From Kiritimatiellia bacterium (GTDB lineage Bacteria; Verrucomicrobiota; Kiritimatiellia; CAIVKH01): a stretch of DNA of 64,000 nt. The stretch covers positions 165 to 64,164 of the forward strand of contig DAOLCW010000006.1 of NCBI GenBank assembly GCA_035327665.1, read 5' to 3'. The position numbers and the translations under genes are program-made. The notes beneath the pieces were generated by a model. The model saw nothing but the letters and a program-made list of their open reading frames with translations, was not told the origin of the DNA and made no database searches. Numbering within the stretch: position 1 is the stretch's first letter; each line of letters starts with the position of its first letter. Positions 1-64,000 of the stretch are shown here, piece by piece.

Positions 1-737
1 TCCGCATCACCGGCGGCAGTGTCGCAAACAACATCAAGGACGGACTCAAGCTCGATGGGAAGAAACACGTCAAGACGGGTCATGTCACCCTGCTGAAGCG
101 CACCGTGTTTGTAAACAACGGCGGCAACGGCGTGCATATTTCATCGTCGGAAGACGACGCGGAATGCCGGGTGGTGATTGAGCACTCGCACCTCAACGGC
201 AACGCCGAAAGTGGACTTCACCTCGAAACCACCCATCCCGGCTCTGTCGCCGCGCTTTCCTGGCTCAATAGCCACGCCAGCCACAACGATCTCAGCGGCA
301 TCGTCGTCACCGGTTCGGTGGGCACCGGCAAGGGGTCCGTCACCATTCGCGGCGGCGACTGCGACGACAGCAATGCGCACGGCATCGTCATCGCCCATCC
401 GGAAATCAATGCCGGCCTCATCACCGGCATGTCGGTCGCCCGCAACGGCGGGTCGGGCATCGTCTCGGCGGGCCAGTCCATCTCCATCGTCGGCAACCTC
501 GTCGCCGGCAACACCGCCGCCGGCATCCGGGTCGAGGGTGACAACCATTTCCTCGACGACAACCGGTGCGTCAACAATGCCGTCGGCATCGAACTCGCCG
601 GCAACAACAACGCCTTGGCTAAGAATGTGTACGGAGGACCGCAAATTCCGTTCATCGACTTCACCGGCACCAATCCCTCCGCCCCGATCCAGGACGTATC
701 CGTGGGCGTGAACCCGCTGGGAAACATCATTTATTGA
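1..737 (+). CDS. right-handed parallel beta-helix repeat protein (5' end outside window)
   Basis: Frame 3 is open from nt 3 with no upstream stop, to the stop at 735-737. Tandem Gly/Asn/Ile-rich ~22-aa turns (HLNGNAESGLHLETT, GIVVTGSVGTG, HGIVIAHPEINAG, GIVSAGQSISIVGN, AAGIRVEGDN, NAVGIELAGNNN) are typical of PbH1/NosD-like beta-helices. Confidence 0.7.
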   Translation, partial: RITGGSVANNIKDGLKLDGKKHVKTGHVTLLKRTVFVNNGGNGVHISSSEDDAECRVVIEHSHLNGNAESGLHLETTHPGSVAALSWLNSHASHNDLSGIVVTGSVGTGKGSVTIRGGDCDDSNAHGIVIAHPEINAGLITGMSVARNGGSGIVSAGQSISIVGNLVAGNTAAGIRVEGDNHFLDDNRCVNNAVGIELAGNNNALAKNVYGGPQIPFIDFTGTNPSAPIQDVSVGVNPLGNIIY

Positions 738-761
738 GGCACACCAAAGAGATCACCGACC

Positions 762-1631
762 ATGTACAAAACATTGCATTACGCGCTCATCACGACCTTC
801 GTCGCTTTATCCGCCCACGCCACCTCCATCAACCCGGTCAACCGGCACGGCTACGGTGCCAACATCGGCTGGCTGAACTTCCAGGGTGACCTCGCCAACG
901 GTGCGGTCATCGGCCTCTACTACTCCACTGGCTACGTGTGGAGCGCCAACGCGGGCTGGATCAGCCTCGGATCCGGCACTCCCGCCAACGGATACAGTTA
1001 CGCCAACAACACCGCCTCCGACTGGGGCGTAAACCTCGTCATGCCCGGCGGCTACCTCCGCGGCATGGCCTATGGCGCGAACATCGGCTGGATCAACTTC
1101 GAAACCAACGGCAATGCCCGGGTGGATCTCGTCACCGGGAACCTCGACGGCTACGCCTACGGCGCGAATGTCGGATGGATCAGCCTCAGCAACAGTCAGG
1201 CCTTCGTCCAGACCGACTACCTCGGCTGGGGTCCCGACTCCGACGGCGACGGCATTCCCGACGCCTACGAATTCAAAACCACCGGTGATCTCACTACCCT
1301 CGGCCCCTATCCCAATGATGCCGACGTCGACGGATCTCCCGACCTCGACGAATTCCTCGCCGACACCGACCCCCTCGACGGCGGGAGCGTCTTGGAAATC
1401 ACCGCGTTGAGCCGGTCCAATCCCACCAACCACGTCACGTGGACCGTCCAACCCACTCGTTTTTACCGCCTTGAACAAGCCACCTCGGCGACCAATCAAG
1501 CCGTCTGGACCGACACCGGCCTCGGCATCCTGCCCCCCGGCGCTGGCCCCACCCTTACCGGCCTCGTCCCCGACCCCACCGCCACCACCCGCTTCTACCG
1601 CGCCACCGCTATCGTACCCCTCGCGCCATGA
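762..1631 (+). CDS. secreted repeat protein with four G(Y/A)GANIGW(L/I)(N/S)(F/L) repeats and an Asp-rich Ca-binding-like segment
   Basis: True ATG at 762. N-terminal signal-like hydrophobic stretch (LITTFVALSAHA). Four copies of an ~40-aa repeat with the core GANIGWxNF. A DSDGDGIPDAYE...DADVDGSPDLDEF segment resembles thrombospondin-type-3/EF-like Asp motifs. The C-terminal tail has two RFYR motifs. Confidence 0.7.
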   Translation: MYKTLHYALITTFVALSAHATSINPVNRHGYGANIGWLNFQGDLANGAVIGLYYSTGYVWSANAGWISLGSGTPANGYSYANNTASDWGVNLVMPGGYLRGMAYGANIGWINFETNGNARVDLVTGNLDGYAYGANVGWISLSNSQAFVQTDYLGWGPDSDGDGIPDAYEFKTTGDLTTLGPYPNDADVDGSPDLDEFLADTDPLDGGSVLEITALSRSNPTNHVTWTVQPTRFYRLEQATSATNQAVWTDTGLGILPPGAGPTLTGLVPDPTATTRFYRATAIVPLAP

Positions 1632-1816
1632 TCATAGATGAACGCCTCACAGATGCTCCCATCCAAGATGGGAACTGCGCAAAGCCGAAATCCACACCGC
1701 GCACCAGTAAAAAGCGTAGCGCCGAAATCCGTTCGGCGCCTCATCAGCGCACGCCCTTCGGAGAGACACCTACAGCCAGGGATGTCCGGTCACCCAAAAG
1801 AGAGAGAGAAACCAAC

Positions 1817-2899
1817 ATGAAAAAGACACCGATATCGATCATCATCTCGCTGACATCGGTGCTCACCTCCCTCGCCCAAGGCCCACTCACCCCGCCCGGC
1901 GCCCCCGCGCCGACGATGAAGACGTTGGACCAGATCGAGCCGCGCACGCCGATTTCCAGTCTACCTTATGTGATTGGCCAGTCAGGATCGTATTTTGTGG
2001 CTGGCAGTTTAACCGGTGCGCCGAGCCAAAGCGGCATCACCATAACCAATGACAATGTTACCGTGGATCTCATGGGGTTTGAGTTGGTAGGTAACTCGGG
2101 GTTGGGCTCCGGAATCACCGTATCCGGCACAAGGTCCAATATTGTCATCAAAAATGGCACCCTTCGCGGGTGGACGAACGACGGAATCAATATGGGAAGC
2201 ACATCGACCGATTGTCGCTTTGAGAACATGAATCTGGTTGGAAACGGCGGGACCGGATTAAGGCCAGGCCACCGAAGCATCGTGAGGAACTGTACGGCGA
2301 TCCATAACGGTTCGTCTGGTTTTTTTGCCGAAGCAAACCAAACCGTGATGTTTATTGACTGCATGGCAGCGGATAATGGGTCCACGGGCATTGGCACCGG
2401 GATCGAAAGTACCATTTCCCGTTGCTTCGCTTTGCGCAATATTGGATTCGGAATCCACGCGAATGGAGGGAGATCAACGGTCCGGGAAAGCACCGCCCAC
2501 CGAAACACTGGTATCGGCATTCACGTCGGCCCAGGCGGGGAAGTCTACCGCTGCACAGTGACCAGCAATACCTCCCATGGGATCAGAGTGGTCAGCGAAT
2601 CACGTGTCGAAAGCAATCACGTCGCCTACAACGTTGATAACGGAATTTTTGCTATGGGTTTTGGCAACCTCCTCAAAAACAACACCCTCGTCCATAATCA
2701 CATCGGCCTGGTAACCGCTTCCCAAAACTTGATCACGGGCAACATGGCAAGAAACAGTCTTTCCGGGACAAACTACAATATCGCCGCGAACTGTAAAGTC
2801 GGGGTTATTGTCGCGGCCCCCAACAGCCCCGCCATTGCAGGTAACAGCGGAGGCGCCGGCCTCGGCACCACCGACCCCTGGGCTAATTTTTCGTATTAA
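1817..2899 (+). CDS. secreted right-handed beta-helix repeat protein, paralog family member 1
   Basis: The ORF-track frame 1628..2899 has an internal ATG at 1817 (MKKTPISIIISLTSVLTSLAQG signal peptide) preceded by a purine-rich stretch. A conserved module AQGPLTPPGAPAPTMKTLDQIEPRTPISSLPYVI is followed by beta-helix repeats (NGGTGL, GIHANGG, NTGIGIHVGPGG, SHGIRVV). Confidence 0.75.
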   Translation: MKKTPISIIISLTSVLTSLAQGPLTPPGAPAPTMKTLDQIEPRTPISSLPYVIGQSGSYFVAGSLTGAPSQSGITITNDNVTVDLMGFELVGNSGLGSGITVSGTRSNIVIKNGTLRGWTNDGINMGSTSTDCRFENMNLVGNGGTGLRPGHRSIVRNCTAIHNGSSGFFAEANQTVMFIDCMAADNGSTGIGTGIESTISRCFALRNIGFGIHANGGRSTVRESTAHRNTGIGIHVGPGGEVYRCTVTSNTSHGIRVVSESRVESNHVAYNVDNGIFAMGFGNLLKNNTLVHNHIGLVTASQNLITGNMARNSLSGTNYNIAANCKVGVIVAAPNSPAIAGNSGGAGLGTTDPWANFSY

Positions 2900-2912
2900 A
2901 CCGGCAGACAAT

Positions 2913-4259
2913 ATGATCCATCTACGCAATCTGATCATAACGTTCAGCTTCTTGCTGATCCCTATCGGAACCGCCTACGCAAATACCTTTACTGTCGTCA
3001 ATTCCGGCAACAACGATTACCTCATCAACGACGTCGCCGATCCCGCCCTCACCCTCTATCGCGGGCGTACCTACATTTTCACCATCAATGCCTCCGGGCA
3101 TCCGTTCTGGATCAAGACGAATGCCGTGACCGGGACAGGAAGCGCCTACACCAACGGCGTAACAGGGAACGGCACCGCCGTCGGTACCCTCACCTTTGTC
3201 GTGCCCACCAACGCGCCAAACACCCTGCATTATATCTGCCAGTCCCACTCCGCGATGACCGGCACGTTCAACATCTCAAACTCGCCCCAGCGCGCCTGGT
3301 GGCGATTTGAGGACATCGGCCCCCACGTTTTAGACTACTCCGGTCGATCCATGAACGGCGTAATCACCAATATGAATCCTGGAGTGGATGACGGAATCTC
3401 CGGCTATTCGACCGATGTTCCGGGCGCCCTCATCGTGGACGGCAATCTAACCAACGCAAATGTATACAGTTTGCGTTTCAGCAATACCGGAGGTGTGGTT
3501 CGCATCCTGAACCCCTCGCTTCTCGCTCTGACCAACCATCCCGCCTCGGTCACCATCGAGGCCTTTGTAAAGCTTAACCGCGAAAAACATCCCATGCGCA
3601 TTCTCGATGCGCGCCTCACCAATGCGCCACCACCCACCTTCCGCACCACCCTGACCCCGTTCTTTGCTTTTACCGGCACCGGGCAGCGCCCGAGAATTTC
3701 CCTCATTGCCCAATCGGATTTCACCACCAATGTCGGAGTGACCGTTTCGGGTAGCGTGCTCATCAACCCTTCTCCGATCGCCCTCCGCCATTGGCATCAC
3801 GTCGCCTTCGTTCTGGATAACTCCACCATCTCGTTTTATGTGGACTATCAATTGATGGATTCATATTCAATGTTGGCCTTTGGGTATGTTCCGGGACCGT
3901 ATGGATTGATCAACCAAGTGTCCTTGGGCGGTATTCCTACAGATCCTTTCGCTAACTTCGAAGGACTGATCGACGAAATACGCATCAGCGACCGCGCTCT
4001 CGCTCCCACCCAGTTTCTTCGTGTGGTCAACGGGCTTGCCCCCGGTATTCGCGCCTTTCCATCTCCCGAAGCCCCAGCCTCCGTGACCGTGGTTACCGAA
4101 CAGGGGATACGTTATCAAGTCCAAGGTACATCCCACCTCCTCCCTCCATCCCCCATCTGGACGAACATCGGAACCGTTATCACCGGAAGTTTGTTCTACA
4201 CCACCATTTCCACCCCCGGCGCTCCGGCTCTAATTTACCGTGCCATCAGAAATCCATAA
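2913..4259 (+). CDS. secreted cupredoxin-like + LamG (laminin G/concanavalin-like) domain protein
   Basis: Internal ATG at 2913 (MIHLRNLIITFSFLLIPIGTAYA signal peptide). The N-terminal ~100 aa carry the type-1 copper-site-like pattern H(PFWIKT)...YICQSHSAMTG (C-x2-H-x2-M as in amicyanin/pseudoazurin). The central part has LamG hallmarks (ALRHWHHVAFVLDNSTISFYVDYQLMD...GLIDEIRISDRALAP). The C-terminus ends ...PALIYRAIRNP. Confidence 0.7.
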   Translation: MIHLRNLIITFSFLLIPIGTAYANTFTVVNSGNNDYLINDVADPALTLYRGRTYIFTINASGHPFWIKTNAVTGTGSAYTNGVTGNGTAVGTLTFVVPTNAPNTLHYICQSHSAMTGTFNISNSPQRAWWRFEDIGPHVLDYSGRSMNGVITNMNPGVDDGISGYSTDVPGALIVDGNLTNANVYSLRFSNTGGVVRILNPSLLALTNHPASVTIEAFVKLNREKHPMRILDARLTNAPPPTFRTTLTPFFAFTGTGQRPRISLIAQSDFTTNVGVTVSGSVLINPSPIALRHWHHVAFVLDNSTISFYVDYQLMDSYSMLAFGYVPGPYGLINQVSLGGIPTDPFANFEGLIDEIRISDRALAPTQFLRVVNGLAPGIRAFPSPEAPASVTVVTEQGIRYQVQGTSHLLPPSPIWTNIGTVITGSLFYTTISTPGAPALIYRAIRNP

Positions 4260-4277
4260 ACCCGCCAAGACCAAGAA

Positions 4278-5885
4278 ATGAAAACATTACCAATCATGAT
4301 AGGATGCCTCCTCGCGTTTGGCCATTCCACCATCGCCCAAGGCCCGCTGGATCCGCCCGGCGCCCCCGAGCCTAACTACCGCACCCTAGACCAAGTCCGG
4401 CCCGGCCAACCCCTGCCCAGCCTTGACCCCGCCGATGCCAACCTCTTCACCCTCCCTATCACCATCATCGAGCCCGGCAGTTATTACCTTACCCGCGATC
4501 TCATCGCGCCATCGGCGTACCCCGGCCCGGCCATCGTCATCCAAACCGACGGCGTCACCCTCGACCTCAACGGGTTCGCCATTGAAAAGCGGGGCTCCCC
4601 GAGCGGCTCACCTGCCATCGCCGAAACCGATGCCGGAAACCGCTACGTGGTCATTCGCAATGGACGCATCCTCGGTCCATGGATCGGCGGTATTGACATG
4701 CCAAAGTCTTCCCGGCTGGTCTTGGAACATCTCACCATTCAAGGCCCCTTGAACTACGGGATTCGGATCAACGAAGCGAACCGCATCCATAACTGCCGCG
4801 TTCTCTCCGCCCCCGACGAGCCGGTGGCTTTCCTCGGCCTTGAAGCCGGACAAGCGCTTTTGGTCACCGACAGCGAATGGCGCGGATCAAGGGTTCTCGG
4901 GCAACGCATCATGCTTTGGCGCGACAACCTCTTCGATGGCGCAGGCGTGACCTATAACGCCCGGCCATTTTGGTATTCGTTGGATTTCACCAACAACTAT
5001 CTCGGGCGCAGTATCGTTCACAAGTCCGACTTCCGGAATATCACCCCGCCTGCCGCGACCCACGTCATCGATCCCCCAAGCAAAACCTTGTTCAACGAAG
5101 TCACCATGGAAAACATCACCGGCGTGGGGATGTTCACCTTCGGAGACGTGAACATCCATCATTCCACCTTCAAAGACATCACCGGTAGCGCCATTCATTC
5201 CTGGGGCATCATCCAGGTATTCGACAGCGAGTTCTCCGACATCAACGAAACCGCCATTCAGCCCGCCATCGAGAGCGTCATCCTCGACAACTCCTTCCGC
5301 CGCATCGGGACGGCTGTCGGGGGAACCCTCGCCAACCGCCTTCTTGTCATGCGCAACCACATCTTCGATGCCATCTACGGGCTCCAACTGCTCTCCAGCA
5401 GCTTCGTATTCGACAACCGGATCTCCGACACCGTGGAAAACGGCATCGAAATGGGCGGGGCAAATTACCTTTACCGCAACCAGATTCTCCGGTCCCGGAC
5501 CGGCATTCGCACCACGGGTGGCGCCAACCGGATCGATGCCAATCACATCTCGACCTTCCAAACCTTCGGGGTCGAACTCGGCGGTGACAACAATACCGTC
5601 ATGGAAAACAGGATTGAAGATAACGTCGGACCCGGACTCCCTGAAGCGGCCATCTACTCCGAATACGGGCGCAACCTCATCCTCGACAACACCCTTAGCG
5701 CCGTGCTGGGTGTTGGCGTCCAGCTTCGCGATGGCACCAACAACGTCATCGTCGGCAATTCCGCCTGGTATGGCGCCCCCCCCTACAACTTTGATACCGG
5801 CGAAAACTATTACGGGACCCTCCTCACCGATCAGGGCCCCTACAACGCATCCCGCTGGGTCAACATTGGAAAGGGCGTGCCATGA
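4278..5885 (+). CDS. secreted right-handed beta-helix repeat protein, paralog family member 2
   Basis: ATG at 4278. The signal peptide MKTLPIMIGCLLAFGHSTIA is followed by QGPLDPPGAPEPNYRTLDQVRPGQPLPSLDP, which is homologous to the N-termini of 1817..2899 and 5882..7549. A long beta-helix-like repeat region follows. The stop overlaps the next gene's start (ATGA). Confidence 0.75.
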   Translation: MKTLPIMIGCLLAFGHSTIAQGPLDPPGAPEPNYRTLDQVRPGQPLPSLDPADANLFTLPITIIEPGSYYLTRDLIAPSAYPGPAIVIQTDGVTLDLNGFAIEKRGSPSGSPAIAETDAGNRYVVIRNGRILGPWIGGIDMPKSSRLVLEHLTIQGPLNYGIRINEANRIHNCRVLSAPDEPVAFLGLEAGQALLVTDSEWRGSRVLGQRIMLWRDNLFDGAGVTYNARPFWYSLDFTNNYLGRSIVHKSDFRNITPPAATHVIDPPSKTLFNEVTMENITGVGMFTFGDVNIHHSTFKDITGSAIHSWGIIQVFDSEFSDINETAIQPAIESVILDNSFRRIGTAVGGTLANRLLVMRNHIFDAIYGLQLLSSSFVFDNRISDTVENGIEMGGANYLYRNQILRSRTGIRTTGGANRIDANHISTFQTFGVELGGDNNTVMENRIEDNVGPGLPEAAIYSEYGRNLILDNTLSAVLGVGVQLRDGTNNVIVGNSAWYGAPPYNFDTGENYYGTLLTDQGPYNASRWVNIGKGVP

Positions 5886-7549
5886 TCCGTAACCTCCGCA
5901 TCCTCCCTTCTTTCGCCTTCGCAACCGTGGTCGGCGTTCAGGTTCTTTTCGCCCAGGGGCCGCTGGTCCCCGGCGCGGCGCCCGCTCCCACCATGAAAAC
6001 CCTTCAACAGGTCCAACCCGCCCAACCCATCCCGTCTCCGGATCCCTTCCTCAACCTGCAAAGTCCCCCTTATATCCTCGATAAACCCGGGCGATACATC
6101 CTTACCCAAAACCTTCACCATCCCACCAACACCCTCCTTCCCGTCATCATCATTAACCAGCCCGGGGTTGAACTCGATCTCGGTGGCTTCTCCATCTACA
6201 ATGCCGACTCCAGCCTAACCCTTGCCCCCACCGCCGCCGTGCGGGCCATCGAGGTCAATGTCGACGGCTTCACCCGACCCCCGCCCGTCACCATCCGCAA
6301 CGGCATGATCTGGGGCGCCATCGCCCCCGCCATCACCGTTCAAGGCGTGGACCTCATTCTCGAAGACATGATCATCGATACCGTCGGCGCGGTCACCACC
6401 GACCGCGACCTCATCACCCGGCGCGCCACCTTGTTTGGCAACTGGTCCCACGCCGCCGAAACCGTTGGCTGGACCGCCAAGGACACCATCATCCGCGGCG
6501 GCGCGACGAGCACCTATCAAGCGTGGACCGATGTCGTTTGCTACCCCGCCGTCCATTTCGGAATCAACGCCTTCTACGCCAATCAGTTCACCGGCATCCA
6601 TGTGACCGACAAGGCCGAGTGGGAAAGGGTCATTTACGCCGGCATGAATGGCAATGATCGCTTCGGATCGGGAAGTTTTGATCTCCACGTCGGCCCCGGC
6701 TCCCGAATTCGCCAGTCCGTGCTCGATCACCACGACATCGATTTCGCAATCGATAGTCCCAAAGTGCGCAGCCTGTGGTTTGACGACTCACTCACCCTTG
6801 AGCGTTCCTACCTCAACAACTTCCGTATCGCCTCCGTGACCAACAGCGTGCACCCCCAATCGCGCATCGTGATCGACCGGTCTAACGCCAAAAACCTGAT
6901 CGTCGACATCGGCCCCTCGAACCTACTCGAGTCCGCCCGGTCGCGCATCCACGTCGCCTACCTCCGCAGCGCGTTGTGGGATGTCGAGGAATCCATCATC
7001 CGAATCGGGTGGAGCGTTCCCGACATCCACTACCAGCGCATCAACCGCAGCCTCGCCCATCACGAAGGAAACAATGTATCCCCCCATGCCCATCGCCTCA
7101 TCGGTTCGGCCAGCCGATCCCAGTTTTCCGCCGACAACGAACAAGCGCCCTTTGGCTCCTTCCTCTACACCCTCGCGCTCGGTTCAGGAGCCACCGTTCA
7201 GGATTCCTTTGTTTCCGGCTACAACGCGATCTCCGTTACCAACAACATCCTCTTTGCCACCATCGCCCGCAACAATGTCTTCGGCGGCAACAGCGGGATC
7301 AACCTCTCTTTTGAATCCCCGCCGCCTCAGATGACCGTCATTCGCGACAACGCGGTCTGGGTCACCGGCTCCGGGGACGGCACCCCTTGGACCATCACCA
7401 ACAACGGCACCAACACCGTCATGCGCGGTAACATCGCCTTCGGCGCCCCCATCAACACCAATGTACTCGGCGGAGGCTTTTACGGAACCATCCATGAGGG
7501 CCCCGGCGAAGTCACCGTGGGAGGCATGGGAAACATCCGAACCCGCTGA
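5882..7549 (+). CDS. secreted right-handed beta-helix repeat protein, paralog family member 3
   Basis: ATG at 5882 overlaps the upstream stop by 4 nt. Signal-like N-terminus (ILPSFAFATVVGVQVLFAQG) then PLVPGAAPAPTMKTLQQVQPAQPIPSPDP, the same module as the two paralogs. Confidence 0.75.
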   Translation: MIRNLRILPSFAFATVVGVQVLFAQGPLVPGAAPAPTMKTLQQVQPAQPIPSPDPFLNLQSPPYILDKPGRYILTQNLHHPTNTLLPVIIINQPGVELDLGGFSIYNADSSLTLAPTAAVRAIEVNVDGFTRPPPVTIRNGMIWGAIAPAITVQGVDLILEDMIIDTVGAVTTDRDLITRRATLFGNWSHAAETVGWTAKDTIIRGGATSTYQAWTDVVCYPAVHFGINAFYANQFTGIHVTDKAEWERVIYAGMNGNDRFGSGSFDLHVGPGSRIRQSVLDHHDIDFAIDSPKVRSLWFDDSLTLERSYLNNFRIASVTNSVHPQSRIVIDRSNAKNLIVDIGPSNLLESARSRIHVAYLRSALWDVEESIIRIGWSVPDIHYQRINRSLAHHEGNNVSPHAHRLIGSASRSQFSADNEQAPFGSFLYTLALGSGATVQDSFVSGYNAISVTNNILFATIARNNVFGGNSGINLSFESPPPQMTVIRDNAVWVTGSGDGTPWTITNNGTNTVMRGNIAFGAPINTNVLGGGFYGTIHEGPGEVTVGGMGNIRTR

Positions 7550-7601
7550 CCCCCCGCAACCTTGCCGACAGTGGAGACGCGGTGCCCCCACCCGCCTTCA
7601 T

Positions 7602-7622
7602 CCCGCCCCCTTCGGGTCGGGA
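7602..7622. terminator. weak GC-rich stem-loop between convergent genes
   Basis: CCCGCCCC-CTTC-GGGTCGGG gives a 7/8 bp stem between the 3' ends of 5882..7549(+) and 7708..8214(-). No U-tract is present. Confidence 0.2.
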
Positions 7623-7707
7623 CGACGGCGCGGCACGACCTGCACGAAGCGCTCCTCCGACCCCGCATATCCCGCATCCCCTTCCCACCCCGAACCGCGT
7701 TCGACGC

Positions 7708-8214
7708 CTATTCCACCAGGGCGGGACGACTCGGTTGCCGGGAAGGTTGGAGCTGCTGCATGACCTCCATCATGCGCGGCATCACCTCGGACATCCGCTT
7801 CATGCTGATCTCCTGACTCCGCGCGGTAAGCTCCGGCATTTTCCGCACAAATTCACGACCCACCTCGGATTGATAAAACGCGAGCAGACCTTTGAGGGTC
7901 GGCGCGTCAAACAACGTGCTGTAAAGATCAATAAAATCGTCCCGGACCGCATCCCAGCTCATCGACTCCTCGATGATCCCAAGAATCTTCTCCTGAGCTT
8001 CCGCGATGTCCGCCCCCGGAGATGCCCGTGACATCATCGCCATCTGCTCCACAAAATTTTCCTTCATCGCAGCGATGTTCTCCTTGAGCAACTGCTCCGC
8101 CTCCATCGCAATGATCACCTCGGCAGCAAGCTCCCGCCGGTCATCCGATTCAGCCCGCACAGCAACCGCCGTGCTCGCGAGCGCGGCAATCACAATGAGC
8201 ATTTTCTTCTTCAT
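7708..8214 (-). CDS. small secreted alpha-helical protein (possibly DUF2059-like)
   Basis: True ATG at 8214 (MKKKMLIVIAALASTAVAVRA signal peptide). The ~145-aa mature part is Glu/Met/Ala-rich and helical. The family call is from memory of DUF2059-type periplasmic proteins and is tentative. Confidence 0.5.
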   Translation of the reverse strand: MKKKMLIVIAALASTAVAVRAESDDRRELAAEVIIAMEAEQLLKENIAAMKENFVEQMAMMSRASPGADIAEAQEKILGIIEESMSWDAVRDDFIDLYSTLFDAPTLKGLLAFYQSEVGREFVRKMPELTARSQEISMKRMSEVMPRMMEVMQQLQPSRQPSRPALVE

Positions 8215-8256
8215 GGTCTTCTCCTTTTACGCCGCAAGGTGCGGTCACAGATGGGT

Positions 8257-9090
8257 TCAAGGTGTTCCAAAATACTCCGGGTCATACGGGGTCAGGCTTT
8301 CAAATCCTCCCTCGGTGACCACAAGCGTCTGTTCAAATTGCGCCGATAACGACCCGTCCCGGGTCACCGCCGTCCAACCGTCATCGAGCACCTTGGTCTC
8401 ATGCCGGCCGAGATTGATCATCGGTTCGATGGTGAAGACCATTCCGGGGATCAACCGCAAGCCGGTTCCTTTGCGGCCAAAATGGGTGACTTGGGGCGGC
8501 TCATGAAACTCCAGTCCGATCCCATGCCCTACAAAATCACGCACCACCGAACATCCCTCCGACTCCGCATAGCTTTGAATCGCATGACCGATGTCGCCAA
8601 GGGTATTCCCCGGCTTGACCGCCCACATCCCCCGCTTGAGGCTTTCCCGTGTCACTGCGACCAGCCGCCGGGCCTCCGCTGAAGCCTCCCCCACCAAAAA
8701 GGTCTTGTTCGCATCCGCAAAAAACCCACCCACGATCGGTGTCACATCCACATTCACGAGATCGCCTTCCTGTAGAATGCGATCACCGGGGATGCCATGA
8801 CACACCACTTCGTTGATCGAAATACACGTATGACGGGGATACCCACGATAGTTCAAACACGCAGAAAGCGCTCCCCGCTCCGCGGTGCGGTCGGCCACCG
8901 CAGAGTCGATTTCCACCGTGGTCATCCCCGGACGAATCATCGATTCGGCCAGATCAAGCAAGTCCAACACCAGCTCCCCCGCCTTGCGGATTCCTTCGAT
9001 CTGCTCCGGAGTTTTCACCCGGATGCCATGCCGTTTCAGGTAATGTTGGGCCTGATTCATCAAGCCGGGTATCATTCGCATACGCTTCAT
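8257..9090 (-). CDS. map: methionine aminopeptidase type I
   Basis: VKTPEQIEGIRKAG...SACLNYRGYPRHTCISINEVVCHGIPGDRILQEGDLVNVDVT...FVGHGIGLEFHEPPQV...GMVFTIEPMINLG...LSAQFEQTLVVTEGG aligns along its full length with E. coli MetAP and has the metal-binding D, D, H, E, E positions. The start is set at the internal ATG 9090 (MKRMRMIPG); 9075 and 9060 are alternatives. Confidence 0.9.
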   Translation of the reverse strand: MKRMRMIPGLMNQAQHYLKRHGIRVKTPEQIEGIRKAGELVLDLLDLAESMIRPGMTTVEIDSAVADRTAERGALSACLNYRGYPRHTCISINEVVCHGIPGDRILQEGDLVNVDVTPIVGGFFADANKTFLVGEASAEARRLVAVTRESLKRGMWAVKPGNTLGDIGHAIQSYAESEGCSVVRDFVGHGIGLEFHEPPQVTHFGRKGTGLRLIPGMVFTIEPMINLGRHETKVLDDGWTAVTRDGSLSAQFEQTLVVTEGGFESLTPYDPEYFGTP

Positions 9091-10181
9091 CCGTGGGTGG
9101 AAAGGGTTCGGGACGGGGACGACCCCCGCAGGGTCGCCGCGGCGGCGAGAAGCAACGCCTCGGTTTCTTCCCAGCCAAGACACGCATCGGTGATCGAAAC
9201 CCCGTACTGAAGGGTCGACACATCGGCGGGCAACGGCTGATTGCCCGATTCAAGATGGCTTTCCAGCATCGCCCCCATAATCCCCCGGCAACCTGCTTCA
9301 CGCTGGCTCAAAATATCCTTCCACACCTCCACCTGCTTTCGCGGGTCCTTATTGGAGTTGGCATGGCTACAATCAATCATAACGCGTGGACTGAGGCTGT
9401 GCTTCTGCAGAAGGGACAAGGAAGCTTGGATCTGTTCAGCCTGATAGTTCGGCCCCTGAATGCCGCCACGCAAAACAATGTGGCAATCGGAATTTCCCAG
9501 TGTCTTGATCACACTGGTCCGGCCATCCTGGTCAATCCCCAGAAAACTGTGCGAGCGGGAAGCCGACATCAACGCATCCACCGCCGTCTGAATCCGTCCA
9601 TCCGTCCCGTTCTTGAACCCCACCGGCATCGACAGCCCGCTTGCCATCTCCCGGTGCGTCTGAGACTCGGTCGTGCGGGCTCCAATCGCCGCCCAGGTTA
9701 TGAGATCACCAAGGTACTGGGGAACGATCGGATCGAGAAACTCCGTTGCCACCGGCAACCCCATTTCCCCGAGGTCAACAATCAGCTTGCGCGCAGTTTG
9801 GAGCCCTTTGACGATGTCGCACGAATCGTCAAGGTCGGGATCGTTTATTAAACCCTTCCAGCCCACCGTGGTTCGTGGCTTCTCGAAATAAACCCGCATC
9901 ACCACAAACAGCTCATCGGAAATCTGCTCCCGGAGCTTGATCAGCCGTTGACCATAGTCCACGGCACTCACCGGATCATGAATCGAACAGGGACCCACGA
10001 CGGCAAGAAAACGAGGATCCTCTCCCGCCAGAATCCGCGAGACCGTCTCCCGCGATTCGGCCACCCTCGCTCGCAAGCGCTCACCGGCCGGAATCGACTC
10101 CTTGATCTGCCGGGGCGAAACCAGAGCTTGGGCTGCGGCCACCCGAAGGTTCTCTACATGCAATTCTGTCCGTTCTGTCAT
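9087..10181 (-). CDS. aroG: 3-deoxy-7-phosphoheptulonate (DAHP) synthase, class I (AroG/F/H type)
   Basis: VVGPCSIHDP...VMRVYFEKPRTTVGWKGLINDP...GARTTESQTHREMASGLSMPVGFKNGTDG...GNSDCHIVLRGG...MIDCSHANS...ESHLESGNQ...YGVSITDACLGWEETEALL matches E. coli AroG almost block for block. The start is the internal ATG at 10181 (MTERTELHVENL); the track ORF extends further upstream, antisense-like. The stop overlaps the map start (ATGA). Confidence 0.9.
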   Translation of the reverse strand: MTERTELHVENLRVAAAQALVSPRQIKESIPAGERLRARVAESRETVSRILAGEDPRFLAVVGPCSIHDPVSAVDYGQRLIKLREQISDELFVVMRVYFEKPRTTVGWKGLINDPDLDDSCDIVKGLQTARKLIVDLGEMGLPVATEFLDPIVPQYLGDLITWAAIGARTTESQTHREMASGLSMPVGFKNGTDGRIQTAVDALMSASRSHSFLGIDQDGRTSVIKTLGNSDCHIVLRGGIQGPNYQAEQIQASLSLLQKHSLSPRVMIDCSHANSNKDPRKQVEVWKDILSQREAGCRGIMGAMLESHLESGNQPLPADVSTLQYGVSITDACLGWEETEALLLAAAATLRGSSPSRTLSTHG

Positions 10182-10308
10182 AACGCCATTCAAGTTCGAT
10201 TCAGGTCCGACGAGCCGGACCGTAGACCGGGAAAGGGCGTAACCTAACGCAAACCCTCCCCCCGGATCAAGTCCGGGGAACCGCTGAACGAACAAATTAA
10301 AAAACCGG

Positions 10309-12117
10309 TCAACGATCCTGCCGCCGCGCCGGCGTGGCCGGAAAAACCAAACTGTGCGTTTCCGATACATTACCCACCACATCCACCGCACGGTAATGCA
10401 ATGTGTACTCCGCATACGATCCAATCTCCAACGGATCAACATAGACGCTAAACGGCTTCTCGTTCAGGCGATACTCAACGCGGTCGACCCCCGTCCCGTC
10501 CTCGGCGCTCAACGAAACCCGAAACCAGCTAACATCATCCTTGGTTCGGCGGGGCGGGCTAATCGCCACCCCGATCTCCGGTGGCGTCGCATCCACCTCC
10601 ACCTCGATCTGACCCTCTGGCCCGAGCGCTCCGTCCGCGCCAACCCCCCGAAACCGCAAGGTGTTCACACCTTCGCTCCGGAACACCACTGGACCCGTCA
10701 GCGATTGGTACTCGCCCCCGTTCAAACGAACGAGAAAATCCACCACACTCGTATCCTCCCGGGCCGGGCGCGGCGTAAACTGGTAGTGCGGACTGACGAT
10801 CGAACGTCCCTCATGACTCACCACCGGTCGGTTTACCCCCAGCTTTACCTCAAGATCCCGTTCAATCGTTAACCGGCCCTCCGGCCCCGGTGCCCCCTGC
10901 AATCCATCGGGCGTCAAACTCGAAATCCGCCAGAGAAAATTCCCGGGATCCAACACTTCCGACACCCAGCCCGTGTCCCGCACCACCTGATCCTGCACAA
11001 TCCTCGTGAACTCCGGGTCCCGGGCAATCTCTACCCGGTACGCCGCTGTGATCCCCTCCCGAGGATCCGGCGACCACACCAAGCGGAGCCGCTGCACCGC
11101 CGTGGTCAACCCCGGCCCGGGGACACTCACCAACGGCGGCGCCGGCAACAGAATCGGCGGAGAGGGCGGGCGGTTATCCCTCACCAGTGAACCAAACGAC
11201 TCCGGCAACACCACCCGCGAACCCGCAGACCCCAGCTCGGCCTCCCCCTCCAACACCGAGACCCGCGTCGTGTTCCGGTCGTCCGCCCCTACCCGCAAAC
11301 GCGTCCCCCGAATCGCCGTTACCGAACCGAGCGAACGGATATGAAACTGGGAATTGCTATGCACCCGGGGGGTGATCTCCCCCAAAATTTCACCCATCAA
11401 CACATCGAGCCGTGACGTGCGCAGTTCGTTGCGACGGTCCCGCAAAAACGTCGCCACCCTCATTTCGGTTTCCGACTGAATCTGCAGCGTGCTCCCGTCC
11501 GCAAGCCCCAGATCTGCCCGCGCCTCCGGCCCCGTGCGCAGCCGATGGGTGACCTCAACCCGATCCCCCTCGCCGACCACGCTCCACGTCCGACCGTCGT
11601 CCGCCGAGCGCTCCACCTTCCCATGCACCTGGAGAATCGTCGCCGGTTCCTCCACCGGAGCAACCCGGTCCGCCTCCGCCACCGCTTGAGCCGCCAGCGT
11701 CTTTGCCAGATCGGCCTGAGCCGTCGCTTGCTCATAGATCGCGTCCTTCCGGTTCCGCCGAGCAGACTCCAGCAAGGAGGACGCCCGCTCGTAAAGCCGG
11801 GTCGCAAAAACATCCGCTCCTGCCGCGCCCGCCCGGCCCACCGCCTGCTCCGCCTCGCTCAACGCCGACAACGCCGACGCCCGAACCCCCACCGGAATCG
11901 CCAGCACAAATCCGGGAACCACATCCGCTTCATCGGTCAAATCGTTGAAACGAAGAATCTCATCCCCACTCTCCGCGTCGCCCAAATACCTGACCGCAAG
12001 CGATACCACGGTCTCCCCTTCCTCCACCACATGGGTTCGAAACGGGGGCGAGGCGCTAACCTGAACGCCCCCTGCCCATAAGCAGGTCAACATCAACATT
12101 CCCTGAAAAAACTTCAT
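10309..12117 (-). CDS. secreted LysM–FecR-domain protein with C-terminal Ig/FN3-like beta domains
   Basis: ATG at 12117 (MKFFQGMLMLTCLWAGGVQVSA signal). LysM-like HVVEEGETVVSLAVRYLGD. FecR-like block ILQVHGKVERSADDGRTWSVVGEGDRVEVTH...LADGSTLQIQSETEMRV. Beta-rich repeats follow. The gene starts 2 nt after the upstream kinase gene ends. Confidence 0.65.
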   Translation of the reverse strand: MKFFQGMLMLTCLWAGGVQVSASPPFRTHVVEEGETVVSLAVRYLGDAESGDEILRFNDLTDEADVVPGFVLAIPVGVRASALSALSEAEQAVGRAGAAGADVFATRLYERASSLLESARRNRKDAIYEQATAQADLAKTLAAQAVAEADRVAPVEEPATILQVHGKVERSADDGRTWSVVGEGDRVEVTHRLRTGPEARADLGLADGSTLQIQSETEMRVATFLRDRRNELRTSRLDVLMGEILGEITPRVHSNSQFHIRSLGSVTAIRGTRLRVGADDRNTTRVSVLEGEAELGSAGSRVVLPESFGSLVRDNRPPSPPILLPAPPLVSVPGPGLTTAVQRLRLVWSPDPREGITAAYRVEIARDPEFTRIVQDQVVRDTGWVSEVLDPGNFLWRISSLTPDGLQGAPGPEGRLTIERDLEVKLGVNRPVVSHEGRSIVSPHYQFTPRPAREDTSVVDFLVRLNGGEYQSLTGPVVFRSEGVNTLRFRGVGADGALGPEGQIEVEVDATPPEIGVAISPPRRTKDDVSWFRVSLSAEDGTGVDRVEYRLNEKPFSVYVDPLEIGSYAEYTLHYRAVDVVGNVSETHSLVFPATPARRQDR

Positions 12118-12118
12118 A

Positions 12119-14065
12119 TCATAACACCTTGGGTTCACTCGATTCATCACATTCGTTTAGCACGCGGGCCAGAGGAAGATACACATGCACGGCCACACCA
12201 TCCCCCGAGGACGTCCAAGGCGACTCCACCTCGATCCGTCCCCAATGCGCTTCCGCCACCATCCGGCATAAGGTCAAACCCAACCCTGTGCCCCGATGGT
12301 CCGAATCACCTCCCGCTTCTTCAAACGGGCGAAACATCCCTGCTCGCACCCGATCGTCCAAAGCCCTCCCCTGATTCCTGACCGAAACTAGACCATAACC
12401 GGAACGTTCCGTCACCTTCAACTCGATCCCGCTTCCCGGAGGGCTGAATTTTAATCCGTTATGAAGAAGATTCCCTACCAACCGGCCCAGCAGCGCCCGG
12501 TCCCCCCACACCGTCACCGGCCCCTCTCCCGGGACTTCCACCACCATCCCCACCTCTACCACCTCGGCCGCTGCCATATAATCCCGGCCCAACTCCCGGA
12601 CCAGATCGCCAAGATCCACCTCCCCTGGCGTTAGTTTCATCCGGCCTTCCTCCAGCTTCCGGATGTCCAACAGTGACCCCACCTCCAGGGCCATTTGTTG
12701 AAGACTGGCCGATGCCACCTGAAGCGGCTCCCGCGCCGCCCCCGGAACATCCCCGGTCAGCCGGCCCAGCGTCCGTAAACTCATCTGGACCGCCGATACC
12801 CGGTTGCGAAGATCATGCACCAGCATGTCGGTAAACCGCTGCTTCGCCTCTTCGAGCCGCTGCAAATGAATTCGTTGACGGCGGTCCACATCCCAACGCA
12901 GCGCCAGCAAGCCGGTCACGCTCAACGCCGCGCCCAGCCCCGGCATCACCACCGGAACCATCCACCCCGCGCCCCAACTGATCACATGCACCACCCCCAC
13001 AAATAAAACCAGGGTCAGCGCCGCTTGACTTAAAAACATCCACGGACGCTCCCCCCGGAAGAAAAACGGCAACCCCGCCACCCACAATGTCATCCCCGCA
13101 GCCAGCCACCAACCGCCCACCCGGTACTGACGATTCGACAACAAATTGTCCACCGCCGTCGCCGCAATCACCACCCCCGCCTCGCTCTGTTTCATCGAGG
13201 TGACCTCCCGGTCCAACGGCAACCCCGTCGCCAGCGAGCCAATCAATACAATCTTCCCTGAAAACCACTCCCGCCCGACCACCGGAACCTCCCCCCGGCG
13301 CTCCGCCTGCCAAGACTCCAACACATCCACCAGCGAAAACATCGTCGGCAAACGCGAACCCGGCATCAGGTAGAACCCATCCCCCAACGCTAACGCCGGC
13401 AGCTCCGACCGATACAACCGCGCCACCTCCACCGAAAACGAATACACCGCCTCCCCCTCCGGTCGTATCACCGGAACGTGCCGGCGCACCACCCCGTCCG
13501 CCTCCGGCCACACATGCGTGTGACCGATTCCCCGCAGACCCCCCGCAAGTTCGGCAAACGGACGCGCCAGGCGCAGCATCGCCGGATCCCAAAATGCCGC
13601 CCCTACCACCCGGCCATGAGCCGCAACCGCCTCCGCCAAGGCAAGATCGCTATCCCGCCCCTGCAAATCCCCCTCAACAAACAGAATATCCAGCCCCACC
13701 ACCGCCGCCTCGGATAGATAATCGATTACCGGCGCAAACACCGCCCGCGGCCACGGCCATCGACCCAACGAACCCTCCAGCCGGGCCAGACTTTCATCAT
13801 CCAACGCCACCACCACCAACTCCACCGAAGGTTCCACCCCTGTCGCATTCCAGCGTACCCGAAGATCGTACCACTGGCTTTCCAGTCGCTTCATCGGCGT
13901 GGTCACTCCCGCCCCCAAAGCCAACCCTACCGACCCCGCCCAAATCCACCAGCGAAACCAGCCCGCCCCCCTACCCCGCGCGTCCACGACGCGCCGTTGC
14001 GGCTTGGGATTGCCAGCCGCCCCGACACCGCTTAGGGTGGAGCCGTCATTTTCGCGAACCGTCAC
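12119..14065 (-). CDS. CHASE2-domain sensor histidine kinase
   Basis: TM1 (WFRWWIWAGSVGLALGAGV), a ~270-aa periplasmic domain (…AVVGLDILFVEGDLQGRDSD…) and three TM helices form the CHASE2 topology. Then HisKA (FTDMLVHDLRNRVSAVQMSL) and HATPase_c (LVGNLLHNGLKFSPPGSGIEL…GTGLGLTLCRMV). The 5' codon at 14065 is a non-ATG start in the track, so the true start is uncertain. Confidence 0.75.
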   Translation of the reverse strand: MTVRENDGSTLSGVGAAGNPKPQRRVVDARGRGAGWFRWWIWAGSVGLALGAGVTTPMKRLESQWYDLRVRWNATGVEPSVELVVVALDDESLARLEGSLGRWPWPRAVFAPVIDYLSEAAVVGLDILFVEGDLQGRDSDLALAEAVAAHGRVVGAAFWDPAMLRLARPFAELAGGLRGIGHTHVWPEADGVVRRHVPVIRPEGEAVYSFSVEVARLYRSELPALALGDGFYLMPGSRLPTMFSLVDVLESWQAERRGEVPVVGREWFSGKIVLIGSLATGLPLDREVTSMKQSEAGVVIAATAVDNLLSNRQYRVGGWWLAAGMTLWVAGLPFFFRGERPWMFLSQAALTLVLFVGVVHVISWGAGWMVPVVMPGLGAALSVTGLLALRWDVDRRQRIHLQRLEEAKQRFTDMLVHDLRNRVSAVQMSLRTLGRLTGDVPGAAREPLQVASASLQQMALEVGSLLDIRKLEEGRMKLTPGEVDLGDLVRELGRDYMAAAEVVEVGMVVEVPGEGPVTVWGDRALLGRLVGNLLHNGLKFSPPGSGIELKVTERSGYGLVSVRNQGRALDDRVRAGMFRPFEEAGGDSDHRGTGLGLTLCRMVAEAHWGRIEVESPWTSSGDGVAVHVYLPLARVLNECDESSEPKVL

Positions 14066-14085
14066 GTCACGTCACCTTCCATTCC

Positions 14086-15435
14086 ATGTACACCGAACAT
14101 ATTCTCCTCATCGAAGACGACCCCCTCATGGCCAAAGCCATGACCGCCACCATTTCCGCATGGGGCATGCGCGTCGAACGAACCCCCTCGGCCGAAGAAG
14201 CCCTCCAACGCCTCGAAGACACCGCGTACGATCTGGTCATCACCGATGTATGCCTCCCCGGAAAATCCGGATTCGAGGTCCTCGACACCGTCCTGTCCGA
14301 ATACAGCCAACTTCCTGTTATCCTCGTTACCGGTCACGGCAACGTCCCCCAAGCCGTCGATGCCATTCGGCGCGGTGCCTTCGACTACATTCTCAAACCC
14401 ATCGATCCCGATGAGTTCGAAATCACCGTTCGACGTGCCCTGAATCATGGACGTCTCCATCGCGAAAATCAAACCCTTCGGCAGGAACTTGCCTCCTTTG
14501 GCGTCGAGGACCACCTCATGATCGGCCGAAGCCCCCCCATGCAGGACGTCTATACCCGCATCGACAAAATCGCCGCCACCGACACCACCACCCTGATCCT
14601 CGGCGAAACCGGCACCGGCAAGGAGCTCGTCGCCCGCGCCGTCCATCGGCGAAGCCGCCGCGCCCACCAACCCTTCATTGCCTGCAACTGCGCCGCCTTT
14701 CATGCCTCCCTCCTCGAAAGCGAATTGTTCGGCCATGAAAAAGGCGCTTTCACCGGCGCCGCCTCCACTCGACGCGGACGATTTGAAGAAGCCGACGGCG
14801 GAACCCTTTTCCTCGATGAAATCGGCGAAACCACCAACGAATTCCAAGCCAAACTTCTTCGCGCCCTCCAGGAGCGCGTCATCGAACGCGTCGGCAGTTC
14901 CCATCCCATTCCCGTAAATGTCCGGGTCATCGCCTCCACCAATCGTGACCTCAAACGCGAAGTCGCCGAAAAGCGCTTCCGTTCCGACCTCTTTTACCGC
15001 ATCAACGTCGTGCCCATCCTCCTCCCTCCCCTTCGCAACCGCGGCGACGACATCCTCGAACTTGCCCACTACTTCATCCGCGAAAACGCCGAGGTCCTCG
15101 GCAAACCCATCCCCCGGCTCAACCTCGACGGCCGCGACTTCCTTCGTTCCTACCCATGGCCCGGCAATGTCCGCGAATTGAAAAACGCCATCGAACGCGC
15201 CGTGATCCTCTCCTCCTCCGATGCGCTCGGCGCTTCCGACTTCGAAGTCGGCGATGTCAAAACCGCGCCCCCCATCCGCACCCTTGCCGACGCCACCGCC
15301 GAAGCGACCCGCCAGCAGGTGCTCGCCGCCCTCCAACACTCCGGTGGAGAACGAAAAGCCGCCGCCGAGCGCCTCGGCATTGACCGGGTCACCCTCTACC
15401 GGCTCATGAAAAAGCTCAACCTTGCCTACCCGTAA
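14086..15435 (+). CDS. sigma-54-dependent two-component response regulator (NtrC family)
   Basis: Internal ATG at 14086 (MYTEHILLIEDDPLMAK). REC domain (DLVITDVCLPGKSGFE). Sigma54-activator AAA+ domain (GETGTGKELVARAVH, ESELFGHEKGAFTGA, GGTLFLDEIGE). C-terminal Fis-type HTH (AAAERLGIDRVTLYRLMKK). The upstream 164 codons of the track ORF are Pro-rich antisense translation of the kinase gene. Confidence 0.85.
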   Translation: MYTEHILLIEDDPLMAKAMTATISAWGMRVERTPSAEEALQRLEDTAYDLVITDVCLPGKSGFEVLDTVLSEYSQLPVILVTGHGNVPQAVDAIRRGAFDYILKPIDPDEFEITVRRALNHGRLHRENQTLRQELASFGVEDHLMIGRSPPMQDVYTRIDKIAATDTTTLILGETGTGKELVARAVHRRSRRAHQPFIACNCAAFHASLLESELFGHEKGAFTGAASTRRGRFEEADGGTLFLDEIGETTNEFQAKLLRALQERVIERVGSSHPIPVNVRVIASTNRDLKREVAEKRFRSDLFYRINVVPILLPPLRNRGDDILELAHYFIRENAEVLGKPIPRLNLDGRDFLRSYPWPGNVRELKNAIERAVILSSSDALGASDFEVGDVKTAPPIRTLADATAEATRQQVLAALQHSGGERKAAAERLGIDRVTLYRLMKKLNLAYP

Positions 15436-15473
15436 CCTCCCTGAACCCCGCCCTCCCGGTGCCCGAACCGGCT

Positions 15474-15983
15474 TCATGTCAGGTAGGAATCCACCCCAAC
15501 CAGACGCGATACATCCCCGCCCCATAACCGGGGTTGCTCAATCAATATCTGGAAGGTCGAAAGACTAAACGGCTTGGCCAGAAACGACAAATGATCATCC
15601 CGCATCAGGTAAGGTGCCAACAATCCGCCAAACGCGCCCGCCGACATCATGATCACCGGAAAATCCGCCGAAAACGAGCGGATGATATGATAGACCTCCA
15701 ACCCGTTCCCATCCTCAAGCTCGATATCCAAAAACGCCGCGCGCCAATGCGCAAGGATATCCCCGTTCCCGATCAAGGATCGCGCCTCCTCCACAGACCG
15801 CGCAGGCGCAGGCATGTAACCTGACATCACCACCGCCTGCTCCATGAGCGAAAGAATCGCCGGATAATCCTCTAGCAGAAGTATCCCGGCCAACTTCGGC
15901 TCGGAAGCGTAACCAATGGACTCAGAAAATTCGAATTCAGATGGAGGGAAAGGATTCATCCCTCGTTTGATCGCAAGGTTCAT
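15474..15983 (-). CDS. stand-alone response-regulator receiver (REC) protein
   Basis: ILLLEDYPAILSLM…ARSVEEA…FLDIELEDGNGLEVYHIIRS…PVIMMSA matches the CheY-like acidic pocket and phospho-Asp context. The start is uncertain: internal ATGs lie at 15983 and 15959. Confidence 0.65.
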   Translation of the reverse strand: MNLAIKRGMNPFPPSEFEFSESIGYASEPKLAGILLLEDYPAILSLMEQAVVMSGYMPAPARSVEEARSLIGNGDILAHWRAAFLDIELEDGNGLEVYHIIRSFSADFPVIMMSAGAFGGLLAPYLMRDDHLSFLAKPFSLSTFQILIEQPRLWGGDVSRLVGVDSYLT

Positions 15984-15989
15984 GCCAAA
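15972..15989 (-). promoter_or_regulatory. candidate sigma-54 (-24/-12) promoter
   Basis: The minus strand reads TGGCATGAACCTTGCG, with GG and GC separated by exactly 10 nt; the consensus is TGGCAC-N5-TTGCW. It sits at the 5' end of the REC gene, next to the NtrC-type activator gene. It overlaps the candidate ATG codons, which is a caveat. Confidence 0.3.
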
Positions 15990-16249
15990 CCCCGCGCGTT
16001 GTTGCCAATCCACCGCAGATTCTCATATTCAGCCGGTTTTCCAACCCCCTTCAAACACCAACACCTCGAACCCGCACACCCGGACGCTGCACACACGCAA
16101 CCCGCGTTGCCACACTGCAACACGCTCCTCATTCCAAGTCCCATGAATGGATCGGGCATTCTCCTACCCCTTGTCAGGAAATGACTACAAACCACCCCAT
16201 TGATTTCTCCCGCCGCTTTCTCCCATCCTTGAGCCAAGGAGAGAGTACC

Positions 16250-16627
16250 ATGAATAAACGCATCTTGATTGTGGACGACGAAGCAGGCTTCACCCGACTC
16301 ATGGCCATGAACCTCGAAGAGGCCGGAAACTATGAAATCAAGGAGGTCAACGATCCCGCCGAAGCCACCCGGGCCATCCATTTCTTTAAACCGGACGTCT
16401 GTGTGCTGGACATCCTCATGCCTGGGAAAAGTGGACTTCAGCTCGCCGAAGAATGGATGCATGACCCCCGCCACAGCAAAGTACCCATCCTGTTTCTGAC
16501 CGCCGCCGTCTCCAAGGACCAACCCGGCCTCGAGCACCCCTTGCTCGAACAACACCGCGTACTCGTCAAGCCCATCCGCTTCGATGAACTCCTCGCCGCC
16601 ATCGAAGACGCTCTCAAATCAAGCTGA
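16250..16627 (+). CDS. stand-alone response-regulator receiver (REC) protein
   Basis: Internal ATG at 16250 (MNKRILIVDDEAGFTRLMAMNLEEAGNYEI…PDVCVLDILMPGKSGLQL…VPILFLTAAVS…LVKPIRFDEL) is a canonical CheY-like domain. Confidence 0.85.
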   Translation: MNKRILIVDDEAGFTRLMAMNLEEAGNYEIKEVNDPAEATRAIHFFKPDVCVLDILMPGKSGLQLAEEWMHDPRHSKVPILFLTAAVSKDQPGLEHPLLEQHRVLVKPIRFDELLAAIEDALKSS

Positions 16628-16638
16628 CATCCACCATC

Positions 16639-17919
16639 ATGCAGGGCCTAGTCGTCACGCCGGAAAATGCGATCCTCTCCGATTCCGATACCATCGGAAA
16701 ACATCATGTTCCTTCCCGTGATCACCCCTACCGGGTGCTTCATATCGAGGATGAAGACATGCCCGCAGAAGTCGTCAACGTTCGCCTCCGGCATGACGAC
16801 CCCGGTCTCTTCGAACTTCAGCGCGCGGCCACCCTCGCCGAAGCCATCCGTCTCATCAACCCCGACCACCTTCCTGATTGCGTGCTGCTCGACCTCAATC
16901 TCCCCGACAGCCAGGGATGGGAAACCTTCAGCCAGATCCGCCAACGCGTAGATGGTGTGCCGATTGTCATTCTCACCGGGGAGTCCGACGAGGCCTTCGC
17001 CACCCAGCTTATTGAAGCAGGCGCCCAGGACTTCCTCTTCAAGCAAGACCTGAAATTCCGGGGCATGCTCAGCCGGACCCTCTGCCACTCCATGTTTCGC
17101 GCAAAAACCCTTCGCATGCTCGAAGAATCCAACCAGCGGCTCAAAAACCAGCGTATCCAACTCGAACAGACCATCACCCACCTTCATCAAACCCAACTTG
17201 CCCTCGCCGAAGCGGAAAAAGTCAAAACCATTGGCCGGCTTGCCGCCGGCATCGCCCACGAAGTCAAAAACCCCCTGGCCATCATCTCCATGGGCCTCGA
17301 CTACCTCGAACGGGCCAAACCGGAGAACCTCCACCGGGCCCGTGAACGCATCCTCCCCGAACTGGAACTAGCCGTCAGCCGAGCCAATACCATCATCTCC
17401 GAATTGTTGAGCTATGCCGCACCTCGCCCCATTCACGTCGAACCCTCCTCGCTCAACACCGTCGTCAGCGAGGTCATTGGCTTCCTTCGCCCCATGTTTC
17501 AGGAAGCCTCCCTGACCCTGGAATGCCACCTCTGCCCCACCCTCCCCGACCTACCCCTCGATGCCCAGAAAATCACCCAAGTCCTCATCAATCTTGTCGC
17601 CAACGCCATCCATGCCACCCCCCCCGGCGGCACCATCACCATCACCACCCACGATACCGAGATTCAACTCGAAGAAGACACACCCGAAGCCCCTTCCCTT
17701 CCCGCCATCCTCCTTGAGGTCCGCGACACCGGACCCGGGATCCCCGACGAGCTTGTCGATCAGATCTACGAACCCTTCTTCACCACCAAACAAAATCGAG
17801 GGGGAACCGGGCTTGGCCTCTGTGTTTCCCGCATGATCATGGAGTTACATGGCGGACGACTGATCGTCGCCAATCACCCGGAAGGCGGCGCTTCCGCCCG
17901 TATGATGTTTCTTGTCTGA
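16639..17919 (+). CDS. hybrid histidine kinase with N-terminal receiver domain
   Basis: ATG at 16639. REC (VLHIEDEDMP…CVLLDLNLPDSQGWE…PIVILTGESD…DFLFK). Coiled linker. HisKA (RLAAGIAHEVKNPLAII). HATPase_c (ILLEVRDTGPGIPDELVDQIYEPFFTTKQNRGGTGLGLCVSRMI). Confidence 0.85.
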   Translation: MQGLVVTPENAILSDSDTIGKHHVPSRDHPYRVLHIEDEDMPAEVVNVRLRHDDPGLFELQRAATLAEAIRLINPDHLPDCVLLDLNLPDSQGWETFSQIRQRVDGVPIVILTGESDEAFATQLIEAGAQDFLFKQDLKFRGMLSRTLCHSMFRAKTLRMLEESNQRLKNQRIQLEQTITHLHQTQLALAEAEKVKTIGRLAAGIAHEVKNPLAIISMGLDYLERAKPENLHRARERILPELELAVSRANTIISELLSYAAPRPIHVEPSSLNTVVSEVIGFLRPMFQEASLTLECHLCPTLPDLPLDAQKITQVLINLVANAIHATPPGGTITITTHDTEIQLEEDTPEAPSLPAILLEVRDTGPGIPDELVDQIYEPFFTTKQNRGGTGLGLCVSRMIMELHGGRLIVANHPEGGASARMMFLV

Positions 17920-17933
17920 TAAAGGAGAATACC

Positions 17934-19226
17934 ATGAAGTCCCACGCCACCATTCAAGCCGCCCGCCTGTTGTCCATACAACATCGCATCCTGCTCGCCG
18001 TCCTGTCCTGCATCCCCCCCGTCATCCTCCTTGTCCTCGCCATGGCCGGATGGGGTGCCGGCATGGCCGTCCCCGGACTCTATTTCACCCTCATCAAGAC
18101 CATGACCTTCGCCACCGGAATCGTCATCGCCATCCTCTGTTTCCTGCAGCTTGCCGAAACCGGCCAATTGTTAAAAGCGGTCATCGCAACCCCCCTCCTC
18201 GTCGGTGGCATCCTTTCCCTCGTTCAGGTCCTCGCCGCCGAGCAAGTCCTTCCCTACACCATGCCCAGCGCCGGGATCGTCATCGCCACCTGGCATGTCT
18301 CGGAAATCCTTGTCCTGACCTTCCTCTCCATTCTGTCTGCCATCTTCCTCATGTCCGACTCCATCAAAGGCCGTACCCGCCAGCAAAAGGCCTTTCTCCT
18401 CGTCACCGGACTTGGCACCGCCCTCTCCCTCCTCGGTGTCATGATCCTCTATTTCGTCGCCAACCACCCGGCCCTGATCGCTCCGTTCGCCGAAGAAGGA
18501 GCCTGGCTACCTCCCGTTCTCGGGTGGGCCGCCCTTGCCCTCATCCTCGCCCTTGCCTTTGTCATCCTACCCACCTACATGCTCTGGCAACCCAGCGCAT
18601 TCCTGCAGCTCACCCTGCTCGCCTGCCTTCCCCTTGCGCTTGCCCATGGCATCATGGCCATCACCCCCACCCTCGACCATGGGCTCGTCTTCGCCGCCGT
18701 AAACACTGCCATCTTCACCGCCTACTTGCTCCCCGCCGTCGGACTGATCCTCGACTACCGTTGGACCTATCAAGCCACTCAACTCGCCAACCAAACCCTC
18801 CGTAATGAATGCTTCCTCGCCAACCAGCTCCAAGCCACCTCGAACTTCCAGGAACAACGCCTCAATGCCCTCGTCGACAACATTCTCCAACCCGTCTTCT
18901 ACTTCGACACCTCCTTCCACCTCGTTAAGGTAAACCGGCTCGGTGCCAAGATCGGACTGAACAACCCTGACGCCAACCCCATCGGCCGCACCCCCCGCGA
19001 CATTCTCAAACCCGGCCTCGCCGAAGTCATTCTCGAAGGCGGGCACGAACTTCTTGCTGGCCAGAAGGGCCTCAGCCTTTCCGACGACTGGATATCCAAT
19101 GGCAAGGACAATCCGCGCACCACCTACCGCTGGCACTTTCACGCCATCTACAGCGAAGAGCAGAATGCGGTGGGACTCATGGTCCTCGGCGAAGAAATCG
19201 GAGCCCCCGCCCCTGTACTCGCATAA
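17934..19226 (+). CDS. polytopic membrane protein with C-terminal PAS-like domain and no output domain
   Basis: ATG at 17934 with AAAGGAG 8 nt upstream. About 8 predicted TM helices. The C-terminal 130 aa look PAS-like (LVDNILQPVFYFDTSFHLVKVNRLGAKIGLN…GRTPRDIL…TTYRWHFHAIYSEEQNAVGLMVLGEEI). Confidence 0.65.
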   Translation: MKSHATIQAARLLSIQHRILLAVLSCIPPVILLVLAMAGWGAGMAVPGLYFTLIKTMTFATGIVIAILCFLQLAETGQLLKAVIATPLLVGGILSLVQVLAAEQVLPYTMPSAGIVIATWHVSEILVLTFLSILSAIFLMSDSIKGRTRQQKAFLLVTGLGTALSLLGVMILYFVANHPALIAPFAEEGAWLPPVLGWAALALILALAFVILPTYMLWQPSAFLQLTLLACLPLALAHGIMAITPTLDHGLVFAAVNTAIFTAYLLPAVGLILDYRWTYQATQLANQTLRNECFLANQLQATSNFQEQRLNALVDNILQPVFYFDTSFHLVKVNRLGAKIGLNNPDANPIGRTPRDILKPGLAEVILEGGHELLAGQKGLSLSDDWISNGKDNPRTTYRWHFHAIYSEEQNAVGLMVLGEEIGAPAPVLA

Positions 19227-19278
19227 CTCAACCTTGAGGTGAAAAAAACGGCGCAATCCATCCGCGTGACCGGACAAT

Positions 19279-19659
19279 CTACACCGTAGCATGCTCCTTC
19301 AATTGCTCCAGCGAAACATACGCCAAAACCATCCGCCCCGTCGCCCGCAAAATCACCGGGGGTGCCACCCCCGCCTCGTACGCCTCCTTCCAACGTCCGG
19401 CGCATACGCACCAGCGATCTCCCGGCTTCAATCCCGGAAAACCGTACTCTGGCCGCGGCGTGGAAAGATCGTTTCCCCGCTCCGCGCTGAACCGCAGAAA
19501 GACCTCCGTCATCTCCGCGCATACCGCATGACACCCCACATCCCCTTCCGGCGTTTCACAACACCCGCTCCGCAAAAAGCCCGTCAGCGGATCGAGACTG
19601 CAAGATACCAAAGGGCCACCCAAAACATTCGTAGCCGAACCATCATCACCAGGTTTCAT
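19279..19659 (-). CDS. DUF2237 family protein
   Basis: NVLGGPLVSCSLDPLTGFLRSGCCETPEGDVGCHAVCAEMTEVFLRFSAERGNDLSTPRPEYGFPGLKPGDRWCVCAGRWKEAYEAG matches the DUF2237 consensus closely, recalled from memory. The start is the internal ATG at 19659 (MKPGDDG). Confidence 0.7.
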   Translation of the reverse strand: MKPGDDGSATNVLGGPLVSCSLDPLTGFLRSGCCETPEGDVGCHAVCAEMTEVFLRFSAERGNDLSTPRPEYGFPGLKPGDRWCVCAGRWKEAYEAGVAPPVILRATGRMVLAYVSLEQLKEHATV

Positions 19660-19893
19660 GTCATCATCAAAAAGTCCGGCCCCATTCCTTGTCAAGAAAA
19701 GCTGCATGAAATCTCCCCATATCACTCCCCCCTCGCAATGAACCAACCGCGATATGAAAGCCGAACCTTTCCGACGCCGTATTCGGGACGAGAGAAAACC
19801 ATCGGAGAGGCGCCCTCTCGCCAATGAAACCCCAGAACCATGCGTTGACCTAACCCGCGCGAAACTTTAACATACGACAAGAACAGATTGAGC

Positions 19894-21120
19894 ATGTCGG
19901 CGATCCCGCAATCAACATCCGGCGAACCGCTCTTCACTGTTCGCCAACGGACACCTTACGTTATGCGCATTGAACAAACACGCTGGACCCAAGCCTCCGG
20001 CTGGCGACCTCATCCCCCCGGACAACGTAACCTTGATGCCTCGCTAGTGCTCGTCTTCGGAGGAAGCGCCCTCTTTCGCGAAGCCGCGTTCTTCGGATCG
20101 CTGTCCGCCATCTATCCCCAAGCCCTCATCGTCGGATGCTCAACCGCCGGGGAAATTTGTGGCACGGATGTCACCGATGATAGCCTCGTCTGCACCGCAG
20201 TCCAATTCGAACAGGCAACCTGCCGGGGTGCCATGTCCGCGATTCCATCTCCTGATCAAAGCCGGGTAGTCGGGCAGAGTCTCGCCCGCCAGGTACTCGC
20301 CGAAGATCTTCGCCATGTGCTCGTGTTTTCCGACGGTCTGGGGGTGAACGGCTCCGAACTGGTCGCCGGCCTCCGCGATGTCTTGCCAGCCTCGGTAAGC
20401 CTCACCGGCGGACTCGCTGGCGATGGCGACCGCTTTCAGGAAACGTATGTCGTCTGGCGCGCCTTCCCCCAGCGCAACAACGTCGTCGCTCTTGGCCTTT
20501 ACGGCCACTCCCTGTCCATCGGTTACGGCTCCCTCGGAGGCTGGGATGCCTTCGGCCCCGAACGCATCGTCACCCGCTCCGCTGGCAATGTCCTCTACGA
20601 GCTCGACGGCATATCCGCCCTCGAACTCTATCGCAAATACCTAGGGGAACACGCACAAGGACTTCCCGCAACCGGTCTCCTCTTCCCTCTCGCCATCCGC
20701 ACCGACCACACCAGCCCCGACCTTGTCCGCACCATCCTTTCCGTAAACGAGCATGACCAAAGCATGACCTTCGCTGGCGATATTCCCGAAGGTGCGTATG
20801 CCCGGCTTATGAAGGCCAACTTCGACCGTTTGATCGACGGCGCCGTCGGGGCGGCTTCGGCCTGCCGCTCCCTCCTAGGCCTCAACCGTCCTGAACTTGC
20901 CATTCTCATCAGTTGCGTCGGAAGAAAAATGGTCCTTAAACAACGAATCGAAGAAGAGGTCGAAGGCGTCCGCGATGTCATCGGCGCATCCACCCCCCTC
21001 ACTGGATTCTACTCCTATGGAGAAATCTCCCCGGCTGGCCCCTTGAATGGCTGTGAACTCCACAACCAAACCATGACCATCACCGCTTTCGCCGAGGCCA
21101 CGCGTGAAGAACAGGCATAG
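19894..21120 (+). CDS. FIST-domain sensory protein (FIST_N + FIST_C)
   Basis: The first ATG is at 19894; the track start at 19888 is TTG. LVLVFGGSALF…LIVGCSTAGEI…HVLVFSDGLGVNGSELVAGL…LTGGLAGDGDRFQETYVV… then ILISCVGRKMVLKQRIEEEVEGV…GFYSYGEISP match the FIST N/C architecture. Confidence 0.7.
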   Translation: MSAIPQSTSGEPLFTVRQRTPYVMRIEQTRWTQASGWRPHPPGQRNLDASLVLVFGGSALFREAAFFGSLSAIYPQALIVGCSTAGEICGTDVTDDSLVCTAVQFEQATCRGAMSAIPSPDQSRVVGQSLARQVLAEDLRHVLVFSDGLGVNGSELVAGLRDVLPASVSLTGGLAGDGDRFQETYVVWRAFPQRNNVVALGLYGHSLSIGYGSLGGWDAFGPERIVTRSAGNVLYELDGISALELYRKYLGEHAQGLPATGLLFPLAIRTDHTSPDLVRTILSVNEHDQSMTFAGDIPEGAYARLMKANFDRLIDGAVGAASACRSLLGLNRPELAILISCVGRKMVLKQRIEEEVEGVRDVIGASTPLTGFYSYGEISPAGPLNGCELHNQTMTITAFAEATREEQA

Positions 21121-22822
21121 CCTTCTTCAACGCCAACTCCGAAAACTTTTCGGAGACACCCAACCTGTGCCTGCGTCATGGGAACCCATCCTCAACATGG
21201 TCGATCAAGCCTACCATGAATTCGACCGCGATCGTCACATGATCGAGCGCTCCATGGAGATCAGCGCCCAGGAGCTCCTCGAAGCCAATGCCGACATCCG
21301 CGCCGTTCTCGAAGGACTTGTCGACCTGTTCCTCCGTATTGATGAAGCTGGCATCATCCTCAATTGCCGGAGCCGCCATACCGGAAACCTGCTCAACATT
21401 GGTCCTCGCACCGTCGGCTTGTTTTTACCCGATGTCGTCCCTCCCGAACTCCGCCAAACCTTCGACAACCTCGTCGCCGACATTCGCTGTCAGCCCTCCT
21501 TCTTTCAAACCGAAATTTCCACCGGGCAAGGCCCCTCCCGACACACCTACGACCTTCGCGTCATTCCCGCCCACCACCGCCAAGTAAACATCATTCTTCG
21601 CGACATCACTGAAGCCAAACGGGCCGAAGAACGCAACCGGGACCTTGAAAGCAAACTCGCCCGCTCGGAAAAAATGGAGTCCCTCGGACTTCTCGCCGGG
21701 GGCGTCGCTCACGACCTCAACAACATTCTCGCCCCCCTCGTCACCTACCCCGAAATCATTCTCGAAGATCTTCACGACCAGCCCGAAACACGGAAGCTCG
21801 TCGAGAAAATCGAACAATCCGCCACCCGCGCCTCCGCCATCATTCAGGATCTCCTGACCCTCGCTCGCCGCGGGAACCGCCTTCTTGAACCCCTCTGTCT
21901 GAACCAGGCCATCCGGGATTACCTCGGCTCCGCCGAGCACGAACACCTCGCCACCCGCTATCCTAACCATCGACTCACCGTGACCCTCGAGGAATCCCTC
22001 CCCCTGATTTTCGCATCCCCGCCTCATGTCTCGCAAACCATCATGAATCTTGTCACCAATGCCTATGAGGCCAATCCTTACGAAGGCAACATCACCATCG
22101 CCACCTCACGCTTTGCCCAAACCAATCAAGCTGGACCAACATCCGACCAGGGGACCTTTTGCCTCCTCAAAATCAGCGACGATGGCGTCGGCATGACCCC
22201 TGAAGAAACCACCAAAATCTTCGACCCTTTCTATTCCACCAAAAAACCCGGAGCCAGCGGCACCGGACTGGGACTCTCCGTGGTCTACGGGACCATCAAG
22301 GATGCCAAAGGCTGCATCGACGTCCGGTCCTCCCCCGGCAACGGCTCCACCTTTGATCTTTACTTTCCCGCCCTCCTCGAACCCGTGTCCGAAGACGACG
22401 CAACCCGCATTCCCGATTCGGGCGTCACTACGAATACGGCAACCATTCTCACCGTGGACGATCAGTCCGAACAACGGGAAATGGTCGAAATGATCCTCAA
22501 GCGCTCCGGCTACAATGTCGTCTGTGCCGCCAATGGACGCGAAGGGGTTCACCTCCTCTCCTCCCACCCCGTCGACCTTGTCCTCCTCGACATGATTATG
22601 GAGCCCGACTACGACGGATTGCAGGCCTATCTCGATATGAAGGCCATCCGCCCCAACCTCCCCTGCCTCATCGTCACCGGCTACGCCGAAACCGACCGCG
22701 TCCGCCAAGTCATGGAAGCGGGCGCCGCTGGACTCATCGCCAAACCCTACACCAGCAAGTCCCTCCTCTCCGAAATCGAAAAGATTCTCCACGCCCGAAG
22801 CGGGCGCTCATCCGCCACGTAA
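21104..22822 (+). CDS. hybrid histidine kinase with C-terminal receiver domain
   Basis: HisKA (SEKMESLGLLAGGVAHDLNNILAPL). HATPase_c (LLKISDDGVGMTPEETTKIFDPFYSTKKPGASGTGLGLSVVYG). REC (ILTVDDQSEQREMVEMIL…VDLVLLDMIMEPDYDGLQ…LIVTGYAE…LIAKPY). The 5' codon at 21104 is GTG and overlaps the FIST gene by 17 nt; the first ATG is at 21197. Confidence 0.8.
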   Translation: MKNRHSLLQRQLRKLFGDTQPVPASWEPILNMVDQAYHEFDRDRHMIERSMEISAQELLEANADIRAVLEGLVDLFLRIDEAGIILNCRSRHTGNLLNIGPRTVGLFLPDVVPPELRQTFDNLVADIRCQPSFFQTEISTGQGPSRHTYDLRVIPAHHRQVNIILRDITEAKRAEERNRDLESKLARSEKMESLGLLAGGVAHDLNNILAPLVTYPEIILEDLHDQPETRKLVEKIEQSATRASAIIQDLLTLARRGNRLLEPLCLNQAIRDYLGSAEHEHLATRYPNHRLTVTLEESLPLIFASPPHVSQTIMNLVTNAYEANPYEGNITIATSRFAQTNQAGPTSDQGTFCLLKISDDGVGMTPEETTKIFDPFYSTKKPGASGTGLGLSVVYGTIKDAKGCIDVRSSPGNGSTFDLYFPALLEPVSEDDATRIPDSGVTTNTATILTVDDQSEQREMVEMILKRSGYNVVCAANGREGVHLLSSHPVDLVLLDMIMEPDYDGLQAYLDMKAIRPNLPCLIVTGYAETDRVRQVMEAGAAGLIAKPYTSKSLLSEIEKILHARSGRSSAT

Positions 22823-22861
22823 GAACGCAAAGAGTATACTTGTTCAAGTCGCCCAAGGTGA

Positions 22862-22880
22862 TGCGGGCTTCCAGCCCGCA
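22862..22880. terminator. perfect 8-bp GC stem-loop between convergent genes (candidate bidirectional terminator)
   Basis: TGCGGGCT-TCC-AGCCCGCA lies in the 85-nt gap between the kinase gene (+) and gatB (-). Confidence 0.35.
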
Positions 22881-22907
22881 ACCCCGCCTTTAGCCAACCG
22901 ACCAGAT

Positions 22908-24323
22908 TTACCCCAACTTGGAAAGAAGAAGCTCCCTCACCATCGGAGGATTGGCCTTGCCCCGGCTCAACTTCATCACCTGGCCGATCAAAAACTGAAG
23001 CGCCGCTTGTTTGCCCGCCCGGTAGTCCGCCACCACACTCCCGTTCCCCGCGATCACCTCATCCACAAACCCCTCAATCGCCGACGTGTCGCTCACCTGA
23101 GCCAGCCCCTTCTCCTTCACGATCGCCTGCGGATCACCTCCCTGCTCAAACAACACCGCGAACACCTCCCGCGCCCCCGGCATATTCAACACCTTCCCAT
23201 CCACCAGCTTGATCAGTTCCCCCAGCATCGCGGGCGTGATCGCCACCGCCCCGATGTCCTTCCCCTGCTCGGAAAGGCACTTCATCATCTCCACCATCAC
23301 CCAGTTCGATGCCGCCTTCGCGTTCCCGCACCCCTTCGCCGTCGCCTCGAAAAAGTCCGCCACCATCCGGTCCGCCGCCAAAACCCCTGCATCATACTCG
23401 GGAATGCCATACTCCCTCACCATCCGGTCCCGCCGGTCCGCCGGCTTTTCCGGAAGCTCCCCACGCCACGCGTCCACATCCTCCTGCTTCAACACCACCG
23501 GAAGCAGATCCGGCTCAGGAAAATAACGGTAATCGTGGGCATACTCCTTCGACCTCATCGAAAGCGTCACCCCCGCCTCGTCATCCCACCGCCGCGTCTC
23601 CTGCACGATCAAACGGCCCTTCTCCACCTCCCGGATCTGGCGCTGCAGTTCATAACTCAGCGCCCGGTGAACCCCCTTGAAGGTGTTCATGTTCTTGATC
23701 TCGGTTTTCGTGCCCAGCGGATCCCGCACCGTCGGTCGCACACTGCAATTGATGTCGCAACGGATGTTGCCCTGTTCGAGATTGCAGTCGCTAATCCCTC
23801 CATACTGCAGGATCTGTTTCAGGGCTTGAAGAAACGCGAACGCCTCATCCGCCGAATGCAATTCCGGCTCGGTCACGATCTCCATCAGCGGCGTACCCGC
23901 CCGGTTGAAGTCCACCCCGCTTGCATCCGCAAAATGGATGTTCTTCGCCACATCTTCTTCCAAATGAATTCGCGTCAGCCCCACCACCCGCTTCTCCCCG
24001 CCCACCACAATCTCCACCCCCCCGCCCGAACATAACGGCTGATCATACTGCGAGATCTGGTAGTTCTTCGCCTGATCCGGATAAAAATAATTCTTCCGGT
24101 CAAACTTGCTCTGCAAGTTGATCCGGCATCCCAGCAACAAACCTGCCATCACCGTCAACCGGATCGCCTCCCCGTTCATCACCGGCAACGCCCCCGGATA
24201 TCCCAGGCAAACCGGACACACCAGCGTGTTCGGATCATCCCCAAACCGGTTCGGACATCCGCAAAACATCTTCGTCCGCGTCCGCAACTGAACATGAACT
24301 TCCAAACCAATCGAGGGGATCAT
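22908..24323 (-). CDS. gatB: Asp/Glu-tRNA(Asn/Gln) amidotransferase subunit B
   Basis: [50 protein letters not shown]… and the C-terminal GatB/YqeY-like region. The start is the internal ATG at 24323. Confidence 0.9.
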
Positions 24324-25795
24324 GCCGCACCTCCCGCACCCAGCGAGGGCTTCGCATCCTTCCACGCCGTCGCCTGCTCATACCCATGACCCACCCGTAG
24401 AATCGTTGCCTCCCCAAACGCCGGACCCAGAATCTGCAATCCCACCGGCAAACCTTCTCCCGTGAATCCACACGGCACCGAAAGCCCGCAAATCCCCGCC
24501 AGGTTCGCCGTCACCGTAAAAATATCCCCCAGATACATCTTCAGCGGATCCGACGTGTGTTCCCCCAACCGGTACGCCGCCGTCGGAGCCACCGGCGTCA
24601 ACAATCCATCGCATCTCCCGAACGCCTCCTCAAAATCCCTCCGGATCAACGTCCGCACCTTTTGCGCCCGCAGGTAATACGCATCATAATACCCGCTGCT
24701 CAACACATACGTGCCGAGAATAATTCGCCGTTTCACCTCTGGCCCGAACCCTCGCGATCGCGTCTTCCCATACACATCGATCGCATCCTCCCCCTCCACC
24801 CGCGCACCGTAACGGATCCCGTCAAATCGGGCCAGGTTCGCCGACGCCTCCGCCGTCGCGACAATGTAGTACGTCCCCACCGCATACCGCGTGTGCGGCA
24901 GTGAAACCTCCACAATCTCCGCCCCCAGCTTCTCGCACACCGCCACCGCTTCCCTTACCCGCGCTTCCACCTCCGGATCCATCCCCTCGATGAAATACTC
25001 CTTCGGCAAACCCAGACGCAGCCCCTCCAACGAACCCGTCAGCCCCGCCCGGTAATCCGGCACCGGCTCCCGCACCGACGTCGAATCATACGGGTCATAA
25101 CCCGCCAAAGCCCCCAGCAGCCACGCCGCATCCTCCACCGTCTTCGTGATCGGCCCGATTTGATCTAGCGACGAAGCATACGCCGTCAATCCATACCTCG
25201 ACACCCGACCATACGTCGGCTTCAACCCCACACACCCGCAAAACGAAGCCGGCTGGCGGATCGATCCCCCCGTATCCGTCCCCAGCGCCGCCAGCGCCAA
25301 ATCCGCGCTCACCGCTGCCGCCGAGCCCCCCGACGATCCCCCCGGCACCCGGTCCGTGTTCCACGGATTGCGGGTTGGACCAAACGCCGACGCCTCATTG
25401 CTCGACCCCATCGCGAACTCGTCCATGTTCACCCGGCCCAGCGGAAACGCTCCTCCCGCTTTCAGCCGCGCCACCACCGTCGCATCGTAAGGCGATTGAT
25501 ACCCCTCCAAAATCCTCGATCCGCACGTGCAAGGCTGACCCCTCACATTAAGCAAATCCTTCATCGCCACCGGCAGCCCCGTCATCGGTCCTGCCTCCCC
25601 CCGCACCCGCGCCGCATCTGCCGCCGCCGCAAACCCCAACGCCTGTTCTGCATCCACATGCACAAACGCCCCAACCCCCGGGTCCACCCTCTCCACCCGT
25701 TCCAGCAGCGCCTTCACCAGCTCCACCGAGGAAATCCCCCCGGAACCAAGTTCCGCCGCCGCCCTCGTCAATGTCCAACCTGTCGGATCGCTCAT
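24320..25795 (-). CDS. gatA: Glu-tRNA(Gln) amidotransferase subunit A (amidase signature family)
   Basis: Amidase signature [36 protein letters not shown]. The start is the internal ATG at 25795 (MSDPTGW). There is a 4-nt overlap with gatB. Confidence 0.9.
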
Positions 25796-25799
25796 CGTC

Positions 25800-26093
25800 T
25801 TACTCGATAATCCTTGGCACCAAAAACTGCCCCGAACGACTCGCTGGCGCATTTCGCATCACCGCGTCATGCTCCAAGCCCGCCCGGACGACATCCTCCC
25901 GGAACACATTCGTCACCGGCACCGCATGCGAAGTCGGCTCCACCCCTTCCACGTCCAGACCACTTAGCTCCTGAACATAGCTAAGAATGTCATTCAGCTG
26001 CCGGCCAAACGTCGCCTTCTCCTCCTCGCTCAGGAAAATCCGGGCCAGCTTCGCCACATAATCCACATCAAACGTCTCATCTGCGTTTTGCAT
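25800..26093 (-). CDS. gatC: Glu-tRNA(Gln) amidotransferase subunit C
   Basis: [56 protein letters not shown] is typical GatC. The start is the internal ATG at 26093. Confidence 0.8.
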
Positions 26094-26295
26094 GCCATCC
26101 TTATACGTTTCTCCTCCCCGGTGCGCAAGCCGTTGTCTGAAAATCGGGCGCACCCCCACATGGCAAGGCTGTCACCCTTTATGGAGGGCGGAGCTCCGCG
26201 ACGCCGCAGTCGGAACAAGATGAACAAATCGGAGATCCGCTCCTGAACATCCACTTGCTCAATGCGCCCTTCCCGCGTAGCATCCCCCGCCAATC

Positions 26296-27387
26296 ATGTT
26301 GGATCACGCCTACATCGAACGCATCGCCTCCCGCCTCCAGGAACTCGAACGGGAACTCTCCCTCCCCGAAACCTCCGCCCAGCCCGCCATCTATCGCGAC
26401 CGCGTCCGCGAACATCAGCGCCTTCAGGACATCCTCGCCAAAGGCCGCGCTACCCTCTCCCTCAAGGACCGCCTCAACGAAGCCCGCGAACTCAAAGACC
26501 ACCACGACACCGACCCCGACCTCCGCACCATGGCCATCGAGGAAATCAAATCCATCGAAAGCCAACTCCCCGAAGCCGAGCGCCAGGCCATGATCGCCCT
26601 CATCCCTCCCGACCCCGACGACAGCCGAAACACCATCGTCGAAATCCGCGCCGGCACCGGAGGCGAGGAAGCCGCCCTCTTCGCCGCCGACCTCTACCGC
26701 ATGTACCAGCGCTACGCCGAAAGCCGTGGCTGGACCATTCGCCTCATCGATGTCAGCTATGCCGGCCAAGGTGGCTTCAAGGAAATCGTCTTCCAGGTCG
26801 AAGGTGAGGACGTTTACCGCACCCTCCGCTACGAAAGTGGAGGACACCGCGTACAGCGTATTCCCGTCACCGAAGCTGGCGGGCGCATTCATACCTCCGC
26901 CGCCACCGTCGCCGTCCTCCCCGAAGCCGAGGAAATCGACGACGTCAACATCCGCCCCGAAGACATCCGCATCGACCTCTACCGCGCCTCCGGGCCCGGC
27001 GGACAGAAAGTCAACAAAACCGAGTCCGCCGTCCGCATCACCCACCTCCCCACCGGAATCGTCGCCCAAAGCCAGGACGAACGCTCCCAGCACAGCAATC
27101 GCGACCGCGCCATGGTCGTTCTCAAAACCCGTATCCTCGACAAAATCCGCTCCGAAGACGCCGCCTCCAAGGCCAGCGAACGCAAATCACAAGTCGGTTC
27201 CGGCGACCGCAGCGAGCGCATCCGCACCTACAACTTCCCTCAAAATCGCGTCACCGATCACCGCATCAACCTCACCCTCTACAACCTCTCCCAAATCATC
27301 GAGGGCGACCTCTCCGAACTCGTCTCCGCCCTCCAGGACCGCCACATCCAGGAAAAACTCGCCGCCATCTTCCAGCACGGCGCCTGA
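26296..27387 (+). CDS. prfA: peptide chain release factor 1
   Basis: ATG at 26296. [29 protein letters not shown]…VQRIPVTE…[25 protein letters not shown] contains the GGQ motif and RF1-type tripeptide-recognition region. Confidence 0.9.
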
Positions 27388-27420
27388 CCACGCTGTCGCT
27401 ACAGCTTATCTTAAACTGCC

Positions 27421-28218
27421 CTAATCATCCTCCCCTGCCACCGCCGACTTCGCGCAAATTCCCCGCTCCGATCCCTCCACAAACTCCAGCACCTCCAGCG
27501 CCGGCCCCTCCGTGAACTCCGCCTTCATCTTCTTCAGCGCCTGCGACACATTCAGCCCCGACCGGTAAAGCAAATCGAACGCCCGCCGGACCTCCTTGCG
27601 CTGTTCCGGCGCAAACCCCGCCCGGCGCAGCCCCACCACATTCAAACCCACGATCAAATTCACATCCCCGCTCCGCGTCATGCAAAACGGTGGCACATCC
27701 TTCCCGATCGCGCTCAACCCCCCCAGCATTGCCAACCGCCCAATCCGCACAAATTGATGCACCACACAATTCCCGCTTAAAAACGCACCATCCCCCACCA
27801 CCACATACCCCGCCAGCAAAACCCCATTCGCCAGGATCACCTTCTCGCCAAGCTCAACATTATGGGCCAGATGCGAATTCGCCATCAGATAACACCCCCG
27901 CCCCACCACCGTCTTCGTCCCCCCCTTCGTTCCCCGGTGGATCGTCACCGCCTCCCGGATCACGCAGTCATCTCCGATCTCCACAAAACTCGTCACCGGT
28001 TTGAACACCAAATCCTGCGGCGTATCCCCCACTACCGCATGCGCATGAATCTCGCACCCCTTCCCGATCCGCGTGTGAGGATGAATCACCACATGGGGCC
28101 CGATCCGCGTCTTCTCCCCCACCTCCACATCCCCCTCAATCACCGCATACGGCCCCACCACCACCCCCGCCCCAAGTTTCGCGCCCGGATCAACAACCGC
28201 CGTAGGATGAATCGACAT
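27421..28218 (-). CDS. lpxA: acyl-ACP–UDP-N-acetylglucosamine O-acyltransferase
   Basis: MSIHPTAVVDPGAKLGAGVVVGPYAVIEGDVEVGEKTRIGPHVVIHPHTRIG… hexapeptide repeats plus the LpxA C-terminal helical domain. The first ATG is at 28218; the track start at 28224 is TTG. Confidence 0.85.
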   Translation of the reverse strand: MSIHPTAVVDPGAKLGAGVVVGPYAVIEGDVEVGEKTRIGPHVVIHPHTRIGKGCEIHAHAVVGDTPQDLVFKPVTSFVEIGDDCVIREAVTIHRGTKGGTKTVVGRGCYLMANSHLAHNVELGEKVILANGVLLAGYVVVGDGAFLSGNCVVHQFVRIGRLAMLGGLSAIGKDVPPFCMTRSGDVNLIVGLNVVGLRRAGFAPEQRKEVRRAFDLLYRSGLNVSQALKKMKAEFTEGPALEVLEFVEGSERGICAKSAVAGEDD

Positions 28219-28381
28219 AAACAAGTCTCCAAGTCCCCATCATGGGGATGAGAAAAACTATCATTCCCCCATATCGTCCCTCAACAACGATTTCCAATCC
28301 GGCCCAAACGAGCGACAAAAAAAGGATTCAAGTGCATCTCATCTCGAGTACCCATTTTTCCTATCCTCTGATTGCCCAATC

Positions 28382-29107
28382 CTAAAACCCTACCAGCCCG
28401 CTCTCCCGCAGGCTGATAAAATCCACCGACCGGTCCTCCGTCCGCTGGCCCATGATGATATGATCCAGCACCTGAATATCCACAATCTTCCCCGCCTCGA
28501 TCAATTGCCGGGTGATCCGCAAATCCTCCGCCGACGGAGTCGGATCTCCCGACGGATGATTATGTACCATCACAATCGCCGCGCTGCACGACCGGATCGC
28601 CTCCTTGAACACATCCCGCGGATGAACCAGGCACGCATCCAGCGTCCCCTTCCCGATCTCCTGCGGCGGTCGCCGCAGCCGGTACTTCGTATCCAGCAGC
28701 AACACCCAGAACGACTCCGTATCCCGCCCCATCGTACGCTCCCGGATCACCTGGGCCGCCGCTTCCGGCGTCCGTACATCCGGCGCCGTCTGCACCGGGT
28801 TCCGGATCATCCTCCGCCCCAGCTCCAGGGCTGCCTTCACCACCTGGGCCCGCACCTTCCCCACCCCGCTCACCCCCGCCAGCTCGTCCACCGACACCCG
28901 CGACATCTCCTGCAGCGTCCCATACCGCAGCAGCAAATCCTCCGCCACATCCACCACGCTCTTCCCCCGGATCCCGCTCCGCAGCACAATCGACAGCAGC
29001 ACCCGGTCGTTCACCTGCTCCGCCCCCAGCTCGTCCATCAACTCCCGCGGCCGCTCCGCCATCGGCAAGTCCTGGATCCGGCGCGCGCTAATCTCATACG
29101 TGGCCAT
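28382..29107 (-). CDS. radC: RadC-like JAB-domain protein
   Basis: N-terminal HhH region (ELLAILLRSG-like: LLSIVLRSGIRGKSVVDVAEDLL) and JAB/MPN motif HNHPSGDPTPSAEDLRITRQL. ATG at 29107. Confidence 0.85.
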   Translation of the reverse strand: MATYEISARRIQDLPMAERPRELMDELGAEQVNDRVLLSIVLRSGIRGKSVVDVAEDLLLRYGTLQEMSRVSVDELAGVSGVGKVRAQVVKAALELGRRMIRNPVQTAPDVRTPEAAAQVIRERTMGRDTESFWVLLLDTKYRLRRPPQEIGKGTLDACLVHPRDVFKEAIRSCSAAIVMVHNHPSGDPTPSAEDLRITRQLIEAGKIVDIQVLDHIIMGQRTEDRSVDFISLRESGLVGF

Positions 29108-30428
29108 CGTTCTCCTCCATCTCCTCCTCCCATGCGTCCTCTGCCAAACCCTCCGTCACATAAGGACGGCACATCCCGATCATCCGGACGGGAATCGCCG
29201 CGTCGATCACCGCCGCCCCCTCGTCATCATACTCCAACTGAAAAATCGTCGCGCTCGCCTTCAGCGCCGCCAGCGTCTTGCCCTCTCCCGGCGGCACCTT
29301 CATCCCCACCCGCACATGCCGCTTCCGCAACGCATCCGCCAGCCCGTTCCGCAACTCCTCCAGCCCTTCCCCCGTCGCCGCCGAGATCGCCACCGCATCC
29401 GGAAACCGGAACCGCAAATGATGCGCCTGCTCCCGCGCCGCCTCAAGATCCATCTTGTTCAACACCGCCAGCACCGGCTTGTTCTCCGCCCCCAACTCCT
29501 TCAACACCTGCTCCACCGCATCTACTTGCTGATGAACCTGCGGATGCGACCCGTCGATCACATGCACCAGTAAATCCGCCTCCACCACCTCCTCCAGTGT
29601 CGCCCGGAACGAATCCACCAAATGATGCGGTAGTTTGCGAATAAACCCCACCGTATCCGTCAGCAACACCTGCTGGTGATTCGGCAACTTCATCTGACGC
29701 GTCGTCGGATCCAGCGTCGCAAACAACTTGTCATACGCCAGCACCCCCGCCTCGGTCAGCGCATTGATCAACGTCGACTTCCCCGCATTCGTGTACCCCA
29801 CCAGCGAGACCAAAGCCCACCCATGCCGACGCCGGCCCCGCCTCTGCTCATGCCGCCGCGCGCTCACCAACGCGAGGCGGCTCTTGTACCGTGACATCGT
29901 CTCCAGAATCCGACGCCGGTCCATCTCCAACTGCTTTTCCCCCGGACCGTGCATCCCGATCCCCCCTCGCTGCCGTTCCAGATGCGTCCACATCCGCCGC
30001 AAGCGCGGCAGCAAGTACTCCATCTGGGCCAGCTCGATCTGCATCTGACCCTCCCGCGTCCGCGCATGCTGCGCAAAAATATCAAGAATCACCTGCGTCC
30101 GGTCCACCACCTTCGTCTGAATCACCTTCTCCAGATTTCGCCCCTGAGCCGGACTCAGTTCATCATCGAACACCACCGTCGAAATCCGACCCGCCTTCAC
30201 CCGCTCCGCGATCTCCTCCGCCTTTCCCGTCCCGATCAACGTCCCCGGATGCGCCTTCACCACCCGGCACAACATCCGGTCCGCCACCTCCGCCCCCGCC
30301 GTCTCGCACAACGCGCAAAGCTCATCCAGCGAATTCCGGGCCTCCACTTCCTCCTCCCGGTCGCCGAACGTCCCCACCAGCAGAACCGTTTCGATCGATG
30401 TATCAGAGGTCGAGTACGTGACAGTCAT
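29094..30428 (-). CDS. hflX: GTPase HflX
   Basis: The N-terminal HflX domain (…VVFDDELSPAQGRNLEKVIQTKVVDRTQVILDIFAQHARTREGQMQIELAQ…) plus G-domain (GYTNAGKSTLINALT, DTVGFI, NKMD) aligns with E. coli HflX. Confidence 0.9.
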   Translation of the reverse strand: MTVTYSTSDTSIETVLLVGTFGDREEEVEARNSLDELCALCETAGAEVADRMLCRVVKAHPGTLIGTGKAEEIAERVKAGRISTVVFDDELSPAQGRNLEKVIQTKVVDRTQVILDIFAQHARTREGQMQIELAQMEYLLPRLRRMWTHLERQRGGIGMHGPGEKQLEMDRRRILETMSRYKSRLALVSARRHEQRRGRRRHGWALVSLVGYTNAGKSTLINALTEAGVLAYDKLFATLDPTTRQMKLPNHQQVLLTDTVGFIRKLPHHLVDSFRATLEEVVEADLLVHVIDGSHPQVHQQVDAVEQVLKELGAENKPVLAVLNKMDLEAAREQAHHLRFRFPDAVAISAATGEGLEELRNGLADALRKRHVRVGMKVPPGEGKTLAALKASATIFQLEYDDEGAAVIDAAIPVRMIGMCRPYVTEGLAEDAWEEEMEENDGHV

Positions 30429-31332
30429 GATGCAATAAACATTCTTCCAATTGTTTCACCGTGGTAAACGTCGCGTCAGCCTCCCCGGCCAAAATCCACT
30501 CCACCGCGACCTGATGACGAAACCACGTCCGTTGACGCTTGGCAAGCTGCCGTGTTCGCCTTACCACCTCCGCAAACGCCTCCGCCTCCGTCAACCGTCC
30601 CTCCAGCATCCCCAACGCTTCCCGGTATCCGATCGCCTGCCCCGCCGTCTCCGACCAGTGCGGATACCGCTCCCGCAACCCCCTCGCCTCCTCCACCAAC
30701 CCCTCCTCGAACATCCTTCGCGCCCGCGCCTCGATTCGCCTCCCCAAATCCTCCCGGCTCCGGTCCAAACCCGCCACCGGGGCCAACTCCTTCATCTCCC
30801 GCCACGACCGGTCCGGTTCCGTCCCCGCCCGCGCCTGCTCCATCGCCCGCATCAACCGGCGCGGATTCGACCCGTCCGCCAGCGATTCCAACACCCCCGG
30901 AGCCTGCTCCCGGCACAACGCCTGCAACCCCGCCACCCCTTTTTCCTCCACCACCCCCCGCAACATCGTCCGGTACTCCACATCCGGCGGAGCCTGCTCC
31001 TTCAGCCCCCGCAAGAGCCCGCTCACATACAACCCCGTTCCCCCCGCCACAATCGGAGGCGTCGCCCACAAATCCGCCGGAAGCGACCTCACATGATCAA
31101 GGTATCGGCTCAAACTAAACGACTCATCCGGCTCCGCCACATCCACCCCCTCATACCGGATCTCCTCCCGCTGCCGCCGCGTCGGCTTCGCCGTCCCCAC
31201 ATCCATCCCCCGGTAAACCAGCATCGAATCCGCCGAAAGAATCCACGTTCCCCACGCCCGCGCCAGCTCATGCACCACCTCGGTTTTCCCCGCCGCGGTC
31301 GGACCGACCACCATCCACCCCTTGCGAATCAT
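30403..31332 (-). CDS. miaA: tRNA dimethylallyltransferase
   Basis: MIRKGWMVVGPTAAGKTEVVHELA…ILSADSMLVYRGMDVGTAKPT… with the P-loop and the MiaA core. The start is the internal ATG at 31332. Confidence 0.85.
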   Translation of the reverse strand: MIRKGWMVVGPTAAGKTEVVHELARAWGTWILSADSMLVYRGMDVGTAKPTRRQREEIRYEGVDVAEPDESFSLSRYLDHVRSLPADLWATPPIVAGGTGLYVSGLLRGLKEQAPPDVEYRTMLRGVVEEKGVAGLQALCREQAPGVLESLADGSNPRRLMRAMEQARAGTEPDRSWREMKELAPVAGLDRSREDLGRRIEARARRMFEEGLVEEARGLRERYPHWSETAGQAIGYREALGMLEGRLTEAEAFAEVVRRTRQLAKRQRTWFRHQVAVEWILAGEADATFTTVKQLEECLLHHDCHVLDL

Positions 31333-31793
31333 GCCGCCTGCTGCGCCGGAGGCTGGGCCTTGAACGCCGTCACAAAATAAATCCCCACCCCCACGCAAAT
31401 CGCCGCATCCGCAATATTAAAACACGGCCAGTGCCACGTCCCCAGGTAGAAATCGAACATATCCGTCACCCACCCCTGCCGGATCCGGTCCAGCACATTC
31501 CCCAAAATCCCCCCCACCATCAATCCCAACGCAATCCGGTGCAACAGCGTGTCATTCAAAAACGACCGCCGGAAAATCACCATCAGCACCAGCATCACCA
31601 GCGAAATCACCGTCAACGCCGTGTTCTGCCCCCCGAACATCCCCCACGCCGCCCCCGTGTTACGCACATACGTCAGGTTAAAAAAACCCTCGATCACCGG
31701 GCGCGACTCCCCCAGCGCAAACTCCATACGCACCACATGCTTCGTCCACTGATCAAGCACCGTGAACACGATCGCAAGCAACAGCGGCAGCAT
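31329..31793 (-). CDS. lspA: lipoprotein signal peptidase II
   Basis: MLPLLLAIVFTVLDQWTKHVV…FFNLTYVRNTGAAWGMFGG…FNIADAAICVGV contains the conserved LspA Asp residues and motifs. ATG at 31793. Confidence 0.9.
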   Translation of the reverse strand: MLPLLLAIVFTVLDQWTKHVVRMEFALGESRPVIEGFFNLTYVRNTGAAWGMFGGQNTALTVISLVMLVLMVIFRRSFLNDTLLHRIALGLMVGGILGNVLDRIRQGWVTDMFDFYLGTWHWPCFNIADAAICVGVGIYFVTAFKAQPPAQQAA

Positions 31794-31810
31794 TCAACCC
31801 TCCCCGGCCA

Positions 31811-32689
31811 TTACCCCATCGACGAAAAATCCGCGCCCTGCAAACCCGTCCGACGGAACGGCTGATGGCGCGGCTTCCTCTTCTCGATCTCCGATTGCGC
31901 CGCCACGCTGCACCGGGCAAACGGCAGCGCCTTCAAACGCTCCCGCTCAATCTGTTCCCCACTGACCTCGCACACCCCATACGCCCCCTGCTCGATCCGC
32001 CGCAGCGCCTCGTCGATCTCGTACAACACATCGTATTCCGTGTTCAACAAACTCGCCGCGAACTCCCGGTCAAAATTGTCCGTACCCTGGTCCGCCATGT
32101 GCAAACTGTAACTCGACAAATCCCCCGAAGACTCCTTCGACGACTTGTTCAAATTATCATTCGCCAAAAACCCGATTTCATCAATCACCCGGTCCCGCAG
32201 CTCAAGCAGCAGCTTCTTGTAAACCTCAAGCTCCTTCGCCGTCAGCGGCTTCAAATGCGACGTCTTCTTCGCCAACTGCTTCACCGTAGGACGTCCCAGC
32301 AGCTCATCCACCGACTTTGGCAACTGCGCGCTCAACGGCGGCGGCGCCGACGAAATCGTCACCTTCCCCACCTTCACCCCTGCCGGAGGCTTCGGAGCCG
32401 CCACCTTTTTCGCCGGCTTCGCCGCCGGTTTGGCTTTCCCTTTTACCGGAGCCGCGGCCTTCTTCGCGGCAACCTTCTTGACCGGGGCTGCTTTCTTCGC
32501 CACCGCCTTCACCGCCTTCGCCTTCACCGCAGGAACTGGCTTCTTCGCTTTTGCCGCAGGCTTCTTCGCCGCAGGCTTTTTCGCAGGAGCCGACTTCTTG
32601 GCCGGAGCGGCTTTCTTCGTTGCCGTCGGCTTCCCTTTCGCCGCAGGCTTTTTCGCTGATTTCGTCGATTTCTTTGATTTCGAAGCCAT
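31811..32689 (-). CDS. DksA/TraR-family protein with ~130-aa N-terminal histone-H1-like Lys/Ala/Pro-rich tail
   Basis: Internal ATG at 32689 (MASKSKKSTKSAKKPAAKGKPTATKKAAPAKK…). The C-terminal part has DksA-like coiled-coil and zinc-finger region (…YEIDEALRRIEQGAYGVCEVSGEQIERERLKALPFARCSV) with only two Cys. Confidence 0.75.
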   Translation of the reverse strand: MASKSKKSTKSAKKPAAKGKPTATKKAAPAKKSAPAKKPAAKKPAAKAKKPVPAVKAKAVKAVAKKAAPVKKVAAKKAAAPVKGKAKPAAKPAKKVAAPKPPAGVKVGKVTISSAPPPLSAQLPKSVDELLGRPTVKQLAKKTSHLKPLTAKELEVYKKLLLELRDRVIDEIGFLANDNLNKSSKESSGDLSSYSLHMADQGTDNFDREFAASLLNTEYDVLYEIDEALRRIEQGAYGVCEVSGEQIERERLKALPFARCSVAAQSEIEKRKPRHQPFRRTGLQGADFSSMG

Positions 32690-32810
32690 AACGTTAACCG
32701 CTCCCTTGTGCAAAAATTCCTTGGGTCGTCCAAGGCGCCTTAAAAGGCAAGTGGCGGTGGGTACCATACCCCCCCTCCCCTGTCAATTCACTTTGGGCGG
32801 AATCCGCGTC

Positions 32811-32904
32811 CAACGTCCAAAGCTTGGAAACCCAAAACCCGCACGTTTCCAAGGTTTGGAAACCAAATCGACCCCATTTTCCAAGGTTTGGAAACCAACT
32901 TGCG
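32811..32904. promoter_or_regulatory. three direct copies of a near-palindromic ~18-bp motif (TCCAARGYTTGGAAACC), operator-like array
   Basis: The copies are GTCCAAAGCTTGGAAACCC (32811-32830), TTTCCAAGGTTTGGAAACCAA (32851-32872) and TTTTCCAAGGTTTGGAAACCAA (32883-32904). Each is an imperfect inverted repeat (TTCCAA..TTGGAA). The array sits 120-215 nt upstream of the dksA-like start. Confidence 0.45.
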
Positions 32905-32909
32905 GGGGG

Positions 32910-33128
32910 TCAGGCCATGACCGCGACCTGCTCGGCATCATGCCGGGCCGCGGGAATCCTTCGCCACGAAGCCTGCAAGTCCTCGATGTGCAGGGCAACG
33001 GCCTCCCGGATCAACTTCCGGACCTCGGCTTCCGTCCGCCCGGCCGCAACACAGCCGGGAAGATCGGGCACGTACGCCCCCCACGAGGAGGTTCCGCGCT
33101 CGATGATCACTGTATAGCTTCTCGTCAT
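32910..33128 (-). CDS. hicB: HicB-like (UPF0150) antitoxin-family protein, apparently orphan
   Basis: MTRSYTVIIERGTSSWGAYVPDLPGCVAAGRTEAEVRKLIREAVALHIEDL matches the HicB N-terminal fold signature (YxVIIE…PDLPGC…EA…LH). The start is the internal ATG at 33128. No HicA partner was recognised nearby. Confidence 0.6.
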   Translation of the reverse strand: MTRSYTVIIERGTSSWGAYVPDLPGCVAAGRTEAEVRKLIREAVALHIEDLQASWRRIPAARHDAEQVAVMA

Positions 33129-33249
33129 GTGTCCAATCCTGCCTGCCTGAGAACGCTTTTCAAGGGGCCCGGCGGAATGTCGATCCCTGATTGCCCGGAC
33201 ACCGTGACCGTACCCGGCGTCTACGAATGGCGATACTGGCGGTGACTGC

Positions 33250-33841
33250 CCTAAGGCAATCGAAATCGCGCTTGAGTTCAAAAAAGCATCGGGCGCCGGG
33301 ACGCAAGGCTTGCTGACCGACAAGCGAGCACGCCACATCATCGCCGCTATCTACTCCATCGCCAACAGCGACCACCAACAAGTATCTCAAGATTAGCCGG
33401 GTGATTTGGAATGACGCTTGCCGGGATTCAGTGGCGTCCGACAATCCTTTCGCCAAGGACAAAGTATTGGGCACGGAAAAGCACAGTTGCAAGGGATTCA
33501 CCCTTGACCAAGTGAGGGACATTTATGCGTTGGCATGGGATTCATGGCGCGGAATGATCCTTCTGGGTTTCTACATCGGCCAGCGTATTGGAGACCTTGC
33601 CCGGTTGACGTGGCAGAACGTTGACTTGGCGAAAGAGGAAATCCGGTTGACCACCGCAAAACCGGGCAGAGATATGATGATTCCAATGGCAGGTCCGCTT
33701 GTCGATTACTTCACCACCCTACCCGCGTCCGATGATCCTACCGCCCCGGTATTCCCCGACCTTGCCAAACTACGCAGGGGAACCCTGTCCGGTAAGTTTT
33801 CCGCACTGGTAGCCGATGCCGGTTTTGGCACTACAATATGA
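33250..33841 (+). pseudogene. degenerate tyrosine-recombinase (phage-type integrase) remnant
   Basis: The 33401..33841 frame encodes …MILLGFYIGQRIGDLARLTWQNVDLAKEEIRLTTAKPGRDMMIPM…, the integrase catalytic-domain start with Arg-I and the conserved Lys. It stops before the H-x-x-R/Tyr region. An upstream out-of-frame segment (…TDKRARHIIAAIYSIAN…) looks like the core-binding region interrupted by a stop. The stretch is lower in GC than the neighbourhood. Confidence 0.55.
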
Positions 33842-33945
33842 CCCGAAAAATACAGCCTTTGATATTCAACGGGTTACGAAGCTTTTTTTACTTTATCAAC
33901 GACTTACAGAAAAAATGAGGCGTTGAATAAGAAACTTGGGTTCAT

Positions 33946-34109
33946 CTGGTTGAAACCATCATGAGACCTTCAAAAAGTTCTCTTTAAATCTGGCTCAGAT
34001 TTCGCGCCGGCCTGAAAAATCACAACGCAACAGTTTTAAGTATAAGTTAAACTGTGAACCCGTCAGAACGCCCGGTGCAGGAGGCGAGGCGGCATGCCGA
34101 TGAGCGGTT
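33946..34109. repeat. ~165-bp direct repeat, copy A (3' flank of the giant gene)
   Basis: About 85% identical to 60320..60485. It starts CTGGTTGAAACC…ATGAGACCTTCAAA and has an identical 26-mer GTCAGAACGCCCGGTGCAGGAGGCGA. On the minus strand it contains the 10-codon mini-ORF MPPRLLHRAF (34063..34095). On the plus strand an AGGAGG is 9 nt before an ATG at the repeat end. Confidence 0.85.
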
Positions 34110-34181
34110 CTACATCGGGCATAATTCCAAAAAATCGTGAAGGTAGGACAGCATCCGTTGCCTGTGCGGGCCGGAATCTTT

Positions 34182-37100
34182 TCACTCCGGCAATGCCGTT
34201 TCGGCCTGCAGGCGCAGGAATTGCATTTGTTGCTGAACGGGAATAGACGCTTTCCACAATTCGCGTTGTTGTGCATCCGTTTGGCCCGTGAAGATGTTTT
34301 CAATCCCATGGACGGTCCAGTCGTCATTAACCGCTGTCGCCTTGGCAGGATCGAGGTAAACATTCACAGCGCGCGGATTCTTATAGTAGAGCATGATCAG
34401 CTTCATCGTGCCGTTTTCCGCCTCAATCGAACTGCTAAACAGATCAGCGGTGGCACAAGCCTCCATCGCATCGAGTCCGGCGGCAAATTTCATAAGGTTG
34501 GGTATTCCGTCTCCCATTGGAGAATCTTTAGCTCCGCGTAGATTTGGATCGGGGATGGATTCTGCCCACTCCGAAAAGGTCGTCGTTAGTTCGGCCGAGT
34601 CATATGAAAAACGAAGTCGCATGTGGGCCTTGGGCCCGGTAAGTGGCAGGCGCGCCTCCCAAACCTGATAGTCATCCGTCTCTTCAGCCTCCAGGTGATG
34701 CCGCTCAATGCCGGCTTGGCGCCAGAGCGGCGACACCAGTGATCCCGACCATTCCGGCAGGATAAACACATCAACTGCCTGCTTTGATTTCCTATAGCGT
34801 AGGATCAGATAATTGCCTTCCGATCGACTCACGAACAGGTCATCAGCTTTATGCGCTTCGGTCGGGGACAGGCCGACTGCATATTTGGCTAGGTTCGGAA
34901 TCTGATCGTCCATCGGACTGTCATAAGGCCCCCTTTGGGTTGAATCTACGATTTGCCTCGCCCACCTCTCGTAAGCCGTCAGATCGCTTTGATTTGTCAC
35001 CGTCAGGAAGATCGACTTGGTCGATTCACGGTTACCGGCCCTGTCGACACTGTAATAACTCAGTGAATAGATCCCGGGCGTATCATAGGTAATCACCCCC
35101 GCATAGTCGATCCATGTGTTCTGGCCATCATAACTGACCAAGATCTGATCGATCCCACTGGCATCATCCGTAGCGGTGAGATGGATCATGACGCCATCCA
35201 AGTAGGCCCCGCTGGACAATCGGGTTCCTTCAATCGCGTAGGCAGTGACCGGTGCGAGCCAGTCGGTGCGCGCCTCATAAATCACAGAATCGGAGGGCTC
35301 GCTGGCATTGCCCGCCGCATCGATGGCAACCGCGGTAAGCTCGTAATCCCCGTAAATAAGTTTGAGCTCGGAGGTGGTGAACAGGCCATTGGTACCGGTC
35401 ATTGCGGTTGCGATCAGAACCCCGTTGCTGTTGCTTATATAAACCTTCGTGCCGATTTCCGCCGCTCCGGTCAGGACGACGGTTCCGTTGCTTGATACAT
35501 GTAGCTGCAAGGTCGGCGGGGAAGGTGGGGTGAAATCAACCACGACGAAAAAGGTGAAGGGATGCTCGACATTCGCGCCGGTTACGGCATCTTCGCCCGT
35601 AACCGTAACATCCATCGAGTACGATCCATCGGCAGCGTTATCGGCCAAGTCAATGTTTACGCCAAGTCGTAGTCGCCCTCCGGCGGCGATTTGTTCCACC
35701 CCGTCCTCAAACGCGAAAACCAACAGTTCGGTAGCAAGCAAGTCGCCCGCAGCGGTGACCAAATCGCCCGCCATGATGTTCATATTGGTCACGCCATGCG
35801 TGCCGCCAACCTCAAGAATATCGGCTTGGATCAACACATTGCCTCGGCCAGTGAGCATGCCGTATACCGAATGACGCGTGTGCAGGCGGGCCTCAGCATC
35901 CTGCAGTTCTGAGGCGATCAGGGCAAACTGATCGGACGGATGCACGCGTACTCCGTTAACGTTTACCGTCCAGACCGATCCCGCTTTCACATTGCGAATC
36001 GTCACGAGCTGGCAGCGGCTGTCTGGGCCGGTAAACATAGCGTTGGGTATCTCGACCACCACGGCACCGGCATCGCTGTCATAGCCGGCATGGTGCCCGG
36101 CAGAATCATGCACATGTAAATCCATCACAGCGGCGGGATCATGCAGGAGCATAAAACGCAACGCACCGTCCTGGGTCGCGGTATACGTCACCGTGTGCAT
36201 CGTATCGGTGCCAAAATCCTGCTGTAAAAGGTGTCTCGGGATCGAGTCGGCCAATCCGTTCAGCCGCAATTCTGTTGCACTCTGAACCGTGGTGACCCAC
36301 GGCCCGTAGGAAGCCCGTGAAAGCGTGTCCTCTTCCCACAGTTCAAGCATGAGCTCAACATCGAATCCGAAGAGACTGTAGGTTTGCGCGTCCGGAAGCA
36401 GGATCCCGAAAGAAAGCGTTCCCGCATCGCCTGCGTCAAGTTTGATGTTTGGAAACTCCAGCGACAGCACCTTGCGTCCATCGGCGTAAAGATTGATGAG
36501 CGGGCGACCACTCCAGTCCAGCGTTCCATTGTTGGCCAGCGTGATTACTCCGGGGGTTAGCCTCATGCCGCGCTCATCCGGGAGAATCGCATTTGCGATT
36601 TCAAAGGAGAGGACTTCAACCGAGAGAACGGGGTCAATCGGCCGGTGTTCAATCAGGTACTGGATGTGTCCGGAGAAATCGCGCATGAAGGACCAAACCA
36701 CTCCAGCTTCCTGCTGATGGGCGGCGGTGTAGTCTTGGATGTCCCGGAAGAGGATTCTCAGGCCGATGCGCTCGGCCTCCTTCATGGAACTCATCGCCTG
36801 TTTATAGATTTCCATCGCCTCATTGACGGAGCTTTGGACCGAGTTGTTCACATGTCCGGCCATCTCTCCGAGGATGCCCCCACCCATGCCACCGACCATG
36901 CCGAGAGAGTCAAAAATGAATTTGGTCATGCTCAGTTCGGTGTATTCGGCGACCAATTCGGCATGGAACGCGATGTTATCCCACTGCATCTGCAAGTGCT
37001 TATAACTCCGGTAGAGCAGCGCCTTCACTTCACCGAGTTCATGCGCTTCCATAATCGGCGTGTTCCAATAGGGCGATGCGGTTCCCATGGCATACCAGAA

Positions 37101-40100
37101 TACCTGGGCGCGGTCTTCGGCATTTTCAAGCCCCGGAGTGGTCACCGTATTTGGCGTATACGGCGATCCACTGCGTTTCCCAGGATCATAGCTCACCAGG
37201 GTGGCGGTCATGCTGTGCAACTCTTGATAGAGAAGATCTATTGGGAAAATGGCGGAAACCTTGCTTTGCTGGAGGCTCCACAACTGAGATCGCAGGATCA
37301 TTCCCAGTGAGTCAATCGCGGCCAAATACATATCTAGCCCCGCGACTTTTTGTCCGGCGCCAAGGTGCCGCAACAACTGATAATCATTAAGGTCTTCCGG
37401 GAGGTTGTTGTGCATCGCGATGTATTCCATAAGACGACGGTAGTATTCGCGCGAATCAACAGAAGCATATTCGAGCTGTTTGCGAATTTCCTCCGTAGTT
37501 GGCGGCGTAGCATTGTTTAAGGTCGCCTGGGCGAGTCGTCCCAGGTTCTCCGTGAGATTCTCTTGGATCTGCTTCTGCGCGTGGAGGAGATCAACCATCG
37601 CGAGCAATTCCGAGTTCAATTTCACAACCGAATCGCCAACACTGGCAAAGCCAAGAAGATCGATCGATTTCAACGCGTCGTAATAACTCATGTCACCGCC
37701 ACCACTCGGATTGTTCATCTCCTCGCCATACTTGTTGGCGATTTCGCGACGTGCTTGCTCGGTGGCTTTTTCCAACAAAGAGAGCACTTTGTTCTCTTCA
37801 TCGTAGAATTCGGTTATGTCTTTGGCAAATGAGTGGATACCGAACACAAGGTCCTTGATCGAATAGATCACCGAAATCATCTGGTTGACGGTTTCCGTGA
37901 CGATTTGTAATTGGCCGAGATAGGCCATTTCATGAATGATGTCTTCGGTTTCCGAGTAGATTTGCGCAAGGTGCCAGAATTCGTTTTCAACCTTGTTTTC
38001 AAGGGCGCGGATCAAGTCGTCTACCAGATCCAGCAGTTCGGCAATGGTGTGTTCGGTGCGAAATTCGTGGGTAACCGGGGCCTGAATCCATTCACCCTGC
38101 TCCCCGAGCATCATCGGACTGAATGTCTTGATCTGGCTGAGCACCTCGGTGGCGTGCAGATCGCTGCTGAAGGTGAGATTCCAGGTAAACTCCGCAGTTT
38201 CGTTTGGAGCCAGCACGTCAACCGTTCGCGAGGAGCTTGTGGCGGTATCGCTGATCACGGCATCCCGCATCGCGGGAAGTTCTATCTTCACGTTGTACGC
38301 ATTTCCTTGCCCGCTGTTGGTGACGCGGGCGGTGAGCGTACCGCTGCGGTTTCCGGTTTGTTTAAACGAATAACTGATCTGAATGGAGGGTGACGGCTGC
38401 ACGACGAACCCAACGTTCTGCTCATAGGGAATCCGTGCGTTGCCAAAAAGGGTGACGCCTTCAATGCGCGCGGTGTAAGGCGTCCCGCCGGATGTTCCGT
38501 CGGCGAGTGAGGGGTCGTTCACCAGCACCTTCCAAGCCGACCGCCGCGACTGCATGGCCGGAATGGCCTCTGCAGTGATATCGGACTGCTGCTGGATGCG
38601 GAAACGATGAGTCACCTCCACGCCGTTCGCATCATAGATCCGCAGGATACAGCTTTCCACCTGCAACGCCTGATCCGGCATCTGGTTGCGCACGGCGCTT
38701 TCCAGGATGAAGGACTGGCCGGCGGCGAGTACCTTTTGGCTGATCGAAGCCATCAGTCCGGCCTCTTCGGTTCCGTCGATTGCCGCCGCATTTTCCCGAT
38801 CCAAGCCGAGCCAGAGCGGGAGCGTATCCATGCCGACCGGGCAGCGGCGACCCATCCAATCGGTATAAAAGACGTATTCGTACGGTACACCGTTCTGCCT
38901 GTCGAAGGTGTCGGCAAGGCGTATCCGGATGTGATAGTTTGCCTCGAAGCCTTGCAACGTGAAGATGTGGATGATCCCGTCGAGAACCAAGTCTTTTCCG
39001 GCCTGTGCCTGCAGGGCCAGCAATCCGTTCACATCCAGATCCCAATTGATCACGGTGGTGGCGCGCGGAGCCATCATGAGGTGCAGCAGGTTGCCCTCAA
39101 TAAATGTGTTGCGAATGTGGATGTAGGGGGCCAGCTCGCCCTTCAAGACCAGCGCGACACCGATCAGGTACTCATCGCTATCGTTCGAGAAGGAGAACTG
39201 TCCGCGCTGGTTGAAGCGATCAAACTCCGGCACTAGCTCATCCATTTCCGCTGGCACCCCTGCCCCACCGAGAATCAGGGCAAACTCGCGCCCTGGGCGG
39301 TAAAGCCTCAGCGGATTTACCGCATTGCCTTCCAGCACCAGATTCAGACGGGCTTCGCCATAGCTTTCAAGCTCCTGTGAAGCCGTCCTCTGCAGTGTGA
39401 TGCCGAACGGTTCAACCCTCACAACAATGTCGTGTGTTTCGGTTTCTCCAGTTACGAAGAAGCTTCCTTCCAAGCCACTGTAGGGATAGGCGCTGCCGAT
39501 CAGTACGTTGTAGGCGCAACGGCCTGGTGGCAGATTCATCATTACCGTTCCCTTCGCGACGGTGGTGGTTCCAGTGCGCTCCACACCTCCGGAGCGGAAC
39601 AGGATGCGCTGTCCAGGCAGCGGATTCTCAAATTGATCCACCAGGCGGCAAAGGACATAATATTCGTGGGCGGGCGATTTCAACCGCAGCTCCAGCGGCT
39701 GTTCGGCACGATAGCCTTCGCCGGATTCGGCCGTGAGCTTCATCGGATACGTCGCTCCGCTTACCGATGATCTGAAGGTTTCCAGTTCGAGGCGGGCCAC
39801 CGCCGCCTGCCCGGGGGCAATATTTCCAAGTTTGCTGGGCGTGATGACGATCCATGGGTAATTGGTGCATACCAGCTCAACGTTGGTCAGCACCTCATCG
39901 GTATGGTTCGTAACCACCACATCGATGAGCACCTTGCGTTCGGCGCCAACGGTCAAACTATCCGTGTACGCCTCTTTCGGAATCGTGTGATCCAACATCG
40001 TCCCGTTAAAGATCAGGGCATCCTGCAACTCGATACCCAGCGTCTTGCGCTCAGTCGCAGAGAAGACGAACCAGGCCGACGTGGTCAGGTTGCTTTCCCC

Positions 40101-43100
40101 GATGCGGCAGGCCATACGGGCTTCAACCAACAGGTGGCCGCAAACCTGCGTGCTTGTGACCGTTCCGCTGAAAATACGGGTCTCGCCATCGGGGATCAAT
40201 CCGGACGGAACAACGGCATCCAGATTCGCCACAACGCCATCCGCACCCATTCCTTCCGGATCGGGTATGAAAGCGACACTCTCGATCTGCACGTCGGCTC
40301 CCACCGCTTCAACGGTCAGGCTGAAGGGCGCCGCTTCGTTCAAATGCCCTGCGATCACCATTGGCGAAACCAGGCTCTCCAGTCCAAACACCATGGCGGT
40401 CTGACTGCTGGAGCGGAAGATCATCCCCAGAAGATCCGCGCCAACCGCCTGCGCGGAGATGCCCAGCTCACCGGCCAGCGCTTTCGTGGCCTGTAGCGTC
40501 ACCTCGAAATTCCCTGACGCATCGGTAATCGCCGGTAGGAAAATCGGCTCGTTGGTACTGACCGGTTCGACACGGACAAACACCGAGCGGGAGCTTTGCC
40601 CCTGTCCCCCAATCGTTGAAACACGACCGGTGATGGCGAAGGCTTCACCCAGAAGAACCCGTTCCGGCGCTGCGCATTCAACCACCAGTTCTTCGACCAG
40701 AACCAGCGACCGGGATGCGGAAACATACGTTTTCCCGTCACCACGCGCCACCGCCTGGACCCCATACTTGCCCGCGTCAATCCCGGCCGTGGGGAGCATT
40801 GCGCTCCACCCGTTATCAAAGGCCCCCGAGACAATCTGCATATCCGTCCCGTTGGCATCGCGCATCACCACGGAGACCGCAACATTCGCGGCCGGCACGC
40901 GCTGCATGGTTTTGGTATCAAGGACATCAATGACAACCTCAACCACATCGCCGGGCAGGCTCACGGTTTTGTCGAGGTCCATGACCACCTTCAGGCCCTG
41001 TTCAATGAGAACCGACGCTTCATAGCTGTTATTGGTTTCATCGCTTTCATCGATTTCATCCAGCGTATCGACTTCGACACGAAGGGTCACCGTATTGCCC
41101 GCCATGGTTTCGTCGGCCACCCAGACCGGATTCCACCAAAACGTTTGTCCCGGAAGCAGCAGCAGATTGAATCGTTCAACCGCAACCGGTTGTTCATCGG
41201 CAAAGAGCCTCGCGTTGAACGGTTTGCTGATCCTTCCGAGGCCTCGATTGGCGATATTGATGCCCAGGCGCGTCTCCACGCCCGCGCTCGCAGCCGGCGG
41301 AACAACAACCTGGCGGACCGTCAGATCGCCCTGGGTGATACTGAAGGTTTTTTTCACAAGCAGCACATTGTCGGAGACATCGGTTTCGTACCAGAGTCGG
41401 CCGGGATCGAGGGACACCTTGATGTCATGGGTCCCCGGCCACGGATCGTTCCATGTCAGCAATGCGGCGGTGAAGTGGCCGGCCGCGATCGGGGCGACCG
41501 CGCGGCGGGCGACCGTCTGCCCGTTGACGGTCATGACCACCTCGGAACCAAACGGCAGGCTCACGGCCGAGTGGTTGAAGATCGAGGCCGTCACCAGCAC
41601 CGGAACACCGGAAGCCAACTGGCCATTTTCCGGTTCGAACGTGAGTTGCTGCAACACCAGGTTGGGCAAGATGAGATTGAGATTGTTTTTGTTGACGGTG
41701 AGCGCCGCGCGATTGTTGTTTTCATTGCTTTCGCGAATATGGCTATGCGGCCAGTCGGCGATCACCTCGACAAGGTGCTCACCCGGCGTCGGCACCCAGG
41801 TAAACGAGACCGTTTCCGTGGCGTTGGTTTCCAGTTGATCCAGCGCGCTGTGGCCAAGGTATATTCCGTCCACATACGCACTGATGCGGAACGGTTTGTC
41901 GGCATTGATGTCGCCCCGGTTTCCGATGTCGGCCAAAACCTGAATCGGTCGACCCCAGTTGACCGGCTCGCCGGGAGCCACACTGAGGCGAACATTTTCA
42001 GCGACCAAATCGGCGAATACCACCTGATCTGCAAAGATCGCCAGGGTATCCACGTTGTTCCATTCGTTTGCTTCATTGACCCGGCTTCCCATATCGTCAA
42101 GGACCACCGTCAGGAACGGCTCAGACATGGAAGCGATATAATCAAAACTGATCGTCCCGGTCTGCCCGGCGGGCAGACCGCCTGTGACCAGCCGGGTATC
42201 AACCAGTTTTTCCCCCGCGTAGAGACTGACATAGAATTTGGCATCCGGCGGCAAGTCTTCGGCCGCGTTGCCGATCCCCACCGAGACGGTCAGCAACTGA
42301 CCATCCAGCACCTCCGCCTGGCCATGCCCGAAGGAGGCGACATAGAGATCGGGACGTGTCTCTTCAACCGTGACCAGCATCTTGTCCTCTTCCATCGCCC
42401 CGTCGTAGTCGGTGACCACCAGCAACACCTTATAGGTTCCCGAATCCGCAAATGTGTAGGACGGGACGGGACCGGCGATCCATTTTCCGCCGGTCTCCTT
42501 GCCGTCGACGTCCAGCCTGCGGTCGTCCATGTACCACTGGTAATTGACGACCACACCGTCCGGATCGTAACTGCGCGAACTGTTGAACCGAACCGGCTTG
42601 CCGAGTTTTACCGTCTGGTCCAAGCCCGCATCGGAAACCGGACGGGCGTTGATGCGGAATTGCCGTGAGGCATTGCCCTCGGTGCGCGTATCCAGGAAAC
42701 GTACTTCCAACGTATAAAGGCCATCCGTCGTTGTATCAAACACCAGTTCAACTGTCTGCGTGCGATAGGAACGCAATTCCTCGACTTGGGCCGTGGCCAC
42801 CAGGGTTTCCCCCCCCTGCGCGTCGATCAGATAAACGCCGATGTCCCCGGACTCGGGACTAACGCCGCGATTATACAACTCAATCCGCACCCCGCCTTCA
42901 TCGCCGGCGATAATCGGGAGCGGGCTGTTATACAGCGGCACCTTGTTTGCAATTGATCCAAGTCCATACTCGATCACACCGAAGCCATCATCGTCACGGT
43001 AATCCTCCCACCAGTGCGTTTGTGCGTATCTTCCCAGAGTCTTATCATCCGCATTGGCCATCAGGGTGTTAAACACGAAGGTCCCGATTTCCAGTTTGCG

Positions 43101-46100
43101 GATTTCGAGTGCGGACTGGTAGTCAATCACATACGTAACCGGCATGCCTACGGGCTGTCCGTTGACGATTTGACCGATACGGTCAACGATGTAGAGGATT
43201 TCGCCATCGCGCCAGAAATTGTTTCCGGAGAGTTGGTGAATAGCGCCGGATCCATCGAGGTGATGCCGCTGAATGCCGCGGATATTGATCGAGACCAGCG
43301 GATCGTTGAGCACCATGCAGACAAACCCGTTGGTGGCGGGAATGGTGAAGGTCATCTGCGGCGCTTCGATCGTCGGCGCCTGCGTCACCTGGAGTTCGTC
43401 CGGGACGATAATGTCCTGTCGCAGTCCGGTATGGAGATTGATCAGATAATCTGGAATTCCATTGTCGTCCCGGTCAATCAGGCTGAACGAATTGTTCGGA
43501 TCAATCTCGTCGGCAAAGAGGAAATCGCCCAGGATAATCTCGGTGTGCACCGCGGTAATGAGCGGATTGAGCTGCACGCCCTTGAACGGCAGATGCACCA
43601 GCTCCGCGGTGAATTCGGTTACTGTGGCATCGAGATTGCATCGCGTAATCCAGTATCCGCGAGCCCATCCGAGTGCGGCAACATCGCCGAACTCAACCGC
43701 CCACTCCTTGGTTTCAACATTTCCCGCGCCAAAGCTGCTGCCGACGATTTCCATTTGGAGCGGGACCCCGCTTTCATTCTCGGTAATCTTGGGCTGGCCG
43801 GATTTGATTCGGAAGTTTTTGGCTTCACCGAAGCCGTGGTTTTCGACAAAGACGCCCAACCGGAACGGGGTGTTGGCCAGAATCTTCTCCGGCAGGTAGT
43901 AGAACAGCTCCAGCAAGGGCTGCGGATGAACCGTGATCTCTTCGCTGTGGGTGTTGAACTCCCTGAACTGCCCCGCCTGCGAATAGGTGGCTGCCGCTTC
44001 AACATAATATTTCTTTCCGGCCGGGTCTTCGCCGCCGAGACCTACGCCCGGCACCAGGATCCAGCTCGCGGTAAACTCGGTTCCCCCGGCCAGGGTCTGT
44101 GACCCGTCCGCCGCACTCAGCCCGCCGCTCAAACTGGGCTGTACAATATAGAATGCGCTGGTCACGTCGCGGTTCGCGGCATCGAACACGCGCGGAGCCA
44201 CACTGAAGCCGACGAGGTCGTCGCTGAGCCCGTTGCGGAAAGTCAGCACCGCCTCGAAGCCTTCGCGTTCAAGCGTGGCTTCCTGTGGAATCTGCAGTTT
44301 CACCGCCACAGAAACCCTGTCGGAATCCTCATCCTGAAGTTTAGGCAGTCCATCAAATTCCTGCTCCCCATCTCCAAAGTCTGGCATTTTCACCTTTTCA
44401 TCCTGGAAGCCGGGAACGCGAATCGTCGCGGTACGATCCGCGGCCGGATTGTAGATCGGTACCTGATTGGTGACCCCGAAATCGGCAAATTCACCGGTCT
44501 TTTGATCAAGTGCCCGATACGTTCCGGTCAGCTTGAACCTGCTGCCGCCTTTCAAGTCTTCATACGTGCCGGGGGCAATATAATACGCAAGCTGGACTGA
44601 TTCGCCGGCCTCGATGATGCCAATATCACCGCCCCCCGCCAGTGAAAGGCTGTTGATCAATTTGGGGTCACCGATCACCTCCACGCGTACATTGCGCAAC
44701 GCAAGATCGCCCTGATTTACAAAGATCAGGCGGTCGCTGTAGCCCTGCTCAACCGTCTGGGCAATCGTTGCCCACGGCGGCAGGGAAACGATCGACGGCT
44801 TGTTGAGGTTGTCGATGCGCAGGGAGATGTCCAGAATGATCTCATACCGGTCTTCGATGGTGATTGGCGTAACCGACCACGTATAGGTGATCGGCGTAGC
44901 GGTAAGTGTTTCGCTGATCAGAACCGGCAGGCTGGACGGCATGATCTCCACCTCGCCCTTCACCGATTCATGGCCGCTGCTGTTGATCGAATAGGTGTAG
45001 GCGCCGGTCGGGATGTCTTCAAACATGACCCGCCCCGCCGCATCGGTGCGGTCAATAAACACCTCATAGCGTTGACCGGCGGTGGAACCGTCCGGATTGA
45101 TGACCGGCGTGGTTTCCTTGCTGATTAGACGAACCTCGGCACGTTCGATCAGGCGGCCGGCATCGTTGCCAACGGTAAAACTGACACCGCCCCGCGTTGC
45201 GCTGGTCAACTCGATCTCGATGCCCATTCGGAAGGAGATGTTGTTTTCGTCGGACAGCGTGATGTAGTCGCGGTAGAGTCCCAACCCGGTGGCCGCATAA
45301 GGCTGGACAACCACTTCGAGTTCGAGGGCGGCCCCCGGCTCAAGATTCCGGATCCCCGAATAGTTCACGGTGACCCACGGCAGGTTCGGCGCTCCACTGA
45401 CCGTAAAGTTCTTCAGCGTGCCCAGCCCTCGGTTGGTGGCGGTAACCCGCCGGAACAGGGTATCGCCGGGGTTCATTCCGAGCTTGAGCATGCTTTCGCT
45501 GAAGCGGATCGACGGCCCGCTGTCGAGCAGCGTCACGTTCAGGTCATACGTCCGCTCGATACCCTCGTTACAACTGAACGACAGCCGGAATTGCCCCGCA
45601 TCATCGGCCACTTCCTCTGCTTCAAGCACGACGGTTAGCTGAACCGCCTGACCCGCGCTCAGCACCGAGGGCACGCTTGAAACAAGACGCGCCTCGATCC
45701 CGTTCGCGGCCACCACCTCGCTCAAGTCCACCCGCACATTGGTCAGCGCGCGGATCGAACTGTTTCTCAGGGTGACGGTTTTCGAGTGGGTATAGTTTTT
45801 CGGCATCGTGATATTCGCGCCGGGCGAGTCAAAGCCTGCGTTGAGAATCTCGAAATTGCAGGTGCCGGAGGCCGCCACCACGGAACTGATCAGATAGCCG
45901 GTAACCGTGTACATGCCGGACTGACCGCGCAGGGTGCGGTGCAGATAGGTGAATTCGCCGGTCGGACTTGTTTTCACTTTCGCGGTGGTGACATCGCTGG
46001 CCATATTCGCCAATGCGGCCAGCGCCGGGTTGGCCATGTCTCCAAAGCCGTCCTCCCCCTCAAAGATGGCGAGCAGAAGGGTCTCATCGGCAATGGGAAG

Positions 46101-49100
46101 GCCTTGCAGATCCAGAACGCGTCCGCTTATGACAAGTCGTTCTCCGGCCAGGACCCGCGGGGAACTGGGTTCCATGTGAATCGTGCAGTCTTGAATCACC
46201 ATAAACGGCAGCGTCTGCGAGCGCGAAAGCGCACCGTCGTTATAGGTGATACGAACACTGTAGTTGCCCGTTTCATTAAACGACGCCAGCGGCAATTCGA
46301 GATTGAACCGCGACGCAAGCAGGTCGTAGAGCATGGGCACGTCATCATACAAGGTCTCGGGATCCGGGTAATAAGGCAGCTCGCCAGGCTGGATCACCAC
46401 CCCCGGTGTATAAATCAACGAAAGGGTCATCGTTTGTCCGGCGCTGGTATCCAGCCAGGCCTTCGGCGCCGAGGCATAGCTCGCCCGGGCGCTGACACGG
46501 CAGGTTTCCGAAGAGATATAAATGGGAATCCCGAACACCTCGTCAGCTTCACGATCCAGTTTTGCATCCACAATCAGGCCGTCTTGAATGGAAAGTTGAA
46601 TCGCCGCCGTCGCAATATTGTTTGCCTCATTCTCTTCGGGAATCACATTTTCCGGGTCCACCTGGACCGCGAGGGTATGCGACACCGTCGGGTCGACATC
46701 CACGTTCTTCCACATCAAGCCGGTTTGCACCGTTTCATAACCCCGGATCGAACCGATTTCCAGCTTGCTGACCTGCCTGCCGTTGACCAGCAGGATCACC
46801 GAGCTGCGAGCATAACTGGAGACTAGCGAAAGGTTCGAAAGATTAAAGGTCACGATCAACGAATCCCCATATTTTACCGGTCCGCCGTGTTGGGTAAACC
46901 AGGAGACATTGCCGACGGTCAGATCGCTATACAAGATCCGGATCTCTTTCGTGGTGTGGCGTTGTTCATTGTTGGAATAGTCGGATTCTGCAATCGTCTG
47001 ATTCTCGTTGACGACCACACGGATTTCATGAACCCCCTCCGTAGCCAACACCTGGAAGGCGACGGTTTTCGACGCGCCGGGAGCCAGATGGCGTATCTCG
47101 CGGGTACCGACCCGGCGTCCGTTCACATAGAAATCAACCGGGGCGGTTTGAAGCAGCCCGACCGCAGAAAGGTTTTTCACGGTCGCGCTCATATCGATCC
47201 AGCTTCCGTGCGCCATTTCCTCCTCATCGGGTTGAACCGTCAGTTCTAGCTGCAAATCCGGGTGTTCGACGGTCAGGTCGCCCAGCTCCAGGGTATAGCT
47301 GTTGTTCGTCTCATCGCTCTCCACAATCAGCGAAACCGGGCCATCCACCATGGCGGTCAGGGTATTGGTGCCATTCACCGGCATGACATCAAACGTAGTG
47401 GTCAGCGTTCCCGAGGCGGCCAGATCCGGCAGCGGTTTGCGGGAGATCATCTTGCCATTCTGATACAGCGCAACAAAGATTTTTTCGGCATCCGCCGTTC
47501 CGGCATTTTGCACGGTAAGGGTCGCTTTCAGCGCCTCTTGACTGGTGATGACCGCCGGCACGGGGCAAGTCATCTCCGCAATCAGCAGATCGGGAAAATG
47601 AATCTGCTGGAATGTCATGTGAACCTGGTTGTCGTTGTTCACTTCCGAGAGTTCGTTCACCGCGTTGATCAGATCGTCGGCCACCACTTTTACCGTATGC
47701 AGCCCCTTGAGCGCCGTCCACCGGAAGGTCACGTCCACCGCGTCGCCGGCCGCGATCCGGTCATGAACAATCACATAGCCATGATAAACGCCGCTGATGT
47801 AATAGGTGGCAAAGAACGCATTCCGGGTCGGGCCGTTCCCTTGGTTGCGGATTGTGGCGATAATGGTAATTTCGTCCCCCTCTTCCGGCTCCCCGGGCAT
47901 CCAGGTGATCTTTTCAACGATCAAATCGGCACGGGTATCGGCCACGGTCACCAGGATCGAATCCGTCGAAGAAACACCCCGGTCATCCGTAACCGTCAAC
48001 GTCACGGTATGGACCCCGACCGCTTCATAGCGGTGAACCACATTCATGCCGCGCTTGGTCTTGCCGTCGCCTAAGGTCCAGAGATATTCCATGATGCGGC
48101 CATCCGCATCGCTGCTGCCCGAACCGTCAAAAGCCAGTTCCTCATACCAGTCCACTGAGCGGTCGCTACCGGCCATGGCCACCGGGGGATGGTTTACCAG
48201 CACTTCACGCGAGAGCTCGTTGTCACCGGGAGTCGGATCCAACGCCGGCGCAACGACCACCGCCACCGCACGGATGGTCTGCGACCCGCCGTTTTGGGGA
48301 ATCCACGGACATCTCACATCCGCCGAGGCCAGTCCATTCAACCAGAGATGCTGGATGCCGACTTGCTCTTCGGCCCCACCATTCGAAACATAAAAGCGAA
48401 CCGTAACCTGCGCACGCGCCGGTCCCCGGTTGAGCACCCGGGCAACGATATGGCCCAGCCGGCCCTGCGCCGGCGTACGTGGATCGAATACGAGCGACTG
48501 GATGGTCAGGTCGGCTCGCGTGGTTGTTGCGAGTTCACTGATGTCGGACAACGGTGATTCATTGCCGGCCAGATCCACCGCGGAAACGGCGAATTGATAG
48601 GCTTGATCGCTCTGCAGCGACTCAACGGTGAAGGACTCGGAGGAGGAGGAACCGGCCGGTTGCCATCCGCTTTCACCGGACACCCGCCGGTATATCCGGT
48701 AGTGCGCCAAGTCGCTCTCGCCATTGGCCGACCAGCTCAACTGGATGGAACTGCCGGTCTGCGGGTCGGTTGCGCTCAATCCCTGCGGTGCGGCGGGTGC
48801 CTCGGTGTCGCGGACGAGGATAAAGGTGGTTTCCAGGCTGTTATTCGAACGGTCTTCCGCCCGCGCCCGGATTTCAATCTCTCCATCCGGCAGCCCGTCG
48901 GGATTCCACGTTTGCTGGATCCTCCAGTGCCTCTGTTCGGCCTGCCAAAGGGCCTGCGGCGTGCCGCTGCATTCGAGCCAGTTCGCATTGCCAACCAGGC
49001 GATACCAGAAGGCTCCGGTGGCAATCGCGTCATTATCCTTGGCCAGCAAGGCCAGGTTGATGGCTCCGCTATGGCGCGACCACGCCTGCGGCATCACGCC

Positions 49101-52100
49101 CACCAGGATCGGAGCGGTGGTATCGCTCAACGTCGTCACCGCCGGGCTGTCGGATGGAGCGCCGAATTGACCAAGCATATCCTCGGCCTCCACACGGTAC
49201 GCGTAAAGCACGTCCGGTTGCAGGTTCATATCCACATACAGCGTGGAGGTCAGGCGTTCCTTCAGAACCGTGAACGCCCCGCCGTTGACCTGGCGCGAAA
49301 GGCGGTAGCCGACCAGATCGGAATCGCCCGGCGAATTCCAGGCCACCGCCAGCGCCAGCTCGCGGCGTTGAATCGTGACCGCGCCCACCGATCCCGGCGG
49401 TTGGTGATCCACCAGGTAGGTCCGCACCAGCGAACTGCTCAGTCCCGCCGCGTCCCAGGCGGTCAGGCGAATCAGATAACGCCCGGTCGGCAGCTCGGTC
49501 ACATCCCAATCGCAGGACATGGCCGTCCCCTCGCAAAGGTTGGTCCAGATCAGGTCCGACAACGCATACGAACCGGCGGGCCTTTCGGTGAACTCATAGC
49601 GAACCAAGGTCACGCCCACATTGTCCCGGATGTCGGCCAACAAGTGGATGATCGCATTGTGCGCACTGTTTTCCGCCGGAGACAGACTGCGGATTTCCGG
49701 CGGCGACTGATCACCATTCGGCGTGACCGTCACCACATTGCTGTCGTCACTCACATTTCCGGCCACATCATAAGCCCGAACCACATAACTGTAGGACATA
49801 CCGGGCGACAACGGCCTGTCCGTATAGCTCGACTGCGAGTAAATGGTAGCGTTAAGCTGGACAAATGGCCCTTCCGGGGATGCTGCGCGGAAGATGCGAC
49901 AGAACGAATAGTCACTTTCGGCCGGCTTCGTCCAGTTCAGGACCGCACCGAACTCAATCGGTTGAGCGGAGAGAGTCACGGCCGCAGGCGGCGTATTATC
50001 CACCGTCACCCTGTGCGTGACCTGCTGAATATTTCCTTTCGTGTCCTCTGCGCTGAACCGGACCGCATACACGCCGTCGGCCAGCACCGTCGTATCCCAA
50101 CTGCCGGTCCCGGCCGCACCCTCATGCAGGGTGGTCCAGAAAAGTTCGTCCAGGGAAGATTCAATCTGATATCGGCTGATGCCGGAGATGTCGGTTGCCG
50201 CGACATGGAGCGCGAACACGCCCCGGATACGTTGTCCATTGCCCGGAACCAGACTGGTGAAGGTCGGAGGCAAGGTGTCCTGAATCGGGTCTAGGGAGAT
50301 TTGCACCACATTGTTCGTGCGGTTGATCTCGGAGATCTTGCCGTGCCGGTCGGCGACGATTTCGACCGAATGGGGTCCGGGGGTCGCCGTCCACTCGAGG
50401 ACGAGCGATTCGGTCCGGTTCCCAAACGGTCCACGGATGCGGTCCGAGGCCACCCAGGCGCCATCCACGTTCAAGTGCACATCCACATCCCGCGCTGTTG
50501 CGCCGCCGAGGTTGGTGACGTCAAAGAAGAACCGGACCTTTTCGCCCTCATTGATGGATTCCGGCAGCCAGCTCGCATGGGTCACCGCAATGTCCGGCAC
50601 AAGGATCTCCGCCAGCGTTTCACTCAGGCTGTTGTTGTCCTCGCGGCTCTCTTGGACCTGGTTCAGGTAATCCGCCCGCACCTCGATCGTATGGGTGCCG
50701 GGCACCGCCGTCCAGATCCGTTCCACCCAGGCATACTGGCCTTTCGGCAACGTGGAGGAGGAAATCCACTGGTTGCCGATAAAGTTCCCGTTCACATAGA
50801 ATCCTACATAGATACCCTGCAACAAATCGCCGCCACCGATGTTGTCGATGCGGGCGCGCAAACGCACCGCTGCGCCTTCCATCGGGGCAAGCGACGGCAG
50901 TTCAAGCTGCGTCACTGTCACATCCGGCCGGTCGAAGGTGTAAATGGTGAAGGACCGGCGGGCCTCCGATTCGCCATCACTGACCACGACGTCCATCGTA
51001 TACTCACCGGGGATCTGTGCCCCCGTCGGCGTCCACGTGAAATAGCCCGATGAGGTCATTGCCGCACCCGCAGGCACATTCCCTTCAAGGCGATAAGTCA
51101 GACTCTGCTGGAGGTCGCCGGCGGAAATATCCGGATCACTCCCAACCGCCTGGAACGACAGGGCCGTTTCCCCCTGAATGGTTCGGTCGGGAATCGCGTT
51201 CAGGGTCGGCGGCCGATTCACTTCCAGCACATCAATCGTCACCGTCTGGATGGCATGTCCCAGTCCGTCATCAAGCCGTACGCCGAAGGTATAACTCCCC
51301 GGACCCTGGCGCTCGCTCGGCGTCCAGGAAAAGAGACCGCTTTGCGGATGAATTGCCGCCCCGGCCGGCGCGGCCGTCAGCGAGAAGACCAACGGGTTGC
51401 CGGGGACGCCATCGGCACCCTGCGCGGGAAACTCAAAGAGAACCAACTCGTTGATTTCCGTCGGCAGGTCGGGCAGCGTGAGGGTGGGTGGCGTCCCATG
51501 GACCACAAACGTCCAGACGTTCGTCGGTTCCATCGGCACCCCATAGTTATCCCGGGCGCCTGAAACCGTCAGATCGTATTCGCCGTCGTCGGCCGGAACC
51601 AAGGTCAGTGGATCATAGCGATACGCGTCTTGTGTAGTATAAATGTTCAGCCACTGGCCCCCTTGGGTTGAAAGCACCCGCTCGGCGCTATCACTCCGAC
51701 GCCGCATCACCGCCAGCGGGATCTCTCCGGTGTCCATCGTACGGTCAAAGACGAGGGTCACCACTTGGGTATCGGTCGCGGGAACCGGGCTGTCAAATGT
51801 CCGCCTTACTTCCCGCACCGCCGGGCTCATGTCGTAGACCTGATATTCGGCCTGCACCAGCACCACCGCCGGATCGGCCCGCGTCAAGGTCCAGTTCCAG
51901 GTGGACTGGTTCGAAGCATGCGTCCCGTTGCGGGTAAACCTTTGGAAGACATAACGCTGATCGTCCTTGAGAATCATCGCCGGCGCGACGAAGGTCGCCG
52001 TCTGCCCGTTGGTCCAGGTCCCGGCCCCGGGAATCATCGCCAAACCGGGCGGCAGGGTCGCCGTCGTGACCTCATGCTCCTTGACGTCTTCCTCGAACAC

Positions 52101-55100
52101 CGCCACCAAATGCCGTGAAGCAATGACCGAAAAGGTGTAAGACGGTGAAGTGGACACAACCTCGTCCGTGGCCCCTTCGCGCCACTCCACAAAACTGCAG
52201 TACGCCGCCGGATTGGCGGTCAGCGTGCCGGCGATCCCGTAGGACCACAACCCCGCTCCGCTGACCGTGCCGAGACCCGCAGGCGATATCGTCACCGTCA
52301 CCGCGAACTGGGTCCGTTCGAACTCCGCCACGAGTGTTCCGCTGCCCTGTACCGCGAACGAATGGCTCGGTGAATAACTCACCACCTGACCGTTGAATAG
52401 CCACCTCCGGAAAACATACTTTTCCGGATCCCCGACCGTGGCCATCGCCGAAAAATACTCGTTTCCATAAAGCGAGGCGCCCGGCGTGACACTCCCGGCA
52501 TCCGGCGGCTGCACCGCCGTTTCGATCGTGTAGAGCGTCATCTCGCTGGGAAGCTCGGGAGCCTGCACCACCCGGAAGGTTGCGGTGCGCCCGGCCCCCG
52601 CGACCACGATCCACGCCATCCGCTCGGCGCTGGTATCGTTCAAATCCAGACTGTAGGTCAACGTCCCGCTGCCTGTTCCCGACGCGCCGCCGGTGATCGT
52701 GAGCCATGGCGCCGTCTTCGTGGCGGTCCAGCCGTGGTTGCTCTCGACCTCGAGCGCGTTTCCGGCGGAGGCTGCGCCGACGTGCTCGCGGTAGTGCGGC
52801 GCCACCGAGAGAAACGCCGGTGCGCCAGCCTGCCGGATCGCCACCGTGCGACTCAGCCCGCCTCCCGCAATCGTCACCACGCCATCGCGCGCATCCAGCG
52901 ACGGGTTCGGCTGGACCCGGTAATGCACAGTACCCGCTCCGGAACCGGTCGTATCACCGGTCAGTTCCAACCAGGCCGCACTACTCGACGCAGTCCACTC
53001 CACGTTGCCGCATACTTCGATAACGTGTCCCCCCGAGGCGGAGGCGTCGTGATCACCTTGCTCGGGGACAACCACTAACAAGGCGCGCTGCTCGATCTGG
53101 AAGACGCGCACCGCCCCCGCGCCGGCGATCACCGTGATCGTTCCACTGCGCGGCGCGCCGAAGGTGTTTGCGGCCAGGCTGAACCGAACGACCCCGTCGC
53201 CGACGCCGCTCGCATTCCCGTCAATCGTGATCCATCCGGAACTGGCGGTTGCCGTCCATGTCATGTTTCCGGTCACGCGCAGCGATTGCCCGGTCACGGC
53301 GGCGTTGCCAAAGGCGCGGTGGCTTTCCGCCAGTGCGATCGTCCGGGGCGTGTCGCGGTGATACGGATAGCTCTGCCCGGCATCAATCGTCCAGACATCC
53401 ACAAAATTCCAGCCGCTAAAGGTCCCCGCCTGTTGCAGCGCTTCGGTCGCCAGTCCCGTGCCGCCGCCCGAGCTGCTCTCCTGCCCCGAGGTGCCCGTGT
53501 CCCAGAAACAATCCGTGATGTTTCCGGTGTGGCGGTAGCCAATTAATCCACCCAACCCGGACGACCCGCTCACCGCGCCAAAACTGAAGCCGCGATCCAC
53601 GTTGCCCCAGTACCCCCCACTACCCCCCGCATACCCCACCAGCCCGCCGACATTGTAACCACCCCCGACTGCGGCCCCGCTGTAGCAGTCCGCGATCGTT
53701 CCCTGACGATGCCAACCGACCAGCCCGCCCGCCGTTTCGGTAAACGCCCGCACCCGCCCCAGACTGTAGCACTGGGACAGGATCGGCGAACTGAAGGTAT
53801 AGCCTACCAGGCCGCCCACATATCGCCCGCCGCCGACCTCCATGATCGCCGAGACGCGACGGACTTGCGCCGTTTGCAGATCGCCGATCACGCCACCGAT
53901 GTTGTCCGTCTGCCCGCGAACCGTGGCCGTCACGGCGACGTCCTCCACCAGTCCCGCACCGGTCATCTGACCGGCCAGCGCGCCGAGCGTGGACAGCCCG
54001 TGAACGTGCGCGTTTTCCAGACGCAACGAGCGCACGGTCGCGGCCCCGAGGTAGCCGAAGAGTCCCTGCCCGGCGGAAACCGGACGGTTGATCGTCAGAT
54101 TGCGGAGCGCGAACCCGGCCCCGTCCAAGGTGCCCGTGAAACGCGCTTCGGACGTCCCCACCGGCAGCCAGCCCTGCCCGGCATTCCAGATCGTGGTGTC
54201 CGCCAGGTCGATGTCCTGCGCCAGCCGATAGTGCGCCCCGGGCGCCAGCCGCATCGCGTTCAGTTCCGAGGCATTGTGCAGCACATAAGGACTGAGCTCG
54301 GTGCCCTGACCTTGCAGGTCTTCCAGCGCAACCGCATCGGGCGGGACATAACCCCTGAAATCCTGAAACGCCGGGTAGCCCTCGCCCCCATCTATCCGCC
54401 AGACCGTGTCAAAATTGAAGAAGGCGTAGTTCTCGCGCGTCCACATTGCCGTCGTCGTGCGACCCTGTGCGCCGCTCCCTCCCGCGCTGGTCTCCCGTCC
54501 TGAGGTCTCGGTATCCCAGAAGCTGTCCGTGACGTTGCCGGTGTGATGGGTGCCAATCAGACCGCCAACACTGGATCCACCACTGACTGCGCCGACACTG
54601 AAGCAGCGATGCATATTGCCCCAGTATCCCGAATTGCCACCCCAGCCCACCAGTCCGCCGACATTCGCTGGACCCGTAACGTCCGCGCCGCTGTAGCAGT
54701 CCGCAAGCGTCCCGGAACGATGATAACCGGAAAGCCCACCGATCGTGTTTCCGGTGCCCGCCACCTGACCGAACGCGGCGCTGTGGCGGACCTGAACTCC
54801 GCCATCCGTGTATCCGACCAACCCGCCCACATGGGAGACACCCTGCACGCGGACGTCCGCGGTCGCTCGATGGATTGTGCCTCCGTTCACATACCCCACC
54901 AATCCGCCGATTTCGCTGTTGTGCCCGCGGACGAGTCCTGCGACCGACACGTTATCGATCGTGCTGGTGTCCGCGCGTCCAGCGAGGATACCGACATAGC
55001 GGTTGCCATAGACCGTCACCCCCTCCAGCCGGAGGTCGCGCACGGTTGCGTTCTGCAGATAACCAAAGTATCCCTGATAATCCGACTCGGGCCGGTTGAT

Positions 55101-58100
55101 CGTCAGGTTGCGGATCGCGTAGCCCCCGCCATCGAAGGTGCCGGTGAAGGGGGCGCTCGACGTCCCGATCGGAATCCAGCCGGAGCCCGCGTTCCAGATC
55201 GTTGAATCCGAAAGGTCGAGGTCGCCTCCGAGGCGGTAGTGGGCGGCAAGGTTCTGGCCCATCGCCCGCAACGCCGCCGGCGTCGTGATTAGATAGGGGT
55301 CTTCGACCGTGCCGGCGCCGTCCAAATCGCCCAGCGCCACCTCGGGCGGCTCCACATATCCCGCGATGCGCTGCAGCGTCGGATAGTCAATGCCTTCCTC
55401 GATCCGCCAGATGCTCTGGAAGTTGAAGACCCCATAGGTGGCCTGCTGCTTCATCTGCTCGGTGGTGCGGGCCGCTCCGCCCGCACTAACGCTCAAACCC
55501 GACACCATTTCATCCCAGAACCCGTCCGCCTCGGTGCTGCCGTAGTTTCGCCCGACATACCCGCCCACATTACTGTTGCCCGAGACGGGTCCGGCGCTGT
55601 AGCCGCGCCGCAGGCGGCTGTAGTAGAGATAGCCGACCAGCCCGCCCACATCGCTCGCACCGGTAACCGCCGCCCGGCTGTAACAGTCGCTGACGATCTG
55701 ACCATACTGATACCCCACCACGCCCCCGACCTGATTGCGCCCCGTCACCGACCCCCGTGCAGAACTCTGGATCAGCGAACCGGCGCTACTCGACATATAA
55801 CCAACCAGCCCGCCCACCCGGTCACGCCCCCGCACCGAGGCACCCACCGATGAGGCAAACAGCCTTCCTCCATTGAGCCGTCCCACCACTCCGCCCCCGT
55901 CATCCACGGTATTCACCTGCCCAACCCCGTCAATTCGCGCCAGAGCGCAATTCTCCGCCCACCCCACCAGCGCCGCCGTGTAGTGCTGCCCCTGCACAGA
56001 CGCCTGCTCAAAGACCACCCCCTCGATCACGGCATCCTGCGCATAGGCGAACAACCCCTGGTAATCCGTCGTGGACCGGTTGATCGCGAGATTGCGCAGA
56101 ATGAATCCGGCGCCATTAAACCGACCCCGAAAGCGGTCCGCCGCCGCAGACCCGCCGACCGGCGTCCAACCCCGACCACCATCCCAGGCGACCGTGGCGG
56201 TCAGGTCGATATTCGCCGCCAACTGGTAGTGCGCATGCAGGCCGTGACGCATGGCATCCAGTTCCTGAACATTGGTGATCAGGTACGGCGAAGCAGCCGT
56301 GCCCTCCCCTTGCAGCGCAGCGGTCGTCAGATTCTGCCGTCTGGCCAAAGAACTCAAGTCGTTCAACTCCGGGTAGCCCGCGCCCTCTTCGATCGACCAG
56401 AGCGTGAAGAAATTCCAATTCCGGAACGTGACGCGCTGGCGGAGCATAGCGCTCGGCAAACCGGCTCCGGCCGGACTCGTCTCCCTGCCCGAGGTACCCG
56501 TGTCCCAGTAGCAGTCAGCTTCCGAACCCCCGTAATTGCGCCCCACGAAACCCCCGATATCCGATCCCGTGCCAGTCACCAGCCCTGAACTGTAGCTCCG
56601 CCGCACCGGGGCATAGTACAAATACCCAATCAACCCGCCGACGATGCTGCCGCCCTCGACCTCCGCCCAACTGAAGCAATCGGAAACCATGGCATAATTG
56701 GCTTGCACTCCGACCAGACCTCCAACGGAGGACGTACCGCGGACCGCGCCTTTGGCGGCGCTGTGATAGAGCGTCACCGCGGATCCATCAAGACGCCCTG
56801 CGACGCCTCCGATCTCAGTTGATCCCTGGACGGTCGCATCAACCATCACCCCGTGCAGCGCGCTGCTGCCCCCCGCATGTCCGATTGCGCCGCCGGTGTA
56901 GGTGCCGCCCTGCACCGCACCCGTGACCGTCACCCGGTCTACCAGGCTGGCCCCCGTGGTCGCGCCCGCCAGCGCTCCCACGTAGGCCGCTCCCTGCACG
57001 GCGGCATCCTCCAGTGCCAGATGCTGCACAACCGCCCCGTTCAAAACGCCGAACAGTCCCTGGTAGTTGGTGCCCGGGCGCGCAATGGTCAGCCCCTGAA
57101 TCGCATGCCCATTCCCGTTCAGCCGACCATGGAAAGCGTTTGCGGAGGTCCCGACCGGAACCCACCCCGCGCCCTCGTTCCAGGGGGCGATACCAAGGTC
57201 GATATCCTCGACCAACCGGAAATGCTGCTCCCAGAACACCGAGCCCAGAAACTCCCGCAGGTTGTTCAACTGCGCCGGCGTCGCGATCTGCCAGGGATTT
57301 TCTTCCCGCCCCGTCCCATCCAGAAACAGGTGCACCGCGCCACGCGGCACATCGGCCCGACCCGCAGTGTCGCGCACCGTGACCTCGAACTTCAGAAACC
57401 GCCCCGCGTCCGCCTCAGTCTGCACCCAGGTCGCGCCGGTGGCTCCGGGGATCAGATCGAAGGGACCGTTCGCGGCCAGCCCCCGGTACCACTGGAAGGT
57501 CGTGCCCAACTCGGTGTCGCCGGCATCGCCCGGATGGTAGACGTAGTGTCCGGTGAGCGTGTTGCCGACACCATCGCGTCCCGTCACCCGCACCGGATGG
57601 GCCCACGGCGCTACGAGGGACACCCCGACGATGTGCCCGGACTCGCCCGCGAGCAGGTACGGCTCGCTGTACTGGCCCTCGTGACCAATACCCCAGGTCG
57701 TCGCGAAATCCCAGCCCACGTAGGTCGACTGCAGCACCATTTGCTCCGCCGGCTTGCCCCCGTGGCCGCCGTCGCCGGCGCTCGTGGTCCGACCCGAGGT
57801 CGTCACGTTCCAGTAGGAGCGCTCGATCCGCGTGCCCGCCGTGGCCGACCCGACCAGCCCGCCTACGTTGTTCGCGCCACTGACTGCCCCGACGCTGTAG
57901 CACTCAATCACGCGACCGCCGGCCAGGCTCCCGACAAGCCCACCGATCAGCCCCGTGCCCTGTGCCGCTCCACGCGCGTAGCTCTGCTCGACCCAGGCCC
58001 GGTCTCCGGCCATCTCGCCAACCAGCCCGCCCACGCGCTGCGCCCCCGTAGCCGATCCCAACGCGAGCGAGCGCAACACCTGGCTGTTCTCGTGGTACCC

Positions 58101-60263
58101 GACCAACCCGCCGACACTATTGCCCGTGCCGGTCACCGCGCCCGTGGCGTAGCTATCCACGATGCGGCCATTGATGTTGTGATTGCCGACGAGCCCCCCG
58201 ACGAGCGTCGTGCCGCTGACGTCGCCCGTGGCGAAGCACTCGACCACCTGGCAATCCTCCCAACTCTGCCCGGCAAGTCCGCCGATGCGCTCGCTCGACC
58301 CAATGACCGTCGCGCTGGAGGAACTGAACTCGATACGGCTCCCATATTGCGATGCCCCCACCAGCCCGCCAGAGCGGGTCCGCGCCGAAATCGTCCCGGC
58401 CGACGTACATCCCGATACGACACCGCCGTACTCGATCTGGCCCGCCAGCCCGCCGCTGCGGTCGCGCGCGTTAATGTCGAATCCGACGACGTGCAGCCGC
58501 TCAAGGCGCCCGCCGTTGACGTACCCGAACAGCCCCTGAAAATCGGTCGTAGCCCGGTTGATGAACAATCCGGAGACCGAGAAGCCGTCCCCGTCATAGG
58601 TCCCCAGGAACCCGGCGGTACTCGTCCCGATCGGCACCCACCCCTCGCCCTCGTTCCAGGGCGCGACTCCAAGATCGACGTCGGCGGTTTGCCGGAAATG
58701 GGCGCTGGGATTGTAACGAACCGCGTTGAGATGTTTCGCGCTGGCCACGAGATACGGACTCTCGACGCTGCCGTTGCCGCCCGCGAATCCCGCTGCACCA
58801 GGCGACGAAGCAAGGTTGTACAAATGGAGAATTTCTACCTCGCTTAAAGGCCGGTCGTAAATGCGTATATCATCGATGACGCCGTCAAACATATAGGTGG
58901 ACGAACTGCCCGCGTGTGCGGTGGCAATATACAGGGGCAAGCTCGAGCAGGTCAGCGAACCCGTTCGATTGGTGGTCGAGGAAAGCACGCCATTCACGTA
59001 AAGCCGTATCTGAGTGCCGTCATAGGTCGCGGTGACAAGGTGCCATTCGCTGGCATCGTGGGTGCTCGTGGAGCCCAGTCCGGTTTGTGTCCCGTCCAGT
59101 GTCATCCGCGTGAACGGCTGCTTGGTGTTCCGGGCGTACTCGAGAAGATAGGTCGTGTAGGGGGACGCGGTGTTGTGAAATCTCTTTTCGATGATCCGGC
59201 CGTTCGCATTCCCGCCCGAGGGTTTGATCCACGCGGATAGGGTAAGATGTTCCGGACAGAGCGCGGCGTCGTTCGTGACAACCATGTAGTCGCTGACCCC
59301 GTTGAACAGAAAGGCTGAACCAGGATTACCAAAACGGTCGGCAACAAGCTGCGGAGCGCCAATAACCGTCGCGTGGCGTCCGTTTCCACTCGCATCCTGA
59401 GTATTCCCGTCAAAGGGTAAATGGACAATCAGCCCCTCGTTCACATTGGTGCTCCCCGGCCCTTGGGCGGGTCCCCGCACAACGGCAACCGAATCCGCGA
59501 CGGACTGCCCGGCGCTGTTGGTGCCGGAGGCGGTGATGACGTTGGTGCCGACAGCGAGCAGGCTGGAGAAGGACCACGAGGACGCCACCGCCACTGCGCC
59601 ATTCGCGCCGTTCAGGTTGTTGGTCCAGCGGATCTGTCCAGTGAGGTTGGAGGAGATGCCGCCGATGGTCAGGTTGCTGATGCTGTGGCCGACGCTCTGG
59701 TTGGCGTTGGTGATGTCGAGATAGGGCGTCGTTGGCGGGGGCGACTCGGCGATCATTTTATCCAACGGGTCAGAATCCATACCGCCGCTGCCCAGGTCAT
59801 ATTCCGTAGGTGGTGACATCGGTGGGTTCCAGGCAGCCTCGAGCAGAGGACCATCGTAATAAAATTCGCCGGGCACAGGCATCATGCTTTCAAAGACCCG
59901 TCCGAAGACTACGGTCGTAGTGTTAGGTCCGGACGCGGAATAGAGGCCGTAAATACCGTTTGCCAAAGGGCTAAAACCAAAAATACTCAGGGTAGCCGAC
60001 GACAACAGGATGTCGTCGCCGCCCAGCCAACCCTCCGGGTTGGCGGGGTCGACCGGATCAATCTCGCCGTTGAGGCCGGCATCGATGAGTTGCGCGACCA
60101 CCGGACCTTCCATCAAAAGCGGGGTAACACCATCCGATTTGTAGAAACCCAACATGCTTCCCCATAAGATGGAAATCTCGTTTTGGGCGCATACCGGATA
60201 GATGCCCACCCCTGTGCCAAAAAGTATAAACAACCCAGCGAGTTTGATCCAGCGAGCGTTCAT
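34182..60263 (-). CDS. giant secreted multidomain adhesin-like protein (8,693 aa)
   Basis: A single ORF with no stop, starting at ATG 60263 with AAGGAGG 8 nt upstream, and a signal peptide (MNARWIKLAGLFILFGTGVGIYPVCAQ). By eye the architecture is: an N-terminal Ig-like region; a LamG domain (~58.8–59.4 kb: LIVHLPFDG…WHLVTATYDGTQIRLYVNG…FDGVIDDIRIYDRPLS); five ~340-aa modules rich in GLUG-type (V/I)GGLVG repeats, each opening with a conserved PY(L/V)I…L…A…HY(R/Q)L…D(I/L)DL…W…GWxP(V/I)G…F.G.(F/L)(D/N)G.G head (~53.4–58.8 kb); three BACON-like domains (~52.3–53.3 kb); InlB-B-repeat-like domains (~51.6–52.3 kb); a He_PIG/cadherin-like region (~51.0–51.5 kb); a long run of CARDB, FN3, PKD and Ig-like domains (~38.1–50.9 kb); an ~470-aa alpha-helical segment (~36.6–38.1 kb); and C-terminal Ig-like domains ending in two tandem DSPM(D/G)DxIPNLxK(Y/F)A(V/A)GL modules (~34.2–34.9 kb). 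Confidence 0.9.
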   Translation of the reverse strand: MNARWIKLAGLFILFGTGVGIYPVCAQNEISILWGSMLGFYKSDGVTPLLMEGPVVAQLIDAGLNGEIDPVDPANPEGWLGGDDILLSSATLSIFGFSPLANGIYGLYSASGPNTTTVVFGRVFESMMPVPGEFYYDGPLLEAAWNPPMSPPTEYDLGSGGMDSDPLDKMIAESPPPTTPYLDITNANQSVGHSISNLTIGGISSNLTGQIRWTNNLNGANGAVAVASSWSFSSLLAVGTNVITASGTNSAGQSVADSVAVVRGPAQGPGSTNVNEGLIVHLPFDGNTQDASGNGRHATVIGAPQLVADRFGNPGSAFLFNGVSDYMVVTNDAALCPEHLTLSAWIKPSGGNANGRIIEKRFHNTASPYTTYLLEYARNTKQPFTRMTLDGTQTGLGSTSTHDASEWHLVTATYDGTQIRLYVNGVLSSTTNRTGSLTCSSLPLYIATAHAGSSSTYMFDGVIDDIRIYDRPLSEVEILHLYNLASSPGAAGFAGGNGSVESPYLVASAKHLNAVRYNPSAHFRQTADVDLGVAPWNEGEGWVPIGTSTAGFLGTYDGDGFSVSGLFINRATTDFQGLFGYVNGGRLERLHVVGFDINARDRSGGLAGQIEYGGVVSGCTSAGTISARTRSGGLVGASQYGSRIEFSSSSATVIGSSERIGGLAGQSWEDCQVVECFATGDVSGTTLVGGLVGNHNINGRIVDSYATGAVTGTGNSVGGLVGYHENSQVLRSLALGSATGAQRVGGLVGEMAGDRAWVEQSYARGAAQGTGLIGGLVGSLAGGRVIECYSVGAVSGANNVGGLVGSATAGTRIERSYWNVTTSGRTTSAGDGGHGGKPAEQMVLQSTYVGWDFATTWGIGHEGQYSEPYLLAGESGHIVGVSLVAPWAHPVRVTGRDGVGNTLTGHYVYHPGDAGDTELGTTFQWYRGLAANGPFDLIPGATGATWVQTEADAGRFLKFEVTVRDTAGRADVPRGAVHLFLDGTGREENPWQIATPAQLNNLREFLGSVFWEQHFRLVEDIDLGIAPWNEGAGWVPVGTSANAFHGRLNGNGHAIQGLTIARPGTNYQGLFGVLNGAVVQHLALEDAAVQGAAYVGALAGATTGASLVDRVTVTGAVQGGTYTGGAIGHAGGSSALHGVMVDATVQGSTEIGGVAGRLDGSAVTLYHSAAKGAVRGTSSVGGLVGVQANYAMVSDCFSWAEVEGGSIVGGLIGYLYYAPVRRSYSSGLVTGTGSDIGGFVGRNYGGSEADCYWDTGTSGRETSPAGAGLPSAMLRQRVTFRNWNFFTLWSIEEGAGYPELNDLSSLARRQNLTTAALQGEGTAASPYLITNVQELDAMRHGLHAHYQLAANIDLTATVAWDGGRGWTPVGGSAAADRFRGRFNGAGFILRNLAINRSTTDYQGLFAYAQDAVIEGVVFEQASVQGQHYTAALVGWAENCALARIDGVGQVNTVDDGGGVVGRLNGGRLFASSVGASVRGRDRVGGLVGYMSSSAGSLIQSSARGSVTGRNQVGGVVGYQYGQIVSDCYSRAAVTGASDVGGLVGYLYYSRLRRGYSAGPVSGNSNVGGYVGRNYGSTEADGFWDEMVSGLSVSAGGAARTTEQMKQQATYGVFNFQSIWRIEEGIDYPTLQRIAGYVEPPEVALGDLDGAGTVEDPYLITTPAALRAMGQNLAAHYRLGGDLDLSDSTIWNAGSGWIPIGTSSAPFTGTFDGGGYAIRNLTINRPESDYQGYFGYLQNATVRDLRLEGVTVYGNRYVGILAGRADTSTIDNVSVAGLVRGHNSEIGGLVGYVNGGTIHRATADVRVQGVSHVGGLVGYTDGGVQVRHSAAFGQVAGTGNTIGGLSGYHRSGTLADCYSGADVTGPANVGGLVGWGGNSGYWGNMHRCFSVGAVSGGSSVGGLIGTHHTGNVTDSFWDTETSGRETSAGGSGAQGRTTTAMWTRENYAFFNFDTVWRIDGGEGYPAFQDFRGYVPPDAVALEDLQGQGTELSPYVLHNASELNAMRLAPGAHYRLAQDIDLADTTIWNAGQGWLPVGTSEARFTGTLDGAGFALRNLTINRPVSAGQGLFGYLGAATVRSLRLENAHVHGLSTLGALAGQMTGAGLVEDVAVTATVRGQTDNIGGVIGDLQTAQVRRVSAIMEVGGGRYVGGLVGYTFSSPILSQCYSLGRVRAFTETAGGLVGWHRQGTIADCYSGAAVGGGYNVGGLVGYAGGSGGYWGNVDRGFSFGAVSGSSGLGGLIGYRHTGNITDCFWDTGTSGQESSSGGGTGLATEALQQAGTFSGWNFVDVWTIDAGQSYPYHRDTPRTIALAESHRAFGNAAVTGQSLRVTGNMTWTATASSGWITIDGNASGVGDGVVRFSLAANTFGAPRSGTITVIAGAGAVRVFQIEQRALLVVVPEQGDHDASASGGHVIEVCGNVEWTASSSAAWLELTGDTTGSGAGTVHYRVQPNPSLDARDGVVTIAGGGLSRTVAIRQAGAPAFLSVAPHYREHVGAASAGNALEVESNHGWTATKTAPWLTITGGASGTGSGTLTYSLDLNDTSAERMAWIVVAGAGRTATFRVVQAPELPSEMTLYTIETAVQPPDAGSVTPGASLYGNEYFSAMATVGDPEKYVFRRWLFNGQVVSYSPSHSFAVQGSGTLVAEFERTQFAVTVTISPAGLGTVSGAGLWSYGIAGTLTANPAAYCSFVEWREGATDEVVSTSPSYTFSVIASRHLVAVFEEDVKEHEVTTATLPPGLAMIPGAGTWTNGQTATFVAPAMILKDDQRYVFQRFTRNGTHASNQSTWNWTLTRADPAVVLVQAEYQVYDMSPAVREVRRTFDSPVPATDTQVVTLVFDRTMDTGEIPLAVMRRRSDSAERVLSTQGGQWLNIYTTQDAYRYDPLTLVPADDGEYDLTVSGARDNYGVPMEPTNVWTFVVHGTPPTLTLPDLPTEINELVLFEFPAQGADGVPGNPLVFSLTAAPAGAAIHPQSGLFSWTPSERQGPGSYTFGVRLDDGLGHAIQTVTIDVLEVNRPPTLNAIPDRTIQGETALSFQAVGSDPDISAGDLQQSLTYRLEGNVPAGAAMTSSGYFTWTPTGAQIPGEYTMDVVVSDGESEARRSFTIYTFDRPDVTVTQLELPSLAPMEGAAVRLRARIDNIGGGDLLQGIYVGFYVNGNFIGNQWISSSTLPKGQYAWVERIWTAVPGTHTIEVRADYLNQVQESREDNNSLSETLAEILVPDIAVTHASWLPESINEGEKVRFFFDVTNLGGATARDVDVHLNVDGAWVASDRIRGPFGNRTESLVLEWTATPGPHSVEIVADRHGKISEINRTNNVVQISLDPIQDTLPPTFTSLVPGNGQRIRGVFALHVAATDISGISRYQIESSLDELFWTTLHEGAAGTGSWDTTVLADGVYAVRFSAEDTKGNIQQVTHRVTVDNTPPAAVTLSAQPIEFGAVLNWTKPAESDYSFCRIFRAASPEGPFVQLNATIYSQSSYTDRPLSPGMSYSYVVRAYDVAGNVSDDSNVVTVTPNGDQSPPEIRSLSPAENSAHNAIIHLLADIRDNVGVTLVRYEFTERPAGSYALSDLIWTNLCEGTAMSCDWDVTELPTGRYLIRLTAWDAAGLSSSLVRTYLVDHQPPGSVGAVTIQRRELALAVAWNSPGDSDLVGYRLSRQVNGGAFTVLKERLTSTLYVDMNLQPDVLYAYRVEAEDMLGQFGAPSDSPAVTTLSDTTAPILVGVMPQAWSRHSGAINLALLAKDNDAIATGAFWYRLVGNANWLECSGTPQALWQAEQRHWRIQQTWNPDGLPDGEIEIRARAEDRSNNSLETTFILVRDTEAPAAPQGLSATDPQTGSSIQLSWSANGESDLAHYRIYRRVSGESGWQPAGSSSSESFTVESLQSDQAYQFAVSAVDLAGNESPLSDISELATTTRADLTIQSLVFDPRTPAQGRLGHIVARVLNRGPARAQVTVRFYVSNGGAEEQVGIQHLWLNGLASADVRCPWIPQNGGSQTIRAVAVVVAPALDPTPGDNELSREVLVNHPPVAMAGSDRSVDWYEELAFDGSGSSDADGRIMEYLWTLGDGKTKRGMNVVHRYEAVGVHTVTLTVTDDRGVSSTDSILVTVADTRADLIVEKITWMPGEPEEGDEITIIATIRNQGNGPTRNAFFATYYISGVYHGYVIVHDRIAAGDAVDVTFRWTALKGLHTVKVVADDLINAVNELSEVNNDNQVHMTFQQIHFPDLLIAEMTCPVPAVITSQEALKATLTVQNAGTADAEKIFVALYQNGKMISRKPLPDLAASGTLTTTFDVMPVNGTNTLTAMVDGPVSLIVESDETNNSYTLELGDLTVEHPDLQLELTVQPDEEEMAHGSWIDMSATVKNLSAVGLLQTAPVDFYVNGRRVGTREIRHLAPGASKTVAFQVLATEGVHEIRVVVNENQTIAESDYSNNEQRHTTKEIRILYSDLTVGNVSWFTQHGGPVKYGDSLIVTFNLSNLSLVSSYARSSVILLVNGRQVSKLEIGSIRGYETVQTGLMWKNVDVDPTVSHTLAVQVDPENVIPEENEANNIATAAIQLSIQDGLIVDAKLDREADEVFGIPIYISSETCRVSARASYASAPKAWLDTSAGQTMTLSLIYTPGVVIQPGELPYYPDPETLYDDVPMLYDLLASRFNLELPLASFNETGNYSVRITYNDGALSRSQTLPFMVIQDCTIHMEPSSPRVLAGERLVISGRVLDLQGLPIADETLLLAIFEGEDGFGDMANPALAALANMASDVTTAKVKTSPTGEFTYLHRTLRGQSGMYTVTGYLISSVVAASGTCNFEILNAGFDSPGANITMPKNYTHSKTVTLRNSSIRALTNVRVDLSEVVAANGIEARLVSSVPSVLSAGQAVQLTVVLEAEEVADDAGQFRLSFSCNEGIERTYDLNVTLLDSGPSIRFSESMLKLGMNPGDTLFRRVTATNRGLGTLKNFTVSGAPNLPWVTVNYSGIRNLEPGAALELEVVVQPYAATGLGLYRDYITLSDENNISFRMGIEIELTSATRGGVSFTVGNDAGRLIERAEVRLISKETTPVINPDGSTAGQRYEVFIDRTDAAGRVMFEDIPTGAYTYSINSSGHESVKGEVEIMPSSLPVLISETLTATPITYTWSVTPITIEDRYEIILDISLRIDNLNKPSIVSLPPWATIAQTVEQGYSDRLIFVNQGDLALRNVRVEVIGDPKLINSLSLAGGGDIGIIEAGESVQLAYYIAPGTYEDLKGGSRFKLTGTYRALDQKTGEFADFGVTNQVPIYNPAADRTATIRVPGFQDEKVKMPDFGDGEQEFDGLPKLQDEDSDRVSVAVKLQIPQEATLEREGFEAVLTFRNGLSDDLVGFSVAPRVFDAANRDVTSAFYIVQPSLSGGLSAADGSQTLAGGTEFTASWILVPGVGLGGEDPAGKKYYVEAAATYSQAGQFREFNTHSEEITVHPQPLLELFYYLPEKILANTPFRLGVFVENHGFGEAKNFRIKSGQPKITENESGVPLQMEIVGSSFGAGNVETKEWAVEFGDVAALGWARGYWITRCNLDATVTEFTAELVHLPFKGVQLNPLITAVHTEIILGDFLFADEIDPNNSFSLIDRDDNGIPDYLINLHTGLRQDIIVPDELQVTQAPTIEAPQMTFTIPATNGFVCMVLNDPLVSINIRGIQRHHLDGSGAIHQLSGNNFWRDGEILYIVDRIGQIVNGQPVGMPVTYVIDYQSALEIRKLEIGTFVFNTLMANADDKTLGRYAQTHWWEDYRDDDGFGVIEYGLGSIANKVPLYNSPLPIIAGDEGGVRIELYNRGVSPESGDIGVYLIDAQGGETLVATAQVEELRSYRTQTVELVFDTTTDGLYTLEVRFLDTRTEGNASRQFRINARPVSDAGLDQTVKLGKPVRFNSSRSYDPDGVVVNYQWYMDDRRLDVDGKETGGKWIAGPVPSYTFADSGTYKVLLVVTDYDGAMEEDKMLVTVEETRPDLYVASFGHGQAEVLDGQLLTVSVGIGNAAEDLPPDAKFYVSLYAGEKLVDTRLVTGGLPAGQTGTISFDYIASMSEPFLTVVLDDMGSRVNEANEWNNVDTLAIFADQVVFADLVAENVRLSVAPGEPVNWGRPIQVLADIGNRGDINADKPFRISAYVDGIYLGHSALDQLETNATETVSFTWVPTPGEHLVEVIADWPHSHIRESNENNNRAALTVNKNNLNLILPNLVLQQLTFEPENGQLASGVPVLVTASIFNHSAVSLPFGSEVVMTVNGQTVARRAVAPIAAGHFTAALLTWNDPWPGTHDIKVSLDPGRLWYETDVSDNVLLVKKTFSITQGDLTVRQVVVPPAASAGVETRLGINIANRGLGRISKPFNARLFADEQPVAVERFNLLLLPGQTFWWNPVWVADETMAGNTVTLRVEVDTLDEIDESDETNNSYEASVLIEQGLKVVMDLDKTVSLPGDVVEVVIDVLDTKTMQRVPAANVAVSVVMRDANGTDMQIVSGAFDNGWSAMLPTAGIDAGKYGVQAVARGDGKTYVSASRSLVLVEELVVECAAPERVLLGEAFAITGRVSTIGGQGQSSRSVFVRVEPVSTNEPIFLPAITDASGNFEVTLQATKALAGELGISAQAVGADLLGMIFRSSSQTAMVFGLESLVSPMVIAGHLNEAAPFSLTVEAVGADVQIESVAFIPDPEGMGADGVVANLDAVVPSGLIPDGETRIFSGTVTSTQVCGHLLVEARMACRIGESNLTTSAWFVFSATERKTLGIELQDALIFNGTMLDHTIPKEAYTDSLTVGAERKVLIDVVVTNHTDEVLTNVELVCTNYPWIVITPSKLGNIAPGQAAVARLELETFRSSVSGATYPMKLTAESGEGYRAEQPLELRLKSPAHEYYVLCRLVDQFENPLPGQRILFRSGGVERTGTTTVAKGTVMMNLPPGRCAYNVLIGSAYPYSGLEGSFFVTGETETHDIVVRVEPFGITLQRTASQELESYGEARLNLVLEGNAVNPLRLYRPGREFALILGGAGVPAEMDELVPEFDRFNQRGQFSFSNDSDEYLIGVALVLKGELAPYIHIRNTFIEGNLLHLMMAPRATTVINWDLDVNGLLALQAQAGKDLVLDGIIHIFTLQGFEANYHIRIRLADTFDRQNGVPYEYVFYTDWMGRRCPVGMDTLPLWLGLDRENAAAIDGTEEAGLMASISQKVLAAGQSFILESAVRNQMPDQALQVESCILRIYDANGVEVTHRFRIQQQSDITAEAIPAMQSRRSAWKVLVNDPSLADGTSGGTPYTARIEGVTLFGNARIPYEQNVGFVVQPSPSIQISYSFKQTGNRSGTLTARVTNSGQGNAYNVKIELPAMRDAVISDTATSSSRTVDVLAPNETAEFTWNLTFSSDLHATEVLSQIKTFSPMMLGEQGEWIQAPVTHEFRTEHTIAELLDLVDDLIRALENKVENEFWHLAQIYSETEDIIHEMAYLGQLQIVTETVNQMISVIYSIKDLVFGIHSFAKDITEFYDEENKVLSLLEKATEQARREIANKYGEEMNNPSGGGDMSYYDALKSIDLLGFASVGDSVVKLNSELLAMVDLLHAQKQIQENLTENLGRLAQATLNNATPPTTEEIRKQLEYASVDSREYYRRLMEYIAMHNNLPEDLNDYQLLRHLGAGQKVAGLDMYLAAIDSLGMILRSQLWSLQQSKVSAIFPIDLLYQELHSMTATLVSYDPGKRSGSPYTPNTVTTPGLENAEDRAQVFWYAMGTASPYWNTPIMEAHELGEVKALLYRSYKHLQMQWDNIAFHAELVAEYTELSMTKFIFDSLGMVGGMGGGILGEMAGHVNNSVQSSVNEAMEIYKQAMSSMKEAERIGLRILFRDIQDYTAAHQQEAGVVWSFMRDFSGHIQYLIEHRPIDPVLSVEVLSFEIANAILPDERGMRLTPGVITLANNGTLDWSGRPLINLYADGRKVLSLEFPNIKLDAGDAGTLSFGILLPDAQTYSLFGFDVELMLELWEEDTLSRASYGPWVTTVQSATELRLNGLADSIPRHLLQQDFGTDTMHTVTYTATQDGALRFMLLHDPAAVMDLHVHDSAGHHAGYDSDAGAVVVEIPNAMFTGPDSRCQLVTIRNVKAGSVWTVNVNGVRVHPSDQFALIASELQDAEARLHTRHSVYGMLTGRGNVLIQADILEVGGTHGVTNMNIMAGDLVTAAGDLLATELLVFAFEDGVEQIAAGGRLRLGVNIDLADNAADGSYSMDVTVTGEDAVTGANVEHPFTFFVVVDFTPPSPPTLQLHVSSNGTVVLTGAAEIGTKVYISNSNGVLIATAMTGTNGLFTTSELKLIYGDYELTAVAIDAAGNASEPSDSVIYEARTDWLAPVTAYAIEGTRLSSGAYLDGVMIHLTATDDASGIDQILVSYDGQNTWIDYAGVITYDTPGIYSLSYYSVDRAGNRESTKSIFLTVTNQSDLTAYERWARQIVDSTQRGPYDSPMDDQIPNLAKYAVGLSPTEAHKADDLFVSRSEGNYLILRYRKSKQAVDVFILPEWSGSLVSPLWRQAGIERHHLEAEETDDYQVWEARLPLTGPKAHMRLRFSYDSAELTTTFSEWAESIPDPNLRGAKDSPMGDGIPNLMKFAAGLDAMEACATADLFSSSIEAENGTMKLIMLYYKNPRAVNVYLDPAKATAVNDDWTVHGIENIFTGQTDAQQRELWKASIPVQQQMQFLRLQAETALPE

Positions 60264-60319
60264 GGCGCGACCTCCTTGGCACGACCGTCGGATCGTTCCG
60301 ACACCTTCCGTGCATTGCC

Positions 60320-60485
60320 CTGGTTGAAACCGTTCATGAGACCTTCAAACCGTTCTCTTTGAATCCGGCTTCAGTTTCGCGCCGCCATGAAAAAGCACAA
60401 CGCGACAGTTTTAACTTTATGTTAAACGATGGAACCGTCAGAACGCCCGGTGCAGGAGGCGACGCGGCATGGTCGATAAGCGGTT
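60320..60485. repeat. ~165-bp direct repeat, copy B (5' leader side of the giant gene)
   Basis: Homologous to 33946..34109, with the same conserved 26-mer at 60436-60461. The minus-strand mini-ORF reads MPRRLLHRAF (60438..60470). The repeat ends 56 nt upstream of the giant gene's start codon. Confidence 0.85.
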
Positions 60486-60498
60486 GGATGGGCGCTGG

Positions 60499-60882
60499 TC
60501 AACACCCAGGCTTGCACATCGGGCAAAATTCCCGACCGGCGCAGATGAGCTGGCAGGGCGAAACGCCAAACAACCGAGACAGCAGGATAAGATTGCCGCC
60601 CGAGGGAAAACGGATGCCATGCTCCCAATCGCTCACCGTGGCGGCGGTTACGGAAAGTTCAAACGCCACCCGCTTGAGCGGCCATCTGCGGCTCGTGCGA
60701 AATCCTTTTAGGCGCCGCCCGATGAGCTGCTCGTATTCTGCGGGCGAGGGACTGAGGGGTTTGGAATCATCCCTGCGGGGCGGGTTTTCGAGAGCCGCGA
60801 CCGGTTGGAGGGTCCCCGGGAGGTTCTCCTGCCGGAAACCTTTTTGGATTTTTATCCCTTCCGCCTTCTTGCCGTTGCTCAT
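60499..60882 (-). CDS. XRE-family (Cro/C1-type HTH) transcriptional regulator
   Basis: ATG at 60882. HTH_XRE signature LIGRRLKGFRTSRRWPLKRVAFELSVTAATVSDWEHGIRFPSGGNLILLSRLFGVSPCQL. A Cys-rich C-terminus follows. It is encoded directly upstream of the giant gene and co-oriented with it. Confidence 0.7.
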   Translation of the reverse strand: MSNGKKAEGIKIQKGFRQENLPGTLQPVAALENPPRRDDSKPLSPSPAEYEQLIGRRLKGFRTSRRWPLKRVAFELSVTAATVSDWEHGIRFPSGGNLILLSRLFGVSPCQLICAGREFCPMCKPGC

Positions 60883-61193
60883 ATATCCGGAGATCCGGGA
60901 GATCCGGTGACTCCTTGTTCTGAATAAATAAAATGATCAAATCCTTCGCGTTGATCAAGTGCTAAAAGTGGGATTTCCCTGACCCGCGTCCACCCTCGCT
61001 TATCGACTTGATAAGATATTGCCATTATCGTTGTACAGGTGGTGGTTGCTAGTGAGCCCTGACCGGGCAGGTACCTGCTGCGCAGTTCAACAGGCCTGCG
61101 GCTGAGCTGGAGGCATTTGATGGCTACCTCGACCATCTGGCGGCGGAGAAGAGGTTTGCTCAGGAGGTTGAGGTCATAAAGTGAGAACGACAA
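60879..61193 (-). CDS. hypothetical protein, 4-nt overlap with the XRE gene
   Basis: A 104-codon ORF in a low-GC patch whose stop overlaps the XRE start. No recognisable motif and the start codon is uncertain. Its arrangement suggests a two-gene cassette with the XRE gene. Confidence 0.35.
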   Translation of the reverse strand: MSFSLYDLNLLSKPLLRRQMVEVAIKCLQLSRRPVELRSRYLPGQGSLATTTCTTIMAISYQVDKRGWTRVREIPLLALDQREGFDHFIYSEQGVTGSPGSPDI

Positions 61194-61237
61194 TCCTCAG
61201 CGGCGCGGCGCCGCGCCGCATCCCTCTGTTCGGCATC

Positions 61238-61570
61238 TTACTGGCTTTCGATTCCGACAGCTATTTCCAAAGCCAGATCAAGCATGTGCATCTTCTTCGA
61301 TGACAGTGAACCGACATAATTGGTTAGCCGGTTTTTGGTTAAACTTACCAACTCATCACAGTGAATACTGCTATCATGCTTGAGCCCTTCGCTTGTTCCG
61401 ACCGGGACTTGGGTGCTAAGTCCATCATGCACCGTGTAGATTGGCGCACAAATGACCGTCGAGAATGTTGAGTCAATCACAACCTGTCTGCCGACAATGA
61501 CAAAGACGCGTGACTTCTTGGGATCTCTTGAACTCGGGTGTTCGACGCGGTAAAGCTCGCCTCTCCTCAT
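61238..61570 (-). CDS. MazF/PemK-family type II toxin (endoribonuclease-like)
   Basis: [46 protein letters not shown]… matches the PemK/MazF pattern (RGDIY.VdL.p..G.E..K.RP.LVvs…v.v.PiTs). ATG at 61570 overlaps the upstream gene's stop. Confidence 0.7.
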
Positions 61571-61797
61571 GTGGACACCTGGAAGTCCAGGACGGCTTCG
61601 GCTTCCTTGTTCATGGCCACAGCTTTTCGGTCAATGATCTCGCGATCACGCCGATCGCTCTCGCTTCGTGACAATTGCGACAGGTAGTTCTTCACCGCGT
61701 TTTCAATGAAATTTGACCGGTTTTTGAATTTGCCGAGATTCCGGTCAATGTTTTTCAACAACTCGTCAGAAAGTGTGATGGATGTCTTTATTTTCAT
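61567..61797 (-). CDS. ribbon-helix-helix (CopG-like) antitoxin
   Basis: Internal ATG at 61797 ([39 protein letters not shown]) has an RHH N-terminus. There is a 4-nt overlap with the toxin gene. Confidence 0.65.
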
Positions 61798-61982
61798 ACC
61801 ACCATTATACCCCGCCAAGCGGATAGGTAAATTACTTTTCTTGCCGAACGCCCATGCTAACGGGCGCGCGGTAGCGAGTACCGTTCAGTGTGTTTGAACC
61901 ATGGACCGGACTTCTCTTGGGGGACAGGTCGCTTTTAGACCAAGATTCACAATAAGCCTGATTCTATGGGTTATTACGAAAC

Positions 61983-62058
61983 TGGCACCCCCAACGGGAT
62001 TCGAACCCGTGTTACTAGGATGAGAACCTAGCGTCCTAGGCCTCTAGACGATGGGGGC
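61983..62058 (-). tRNA. tRNA-Glu (anticodon CUC)
   Basis: The reverse complement GCCCCCATCGTCTAGAGGCCTAGGACGCTAGGTTCTCATCCTAGTAACACGGGTTCGAATCCCGTTGGGGGTGCCA folds as a cloverleaf. Its 5' half is near-identical to E. coli tRNA-Glu, the anticodon loop is TTCTCAT, the T-loop is TTCGAAT, and CCA is encoded. Confidence 0.85.
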
Positions 62059-62078
62059 CTTGTTTGAAAGCCGGGAAA

Positions 62079-62153
62079 TGGCTCCGACGGTAGGGCTCGA
62101 ACCTACAACCTAGTGGTTAACAGCCACCCGCTCTACCATTGAGCTACGTCGGA
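62079..62153 (-). tRNA. tRNA-Asn (anticodon GUU)
   Basis: The reverse complement TCCGACGTAGCTCAATGGTAGAGCGGGTGGCTGTTAACCACTAGGTTGTAGGTTCGAGCCCTACCGTCGGAGCCA has a 7-bp acceptor stem, anticodon loop CTGTTAA, T-loop TTCGAGC and an encoded CCA. U1 is as in E. coli tRNA-Asn. Confidence 0.85.
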
Positions 62154-62228
62154 AGCAGAAAACGGTGGCAAACTATGAATATCCGAAGCTTGAAAGTCAA
62201 GGGGTTTTGCACAACGGTGGGGCCCGTC

Positions 62229-62756
62229 ATGAAACATTCCCACTCCCGTCGTTACGATCATCCCATCCGCTGGCCCCACCCGCCCCTCAACGTGGTCCTC
62301 GTCGAACCGGAAATCCCCCCCAACACCGGAAACATCGCCCGCATGTGCGCCGCCACCGGCTCCCGACTCCACCTCGTCGAACCCCTCGGGTTTTCCATCG
62401 ACGACGCCAAACTCCGCCGCGCCGGCCTCGACTACTGGGACGCCATCGCCCCCATCCTCCATCCCAACCTCGATGCCTTCTTCGCCCGTGAAAATCCCCC
62501 CCGCTTCTTCCTCTACAGCACCGGAGGCTCCCTCCTCTACACCGACATCACCTACCAACCCGGCGACTACCTTCTCTTCGGCTCCGAAACCCGTGGTCTC
62601 CCCGACGACCTCCTCGCCCGCCACCCCCACCTCGTCGCCGGCATTCCCCTCTTGACCCAGCATGTCCGGTCCTTAAACCTCTCCACCGCCGCCGGCATCG
62701 TCGTCTACGAAGCCATTCGTCAACTTCAACTAGGTTTGAACACAGAAAACGGCTAG
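62229..62756 (+). CDS. trmL: tRNA (cytidine/uridine-2'-O)-methyltransferase TrmL (SpoU/TrmH family)
   Basis: LNVVLVEPEIPPNTGNIARMCAATGSRLHLVEPLGFSIDDAKLRRAGLDYWD…GDYLLFGSETRGLP…SLNLSTAAGIVVYEAIRQL aligns throughout with E. coli TrmL. The start is set at the internal ATG 62229; ATG 62175 is possible. The track start at 62139 would overlap tRNA-Asn. Confidence 0.85.
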   Translation: MKHSHSRRYDHPIRWPHPPLNVVLVEPEIPPNTGNIARMCAATGSRLHLVEPLGFSIDDAKLRRAGLDYWDAIAPILHPNLDAFFARENPPRFFLYSTGGSLLYTDITYQPGDYLLFGSETRGLPDDLLARHPHLVAGIPLLTQHVRSLNLSTAAGIVVYEAIRQLQLGLNTENG

Positions 62757-62790
62757 CCGTCTAAACCCACCAATTGAAAGGAGCCATTGT

Positions 62791-63780
<990 letters not shown>

Positions 63781-63823
63781 CCCCCAACCTGGAGGGGCGC
63801 CCTCCCCCGCCCCCGAGACGGCC

Positions 63824-64000
63824 ATGATCCCAGCGGAAATCCTCAAAAAGATTCAGCAGATCCAGATCCGCACCCGCGGCGTCGTCACCGACGCCTTCGC
63901 CGGGCAATACCACAGCGTCTTCAAGGGCCAGGGCATGGAGTTCGAGGAAGTCCGCGAATACGTCCCCGGCGACGACATTCGCACCATCGACTGGAACGTC
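63824..64000 (+). CDS. DUF58-family protein (MoxR partner), 3' end outside window
   Basis: ATG at 63824. MIPAEILKKIQQIQIRTRGVVTDAFAGQYHSVFKGQGMEFEEVREYVPGDDIRTIDWNV is the conserved DUF58 N-terminus usually found downstream of moxR. Confidence 0.75.
   Translation, partial: MIPAEILKKIQQIQIRTRGVVTDAFAGQYHSVFKGQGMEFEEVREYVPGDDIRTIDWNV

Follow-up and report, generated by a model that had tools for sequence, protein, structure and literature searches.

We show here that the N-terminal module shared by a set of exported beta-helix proteins consists of two joined things, namely a 13-residue tag that occurs only at the mature N-terminus (part 1) and the beta-helix domain's N-terminal cap, or N-cap (part 2). 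Part 1 is a portable, conserved and N-terminal-exclusive element. The genes of tagged proteins pair with the gene of a secreted protein, G, and that G reads part 1 as a short linear peptide for docking or sorting is a serious possibility, though we would not yet call it probable.

The window, a stretch of 64,000 nucleotides, contains a section of a gene array in a Kiritimatiellia genome whose products are right-handed beta-helix proteins exported by Sec. All of the window genes described here lie on its plus strand. The open reading frames of proteins A (360 aa, 1817–2899), B (535 aa, 4278–5885) and C (555 aa, 5882–7549) are present as originally predicted, including the ATGA overlap of B and C at 5882–5885. 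Their alignment starts with the signal peptide and continues as AQGPL.P(P/G)(G/A)AP.P(T/N)(M/Y)(K/R)TL.Q(I/V).P..P(I/L).S. In A, the signal peptide as read from the sequence comprises residues 1–20 (MKKTPISIIISLTSVLTSLA, 1817–1876) and is followed by part 1 (residues 21–33, QGPLTPPGAPAPT, 1877–1915) and part 2 (residues 34–53, MKTLDQIEPRTPISSLPYVI, 1916–1975). Part 1 is found at 4338–4376 in B (QGPLDPPGAPEPN) and at 5954–5992 in C (QGPLVPGAAPAPT); the module of B has diverged and carries an insert ahead of the helix start. An untagged secreted protein of 448 aa is encoded between the tagged genes (2913–4259), with a cupredoxin-like N-terminal domain followed by Laminin_G_3, and has a syntenic ortholog in locus L009. 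The original prediction had also noted a further beta-helix gene running off the 5′ window edge, and this gene raises its count of module-bearing genes from three to four. Its 3′ part lies at 1–737 and matches Pfam Beta_helix/NosD, whereas its start and N-terminal tag are located upstream of the window (L001 6786–8921; N-terminus MKSAARCIASVLTLPLITLAQGPLTPTGAPAPSMRTLHQIEPGTPVDAVPFTMDQPGRYFLTGNL). The encoded 711-aa protein, which is of the M type, bears the module as AQGPLTPTGAPAPSMRTLHQIEPGTPVDAVPFTMDQPGRYFLTGNL. After a gap of 24 nt, it is followed by the gene for G (289 aa, 762–1631), a conserved operon partner of tagged proteins, and the two genes form a canonical M→G pair.

The bodies behind the module are mostly beta-helices. 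Pfam Beta_helix (PF13229) matched A with 62.3 bits and B with 59.6 bits at a gathering cut-off of 25.9, as well as 84 of 113 tagged relatives; C was without a Pfam match, yet could be aligned with A and B. The AlphaFold2 model of A (pLDDT 87) is a three-stranded right-handed solenoid with regular strand triplets, and the coils of the family follow the pattern C-x-A-x-x-N-x-x-x-G-I. The best PDB matches of the model were AlgE4, tailspikes, GH87 and fucoidan lyase, all of them beta-helices. With 12–16% identity and a regular model with few loops, this likeness to polysaccharide lyases, epimerases and glycoside hydrolases is one of general fold. PF05048 (NosD) matched B and the 711-aa protein over generic PbH1 repeats only, and no nos genes were called in L001 or related loci, so that we rejected a NosD identity. 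At the other end, the family has a C-terminal tail, PWANFx[YF]-COOH, at fixed distance from the carboxy terminus. In A it comprises residues 333–360 (2813–2896; ...GGAGLGTTDPWANFSY, ending in DPWANFSY) and is flexible in the model.

The two parts of the module differ in their relation to this fold. Part 1, with the consensus QG(S/P)LTPPGAPAPT directly behind a conserved A, was found at the mature N-terminus only. Part 2, with the consensus TMKTLDQIEPRTPISS.P.TI..GSYYLT, caps the beta-helix domain structurally at its N-terminal side, forming the cap helix and first strands. In the model of A, pLDDT is about 62 for residues 21–30 and exceeds 90 from residue 41, with a helix at 37–40 and a strand at 43–46. 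In P0018 and P0051, it is part 2 alone that stands ahead of internal helix units, and helical inserts were found between part 1 and part 2. Four untagged beta-helix paralogs about 10 kb upstream retain ‘R.PI...PYVITNSGSY’ and lack part 1; because these sisters keep the helix start without it, part 1 is dispensable for the fold and lies outside it. Moreover, part 1 also stands ahead of coiled-coil or propeller-like bodies (L009 8507–9754, L056 9910–11310, L037, and L079 10875–12104). The original prediction had described a single N-terminal module of about 45 residues resembling an adaptor. Its conservation is indeed beyond chance; however, roughly two-thirds of it (TMKTLDQIEPRTPISS.P.TI) is beta-helix N-cap and not adaptor. 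A conserved mature N-terminus on divergent bodies, on the other hand, is what part 1 provides, and it behaves like a portable docking or adaptor element conserved across phyla.

Searching 1.84 billion proteins with a profile of the 42 module positions retrieved 5,449 cluster representatives at E≤1e-3, of which 2,417 remained at E≤1e-10. Nearly all matched at residues ~20–70, and they come from Verrucomicrobiota, Kiritimatiellia and Lentisphaerae. A genome scan gave 199 matches, which were in Verrucomicrobiota, Kiritimatiellia and Lentisphaeraceae. The tagged proteins belong to a very large family specific to PVC bacteria, i.e., Verrucomicrobiota and relatives. In the part 1 columns outside the search pattern, we found Q in 93%, G in 97%, L in 97%, T in 82%, P in 98%, P in 88% and G in 91%. 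Between loci, modules are 73% identical, compared with ~26% for the bodies. Synonymous sites differ among the four local tagged copies, so that selection acts on the peptide and not on the DNA. The similarity of the modules is far beyond chance and is not low complexity. The objection that it might be confined to a low-complexity Pro/Ala context at the signal-peptidase site fails, as part 1 stays conserved over entire phyla, among orthologs as well as paralogs. Neither the tag nor G has a Pfam or NCBIfam model of its own, and neither was found in the literature searched.

Conservation of part 1 could partly reflect processing, since it abuts the signal-peptidase site. From the sequence, the peptidase would be expected to cut between A and Q in xxA-QG, in A after A20, and to leave a mature N-terminal Gln. 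Column statistics gave A at −14 in 67% and Q at −13 in 93%. Cleavage after AQG is argued against by the Pro that follows this G in 26%. Part 1 might be nothing but an optimised signal-peptidase context with a rigid proline spacer before the cap helix and have no partner; G would then owe its position nearby to shared ancestry of the operon. The conserved A-Q-G at the predicted cleavage site and the large N-cap share of the module are in agreement with this explanation, and right-handed beta-helices often start with a cap helix. We nevertheless consider it unlikely. Of the 13 residues of this unfolded stretch, nine are 82–98% conserved in front of bodies with identities down to 26%, and a generic spacer would not stay so constant over three phylum-level lineages. 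In addition, sister paralogs of the same cluster are exported and begin their helix without part 1, and part 1 also precedes bodies other than beta-helices.

The N-terminal Gln that such cleavage would leave could cyclise. Part 1 may be viewed as a site of post-translational modification, either by pyroglutamate formation or by Ser/Thr O-glycosylation in its Ala/Pro-rich context, that protects or marks the mature N-terminus. The Thr and Ser of part 1 have Pro and Ala neighbours, a context that some bacterial O-glycosylation systems use, and the predicted Gln at nearly all mature N-termini fits as well. However, neither a glycosyltransferase nor a cyclase was recurrent in the loci, modification sites seldom need 13 fixed residues, and the pairing with G would be left unexplained, which makes a modification site very unlikely.

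This pairing of genes was seen from both sides. The original prediction had proposed to look upstream of the window for a cognate receptor or secretion system; G, encoded inside the window just upstream of the three genes it described, is a candidate partner. Of 77 tag-centred loci, 35 had a G homolog as an adjacent gene of the same orientation. Conversely, five of seven independently chosen G homologs had a tagged neighbour, in one case not a beta-helix protein, and two had none. In a G-centred metagenome scan with 28 loci that offered room on both sides, a tagged gene was adjacent in 20, one gene away in 4 more and absent in 4. Gaps are mostly 0–60 nt. Together, this establishes M→G pairing of the genes; adjacency shows functional coupling, which is not the same as contact. 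Roughly every second tag-centred locus has no G within 6 kb, and G would therefore need to serve many unlinked paralogs in trans.

Besides its signal peptide, G has an all-beta N-domain that contains four invariant hairpin motifs of the type NxGW (YGANIGW(I/L)NF), two TSP3-type calcium loops with a helix after each, and a C-terminal Fn3-like sandwich that ends in FYRAxAxVPLAP. Its homologs (4,183 matches, 53–80% identity over full length) match only TSP3_bac in Pfam. The predicted model is confident (pLDDT 91) and is not a barrel; neither sequence nor Foldseek searches yielded a PDB relative, and G has no Pfam family of its own. As a protein of the Amuc_1099 family pilus-like system (NF042425), G was rejected: the best score was 23 bits against a curated cut-off of 50, and only model positions ~107–188 align, on the TSP3 calcium-loop region.

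Part 1 might be a recognition peptide that is read in trans, with the co-operonic secreted G as its likeliest reader. The invariant Trp and Tyr of the G hairpin repeats could cradle a polyproline-II segment of part 1. By this one common handle, G could dock or sort many interchangeable heads, mostly beta-helices resembling polysaccharide lyases, epimerases and tailspikes, with a few coiled-coil or propeller proteins. Physical binding of part 1 to G, and surface display as its outcome, are putative. Instead of part 1, the C-terminal tail PWANFx[YF]-COOH might be what G reads.

Part 1 could also be read by machinery encoded elsewhere, as a signal for secretion or sorting by which the proteins cross the outer membrane or attach to it. 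G would then be another substrate or an accessory factor. Known signals of this kind, CsgA N22 and the TPS domains of TpsA proteins, sit at the extreme mature N-terminus as the tag does. The curli peptide N22 of type VIII secretion resembles part 1 in being short (~13–22 residues for the two) and unfolded, directly follows the signal peptide of a beta-solenoid protein, is conserved apart from the body and has its readers, acting in trans, encoded in its own gene cluster, as proposed for part 1. In contrast to CsgA, tagged heads are large PbH1-type beta-helices and not amyloid repeats; there is no sequence similarity, and the tag loci have no CsgG, CsgE or CsgF homologs. The TPS domain is also a conserved N-terminal region right behind the signal peptide of a secreted right-handed beta-helix protein. 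It is, however, a folded beta-helix of ~250 aa with NPNL/NPNGI motifs that requires an adjacent TpsB barrel, neither of which was seen here. Two-partner secretion was rejected, as A, B, C and the 113 relatives had no TPS (Haemagg_act) Pfam match and no barrel gene was recurrent in the loci. Beta-solenoid heads, conserved flexible motifs at both family termini and a DUF4412 protein recurrent in the cassettes would suit a secretion signal. Against it, neither an outer-membrane channel nor an usher, a secretin or a TpsB-like gene was recurrent in about 160 loci, the tagged proteins matched none of the secretion-domain models in Pfam or NCBIfam, and G, the sole strongly recurrent neighbour, is not a barrel. 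We regard this explanation as rather unlikely. Within the PVC superphylum, chlamydial Pmps likewise form large families of paralogs, with tandem arrays encoding surface proteins of beta-helix type. As autotransporters, Pmps have a C-terminal barrel as well as GGA(I/L/V)/FxxN repeats, whereas tagged proteins are barrel-less with N- and C-terminal motifs of their own. We found no Autotransporter domain in A, B, C or relatives, and their ends are a short flexible tail; an autotransporter of Pmp type was thus rejected.

The original prediction had compared the shared N-terminus to the particle-binding domains of phage tailspikes and to surface-layer docking peptides. As family memberships, both analogies are not supported. 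Tailspikes, too, have conserved N-termini on divergent beta-helix heads, and the general body fold is common to both. Their N-terminal domains, however, are folded, ~100 aa long, trimeric, phage-encoded and without secretion signal, unlike the 13 unfolded, chromosomally encoded residues behind a Sec signal peptide. That the genes are prophage or tailocin tailspikes with the module as particle-binding adaptor is already effectively refuted and extremely improbable. The fold does resemble tailspikes, along with many other beta-helices, a domain of the neighbouring LamG protein matches a phage baseplate-connector PHROG, and some related loci contain Peptidase_S74 fibre-like genes. Yet 2.9 million viral contigs yielded neither module nor G, no PHROG matched A, B, C, G or the 711-aa protein, and the flanking genes are housekeeping genes, with no capsid, tail or terminase gene. 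As for the surface layer, SLH or other described S-layer and cell-wall docking domains gave no Pfam or NCBIfam match at E≤0.1 for A, B, C and G.

A docking role of part 1 would resemble in design the dockerin–cohesin pairs of cellulosomes, in which one common handle on many carbohydrate-active heads is likewise combined with a separate conserved protein encoded nearby; also, G has two calcium-binding loops, each with a helix after it. In contrast, the tag is a proline-rich N-terminal peptide of 13 residues and not a folded calcium-binding module of ~70 aa, and the calcium loops reside in the proposed receptor G, not in the ligand. Pfam Dockerin_1 or Cohesin matches were absent from A, B, C, tagged relatives and tag loci. 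We may speculate, as a doubtful but conceivable extension, that part 1 and G form an unrecognised PVC-specific ligand–receptor pair. A 13-residue polyproline handle and a receptor with a new aromatic hairpin-repeat domain on a calcium-binding scaffold would then dock dozens of interchangeable glycan-binding or -cleaving heads per genome on the cell surface. If so, the pair would be a cohesin–dockerin-like system made of entirely different parts. In combination with the fixed C-terminal PWANFx[YF]-COOH, even a new sorting pathway for the Verrucomicrobiota outer membrane, with signals at both protein ends, is conceivable.

Verrucomicrobiota and Kiritimatiellia count among the major degraders of complex and sulfated polysaccharides, be it in soils, oceans or guts. 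To our knowledge, their ways of sorting and displaying secreted proteins are very little understood. At least 5,400 protein clusters carry the tag, and the partner family G comprises at least 4,000 clusters. Should part 1 prove to be processing context only, its separation from part 2 would still improve the domain boundaries of a family annotated just as ‘parallel beta-helix repeat protein’. If the tag is a handle for G, it would open a concrete, testable way into PVC surface architecture, give annotators a substrate-recognition rule and provide a short peptide–receptor pair reusable for surface display.

Three beta-helix genes of the window share a common N-terminus, and the ORF list together with an alignment of their products bears out the original prediction on this point. 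Gene A (1817-2899, 360 aa) matches Pfam Beta_helix and is annotated by NCBI as 'right-handed parallel beta-helix repeat-containing protein [Kiritimatiellia bacterium]', gene B (4278-5885, 535 aa) matches Beta_helix and NosD, and gene C (5882-7549, 555 aa), which overlaps B by the ATGA at 5882-5885, has no Pfam match. In all three products a hydrophobic signal peptide leads into AQGPL.P..AP.P...TL.Q..P..P..S and a common beta-helix start (P.xI..PGxYxLT..L...I.I...V.LDL.GF), beyond which identity drops to 24-32%. The predicted mature N-terminal peptide is QGPLTPPGAPAPTMKTLDQIEPR, and a regular-expression scan of all six frames confined the motif to A, B and C within the window. The gene running off the 5' window edge does encode a beta-helix protein, as predicted, but it does not stand outside the tagged set: according to the sequence of the 10 kb upstream of the window (L001), its 711-aa product also has the N-terminal module. 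The window belongs to an ENA metagenome contig of 128,781 bp. Further upstream, in four tandem beta-helix paralogs (L001 48-5242; 396, 445, 425 and 468 aa), the start of the helix, R.PI...P.xIT..G.Y, is retained, e.g. GGRIPIAAHQLPYVITNSGSYVV, and both the QGxLTPPGAPAP tag and the MKTLDQ helix are missing. The cluster therefore comprises at least eight paralogs, four of them tagged, and its untagged members are a natural tag-minus control inside one cluster.

Between A and B lies a gene for a 448-aa secreted protein (2913-4259, + strand) with an N-terminal domain followed by Laminin_G_3. This N-terminal domain (residues 25-123) contains HPFWIKT...HYICQSHSAMTG, a pattern resembling a type-1 copper site; its PHROG match, with an E-value of 4.7e-24, is phrog_677, 'baseplate wedge tail fiber protein connector'. 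A syntenic ortholog (L009 7166-8503) is likewise situated between tagged genes.

The original prediction also called for a search for the module in relatives. A 50-aa module query in a word-indexed protein search gave only 17 short fragments, in which domain architecture was not visible and which were used as seeds. With HMMER, a 42-position module profile then matched 5,449 proteins at E<=1e-3, 2,417 of them at E<=1e-10, among 1.84 billion cluster representatives. In the best 150 of the 5,449 matches the module was mostly located at residues ~15-75, directly after the signal peptide, and later positions belonged to proteins with extended or mis-called starts. One exact back-translated pattern located 199 confirmed sites in one-genome-per-species contigs, by title from Verrucomicrobiota (Verrucomicrobiia, Chthoniobacterales, Limisphaerales, Akkermansiaceae, Luteolibacter), Kiritimatiellia/Pontiella and Lentisphaeraceae, with a few in oddly labeled bins. 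We kept 144 tagged ORFs in 76 loci, with up to seven per 12 kb. In comparisons between loci, identity reaches 73% over the 23 residues around the tag and 26% over the bodies. Positions outside the search pattern are conserved as well (Q 93%, G 97%, L 97%, T 82%, P 98%, P 88%, G 91%), so the similarity is due neither to chance nor to low complexity. Moreover, synonymous sites differ among the DNA of the four local tagged copies, which places selection on the peptide rather than on the DNA and led us to reject gene conversion or a nucleic-acid signal. No model in Pfam, NCBIfam or PHROGs covers the module; its motif strings were absent from the literature searched, where keyword searches gave nothing relevant.

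The module consists of two parts. In some relatives, helical or coiled-coil inserts separate ...PPGAPAPTMKTLD(Q/E)(I/L) from (D/E)xR(T/I)PIS (L016 2827, L025, L028 7735 and L050). In others (P0018, P0051 and P0152), two or three beta-helix units are chained in one polypeptide via Gln-rich helical linkers, and each unit restarts with (D/E)xR(T/I)PIS..P.TI..GSYYLT; before the internal units of P0018 and P0051 we found the helix and the second motif, never QGSLTPPGAPAP. In A, modeled by AlphaFold2 with a pLDDT of 87, a helix (residues 37-40) and a strand (43-46) sit on the solenoid end; pLDDT is >90 from residue 41 and averages 62 for residues 21-30. The first part with its helix also heads proteins with a long coiled coil and then propeller-like repeats (L009 8507-9754, L037 1485, L056 9910-11310, L079 10875-12104). 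Taken together, inserts, internal units, structure model and portability thus define part 2 as the beta-helix N-cap and part 1, the 13-residue tag QG(S/P)LTPPGAPAPT, as a separate element restricted to the N-terminus. The fold does not require this element, which occurs in front of different types of body.

Signal peptidase would probably cut at xxA|QG, the site favored by the -3/-1 rule given that Pro follows the Gly in 26% of cases; judged from sequence, the first mature residue would hence be Gln. A rival reading assigns part 1 a purely processing and spacer role. A protease site at the Arg of EPR|TPI finds no support: the untagged paralogs retain this residue, and it is found inside the confidently modeled cap.

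The bodies themselves are unremarkable proteins of the parallel beta-helix superfamily, with regular coils of the type C-x-A-x-x-N-x-x-x-G-I in the family consensus. In Foldseek searches, the model of A resembled the AlgE4 epimerase A-module (E 1.6e-7, TM 0.6) and also tailspikes, GH87 glucanases, fucoidan lyase FdlA and K1 capsule lyase, at 12-16% identity. The predicted body of A is thus a generic carbohydrate-active beta-helix, and the heads may be either enzymes or binding proteins. The C-terminus is ...(T/S)(D/N/S)PWANFx(Y/F) in 76 of 121 full-length relatives, 68 of these with exactly two residues after N-F; 20 others end in ...YKYNMP and 5 in K.LGTP. Because the motif is fixed to the free carboxy terminus, recognition of this terminus is suggested.

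The original prediction also asked whether a cognate receptor or secretion system is encoded upstream of the window. A cognate partner may be G, a 289-aa secreted protein encoded inside the window at 762-1631; a gap of 24 nt separates its gene from that of the 711-aa tagged protein. In 35 of 77 loci collected via the tag, a G homolog lies next to a tagged gene in the same orientation. Reciprocally, seven G homologs were picked without regard to their neighbors, and five had a directly adjacent tagged gene, one of which (L079) encodes a non-beta-helix body. A G-centred scan of metagenome contigs yielded 73 loci containing G. Among the 28 in which sequence extends at least 1.2 kb to either side, 20 featured an adjacent same-strand tagged gene and 4 had no tagged neighbor; in 4 more the tagged gene was one gene away, three times with a DUF4412 gene in between, and in the remaining case it was in fact adjacent, its start mis-set by the script. 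Over all loci, gaps between G and its upstream gene are mostly 0-60 nt, and this gene ends in the family C-terminal signature in 58 of 89 cases. A single apparent natural fusion of G with its tagged neighbor (L043, 559 aa) turned out to be an artefact caused by a masked stretch of N. The linkage is asymmetric: G nearly always occurs with a tagged gene, but only about half of the tagged arrays have G nearby, as expected of one shared partner for many ligands.

G might instead read the C-terminal PWANF-type motif, which is fixed at the chain end; in the model of A, the last 28 residues (tail at window 2813-2896) have pLDDT <50 and are flexible. However, this motif tracks the beta-helix family, including the untagged L001 paralogs (...FNPWINFDL, ...QQPWANINTAP), and G also pairs with the tagged non-beta-helix protein of L079.

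The G family comprises 4,183 matches with 53-80% identity over the full length, every one annotated as 'hypothetical', and of the Pfam models TSP3_bac alone matches, in a few members. AlphaFold2 models G with a pLDDT of 91 in three regions: an N-domain of all-beta hairpins with four invariant N-x-G-W motifs (residues 23-151), two calcium-loop-plus-helix elements (160-205) and a six-stranded sandwich (213-284). Sequence searches gave no PDB relative of G, and fold searches of PDB and BFVD gave nothing significant. We rejected a relationship to Amuc_1099, MtsD or CglD, since the NCBIfam matches were limited to TSP3 calcium loops and far under the cut-offs; in published work, Amuc_1099 appears merely as a hypothetical gene of a pilus-like cluster.

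Other genes recur in these loci. A DUF4412 protein of ~290-400 aa was found in 12 tag-centred and several G-centred loci (e.g. L019 2420-3337, L031 3838-4716, L126 5035-5895, L134 4681-5901, L164 475-1335), at times between the tagged gene and G, and may be a third component; in the window, no copy lies within 10 kb. It starts with AFEGRI.A..T.GG....LYT.G...LR.E, has a proline-rich middle and ends in QPP.GW.EIQPLP(F/L). Repeat proteins of the type F(T/I)YQG(S/R)L..... G.Y..(R/Q)F.LY occur near arrays in 7 loci (e.g. L031 10919-12142). A Peptidase_S74 intramolecular-chaperone domain, a tail-fibre-like feature, forms the C-terminus of two of these proteins (L031 1695-3815, L084 3596-5695), and in L084 such a gene takes the place of the tagged gene upstream of G. 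The regulators upstream of arrays vary; examples are a WD40 histidine kinase paired with a response regulator and an ECF sigma factor paired with a ~1,075-aa Ser/Thr kinase (L017 1836-5743, L028 1852-5813, L044 3576-4196, L048 3-1985). As such signal-transduction pairs sit upstream of many arrays, regulation of the arrays is suggested.

Elsewhere in the window, a single ORF (34182-60263, - strand) encodes 8,693 aa with GLUG, Laminin_G_3, Peptidase_M26_N, BACON and many CARDB, PKD, fn3 and Big domains; it resembles a giant surface protein of the adhesin type and lacks the tag. At 1-32000 and 62000-64000, the + strand has a very strongly negative GC skew (-0.12 to -0.39), regardless of gene strand (+ at 1-7.5 kb, - at 8-15 kb); from 32 to 52 kb, within the giant gene, the skew is ~0. 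It may be a replication-strand effect or a lineage property.

Part 1 is thus an unfolded peptide fixed at the mature N-terminus, near constant across three phylum-level lineages and genetically coupled to one conserved secreted protein, G. Constancy, N-terminal place, dispensability, portability and coupling to G fit a short linear motif, which would be recognized in trans. The tag is alike in kind to the N-terminal targeting or docking elements of CsgA (N22) and TPS domains and to dockerins as docking elements, and every membership test run placed it outside the CsgA N22-type, TPS, dockerin, tailspike, SLH, autotransporter and Amuc_1099 families. The proposed analogy to S-layer docking hence found no support, and that to tailspike adaptors fared no better: tag and G were both missing from 2.9 million viral contigs, and neither A, B, C, G nor the 711-aa protein had a PHROG match. 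We therefore reject a phage origin and consider a phage adaptor effectively refuted. Part 1 might alternatively be a sorting signal for machinery whose genes lie elsewhere, as for CsgA N22 or the TPS domain, yet no secretin, usher or TpsB-type barrel recurs in the loci. Nor does a glycosyltransferase, which speaks against part 1 as a modification site.

For a motif read in trans, the most likely candidate reader is G, on the grounds of a gene linkage that does not imply contact. Known polyproline-binding domains work through clusters of exposed Trp and Tyr, and the four invariant NxGW hairpins of G thus make it a candidate. As the reader, G could dock many heads through one common handle. Tag, tag-G pairing and the G N-domain are outside any Pfam or NCBIfam model and absent from the literature searched. 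We consider it less likely than not that the tag and G together are a genuinely new system for docking or sorting.

Follow-up and report, generated by a model that had tools for sequence, protein, structure and literature searches.

The gene studied here lies on the minus strand of a contig from a Kiritimatiellia bacterium, within a stretch of 64,000 nucleotides that was analysed as a whole and is called the window in what follows. It codes for a DksA/TraR-like protein in which a lysine-, alanine- and proline-rich (K/A/P-rich) N-terminal tail precedes a linker, a coiled-coil hairpin, a globular region and a basic C-terminal extension (Table 1). The ORF extends from an ATG at 32689 to a stop codon at 31811-31813, and an NCBI entry identical over the 292 aa (P0001) is annotated as 'MAG TPA: TraR/DksA C4-type zinc finger protein [Kiritimatiellia bacterium]'. 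The signal peptidase II gene, lspA, has the same orientation, begins 17 nt after this ORF and is followed by miaA and hflX. The listed miaA ORF runs from a TTG at 31398 to 30403, but its translation (MIRKGWMVVGPTAAGKT) suggests an ATG at 31332 as the likely start, which overlaps the lspA stop codon; hflX overlaps the end of miaA by 26 nt. The four genes form an apparent operon with the dksA-like gene as the first cistron and hflX as the last.

The ATG at 32689 is preceded by a Shine-Dalgarno-like motif, and no further in-frame ATG occurs after it before residue 198. A longer ORF of 318 aa from an in-frame ATG at 32767 was considered and rejected, as it would add 26 non-conserved residues in a leader containing Arg, Leu and Cys and would enclose both the ribosome-binding site and a GC-rich hairpin followed by AATTTTT, whereas the homologs begin with MA(A/S)KK. 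The hairpin itself speaks mildly against the longer ORF. It is weak evidence, since promoter and terminator scanning of positions 28900-33500 gave counts that were not above those of shuffled sequence, and this interval yielded no assignable promoter.

Table 1. Position of the tailed dksA-like gene, its protein regions and the neighbouring genes and signals in the 64-kb window
Feature	Coordinates	Strand	Basis or remark
Tailed DksA-like CDS	31811..32689	-	292 aa plus stop; ORF list and translation
K/A/P-rich tail, residues 1-112	32354..32689	-	Composition, predicted disorder; no acidic residues
Linker, residues 113-147 (ISSAPPPLSAQLPKSVDELLGRPTVKQLAKKTSHL)	32249..32353	-	Two short predicted helices, 127-130 and 136-143
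Coiled-coil hairpin, residues 148-234	31988..32248	-	AF2: helix 151-186, tip loop 187-203, helix 204-234
Tip motif HMADQGTDNFDREF, residues 197-210	32060..32101	-	Homolog comparison and hhalign
Globular DksA/TraR 'zinc-finger' region, residues 235-270	31880..31987	-	PF01258; degenerate
Basic C-terminal extension (RKPRHQPFRRTGLQGADFSSMG)	31814..31879	-	Clade consensus GKPRFRPFRRTSIQ
Shine-Dalgarno-like AAGGGAG	32701..32707	-	11 nt 5' of the ATG at 32689; from sequence
GC-rich hairpin, then AATTTTT	32719..32735	-	Between in-frame ATG 32767 and ATG 32689; terminator-like scan
lspA (signal peptidase II)	31329..31793	-	PF01252 E=1e-39; TIGR00077 128 bits, above cutoff
miaA (tRNA isopentenyltransferase)	30403..31332	-	PF01715 E=9e-56
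hflX GTPase	29094..30428	-	PF13167, PF16360, PF01926

The C-terminal part of the protein had been recognized in a sequence-only reading as a DksA/TraR-type coiled coil, and this assignment was borne out by profile, sequence and structure comparisons. PF01258 matched residues 235-270 over its full profile (1-36) with 34.0 bits, above the gathering cutoff of 24.9, and phmmer placed the Chlamydia trachomatis DksA first among PDB sequences (6ptg, E=1e-22), ahead of DksA2 (4ijj) and 2kq9. The AF2 model of the core consists of the coiled-coil hairpin and a small globular domain with a beta hairpin and a helix at residues 249-270. Its confidence was modest (mean pLDDT 60), being good in the helices and below 50 in the tip loop. 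When this model was submitted to Foldseek, ranks 1 to 8 were all occupied by DksA-family structures (TM 0.40-0.76), including 4ijj, 1tjl, 6ptg and the RNAP-bound 5vsw and 7khi. At the level of named subfamilies, the best NCBIfam match was yteA (TIGR02890) with 92 bits, under its cutoff of 134.4, and the DksA equivalog models remained far under theirs (TIGR02420, 44.5 against 115.5; NF033459, 55.6 against 105; PRK10778, 18.9 against 289). The linker is conserved in part among the nearest homologs. In the C-terminal extension, the columns corresponding to P273, P277, R279 and Q284 are conserved, and the alignment to the C. trachomatis DksA stops short of this extension.

A strongly conserved element of the core is the tip of the hairpin. 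The motif HMADQGTDNFDREF could be located in 116 homologs and was identical in 114 of them, and both of its Asp residues, D204 and D207, were invariant in the two alignments made (A1 and A2). By hhalign against the E. coli DksA sequence (probability 94.9%), D204-N-F-D207-R was paired with D71-P-V-D74-R. In the same alignment, R91 and K98 of E. coli, which we take to be the residues contacting ppGpp at site 2 together with RNAP, were paired with T217 and E224, with gaps nearby. On this pairing, synergy with ppGpp is doubtful.

A C2 zinc finger had also been proposed for the C-terminal part. The number of Cys residues is indeed exactly two, C240 and C260, in the arrangement C240-E-V-S243 ... C260/S261-V-A, and the canonical C4 finger CxxC-x17-CxxC is absent; but only C240 is invariant among the homologs, the position of the second Cys varying between RYC, RYS, RCS and RFS. 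Judged by these residues, the finger is a degenerate one of the zinc-independent C1/C2 type, a DksA class defined previously (PMC9126822), with no dependable metal site.

The tail differs sharply from the core in charge, with a pI of 11.6 for residues 1-112 versus 6.4 for the core. Residues 1-135 contain 28% Lys, 27% Ala and 15% Pro, with one Asp, one Glu and one Arg; acidic residues are strictly absent from residue 1 to about residue 112, and the net charge of the tail is +37. The K/A/P repeats described earlier are real (three copies of KKPAAK and eight of AKK), but the tail is nearer to 110-125 aa than to the 130 aa first given for it. No second K/A/P-rich, acid-poor stretch of 40 aa was found in the six frames of the window, so that the composition of the tail does not follow from base composition. 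In the twelve homologous loci with Lys-rich or basic extensions described below, as in the window, K/A/P-rich segments were likewise confined to the tailed dksA-like gene. TRF detected merely three weak short arrays in the DNA of the tail, which therefore is not a clean tandem repeat and does not result from a recent tandem expansion. In the full-length AF2 model, residues 1-126 were without secondary structure (pLDDT about 45-50), and neither a folded domain nor a globular GH1 was predicted in this part.

The likeness to linker histones that had been ascribed to the tail holds for its composition only. A K/A/P-rich, acid-free and disordered composition is common to the tail, the C-terminal domain of linker histone H1, the chlamydial Hc1 and Hc2, AlgP, and HupS/HupB. 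However, unlike H1, the tail contains no S/TPKK motif ([ST]P.K) and no globular winged helix, and a Pfam search with the tail alone at E<=10 returned zero families, including the linker histone and Hc1/Hc2 families. From these comparisons, the resemblance to H1 is compositional and no evidence of homology. Another RNAP-interacting factor, CarD of Anaeromyxobacter, also has an H1-like domain. Lysine modification of the polyphosphate PASK type was given low weight as a role for the tail, which has no acidic residues; the PASK-type motif requires acidic and serine residues as well.

The conservation of the fusion was examined in a close set, made up of the 120 nearest 90%-identity clusters, and in a distant set, made up of the best 150 sequences when 1.84 billion representatives were searched exhaustively with HMMER. 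N-terminal extensions were scored as basic tails if they were at least 30 aa long, Lys-rich (K >= 15%) and acid-poor. At least 30 residues preceded the core in 112 of the 120 close clusters, and 108 passed the basic-tail filter (median 92 aa). Among the best 150 representatives, 138 had an N-terminal extension of at least 30 aa, 105 of which passed the filter. The fusion is thus conserved in orthologs, with basic tails of 30 to 383 aa across the two sets and a conserved protein start, MA(A/S)KK. Near-identical homologs differed from each other almost exclusively in the tail, by indels of 2 to 11 residues and by substitutions, while the composition was kept. The tail changes fast in sequence and length and retains its composition, which is the pattern expected of a functional polycationic disordered region and not of an untranslated leader.

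The distribution of the tail was followed in a survey of one genome per GTDB species, which yielded 80 loci (L001-L080). L001 to L012 encode a Lys-rich or basic N-terminal extension, which is clear in ten of them; in L011 the tail is cut by the end of the contig, and for L003 it is the annotated product P0061 alone that shows the basic tail. The genomes of these twelve loci are labelled Kiritimatiellia/Kiritimatiellae, Verrucomicrobia(ota), Lentisphaerae GWF2_57_35, Spartobacteria or simply 'bacterium'. The remaining loci, L013 to L080, come from Planctomycetia, Omnitrophota, Gemmatimonadota, Bacteroidota, Calditrichota, KSB1, Latescibacter and others, and no comparable tail was found among them. 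Short basic N-terminal extensions occur there in L022 (19 aa) and L069 alone; the latter, from a member of the Gemmatimonadaceae, has a weakly basic extension of 37 aa and is the only one of these loci to pass the tail filter. Several of the Gemmatimonadota loci encode ordinary C4 proteins of about 140 aa. The representatives with very long tails are Verrucomicrobiota, namely Opitutaceae MAGs and Rariglobus hedericola (351 aa), and contain an additional conserved middle module.

In a neighbour-joining (NJ) tree of 236 core sequences, a short domain for which no support values are given, 138 of the 141 tail-bearing sequences fell into one clade, and L013 to L080 were all placed outside it. The tail-less C. 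trachomatis DksA was found inside this clade. Taken from these sequence comparisons, the tail is a lineage trait of a PVC subgroup comprising Kiritimatiellota, Opitutaceae and other Verrucomicrobiota, and MAGs labelled as Lentisphaerae. Full-text literature searches revealed no description of tails of this kind for the DksA-like proteins of any PVC group, Verrucomicrobia included, and the breadth of the trait, with hundreds of sequence clusters over Kiritimatiellota and Verrucomicrobiota, appears to be undescribed.

The adjacency of the dksA-like gene and lspA had been compared to the gene order of PVC bacteria and Chlamydia. It is indeed found in Chlamydia, where the order is nrdR-dksA-lspA (PMC9126822), but it is by no means restricted to this group. 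In every one of the 80 GTDB loci, and also on two additional contigs of Verrucomicrobiota, lspA lies downstream of the dksA-like gene, the lspA-linked loci including Gemmatimonadota, Bacteroidota, Omnitrophota and Calditrichota, and in Streptomyces lsp (SCO2074) adjoins ddbA (SCO2075) (PMC4941574). The adjacency is therefore ancient and widespread and not a PVC signature. The full order dksA-like, lspA, miaA, hflX was present in 12 of 12 loci (L001-L012). Upstream, an IleS-like gene was found in 63 of the 82 loci, whereas no ileS is present in the 64-kb window, where the upstream space is occupied by a HicB-like ORF and a phage-integrase fragment; this suggests a local rearrangement upstream of the dksA-like gene.

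Among characterised proteins, the C. trachomatis DksA (CT407) is the closest, both as the best match among solved structures and as a member of the same NJ clade. The two proteins share a zinc-independent finger in which only the first Cys is conserved, a tip motif of the form H(M/Q)ADQGTD.FDR and an lspA gene immediately downstream. The C. trachomatis protein, crystallised as a chain of 132 residues, has neither the lysine-rich tail nor the basic C-terminal extension, and in Chlamydia the H1-like K/A/P proteins Hc1 and Hc2 are encoded by separate genes. The upstream gene also differs, being nrdR in Chlamydia, a HicB-like ORF here and ileS in relatives. No metal was seen in the C. trachomatis DksA, and it failed to complement an E. 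coli dksA mutant (PMC9126822), so that canonical DksA activity is not guaranteed for the protein described here. With the E. coli DksA and the Pseudomonas aeruginosa DksA2 (1tjl, 5vsw, 4ijj), it shares the predicted fold of hairpin, globular domain and C-terminal helix. [quoted passage not shown] Neither of these two proteins has the 110-aa tail or the C-terminal extension.

A protein with the same bifunctional architecture has been described in Streptomyces coelicolor as DdbA (SCO2075), the 'DksA-like DNA-binding protein' (Aldridge et al. 2013, PMC3643593). EMSA revealed a DNA shift with full-length DdbA and with its N-terminal domain but none with its C-terminal domain, and the N-terminal domain condenses DNA in vitro; nucleoid condensation and supercoiling responses are altered in the ddbA mutant, and a relA phenotype is suppressed by overexpression of full-length DdbA but not of the tail alone (PMC3643593). 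The nucleoid-binding tail on a DksA-like factor is therefore not a new idea, and the protein described here adds a further tailed DksA-like protein of the DdbA type, from a distant lineage. The authors of that study described the tail as specific to streptomycetes (PMC3643593). Both genes adjoin a lipoprotein signal peptidase gene, a trait that is common to tail-less homologs and thus unspecific. The two proteins differ in their finger, which has four Cys in DdbA (PMC3643593) and is of the C1/C2 type here, in their repeats, (S/T)(A/T)AKK versus KKPAAK/AKKAAP with 15% Pro, and in their origin, Actinomycetota versus PVC. The tail fusion is probably convergent with that of DdbA, because the finger type differs, because homologs from other phyla have no comparable tails and because tail-less homologs of many phyla lie between the two in similarity to the protein described here. 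The C. trachomatis protein also called DdbA (CTL0322) was set aside as an unrelated namesake, since the paper on it mentions neither DksA nor Streptomyces (PMC8343073).

The conserved fusion and the match of the C-terminus to DksA/TraR support the overall reading of the protein as a DksA-like regulator with a histone-like tail. We propose that it acts as a transcription factor with two modules. The C-terminal module (residues ~148-270), a zinc-independent DksA/TraR domain, would insert its DxxD tip (D204, D207) into the secondary channel of RNAP, as suggested by its fold, by the invariance of the tip and by analogy to DksA. The N-terminal module (residues 1-~112), the disordered polycationic tail, would bind DNA non-specifically, to judge from its charge and composition and from the analogy to DdbA, and would thereby hold the factor at the nucleoid and link the modulation of RNAP to local DNA compaction or occupancy. 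The locus represents the local version of the widespread (ileS)-dksA-like-lspA arrangement. We consider this mechanism as a whole, in which the tail tethers an RNAP secondary-channel factor of the DksA type to nucleoid DNA, somewhat more probable than not.

Alternatively, the tail may bind a different polyanion, such as polyphosphate granules, RNA or ribosomes, or anionic membrane lipids, in which case its effect would be to localise or sequester the DksA-like domain and not to hold it on the nucleoid. In favour of this, the tail consists of nothing but charge and low-complexity sequence and lacks any fold for sequence-specific DNA binding; AlgP, an H1-like protein of Pseudomonas, is reported to associate with polyphosphate granules (PMC9239181), and the other genes of the operon code for enzymes of the membrane (lspA) and of tRNA modification (miaA) and for a GTPase associated with ribosomes (hflX). 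The operon neighbourhood is nevertheless uninformative on the tail, since the linkage to lspA is ancient and holds for tail-less homologs. Furthermore, DdbA, the sole tested protein of this architecture, binds and condenses DNA via its tail (PMC3643593), and the C-terminal domain presumably partners with RNAP, which acts on DNA. We regard this alternative as unlikely.

It is also conceivable, with a still smaller probability, that the DksA/TraR fold has been repurposed and does not act via the RNAP secondary channel; the domain might be a redox/stress-linked factor or one specific to its operon, with a tie to ileS/lspA, and the protein as a whole would then serve mainly as a nucleoid-associated, histone-like protein. 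The degenerate zinc finger, the scores below cutoff on every DksA equivalog model, the clade-specific basic C-terminal extension without counterpart in DksA and the failed complementation by the nearest solved relative (PMC9126822) are compatible with such a change of function. On the other hand, the DxxD tip and its surrounding motif are essentially invariant over hundreds of sequences, as expected from purifying selection on a tip that inserts into the channel, and C1 and C2 DksA proteins of other bacteria are functional and complement (reviewed in PMC9126822).

A start downstream of the tail with no conserved fusion, as allowed for in the sequence-only reading, in which translation would begin at a GTG or TTG near residue ~130-150 and the upstream frame would be a 5' leader, is very improbable: in-frame GTG/TTG codons do exist at residues 127, 136, 139 and 146 and one 90%-identity cluster contains an NCBI product of 140 aa versus a JGI product of 248 aa (P0275 versus P0132), but no Shine-Dalgarno-like motif was found ahead of these internal candidates as it was at the ATG at 32689, the frame is open for 30 to 383 codons in well over 200 homologs with a strongly non-random, almost acid-free composition and a conserved Met-Ala-(Ala/Ser)-Lys-Lys start, GC3 is raised in the tail (0.70) as in the core (0.79), and the NCBI annotation is of 292 aa. 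We are accordingly nearly certain that this is a real gene, that its product belongs to the DksA/TraR family and that the basic tail is translated and conserved.

The preferred reading, a DksA-type factor tethered to the nucleoid by its tail, establishes no new principle, as the protein is already databased as TraR/DksA and the architecture has been published. For annotation, it is of note that some pipelines choose a downstream start and that the tail is then hidden. Much of the tail-bearing PVC branch is known from metagenome-assembled genomes alone; Rariglobus hedericola, with its tailed version, provides a tractable starting point. It appears to be an isolate, as its record bears no MAG label, is represented in UniRef and belongs to a contig of 2.4 Mb. 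Taken together, the data can be read, albeit tentatively and with considerable doubt, as a single gain of the tail at the base of the Verrucomicrobiota-Kiritimatiellota-Lentisphaerota branch, which would have produced an abundant 'linker histone riding on RNA polymerase' that couples secondary-channel regulation to chromosome compaction, with DdbA as a convergent case. A common origin of this tail and the free-standing chlamydial Hc1 and Hc2 in the PVC ancestor is a possibility. If the proposed mechanism is correct, an entire PVC branch would carry a DNA-tethered DksA-type factor with a histone-like tail, the idea of a coupling between nucleoid conformation and RNAP regulation put forward for DdbA would be generalised beyond Streptomyces, and this solution would have evolved at least twice at the ancient ileS-dksA-lspA locus.

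The position immediately upstream of the dksA-like gene is occupied by ileS in most relatives. In the window, this place is taken by an ORF for a HicB-like antitoxin together with a truncated ORF of the phage integrase family, and IleS-like sequence is absent from the whole 64 kb, which suggests that the ileS-dksA-lspA arrangement was broken by the insertion of a mobile element or by rearrangement. The giant ORF farther upstream accounts for 40% of the window length. The 2,500 residues at each of its ends were searched and matched GLUG repeats, a LamG/ConA-like domain, Peptidase_M26_N, BACON, CARDB and a bacterial Ig domain. Its product appears to be a giant adhesin-like protein that is secreted or displayed on the cell surface.

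Features of the dksA-like locus and of its long-tailed homologs
Feature	Location	Strand	Remark
miaA, then hflX	window 29094..31398	-	adjacent, 26-nt overlap
Basic C-terminal extension, clade-specific	window 31814..31879	-	consensus GKPRFRPFRRTSIQ; alignments A1 and A2
GC-rich hairpin	window 32719..32735	-	CCTTGG-ACGAC-CCAAGG, then AATTTTT; terminator-like scan
HicB-like antitoxin ORF	window 32910..33341	-	immediately upstream of the dksA-like gene
Phage-integrase-family ORF, truncated	window 33401..33841	+	with the HicB-like ORF, immediately upstream of the dksA-like gene
Giant ORF	window 34182..60263	-	a single ORF, 8,693 codons
Long-tailed versions	L081 277-1893; L082 5001-6230		proteins P0190, P0219 and P0326

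The hairpin lies ~30 nt ahead of the dksA-like start codon, immediately 5' of the RBS. It could terminate transcription of the gene upstream or form part of a 5' leader. The scan that detected it gave no more matches than in shuffled sequence. On the downstream side, the gene string dksA-like-lspA-miaA-hflX was also found in the tail-bearing loci L001-L012. The gene order in E. coli is miaA-hfq-hflX, whereas in the window no hfq is present between miaA and hflX, which follow each other directly.

The basic extension of the window protein follows the final DksA helix, and its Pro and Arg positions are invariant among the Kiritimatiellia homologs in both alignments. The alignment of the window protein with C. 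trachomatis DksA (6ptg) stops short of this extension. In the Opitutaceae/Verrucomicrobiota versions, it is replaced by an acidic end (GDGDD). The tails of these versions, with 200-380 aa, are far longer, and an additional conserved module, with the motifs ...KP(I/V)AFSLDE(V/I)REIAK... and ...ASLADILGFNP..., lies between tail and core.

The tail is not annotated consistently. For P0132 and P0275, homologous proteins sharing one 90% cluster, the JGI product of 248 aa carries the tail, whereas the NCBI cluster-member record has only 140 aa, its start being set downstream of the tail. Surveys of annotated database proteins will undercount the tail.

The tail-less homologs of the Gemmatimonadota loci (L025-L080, e.g. 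L041 from 3965) have retained a complete CxxC...CxxC finger, such as CHQCGEE...FCISCK, and an RluD-like pseudouridine synthase gene is located farther downstream of lspA in the loci inspected (L041 and L053). The lspA-linked DksA-like lineage thus includes C4 as well as C1/C2 forms.

Follow-up and report, generated by a model that had tools for sequence, protein, structure and literature searches.

Giant genes of bacteria, as described by Reva and Tummler in 2008 ('Think big - giant genes in bacteria'), are reportedly strain-specific and atypical in their oligonucleotide usage. The window analysed here, a stretch of 64,000 nt from the chromosome of a Kiritimatiellia bacterium (contig DAOLCW010000006.1), contains a gene that resembles them in exceeding 20 kb, in encoding a predicted surface protein and in lying in an accessory region compositionally unlike the core genome. 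It differs from them in that its anomaly is the missing strong strand bias of the host rather than GC content, in that it is bracketed by a 165-nt direct repeat, and in that its skew could be checked against a resident homologue. That homologue is a CARDB/PKD giant protein of 6981 aa (P0126) encoded in locus L099 on a 1.59-Mb contig (ENA ERZ21831104). It is collinear with residues 2926-8553 of the window protein and 50.8% identical to them over 5669 aligned columns, and the two share the CARDB/PKD/He_PIG architecture, whereas the N-terminal LamG/GLUG/BACON part of 2925 aa is present only in the window protein. The L099 gene has housekeeping neighbours (an M16 peptidase, exbBD, bacA and ribBA-ribH-nusB-ftsY) and, unlike the window gene, lies near neither a tRNA nor an integrase, toxin-antitoxin genes or a bracketing repeat.

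A second point of comparison is provided by genomic islands at tRNA genes, which are usually 10-200 kb in size and carry flanking direct repeats of 16-20 bp (Juhas et al. 2009, PMC2704930). The block discussed here, at 29 kb, falls within that range. Like such islands, it differs from the chromosome in GC skew, tetranucleotides and flank GC, lies directly 3' of a tRNA gene with a cryptic integrase and toxin-antitoxin modules, and has as its cargo a surface protein that is likely to affect fitness. Unlike them, it lacks 16-20 bp flanking direct repeats and any duplication of the tRNA end, its integrase is far from the tRNA and catalytically dead, and a single 26-kb gene fills 90% of it. The DNA between about 32.9 and 61.9 kb was probably imported, and it would now form a decayed genomic island of the Kiritimatiellia chromosome that has lost its mobility. 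Decayed islands are an ordinary type of feature; the size of the cargo is what is unusual here. The block is situated between the host dksA-lspA-miaA operon and a tRNA-Glu/tRNA-Asn-trmL-moxR group, and its features and borders are as follows.

31811-32767, minus strand: dksA/traR-type zinc-finger gene, left host border (Pfam zf-dskA_traR, E=3.2e-8)
32815-32893, no strand: palindrome TTCCAA-N3-TTGGAA, three times at 32-nt spacing, in the gap separating the stop of hicB from the start of dksA
32910-33128, minus strand: hicB-like antitoxin gene, 72 aa (Pfam HicB_lk_antitox, E=1.9e-9; PHROG HicB-like, E=2.4e-10)
33128-33220, minus strand: 5'-truncated hicA remnant (Pfam HicA_toxin, E=7.6e-6, model positions 31-58 of 58)
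33401-33841, plus strand: tyrosine-recombinase (phage integrase family) pseudogene (Pfam Phage_integrase, E=1.2e-7, positions 4-122 of 172)
33946-34108, no strand: direct repeat copy A (repeat search, alignment, blastn)
34182-60263, minus strand: giant gene, 8693 aa (ORF; Pfam and NCBIfam domains)
60319-60484, no strand: direct repeat copy B (repeat search, alignment, blastn)
60499-60882, minus strand: XRE-family HTH regulator, 127 aa (Pfam HTH_3, E=4e-8; PHROG transcriptional regulator)
60879-61193, minus strand: ORF of 104 aa, overlapping the XRE gene by 4 nt
61238-61570, minus strand: PemK/MazF-family toxin gene, 110 aa (Pfam PemK_toxin, E=6.6e-14, full-length; PHROG MazF-like)
61567-61818, minus strand: ribbon-helix-helix (RHH, MazE-like) antitoxin gene (Pfam RHH_1, E=0.0045; NCBIfam MazE, E=1.6e-4, below cut-off)
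61983-62058, minus strand: tRNA-Glu(CTC) (ARAGORN; Rfam tRNA, 58.8 bits)
62079-62153, minus strand: tRNA-Asn(GTT) (ARAGORN; Rfam tRNA, 72.2 bits)
62229-62756, plus strand: trmL, right host border (NCBIfam TrmL, E=7.7e-52)

All elements that the initial annotation had listed were recovered at or near the positions it gave them, and its view of a compositionally distinct accessory block is upheld by strand bias, the strongest new evidence for import. Host DNA carries a very strong bias regardless of gene orientation, with C far in excess of G on the plus strand at four-fold sites (GC skew -0.66 in plus-strand genes, -0.68 in minus-strand genes, -0.67 pooled). The giant gene as a whole has a four-fold-site skew of -0.07 (95% interval -0.10 to -0.04), and the small genes of the block have +0.05 (95% interval -0.08 to 0.20). 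Skew is close to zero in every gene from hicB (0.00) through the RHH gene, and when the giant gene is cut into nine 3-kb pieces, each has a third-codon-position skew between -0.08 and +0.11. The host genes adjoining the block range from -0.74 to -0.96, including the dksA-type gene (-0.75) and trmL (-0.89). A three-segment change-point fit places the shifts in skew at 32600 and 62200, which are the block borders and nearly coincide with those first proposed. The host yardstick itself is not perfectly uniform, as the skews of its 25 genes vary from -0.22 to -0.96.

The homologue in L099 serves as a control: its four-fold-site skew, +0.36 to +0.63, has the sign and size of its own host's strong bias, whereas the window gene lacks that of its host. 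Since the skew is absent from the block and the homologue carries its host's skew, import of the entire block seems to postdate the build-up of the host bias, which speaks against an old acquisition. The initial annotation had read the host-like GC of the giant gene as pointing to an old acquisition or else to independently inserted flanks. The match in composition stands (59.8% GC against 60.0% in the host, 0.79 against 0.80 at four-fold sites, with host-like AT usage at those sites), but the old age does not, given a skew of -0.07 against -0.67. The giant-gene cargo therefore looks as foreign as the flanks and younger than the strand bias of the host.

GC content and tetranucleotides complete the compositional picture. 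Both flanks are AT-richer, as had been observed, and fall below every host window of the same size: positions 33250-34180 have 51.0% GC against a mean of 60.0% in 930-nt host windows (sd 2.7, minimum 52.6), and positions 60300-62000 have 53.1% against a minimum of 54.3% in 1700-nt host windows. A patch just as poor in GC (50.0%) is found at 37-38 kb, within the giant gene itself. Throughout the block, the strand-symmetric tetranucleotide distance to the host is raised (z=2 to 6.7), and part of this deviation could derive from the unusual composition and internal repeats of the giant protein.

The left border gene encodes a DksA/TraR-type protein with a Lys/Ala-rich N-terminal tail and opens the conserved cluster dksA-lspA-miaA-hflX-radC-lpxA. 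On the right, trmL is followed by moxR and then by DUF58/VWA genes, in an order conserved in relatives, and in one relative (L007) similarity to the window starts at the trmL ATG (62229). The closest relatives compared have 72-75% protein identity in the border genes, and their contigs end at the junctions. Among the relatives examined, trmL-moxR is retained with ordinary genes upstream instead (GH57/CBM53, SDR, suf, GT2, LemA, glycogen phosphorylase and a P-type ATPase), and dksA-lspA-miaA-hflX-radC-lpxA is retained with ileS or purA-uppS-cdsA upstream. Neither the giant gene nor mobile-element genes were found at either site in these relatives. An empty site, with the two host flanks adjacent, was likewise found in none of them, which makes both borders general synteny break points as well. 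The palindromes at the left border (three matches against 0.11 expected) also occur, with an identical 32-nt period, between genes in two other Kiritimatiellia loci (L010 and L009); the array is a host-clade intergenic element marking the left border zone.

The left flank holds the remains of mobile-element genes. In HicAB systems hicA lies upstream of hicB, and the window preserves a HicB domain with hicA in this usual order, but hicA lacks its N-terminal half and the module is defunct. The hicB gene that had been described as an orphan is thus correctly identified, although not strictly an orphan, since the C-terminal half of hicA sits directly upstream. The degenerate integrase fragment reported earlier is borne out: its N-terminal part is missing or unrecognisable, an in-frame stop lies upstream, and the catalytic C-terminal part is absent. 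It is 41% identical to a homologue of 242 residues (P0123) in an alignment limited to residues 2-151 of the latter, and the HSLRH...Y part of that protein has no counterpart anywhere in the window. Neither the integrase nor the XRE gene had close relatives in the databases searched (for XRE, the JGI metagenomes).

On the right flank, the XRE regulator is located directly upstream of the giant gene and in the same orientation, in agreement with the initial annotation. The adjoining 104-aa ORF matched nothing in Pfam, NCBIfam, PADLOC or PHROGs, and it may be a decayed toxin partner or no real gene. The proposed mazEF-like pair is confirmed: as in MazEF systems of the PemK family, the toxin matches the PemK model over its full length, and its gene overlaps by 4 nt a preceding gene for an RHH antitoxin, which has a strong promoter-like site upstream (TTTACC-16-TATAAT, 61831-61804). 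The difference is that the antitoxin matches MazE/RHH models only below curated cut-offs. Both tRNA genes are on the minus strand, so that the 3' end of tRNA-Glu (61983) points into the region, as had been stated, and the block ends at most 165 nt from it.

The initial annotation had called this arrangement a classic tRNA island. The distinct block, its position against a tRNA gene 3' end and the cryptic mobility and addiction genes at both of its ends agree with that description; the missing att copy and an integrase at the wrong end do not. The partial duplicate of the tRNA-Glu 3' end that it proposed to look for near 33.2 kb is not there, as the entire window contains not even a partial copy of the 3' end of tRNA-Glu or tRNA-Asn. 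Rfam (E<=10) detected no tRNA-like fragment at 32.5-34.4 kb, nor did any direct or inverted repeat of at least 10 nt join the two borders. The integrase remnant and the tRNA are at opposite ends of the block, 28 kb apart, and the classic order of tRNA, att site and integrase is absent.

A 165-nt direct repeat with roughly 85% identity between copies, missed by the initial annotation, brackets the giant gene exactly. In blastn, its copies A and B are 86% identical over 167 columns (E=7e-49). Copy A starts 74 nt past the stop codon of the giant gene, has a promoter-like site on the minus strand (CTGACG-16-TATACT) and is followed by no gene. Copy B lies 55-221 nt upstream of the giant gene ATG and 15 nt past the XRE stop codon, and it is a probable promoter/leader region of the giant gene, where transcription would start downstream of the XRE regulator.

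This repeat gives rise to a possible, tentative refinement of the imported-island view, a nested origin in two steps. A ~3-kb islet consisting of RHH-MazF, orf104-XRE, the repeat, the integrase and hicAB would have formed first between tRNA-Glu and dksA, and a 26.4-kb segment with the giant gene and a diverged repeat copy would later have recombined into the repeat, leaving a copy on both sides. The exact fit of the repeat around the giant gene favours such an origin, as do a copy A that precedes no gene, the lack of this repeat beside the giant homologues of L099, L102 and L103, and the lower GC of the flanks (51-53% overall; 0.66 at four-fold sites against 0.79 in the giant gene). Against it, the six small genes vary widely in four-fold-site GC (0.54-0.83), and the longest identical run within the repeat, 28 nt, is no longer than chance allows (P=0.16). 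There are just two copies: this 28-nt core had no match in the JGI metagenomes and no further copy occurred in any fetched locus. An orphan promoter, left behind by a tandem paralogue since lost, would explain the repeat equally well. Separate histories for the flanks and the giant gene, raised in the initial annotation as an alternative, are possible, in that flank genes and giant gene differ in four-fold-site GC and the repeat surrounds the giant gene alone.

It is improbable that only the short flanks are foreign, as small independent insertions of toxin-antitoxin and integrase debris beside the tRNA, and that the giant gene itself is a native of long standing. Such a history would account for overall and four-fold-site GC values equal to those of the host, for homologues elsewhere that are ordinary chromosomal genes, and for the lack of att sites enclosing the whole block. 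It is opposed by a skew that remains near -0.07 along the full 26 kb next to host genes at -0.74 to -0.96, and by the resident L099 homologue, which adopted the skew of its own host. No replication-linked bias is known to spare a 26-kb stretch. After the skew control, this reading is already disfavoured.

An assembly chimera, in which the block belongs to a co-occurring Kiritimatiellia and was joined through a shared tRNA-Glu gene and the clade-wide palindromic element, is very unlikely. Logan unitigs from two samples do end at both junctions (62030/62038 and 32884/32906), both junctions lie in sequence types shared by the clade (tRNA and TTCCAA-N3-TTGGAA), and the same study also yielded related Kiritimatiellia (among them L009, from SRR2107179). 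However, at least two assemblies hold both joins, namely ENA ERZ794930 NODE_122 (128.8 kb, 48x coverage) and the window's own; they are 100% identical over both junctions and differ only inside the GLUG repeat array. The unitig ends would imply repeated nodes of only ~51 and 37 nt (at k=31), which ordinary reads span, and two independent misjoins would be needed to insert one complete block. Least credible of all is a native block, recently or repeatedly inverted, whose opposite strand biases cancelled to about zero: zero would be the midpoint expected for a segment switching replication strand, but no inverted repeats of at least 10 nt occur at the borders, all genes and all 3-kb pieces would have to be near zero simultaneously by a coincidence of timing, and the flank genes are typical of mobile elements.

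For the favoured reading, an imported island, the following history can be proposed. The block would have been acquired horizontally when the strand bias of the host lineage was already in place, probably from a related, unskewed bacterium with ~55-60% GC, and a tyrosine recombinase would have integrated it at or beside the 3' end of tRNA-Glu. The att copy, much the greater part of the integrase and one half of hicA would then have been lost through deletions, leaving a block unable to excise or move by itself. The toxin-antitoxin pair beside the tRNA may aid its retention. The cargo gene encodes a predicted secreted multi-domain surface protein that combines LamG, GLUG/M26_N modules, BACON, He_PIG, more than ten CARDB, PKD, fn3, Big and OmpL47-type domains. 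For a protein so rich in lectin, Ig-like and CARDB domains, the most plausible role is in binding or adhesion at the cell surface.

The block next to the tRNA-Glu and tRNA-Asn genes is probably a genomic island of about 29 kb, decayed and immobile, that carries the gene of a giant secreted surface protein as its cargo. The host DNA on either side of it (1-32600 and 62200-64000) is strongly polarised between its strands. At four-fold sites, the GC skew of the plus strand is -0.66 in plus-strand genes and -0.68 in minus-strand genes (-0.67 pooled), an asymmetry independent of gene orientation. On the same strand, the C:G ratio at these sites is about 5:1 overall and reaches about 40:1 in genes such as prfB, lspA, and moxR (skew -0.95 to -0.96); the AT skew is weak. 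Among 25 host genes, the skew spans -0.22 to -0.96, and the genes adjoining the block are among the most skewed (dksA -0.75, lspA -0.95, trmL -0.89, moxR -0.95). To our knowledge, this asymmetry matches or exceeds the highest values reported for bacteria, and a literature search returned nothing relevant to Kiritimatiellia. Weaker skew was also observed outside the block, in beta-helix and LamG secreted proteins (-0.26 and -0.39, in 53-56% GC DNA) as well as in methionine aminopeptidase (-0.23) and DAHP synthase (-0.22), with weak-skew genes at 1628-4259 and 8257-10442. They may have been acquired more recently, or their codons may be under selection.

This bias is missing in all genes from hicB to the ribbon-helix-helix (RHH) antitoxin gene. 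The small genes of the block have a pooled four-fold-site skew of +0.05 (95% interval -0.08 to 0.20). For the giant gene the value is -0.07 (95% interval -0.10 to -0.04), and all nine 3-kb pieces of this gene show third-codon-position skews between -0.08 and +0.11. A three-segment fit to raw GC skew places the borders at 32,600 and 62,200, nearly the region (32,780-62,160) delimited by the initial annotation. The block thus measures about 29 kb between the change points at 32.6 and 62.2 kb, or extends from 32910 to 61818 by its genes, and a single gene makes up 90% of it. The elements that had been listed, namely the giant gene, the tRNAs, hicB, the integrase fragment, the XRE regulator, and the mazEF-like pair, were all recovered by ORF, tRNA, and domain matches.

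Features of the block and of the adjoining tRNA genes (coordinates in the window)
32910-33128 (-): HicB-like gene, left flank; HicB domain present
33128-33220 (-): truncated hicA remnant directly upstream of hicB, left flank; model positions 31-58 of 58, E=7.6e-6
33401-33841 (+): tyrosine-integrase fragment, left flank; Pfam model positions 4-122 of 172
34182-60263 (-): giant gene, single ORF, 8693 aa
60499-60882 (-): XRE regulator, right flank
60879-61193 (-): unassignable 104-aa ORF, right flank
61238-61570 (-): PemK/MazF toxin, right flank; PemK_toxin E=6.6e-14, model positions 1-107 of 109
61567-61818 (-): RHH antitoxin gene, right flank, preceding the toxin gene with a 4-nt overlap
61983-62058 (-): tRNA-Glu(CTC)
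62079-62153 (-): tRNA-Asn(GTT)

Other compositional measures were set against a host reference of 34 kb of sequence. The proposed tetranucleotide check bore out a departure: strand-symmetric tetranucleotide usage differs from that of the host along the entire block (z=2 to 6.7), a deviation for which protein composition may account in part. The AT-rich flanks are likewise real, with GC contents of 51.0% at 33250-34180 and 53.1% at 60300-62000, values lower than those of all host windows of matching size. The GC of the giant gene is indeed host-like (0.79 at four-fold sites, against 0.80 in the host), from which an old acquisition had been proposed. Its strand signature is unlike that of the host (-0.07 vs -0.67), and a resident member of the same gene family offers a control for this difference.

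The domains of the giant protein include LamG, GLUG, BACON, CARDB, PKD, fn3, and Ig-like. Its residues 7300-8499, used in an exhaustive scan with HMMER, gave 3303 hits at E<=1e-3, whereas a word-index search with its C-terminal region had returned almost nothing; since the scan found a real family, the designation "orphan gene" was rejected. One member, P0126 (6981 aa; locus L099, ENA ERZ21831104), is collinear with giant-protein residues 2926-8553 at 50.8% identity. Its gene lies on a 1.59-Mb contig amid housekeeping genes (M16 peptidase, exbBD, bacA, ribBA-ribH-nusB-ftsY); neither a tRNA nor integrase or toxin-antitoxin genes lie nearby. That genome, whose contig is unrelated to the window's host, is also strongly skewed (raw +0.2 to +0.33), and the P0126 gene follows its bias, with a four-fold-site skew of +0.36 to +0.63. 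Resident family members therefore take on the strand bias of their host, and the giant gene of the window, unlike P0126, has not. This argues against an old acquisition deduced from GC, and the block as a whole is compositionally foreign. Skew is near zero in most other Kiritimatiellia loci retrieved and in the contigs that carry the closest giant-gene homologues (64-67% identical fragments), and is intermediate (-0.14 to -0.23) in the closest TrmL relative; an unskewed relative is thus a plausible type of donor.

The giant gene is itself a mosaic. Its 5' 8.8 kb (51489-60263, 64.1% GC) encodes the N-terminal 2925 aa, with LamG, GLUG, BACON, and InlB-B-like repeats and no counterpart in P0126, while the remaining 17.3 kb (34185-51488, 57.6% GC) is collinear with P0126. 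The boundary of homology, at 51.5 kb, falls together with a step in GC content at about 52 kb. In the locus with the closest available homologue of the giant gene's 3' end (L100, 64% protein identity), the homologue is directly followed by a PIN-domain (VapC-like) toxin gene (4492-4836) and then by a YebC-like gene, a second case of a toxin gene adjoining a giant gene of this family.

Both flanks of the block are debris, consisting of degraded mobility and addiction genes. The integrase fragment is 41% identical to an integrase homologue of 242 residues, and the alignment covers residues 2-151 of the latter; nothing in the window corresponds to its catalytic HSLRH...Y part. An in-frame stop lies upstream of the fragment. 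A frameshift inside the integrase was considered, but the upstream frame had no family match, and therefore only truncation is claimed. The hicA remnant comprises 31 codons for the C-terminal half of the HicA toxin; the N-terminal half is gone, and the remnant stops about 25 nt or less from the start of the integrase-related sequence. The hicB gene, described earlier as an orphan, is thus present without an intact HicA toxin, but it does have half of its partner directly upstream. Judged from its sequence, the other addiction module belongs to the type II modules of the MazEF (PemK) family, as it joins a PemK/MazF domain to a co-oriented small antitoxin gene upstream; the match of the RHH antitoxin to MazE falls under the curated cut-off. 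Scans of the flank ORFs and longer stop-free stretches (Pfam, NCBIfam, PHROGs, PADLOC) matched toxin-antitoxin, HTH, and integrase families only and revealed no conjugation, phage-structural, transposase, or defence genes. No anti-phage defence system was found in the flanks, where the XRE regulator gave weak HTH matches only. When an intact parent element was sought via relatives, the integrase fragment led to one partial integrase at 41% identity and the XRE regulator to nothing.

The position of the block beside a tRNA gene had suggested a classic eroded tRNA island. The foreign composition, the degraded mobility genes, and the tRNA adjacency stand. As had been noted, tRNA-Glu, on the minus strand at 61983-62058, has its 3' end facing the region, and foreign DNA begins within 165 nt of that end. 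Roughly 0.3% of a genome lies within 165 nt downstream of a tRNA gene. This adjacency is the sole point in favour of tRNA integration. The partial duplicate of the tRNA-Glu 3' end anticipated near 33.2 kb was not found: 25- and 17-nt probes from the ends of tRNA-Glu and tRNA-Asn, at up to 3 mismatches, had no copy in the region and matched only the tRNA genes themselves or chance-level sites outside it, and at 32.5-34.4 kb Rfam (E<=10) detected no fragment of a tRNA. The border zones 32650-33450 and 61750-62200 have no direct or inverted repeat of at least 10 nt in common. With neither a tRNA-end duplicate nor an att repeat, classic site-specific integration could therefore not be shown, and the integrase remnant sits at the far end of the block, 28 kb from the tRNA.

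Genomic islands are large segments, usually of 10-200 kb, that are present or absent among closely related strains, inserted at tRNA genes, flanked by perfect or near-perfect direct repeats of 16-20 bp, and equipped with functional or cryptic integrase or mobility genes (PMC2704930). The block resembles them in its size, deviant nucleotide statistics, and cryptic tyrosine-recombinase fragment, but lacks the flanking direct repeats. It also has no intact integrase, attR, or transfer genes, unlike a P4-like island or ICE, and is for this reason not an active tRNA-targeting integrative element. Set against known islands, it stands out in that one 26-kb gene accounts for nearly all of it, that its import is exposed by GC skew and not by GC content, and that its cargo is bracketed by a repeat.

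Comparison with relatives places the block at a synteny break. The window derives from a MAG of the Kiritimatiellia (PVC group), and its DksA-like protein is identical (100%) to an NCBI protein of a Kiritimatiellia bacterium. The best relatives of the border protein TrmL are Kiritimatiellia MAGs, across which trmL-moxR-DUF58 is conserved, while the genes upstream of trmL are ordinary ones that vary by lineage (GH57/CBM53, SDR and suf, GT2, LemA, glycogen phosphorylase, P-type ATPase). No tRNA lies upstream of trmL in relatives at 65-75% TrmL identity; two relatives at 55-58% carry a tRNA-Ala in this place, and the genes past it are ordinary. On the left, dksA-lspA-miaA-hflX-radC-lpxA is conserved and preceded by ileS or purA-uppS-cdsA. 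Neighbours thus differ beyond both conserved clusters, which puts the break on both sides. The closest relatives (72-75% protein identity in border genes) have contigs that stop at the junctions, and more distant ones have neither the block at either flank nor the two flanks adjacent to each other. Neither an empty site nor a shared island was found via TrmL relatives in GTDB genomes or via the contigs encoding DksA homologues; the block is absent from those equivalent sites that the relatives' contigs cover. The DksA/TraR zinc-finger protein at the left border (31811-32767, minus strand) begins with a tail of about 150 aa that has a high content of Lys, Ala, and Pro and resembles histone H1. 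Its homologues in relatives are 190-300 aa long, and their alignments cover mainly the C-terminal 44-90% of the query.

The giant gene is precisely bracketed by a direct repeat of 165 nt, the only long one, which does not enclose the block as a whole. The identity of its two copies (A, 33946-34108; B, 60319-60484) is 86% in blastn (E=7e-49) and 84.9% over 166 aligned columns. Copy B starts 15 nt after the XRE stop codon and ends 55 nt before the ATG of the giant gene. Copy A begins 74 nt past the stop codon of the giant gene and is followed by no gene of its own, but by 104 nt of AT-rich DNA and then the truncated integrase. Rfam recognised the two tRNAs as the only known RNA families in the window, the repeat included, and the folding of the copies (z -0.95 and -1.93) was no better than that of shuffled sequence. 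A coding role was rejected, as the differences were mostly non-synonymous in every frame viewed and there were no Pfam hits; a multi-copy family was also rejected, as no further copies occur in the window or the fetched loci. A weak promoter-like site occupies the matching place in both copies. Given this site, the bracketing, and the non-RNA, non-coding character, the repeat would most simply be the promoter or leader region of the giant gene in two copies. The second copy would derive either from recombination of the gene and one copy into an existing copy, or from the orphan promoter of a lost tandem paralogue (copy A).

A nested, two-step origin of the block, which would refine the island reading and not replace it, is possible but tentative. 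At four-fold sites, the flank genes have a GC of 0.66, below the 0.79 of the giant gene, which mildly favours separate histories of flanks and cargo. A bolder version, doubtful at present, holds that the giant gene and one repeat copy form a discrete 26.4-kb cassette that has moved among Kiritimatiellia genomes and entered an islet of toxin-antitoxin and integrase genes, already in place, by recombination at a short promoter-like sequence common to both. No bracket of this kind was found around homologous giant genes elsewhere, and no JGI metagenomes matched the 28-nt core of the repeat. As this identical run is statistically unremarkable (P=0.16), the idea that it is a recombination crossover core was dropped. 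Were the cassette reading true, deletion or exchange of the entire giant gene through the repeat pair could still occur, giant surface-protein genes in this clade would be exchanged as complete units, and such imports could be dated with the extreme strand bias of the host as a clock.

That the giant gene is native and its flanks are independent insertions is unlikely: host-like GC would suit it, and the skew measured against the P0126 control speaks of import. A chimeric assembly is very unlikely, for although Logan unitigs end near both borders, a second contig (NODE_122, 128.8 kb; ENA ERZ794930) is 100% identical to the window across both. In the sequence compared, the two assemblies differ only in the GLUG module array at 54.0-56.7 kb, which gives proteins of 9335 aa in NODE_122 and 8693 aa in the window; either the number of modules truly varies or the repeats collapsed during assembly. 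This GLUG/M26_N array (54000-56900, giant-gene residues ~1120-2090) has modules of about 1 kb each. The unitigs (SRR2107180, SRR2107181), 100% identical to the window, end at 32884-32906 and 62030-62038. They overlap by 23 and 9 nt, which implies two short nodes repeated in the graph, one at about 32877-32913 and one at about 62009-62059. The second node corresponds to positions 1-50 of tRNA-Glu and the first lies in a palindromic element, TTCCAA-N3-TTGGAA, of which three copies occur at 32815-32893 (0.11 expected). These tandem copies keep a strict 32-nt period with spacers that are not conserved, and the same motif and period recur between genes in other Kiritimatiellia MAGs (L010 1151-1197, 2793-2903, 5904-5950; L009 2877-3030), so that the element looks like a clade-wide protein-binding or REP-like intergenic one. 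The unitig ends were discarded as evidence of an empty site, as co-occurring relatives explain short repeated nodes equally well; they are compatible with such relatives or with a population variant. That an inversion cancelled the skew of the block is hardly credible.

Under the preferred reading of a decayed island, horizontal transfer would have taken place after the strand bias of the host was established. A now-dead recombinase may have integrated the block at or near tRNA-Glu, and subsequent deletions would have taken away the att site. The MazF module may help to retain the block, and the XRE regulator together with the repeat-B region may control the giant gene.

Since decayed genomic islands beside tRNA genes are well known, the general significance is modest. 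For annotation, the region is to be regarded as accessory, immobile, and likely strain-variable, and its GLUG module count already varies between assemblies. The near-complete strand polarisation of synonymous sites in this host may be more surprising than the island itself; such sites expose imports gene by gene despite matching GC, with a resident homologue as control. The family of the giant gene is also found as ordinary resident genes in related genomes, and the present case indicates that a gene of 26 kb, among the largest in bacteria, can arrive horizontally as the near-sole cargo of an island.

Follow-up and report, generated by a model that had tools for sequence, protein, structure and literature searches.

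Two imperfect direct repeats around a giant surface-protein gene of a Kiritimatiellia island look like a recombination scar

The pgm locus of Yersinia pestis is flanked by identical, kilobase-sized copies of IS100 and is deleted at a measurable frequency. Translational riboregulation, on the other side, is known from a class of 5' UTRs in which the Shine-Dalgarno (SD) sequence is masked by an upstream anti-SD. In islands of the Haloquadratum type, exchange is reportedly attributed to homologous recombination in the conserved core genes that flank them. Flexible islands for giant cell-surface proteins exist in multiple versions in natural populations, as in Haloquadratum walsbyi (PMC4535781). 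The direct repeats described for genomic islands are 16-20 bp long, perfect or almost so, and are placed at the island ends (PMC2704930).

Here we describe a locus within a 64,000-nt stretch of a Kiritimatiellia genome (the window, referring to the whole stretch that was analysed), in which a giant gene is bracketed by two copies, A and B, of a non-coding repeat unit (R) of ~190-225 nt (Table 1). To us the pair looks like a recombination scar, and not like a leader-peptide switch or a mobile mini-element. The original prediction held that two ~85% identical copies flank the gene, one in its 5' leader and the other past its stop codon, and this proved correct, with the similarity reaching further than stated. 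The two are direct copies with 165 of 191 positions identical (86%) and 36 gap columns in a global alignment, and a BLAST E of ~2e-48 indicates that the similarity is not due to chance. B carries a 30-nt insert relative to A, and since the 16-nt block CATCGGGCAWAATTCC matches again past this insert, the repeat is longer than first thought. Measured from the giant gene, A starts 54 nt past the stop codon, and 56 nt separate B from the ATG. B forms the intergenic leader of the giant gene, downstream of a helix-turn-helix (HTH) gene whose last 37 nt lie within it. In A, 16 nt match the 3' coding end (the last codons) of the HTH gene, which points to a B-like source of A. Beyond A there are ~100 nt of AT-rich DNA, followed by a truncated integrase.

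Table 1. Positions of the repeat copies, their motifs and the surrounding features in the window
Feature	Position	Strand	Basis or remark
Foreign-composition island, ~29 kb	32850-62150 (approximate borders)		GC skew
HicB-like antitoxin	32910-33128	-	left island end
Tyrosine-recombinase pseudogene fragment	33401-33841	+	Pfam Phage_integrase positions 4-122 of 172
R-A, repeat copy A	33936/33946-34127	-	alignment with B
Composite palindrome TTGAA-N4-TCATGA-N4-TTCAA	33950-33973 (A); 60324-60348 (B, N5/N4 spacing)		three copies
Imperfect palindrome GTTTAAC-N5-STTAAAAC (GTTTAAC-N5-GTTAAAAC)	34033-34052 (A), 60408-60427 (B)	-	sequence
28-nt identical block	34060-34087 (A), 60435-60462 (B)		invariant in A, B and the JGI copy
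Mini-ORF MPPRLLHRAF* in A	34063-34095	-	sequence
Mini-ORF MPRRLLHRAF* in B	60438-60470	-	sequence
Giant gene, 8693 aa	34182-60263	-	ORF; domain matches
Spacer, unique	60264-60309	-	carries AAGGAGG (60271-60277) and a small hairpin (60291-60306)
R-B, repeat copy B	60310/60320-60535	-	alignment with A
XRE/DicA-like HTH protein, 127 aa	60499-60882	-	directly upstream of R-B
MazF/PemK toxin	61238-61570	-	in island, outside repeats
RHH antitoxin	61567-61797/61818	-	in island, outside repeats
tRNA-Glu(CTC) and tRNA-Asn(GTT)	61983-62153	-	Rfam; right island border

The giant protein has a signal-peptide-like N-terminus, and its domains include LamG, GLUG, M26_N, BACON, many CARDB, PKD, FN3, Big and an OmpL47-type barrel. 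A homologue search with the N-terminus returned LamG-domain matches alone. For the C-terminus, three loci with 52-57% identity were retrieved from unrelated genomic contexts, and R is absent from the 3' flanks of all three. The HTH family is small, with one other sequence (97% identity) among 5.8 billion proteins. By composition and gene content, the giant gene sits in a horizontally acquired, tRNA-adjacent island. The signature consists of a GC skew of ~0, against the host's extreme skew of -0.25 to -0.47 in both flanks, together with the adjacent tRNAs, the truncated integrase and the toxin-antitoxin genes.

The sole relative found is one 1.2-kb JGI contig (L017; Ga0495035_116396, sample 3300045563), which keeps B, the HTH gene and the ribosome binding site (RBS) and start of the giant gene. 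Its homology to the window stops at window position 61023, and the HTH-R-giant module thus has a different upstream neighbour there. In the HTH coding sequence 6 of 381 positions differ between the two (1 synonymous), and from the HTH stop to the R core there is no difference in 68. The proximal part of R then differs at 9 of 114 positions and the spacer, the most divergent stretch, at 16 of 56. The HTH side is therefore ~99-100% identical and the giant-gene side 8-29% different, and the jump in divergence at the R core is significant (Fisher P=3.5e-10). A mosaic boundary lies at the R core in this comparison of the window with one 1.2-kb contig. With A as the outgroup, 11 changes fall on the B copy of the window and 2 on that of the JGI contig (P=0.011), an asymmetry which indicates that R has undergone recombination or conversion; the B copy of the JGI contig stands between A and B of the window.

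The explanation that we favour, to which we give a probability of about 45%, is that B is the 5' control region of the giant gene and A a relic duplicate left by recombination in a horizontally acquired island. R as a whole would be a lineage-restricted non-coding segment of which B is the working copy. B would link the gene of a DicA-like HTH regulator with that of the giant surface protein. Within it there are probably a promoter/operator, made up of a pair of conserved palindromes and a weak match to -35/-10, and the opening part of a long 5' UTR. The composite palindrome, unchanged in three copies, is a candidate site for protein binding. The second palindrome, GTTTAAC, coincides in part with the -10 of CTGACG-16-TATACT, a weak sigma70-like match that scores 9/12 in A and is below threshold in B. 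Palindromes of the R type are absent from the rest of the window, including the region upstream of the HTH gene, where simple autoregulation predicts one. By eye, we also looked in R for integron attC and ops/JUMPstart-like elements, and found neither. A XerD-like half-site noticed by eye in B, TTATGTTAAAC, presumably a near match to the XerD arm of E. coli dif, has no plausible XerC arm and is not conserved in A or the JGI copy.

The perfectly shared 26-mer that had been reported between the copies is present and is really a 28-mer. It occurs just twice in the window, even allowing 3 mismatches, and at 86% identity a run of 28 identical nt can be expected from chance alone (permutation P=0.30), so its length is unexceptional. 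The sense RNA of this block contains CCUCCU. In the minimum-free-energy folds of both available leaders, those of the window and of the JGI contig, this core pairs with the giant-gene SD (AGGAGG) and AUG, its predicted partner lying ~170 nt downstream. Against shuffled leaders, the duplex of the window is no better (P=0.25) and that of the JGI contig only marginally so (P=0.03). Shortly before the SD there is a hairpin in which a U-A to C-G double change leaves the pairing intact. If the CCUCCU core of the UTR pairs in this way with the giant gene's own SD and AUG, masking the SD, its complementarity to them would explain the opposite-strand AGGAGG-N9-ATG, which is present in both copies as claimed. 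The ORFs that follow this opposite-strand SD-ATG are unrelated and not conserved, with the frame shifting after one codon.

As for A, it is most likely a partial duplicate of B that was left by the event or events assembling or exchanging the giant-gene module. One candidate is a single-crossover (Campbell-type) integration through R, and another is a tandem duplication followed by a deletion; the neighbouring integrase may have been truncated by this very deletion. A has no gene to control, and the pair would today be mainly a scar. At best, A and B may still allow RecA-type loop-out or exchange of the 26-kb gene, at low efficiency.

Unlikely, although with several observations on its side, is that the R copies are functional recombination handles of a mobile giant-gene cassette. 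Recombination of A with B would excise a ~26.4-kb circle with the gene and one R, and a circle with R could then integrate beside any resident HTH-R unit, so that alleles are swapped. R lies symmetrically, ~55 nt away from either end of the gene, and the 28-nt identical core has about the minimum length of perfect identity for efficient homologous recombination in E. coli. The mosaic boundary at the R core, with strong divergence towards the giant gene and ~1% towards the HTH gene, agrees with such swapping, as do the intermediate state of the JGI B copy, the different context of the module in that contig and the unrelated contexts of the C-terminal homologues. However, the 14% divergence between A and B would strongly depress homologous recombination, there is no intact recombinase nearby, the homologous giant genes do not have R downstream, and no other R was found anywhere searched. 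Deletion or amplification of the gene through the repeats had been proposed from the start. A role as recombination substrate is plausible and gains indirect support from the mosaic boundary, but the few contigs with the HTH, integrase-fragment or LspA genes contain neither a single-R deletion junction nor a circle, and all contigs carrying flanks are in the filled state. It is quite improbable that R and the DicA-like HTH gene together form a docking site for exchangeable giant surface-protein genes, with non-coding ~200-nt handles on either side of the gene that let alleles be excised, swapped or lost by recombination at the core. If it were true, it would lead to surface variation in Kiritimatiellia populations.

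It is very improbable, in our view, that the adjacent tyrosine recombinase acts on the copies as attL/attR of a site-specific integrative element or as attC-like integron sites. The fragment of this enzyme is found ~100 nt from A, the identical core is embedded in imperfect similarity, and the 3' end of a gene lies within B, as it does in target-restoring elements. However, the fragment lies outside the repeats, convergent with the giant gene, and is missing the C-terminal third of the domain model. This third of Phage_integrase carries the His-x-x-Arg and Tyr catalytic residues. Against the integron-integrase model TIGR02249 the fragment reaches 16.4 bits, with a cut-off of 265. RYYYAAC/GTTRRRY sites are absent at the R ends, and R has small local hairpins only, with no long imperfect palindrome of the attC type. 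The similarity also spans ~190 nt on both sides of the core. Moreover, A and B are 1.0-1.6 kb inside the GC-skew borders of the island and not at them. No tRNA-derived att repeat was found at these borders, as the tRNA region shares no word of at least 9 nt with the left border or the copy A region, and the module ends (33.8-33.96 kb and 60.96-61.09 kb) have no terminal repeats above chance. What stands of the suggested att-like cargo boundaries is thus the foreign, tRNA-adjacent island with its integrase remnant. The repeats themselves do not fit, being internal, ~190 nt long and 14% divergent, with the sole integrase truncated and outside them.

Equally improbable is that R is a cis-regulatory RNA or leader-peptide attenuator, duplicated to act at the 5' and 3' ends of the transcript. 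The 10-codon ORFs MP(P/R)RLLHRAF are present in both copies where they had been placed, the JGI copy keeps this mini-ORF intact as well, and the core overlaps the complement of the giant-gene RBS. However, the sole substitution of the mini-ORF between A and B is non-synonymous. A purine-rich SD is absent within 15 nt upstream of the ATG in both copies, from which we take the mini-ORF to be probably untranslated. No terminator-like hairpin with a T-run, and no antiterminator, was found between the HTH and giant genes (scan of 59900-62300). At the gathering threshold, Rfam recognised two tRNAs and nothing else in the whole window, and permissive scans of A and B (E<=10) gave nothing apart from one noise match. 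The RNA folds of both strands of both copies are not significant (z -0.4 to -1.2), and no covariation is seen when A, B and the JGI copy are folded to a consensus, with a positive alifold term (+1.37) and 1 compensatory pair in three sequences. The SD duplex is no better than in shuffles, and downstream of A there is no RBS to regulate. The leader-peptide or attenuator reading is not borne out by these results, and neither is a conserved RNA structure.

Further copies of R were searched for widely. There is no third copy in ~73 kb of the source genome, where a three-sequence nhmmer profile was among the searches. The core 20-mer had 10 matches in 185,579 species genomes, all attributable to chance and limited to 20-35 nt, and the core 21-mer and the second conserved block had 0 matches in JGI metagenome contigs. 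Viral contigs likewise gave 0 matches, and blastn against plasmids and phages gave nothing. The longest open frame of R, translated and compared with 1.84 billion proteins, produced only low-complexity noise in long repetitive proteins. The least probable reading takes R for one of the dispersed, non-autonomous elements (MITE- or REP-like), flanking the gene by accident, for although R is short, non-coding and rich in small palindromes, with DNA-fold z-scores of -2.4 and -2.9, it has no terminal inverted repeats, its flanks share no duplicated bases at A and B that would mark target-site duplications, and its only 2 copies in 73 kb are both ~55 nt from the ends of one gene, with none in the public collections scanned.

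If B is indeed the control region and A its relic, the locus would be a small, clear case of a giant adhesin-like gene carried and reshuffled in an island of an uncultured Kiritimatiellia lineage. It would also serve as a warning that an anti-SD stretch can, as a by-product, give rise to SD-ATG motifs and mini-ORFs within repeats. Should R instead be an active site of exchange or excision, the locus would matter more, as it would offer a testable mechanism for the population-level turnover of giant surface proteins.

With 5' UTRs that mask their SD, the locus has in common that the CCUCCU stretch of R is predicted to pair with the AGGAGG and AUG of the giant gene in both leaders. However, this pairing is statistically unremarkable and has no covariation support, and copy A has an anti-SD without a partner. 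The tRNA-associated islands (PMC2704930) are similar in their foreign GC skew, adjacent tRNA, cryptic integrase, toxin-antitoxin genes, surface-protein cargo and direct repeats. Unlike the repeats of those islands, R is ~190 nt long, 86% identical and internal, and it brackets one gene and leaves the integrase out. Direct repeats that enclose a large surface or virulence locus, and through which it could be looped out, are shared with the pgm locus of Y. pestis and its IS100 copies. R, however, has 190 nt with 14% mismatch and perfect identity in a block of 28 nt only, and the few contigs show no deletion variant. Islands of the Haloquadratum type differ in that they are not known to carry a short non-coding repeat on either side of their cargo. 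The likeness to these replacement-type flexible islands lies in a giant cell-surface gene within a variable island and in DNA that is nearly identical on one side and meets a strongly different allele on the other, which is also what the window and the JGI contig show (cell-wall island of Haloquadratum walsbyi, PMC4535781).

The giant gene is bracketed in the window sequence by two copies of R, a non-coding direct repeat of ~190 nt, with copy B before its ATG and copy A just after its stop. This arrangement is as described in the original prediction, and the similarity reaches further than was seen then. In a global alignment A and B share 165/191 identities (86%) with 36 gap columns (BLAST E ~2e-48), and a 30-nt insertion in B is followed by a 16-nt block that matches A once more. 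Placement is symmetric, each copy lying ~55 nt from one end of the gene. The mini-ORFs, MPPRLLHRAF* and MPRRLLHRAF* (one per copy), and the opposite-strand AGGAGG-N9-ATG were likewise found. The perfect identity reported as a 26-mer is present, although the exact shared block (the core) is 28 nt long; elsewhere in the window it is absent even with 3 mismatches allowed. Since permuting the mismatch positions at 86% identity yields a perfect run of 28 in 30% of cases, the block by itself is no evidence of constraint.

Coordinates of the repeat copies, the giant gene and neighboring features
Feature	Position	Strand	Remark
DksA/TraR zinc-finger protein	31811-32767	-	
Palindromic hairpin units	32816-32896		three units, ~18 nt each, ~30 nt apart
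AT-rich DNA	33842-33945		~100 nt, GC ~0.35-0.45
Copy A	33936/33946-34127		starts 54 nt past giant-gene stop
Giant gene	34182-60263	-	single uninterrupted ORF, 8693 aa
Leader hairpin	60291-60306	-	GUCGGA-ACGA-UCCGAC, 14 nt upstream of giant-gene SD
Copy B	60310/60320-60535		in sense orientation between HTH gene and giant-gene ATG
HTH gene (XRE/DicA-like)	60499-60882	-	
104-aa ORF	60879-61193 (stretch 60883-61237)	-	spans 61023

Copy B would most likely be the working copy of R, acting as an intergenic control region in which the giant gene's 5' UTR begins. Three elements are conserved in all R copies (A, B and that of the JGI contig L017): the composite palindrome TTGAA-N4/5-TCATGA-N4-TTCAA, the CCUCCU core and GTTTAAC-N5-STTAAAAC, an imperfect AT-rich palindrome that coincides in part with the -10 of a weak sigma70-like match. 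When the whole leader is folded, MFE structures for the window and for L017 alike pair the core, CAUGCCGCGUCGCCUCCU, with AGGAGGUCGCGCCAUG of the giant gene. This pairing is a possible simple reason for the opposite-strand AGGAGG-N9-ATG, which would mirror an anti-SD/anti-start stretch. Because shuffled leaders form an equally good duplex (window P=0.25, L017 P=0.03), we treat masking of the Shine-Dalgarno (SD) sequence by the core as hypothetical. The hairpin closer to the giant gene is also found in L017 (~1172-1187), where a double change, U-A to C-G, preserves its pairing.

The HTH protein has 1 homologue in 5.8 billion proteins, 97% identical and encoded on L017. This 1.2-kb contig runs collinear with the window from 61023 to 60250: the HTH gene comes first, then a copy of B, and finally the RBS with the opening codons of a giant-like gene (MKAR.. 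against MNAR..). Beyond 61023, on the upstream side, contig and window are unrelated, so the two lineages differ in what adjoins the HTH-R-giant module. The unrelated part (L017 1-458) is hairpin-rich and contains a long inverted repeat, CTGGAGGGTC...GACCCTCCAG. In the window, the 104-aa ORF across the end of homology is probably not a gene, with no Pfam match and no call in public assemblies.

Between the window and L017 there are 6/381 differences in the HTH coding sequence (1 synonymous) and 0/68 from the HTH stop through the core, against 9/114 in the gene-proximal half of R and 16/56 in the unique spacer before the ATG (first two segments versus last two, Fisher P=3.5e-10). Judged from these sequences, relaxed constraint cannot account for 8-29% divergence beside ~1% synonymous divergence, and this juxtaposition indicates that the two sides of the R core have different histories. 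Polarized with A as outgroup, the lineage-specific changes number 11 in the window B and 2 in the JGI B (P=0.011), all of them in the proximal half of R, and the similarity of A to the JGI B is ~10 nt longer than that to the window B. Both observations argue for recombination or gene conversion within R, as read from one short contig.

Copy A was probably copied from a B-like sequence, since 16 of its nucleotides match the 3'-terminal codons of the HTH gene. No RBS or gene follows it; there is instead 100 nt of AT-rich DNA, a likely site of a rearrangement breakpoint, and then the truncated end of a broken integrase. A circular molecule carrying the giant gene may have integrated via a single crossover in R, or the module may have been duplicated in tandem and then trimmed by a deletion that took the 3' end of the integrase gene with it. 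These are the simplest histories, and A would be a scar under either. The proposal that the repeats are a substrate for recombination of the whole gene is plausible and has indirect support in the mosaic boundary at the R core, but no single-R junction was found among contigs carrying the flanking genes. The A-B pair could still allow the giant gene to loop out, although inefficiently given 14% mismatch and a single 28-nt perfect block.

The host is a Kiritimatiellia MAG, and the locus also occurs in assemblies ERZ794930 and ERZ794927 and in Logan contigs of SRR2107180 and SRR2107181, identical except for internal modules of the giant gene. In host DNA (1-33000 and 62150-64000) the GC skew of the + strand is unusually strong, -0.25 to -0.47 in both flanks whichever strand the genes are on; it falls to ~0 between ~32.85 and 62.15 kb. 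From left to right, this low-skew segment holds a HicB-like antitoxin, a tyrosine-recombinase fragment, A, the giant gene, B, the DicA-like HTH gene and a MazF/RHH pair, and it adjoins tRNA-Glu and tRNA-Asn. The recombinase fragment covers Pfam positions 4-122/172, and so lacks the model's C-terminal third, where the catalytic His-x-x-Arg and Tyr normally lie. Foreign composition, adjacent tRNAs, an integrase and toxin-antitoxin genes are hallmarks of genomic islands (PMC2704930). The idea of att-like boundaries around inserted cargo is borne out insofar as the giant gene lies in an island. The R copies are not the att sites of that island, however, being internal to it and enclosing the giant gene alone, with the integrase fragment outside. 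No tRNA-derived repeat was found at the far island border.

Three TTTCCAAGGTTTGGAAACC-like hairpin units separate the hicB stop from the start of the dksA-like gene, where the compositional border of the island lies on the left; two Logan contigs end nearby, at 32906. In another contig (L018, ~2700) a similar TTTTCCAAACCCTGGAAA hairpin comes after the giant-gene homologue, and such hairpins could represent a REP-like or terminator motif of Kiritimatiellia. The adjacent DksA/TraR protein has an N-terminal extension of ~150 aa, Lys/Ala/Pro-rich and histone H1-like.

With LamG, GLUG, BACON, PKD, FN3, Big, OmpL47-type barrel and many CARDB domains, the giant protein resembles adhesins or surface-layer proteins. 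In ERZ794930 NODE_122 it has 9335 aa against 8693 in the window; all differences (window 52400-56900) are in ~1-kb tandem GLUG-type modules, with segments 95-97% identical and shifted in register, reflecting either copy-number variation or assembly collapse of repeats. Three homologues of its C-terminal 400 aa (52-57% identity) have flanking DNA, one from a Tichowtungia MAG, also Kiritimatiellales, and one adjoining transposase and ribosomal protein genes. R similarity is absent downstream of all three, so the 3' copy is not intrinsic to the giant-gene family.

A dispersed element is improbable. A profile built from the three R copies found no further copy in the window and an extra 9.2 kb of the same contig, 73 kb of this genome in all. 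The 10 matches of a core 20-mer in 185,579 species genomes are all limited to 20-35 nt, as by chance. A core 21-mer had 0 matches in viral contigs and, with a second conserved block, 0 in JGI metagenome contigs; B had 0 by blastn in plasmids and phages. The translated longest open frame of R gave only low-complexity noise against 1.84 billion proteins. With no further copy in the collections searched, R appears restricted to this lineage, and symmetric ~55-nt placement by independent insertions is unlikely. A MITE is likewise improbable, as terminal inverted repeats and target-site duplications are absent from R.

A known or structured RNA finds no support in Rfam (two tRNAs only over the window, neither R copy matching even at E<=10), in fold z-scores of -1.2 to +1.6 (A and B, both strands) or in a consensus fold of the three copies with a positive covariation term and 1 compensatory pair. 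The suggested leader peptide and attenuator are not supported: the mini-ORF has no Shine-Dalgarno, its sole substitution between copies is non-synonymous, and the interval from the HTH gene to the giant gene holds no terminator-like hairpin with a T-run. Opposite-strand coding is ruled out, since the ORFs after the SD-ATG shift frame after one codon to give unrelated products in A and B, and the longest open frame has ~14 amino-acid changes in 45 codons and stops in A. An integron attC is likewise ruled out: RYYYAAC/GTTRRRY core sites are lacking at the R ends, the only hairpins in R are small and local, and the recombinase fragment close by reaches 16 bits with the integron-integrase model (cut-off 265).

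It is improbable, at roughly one chance in eight, that R serves giant surface-protein genes as a dedicated site of docking or exchange. The phenomenon belongs to known kinds: a segmental direct duplication, and homologous exchange within a genomic island.
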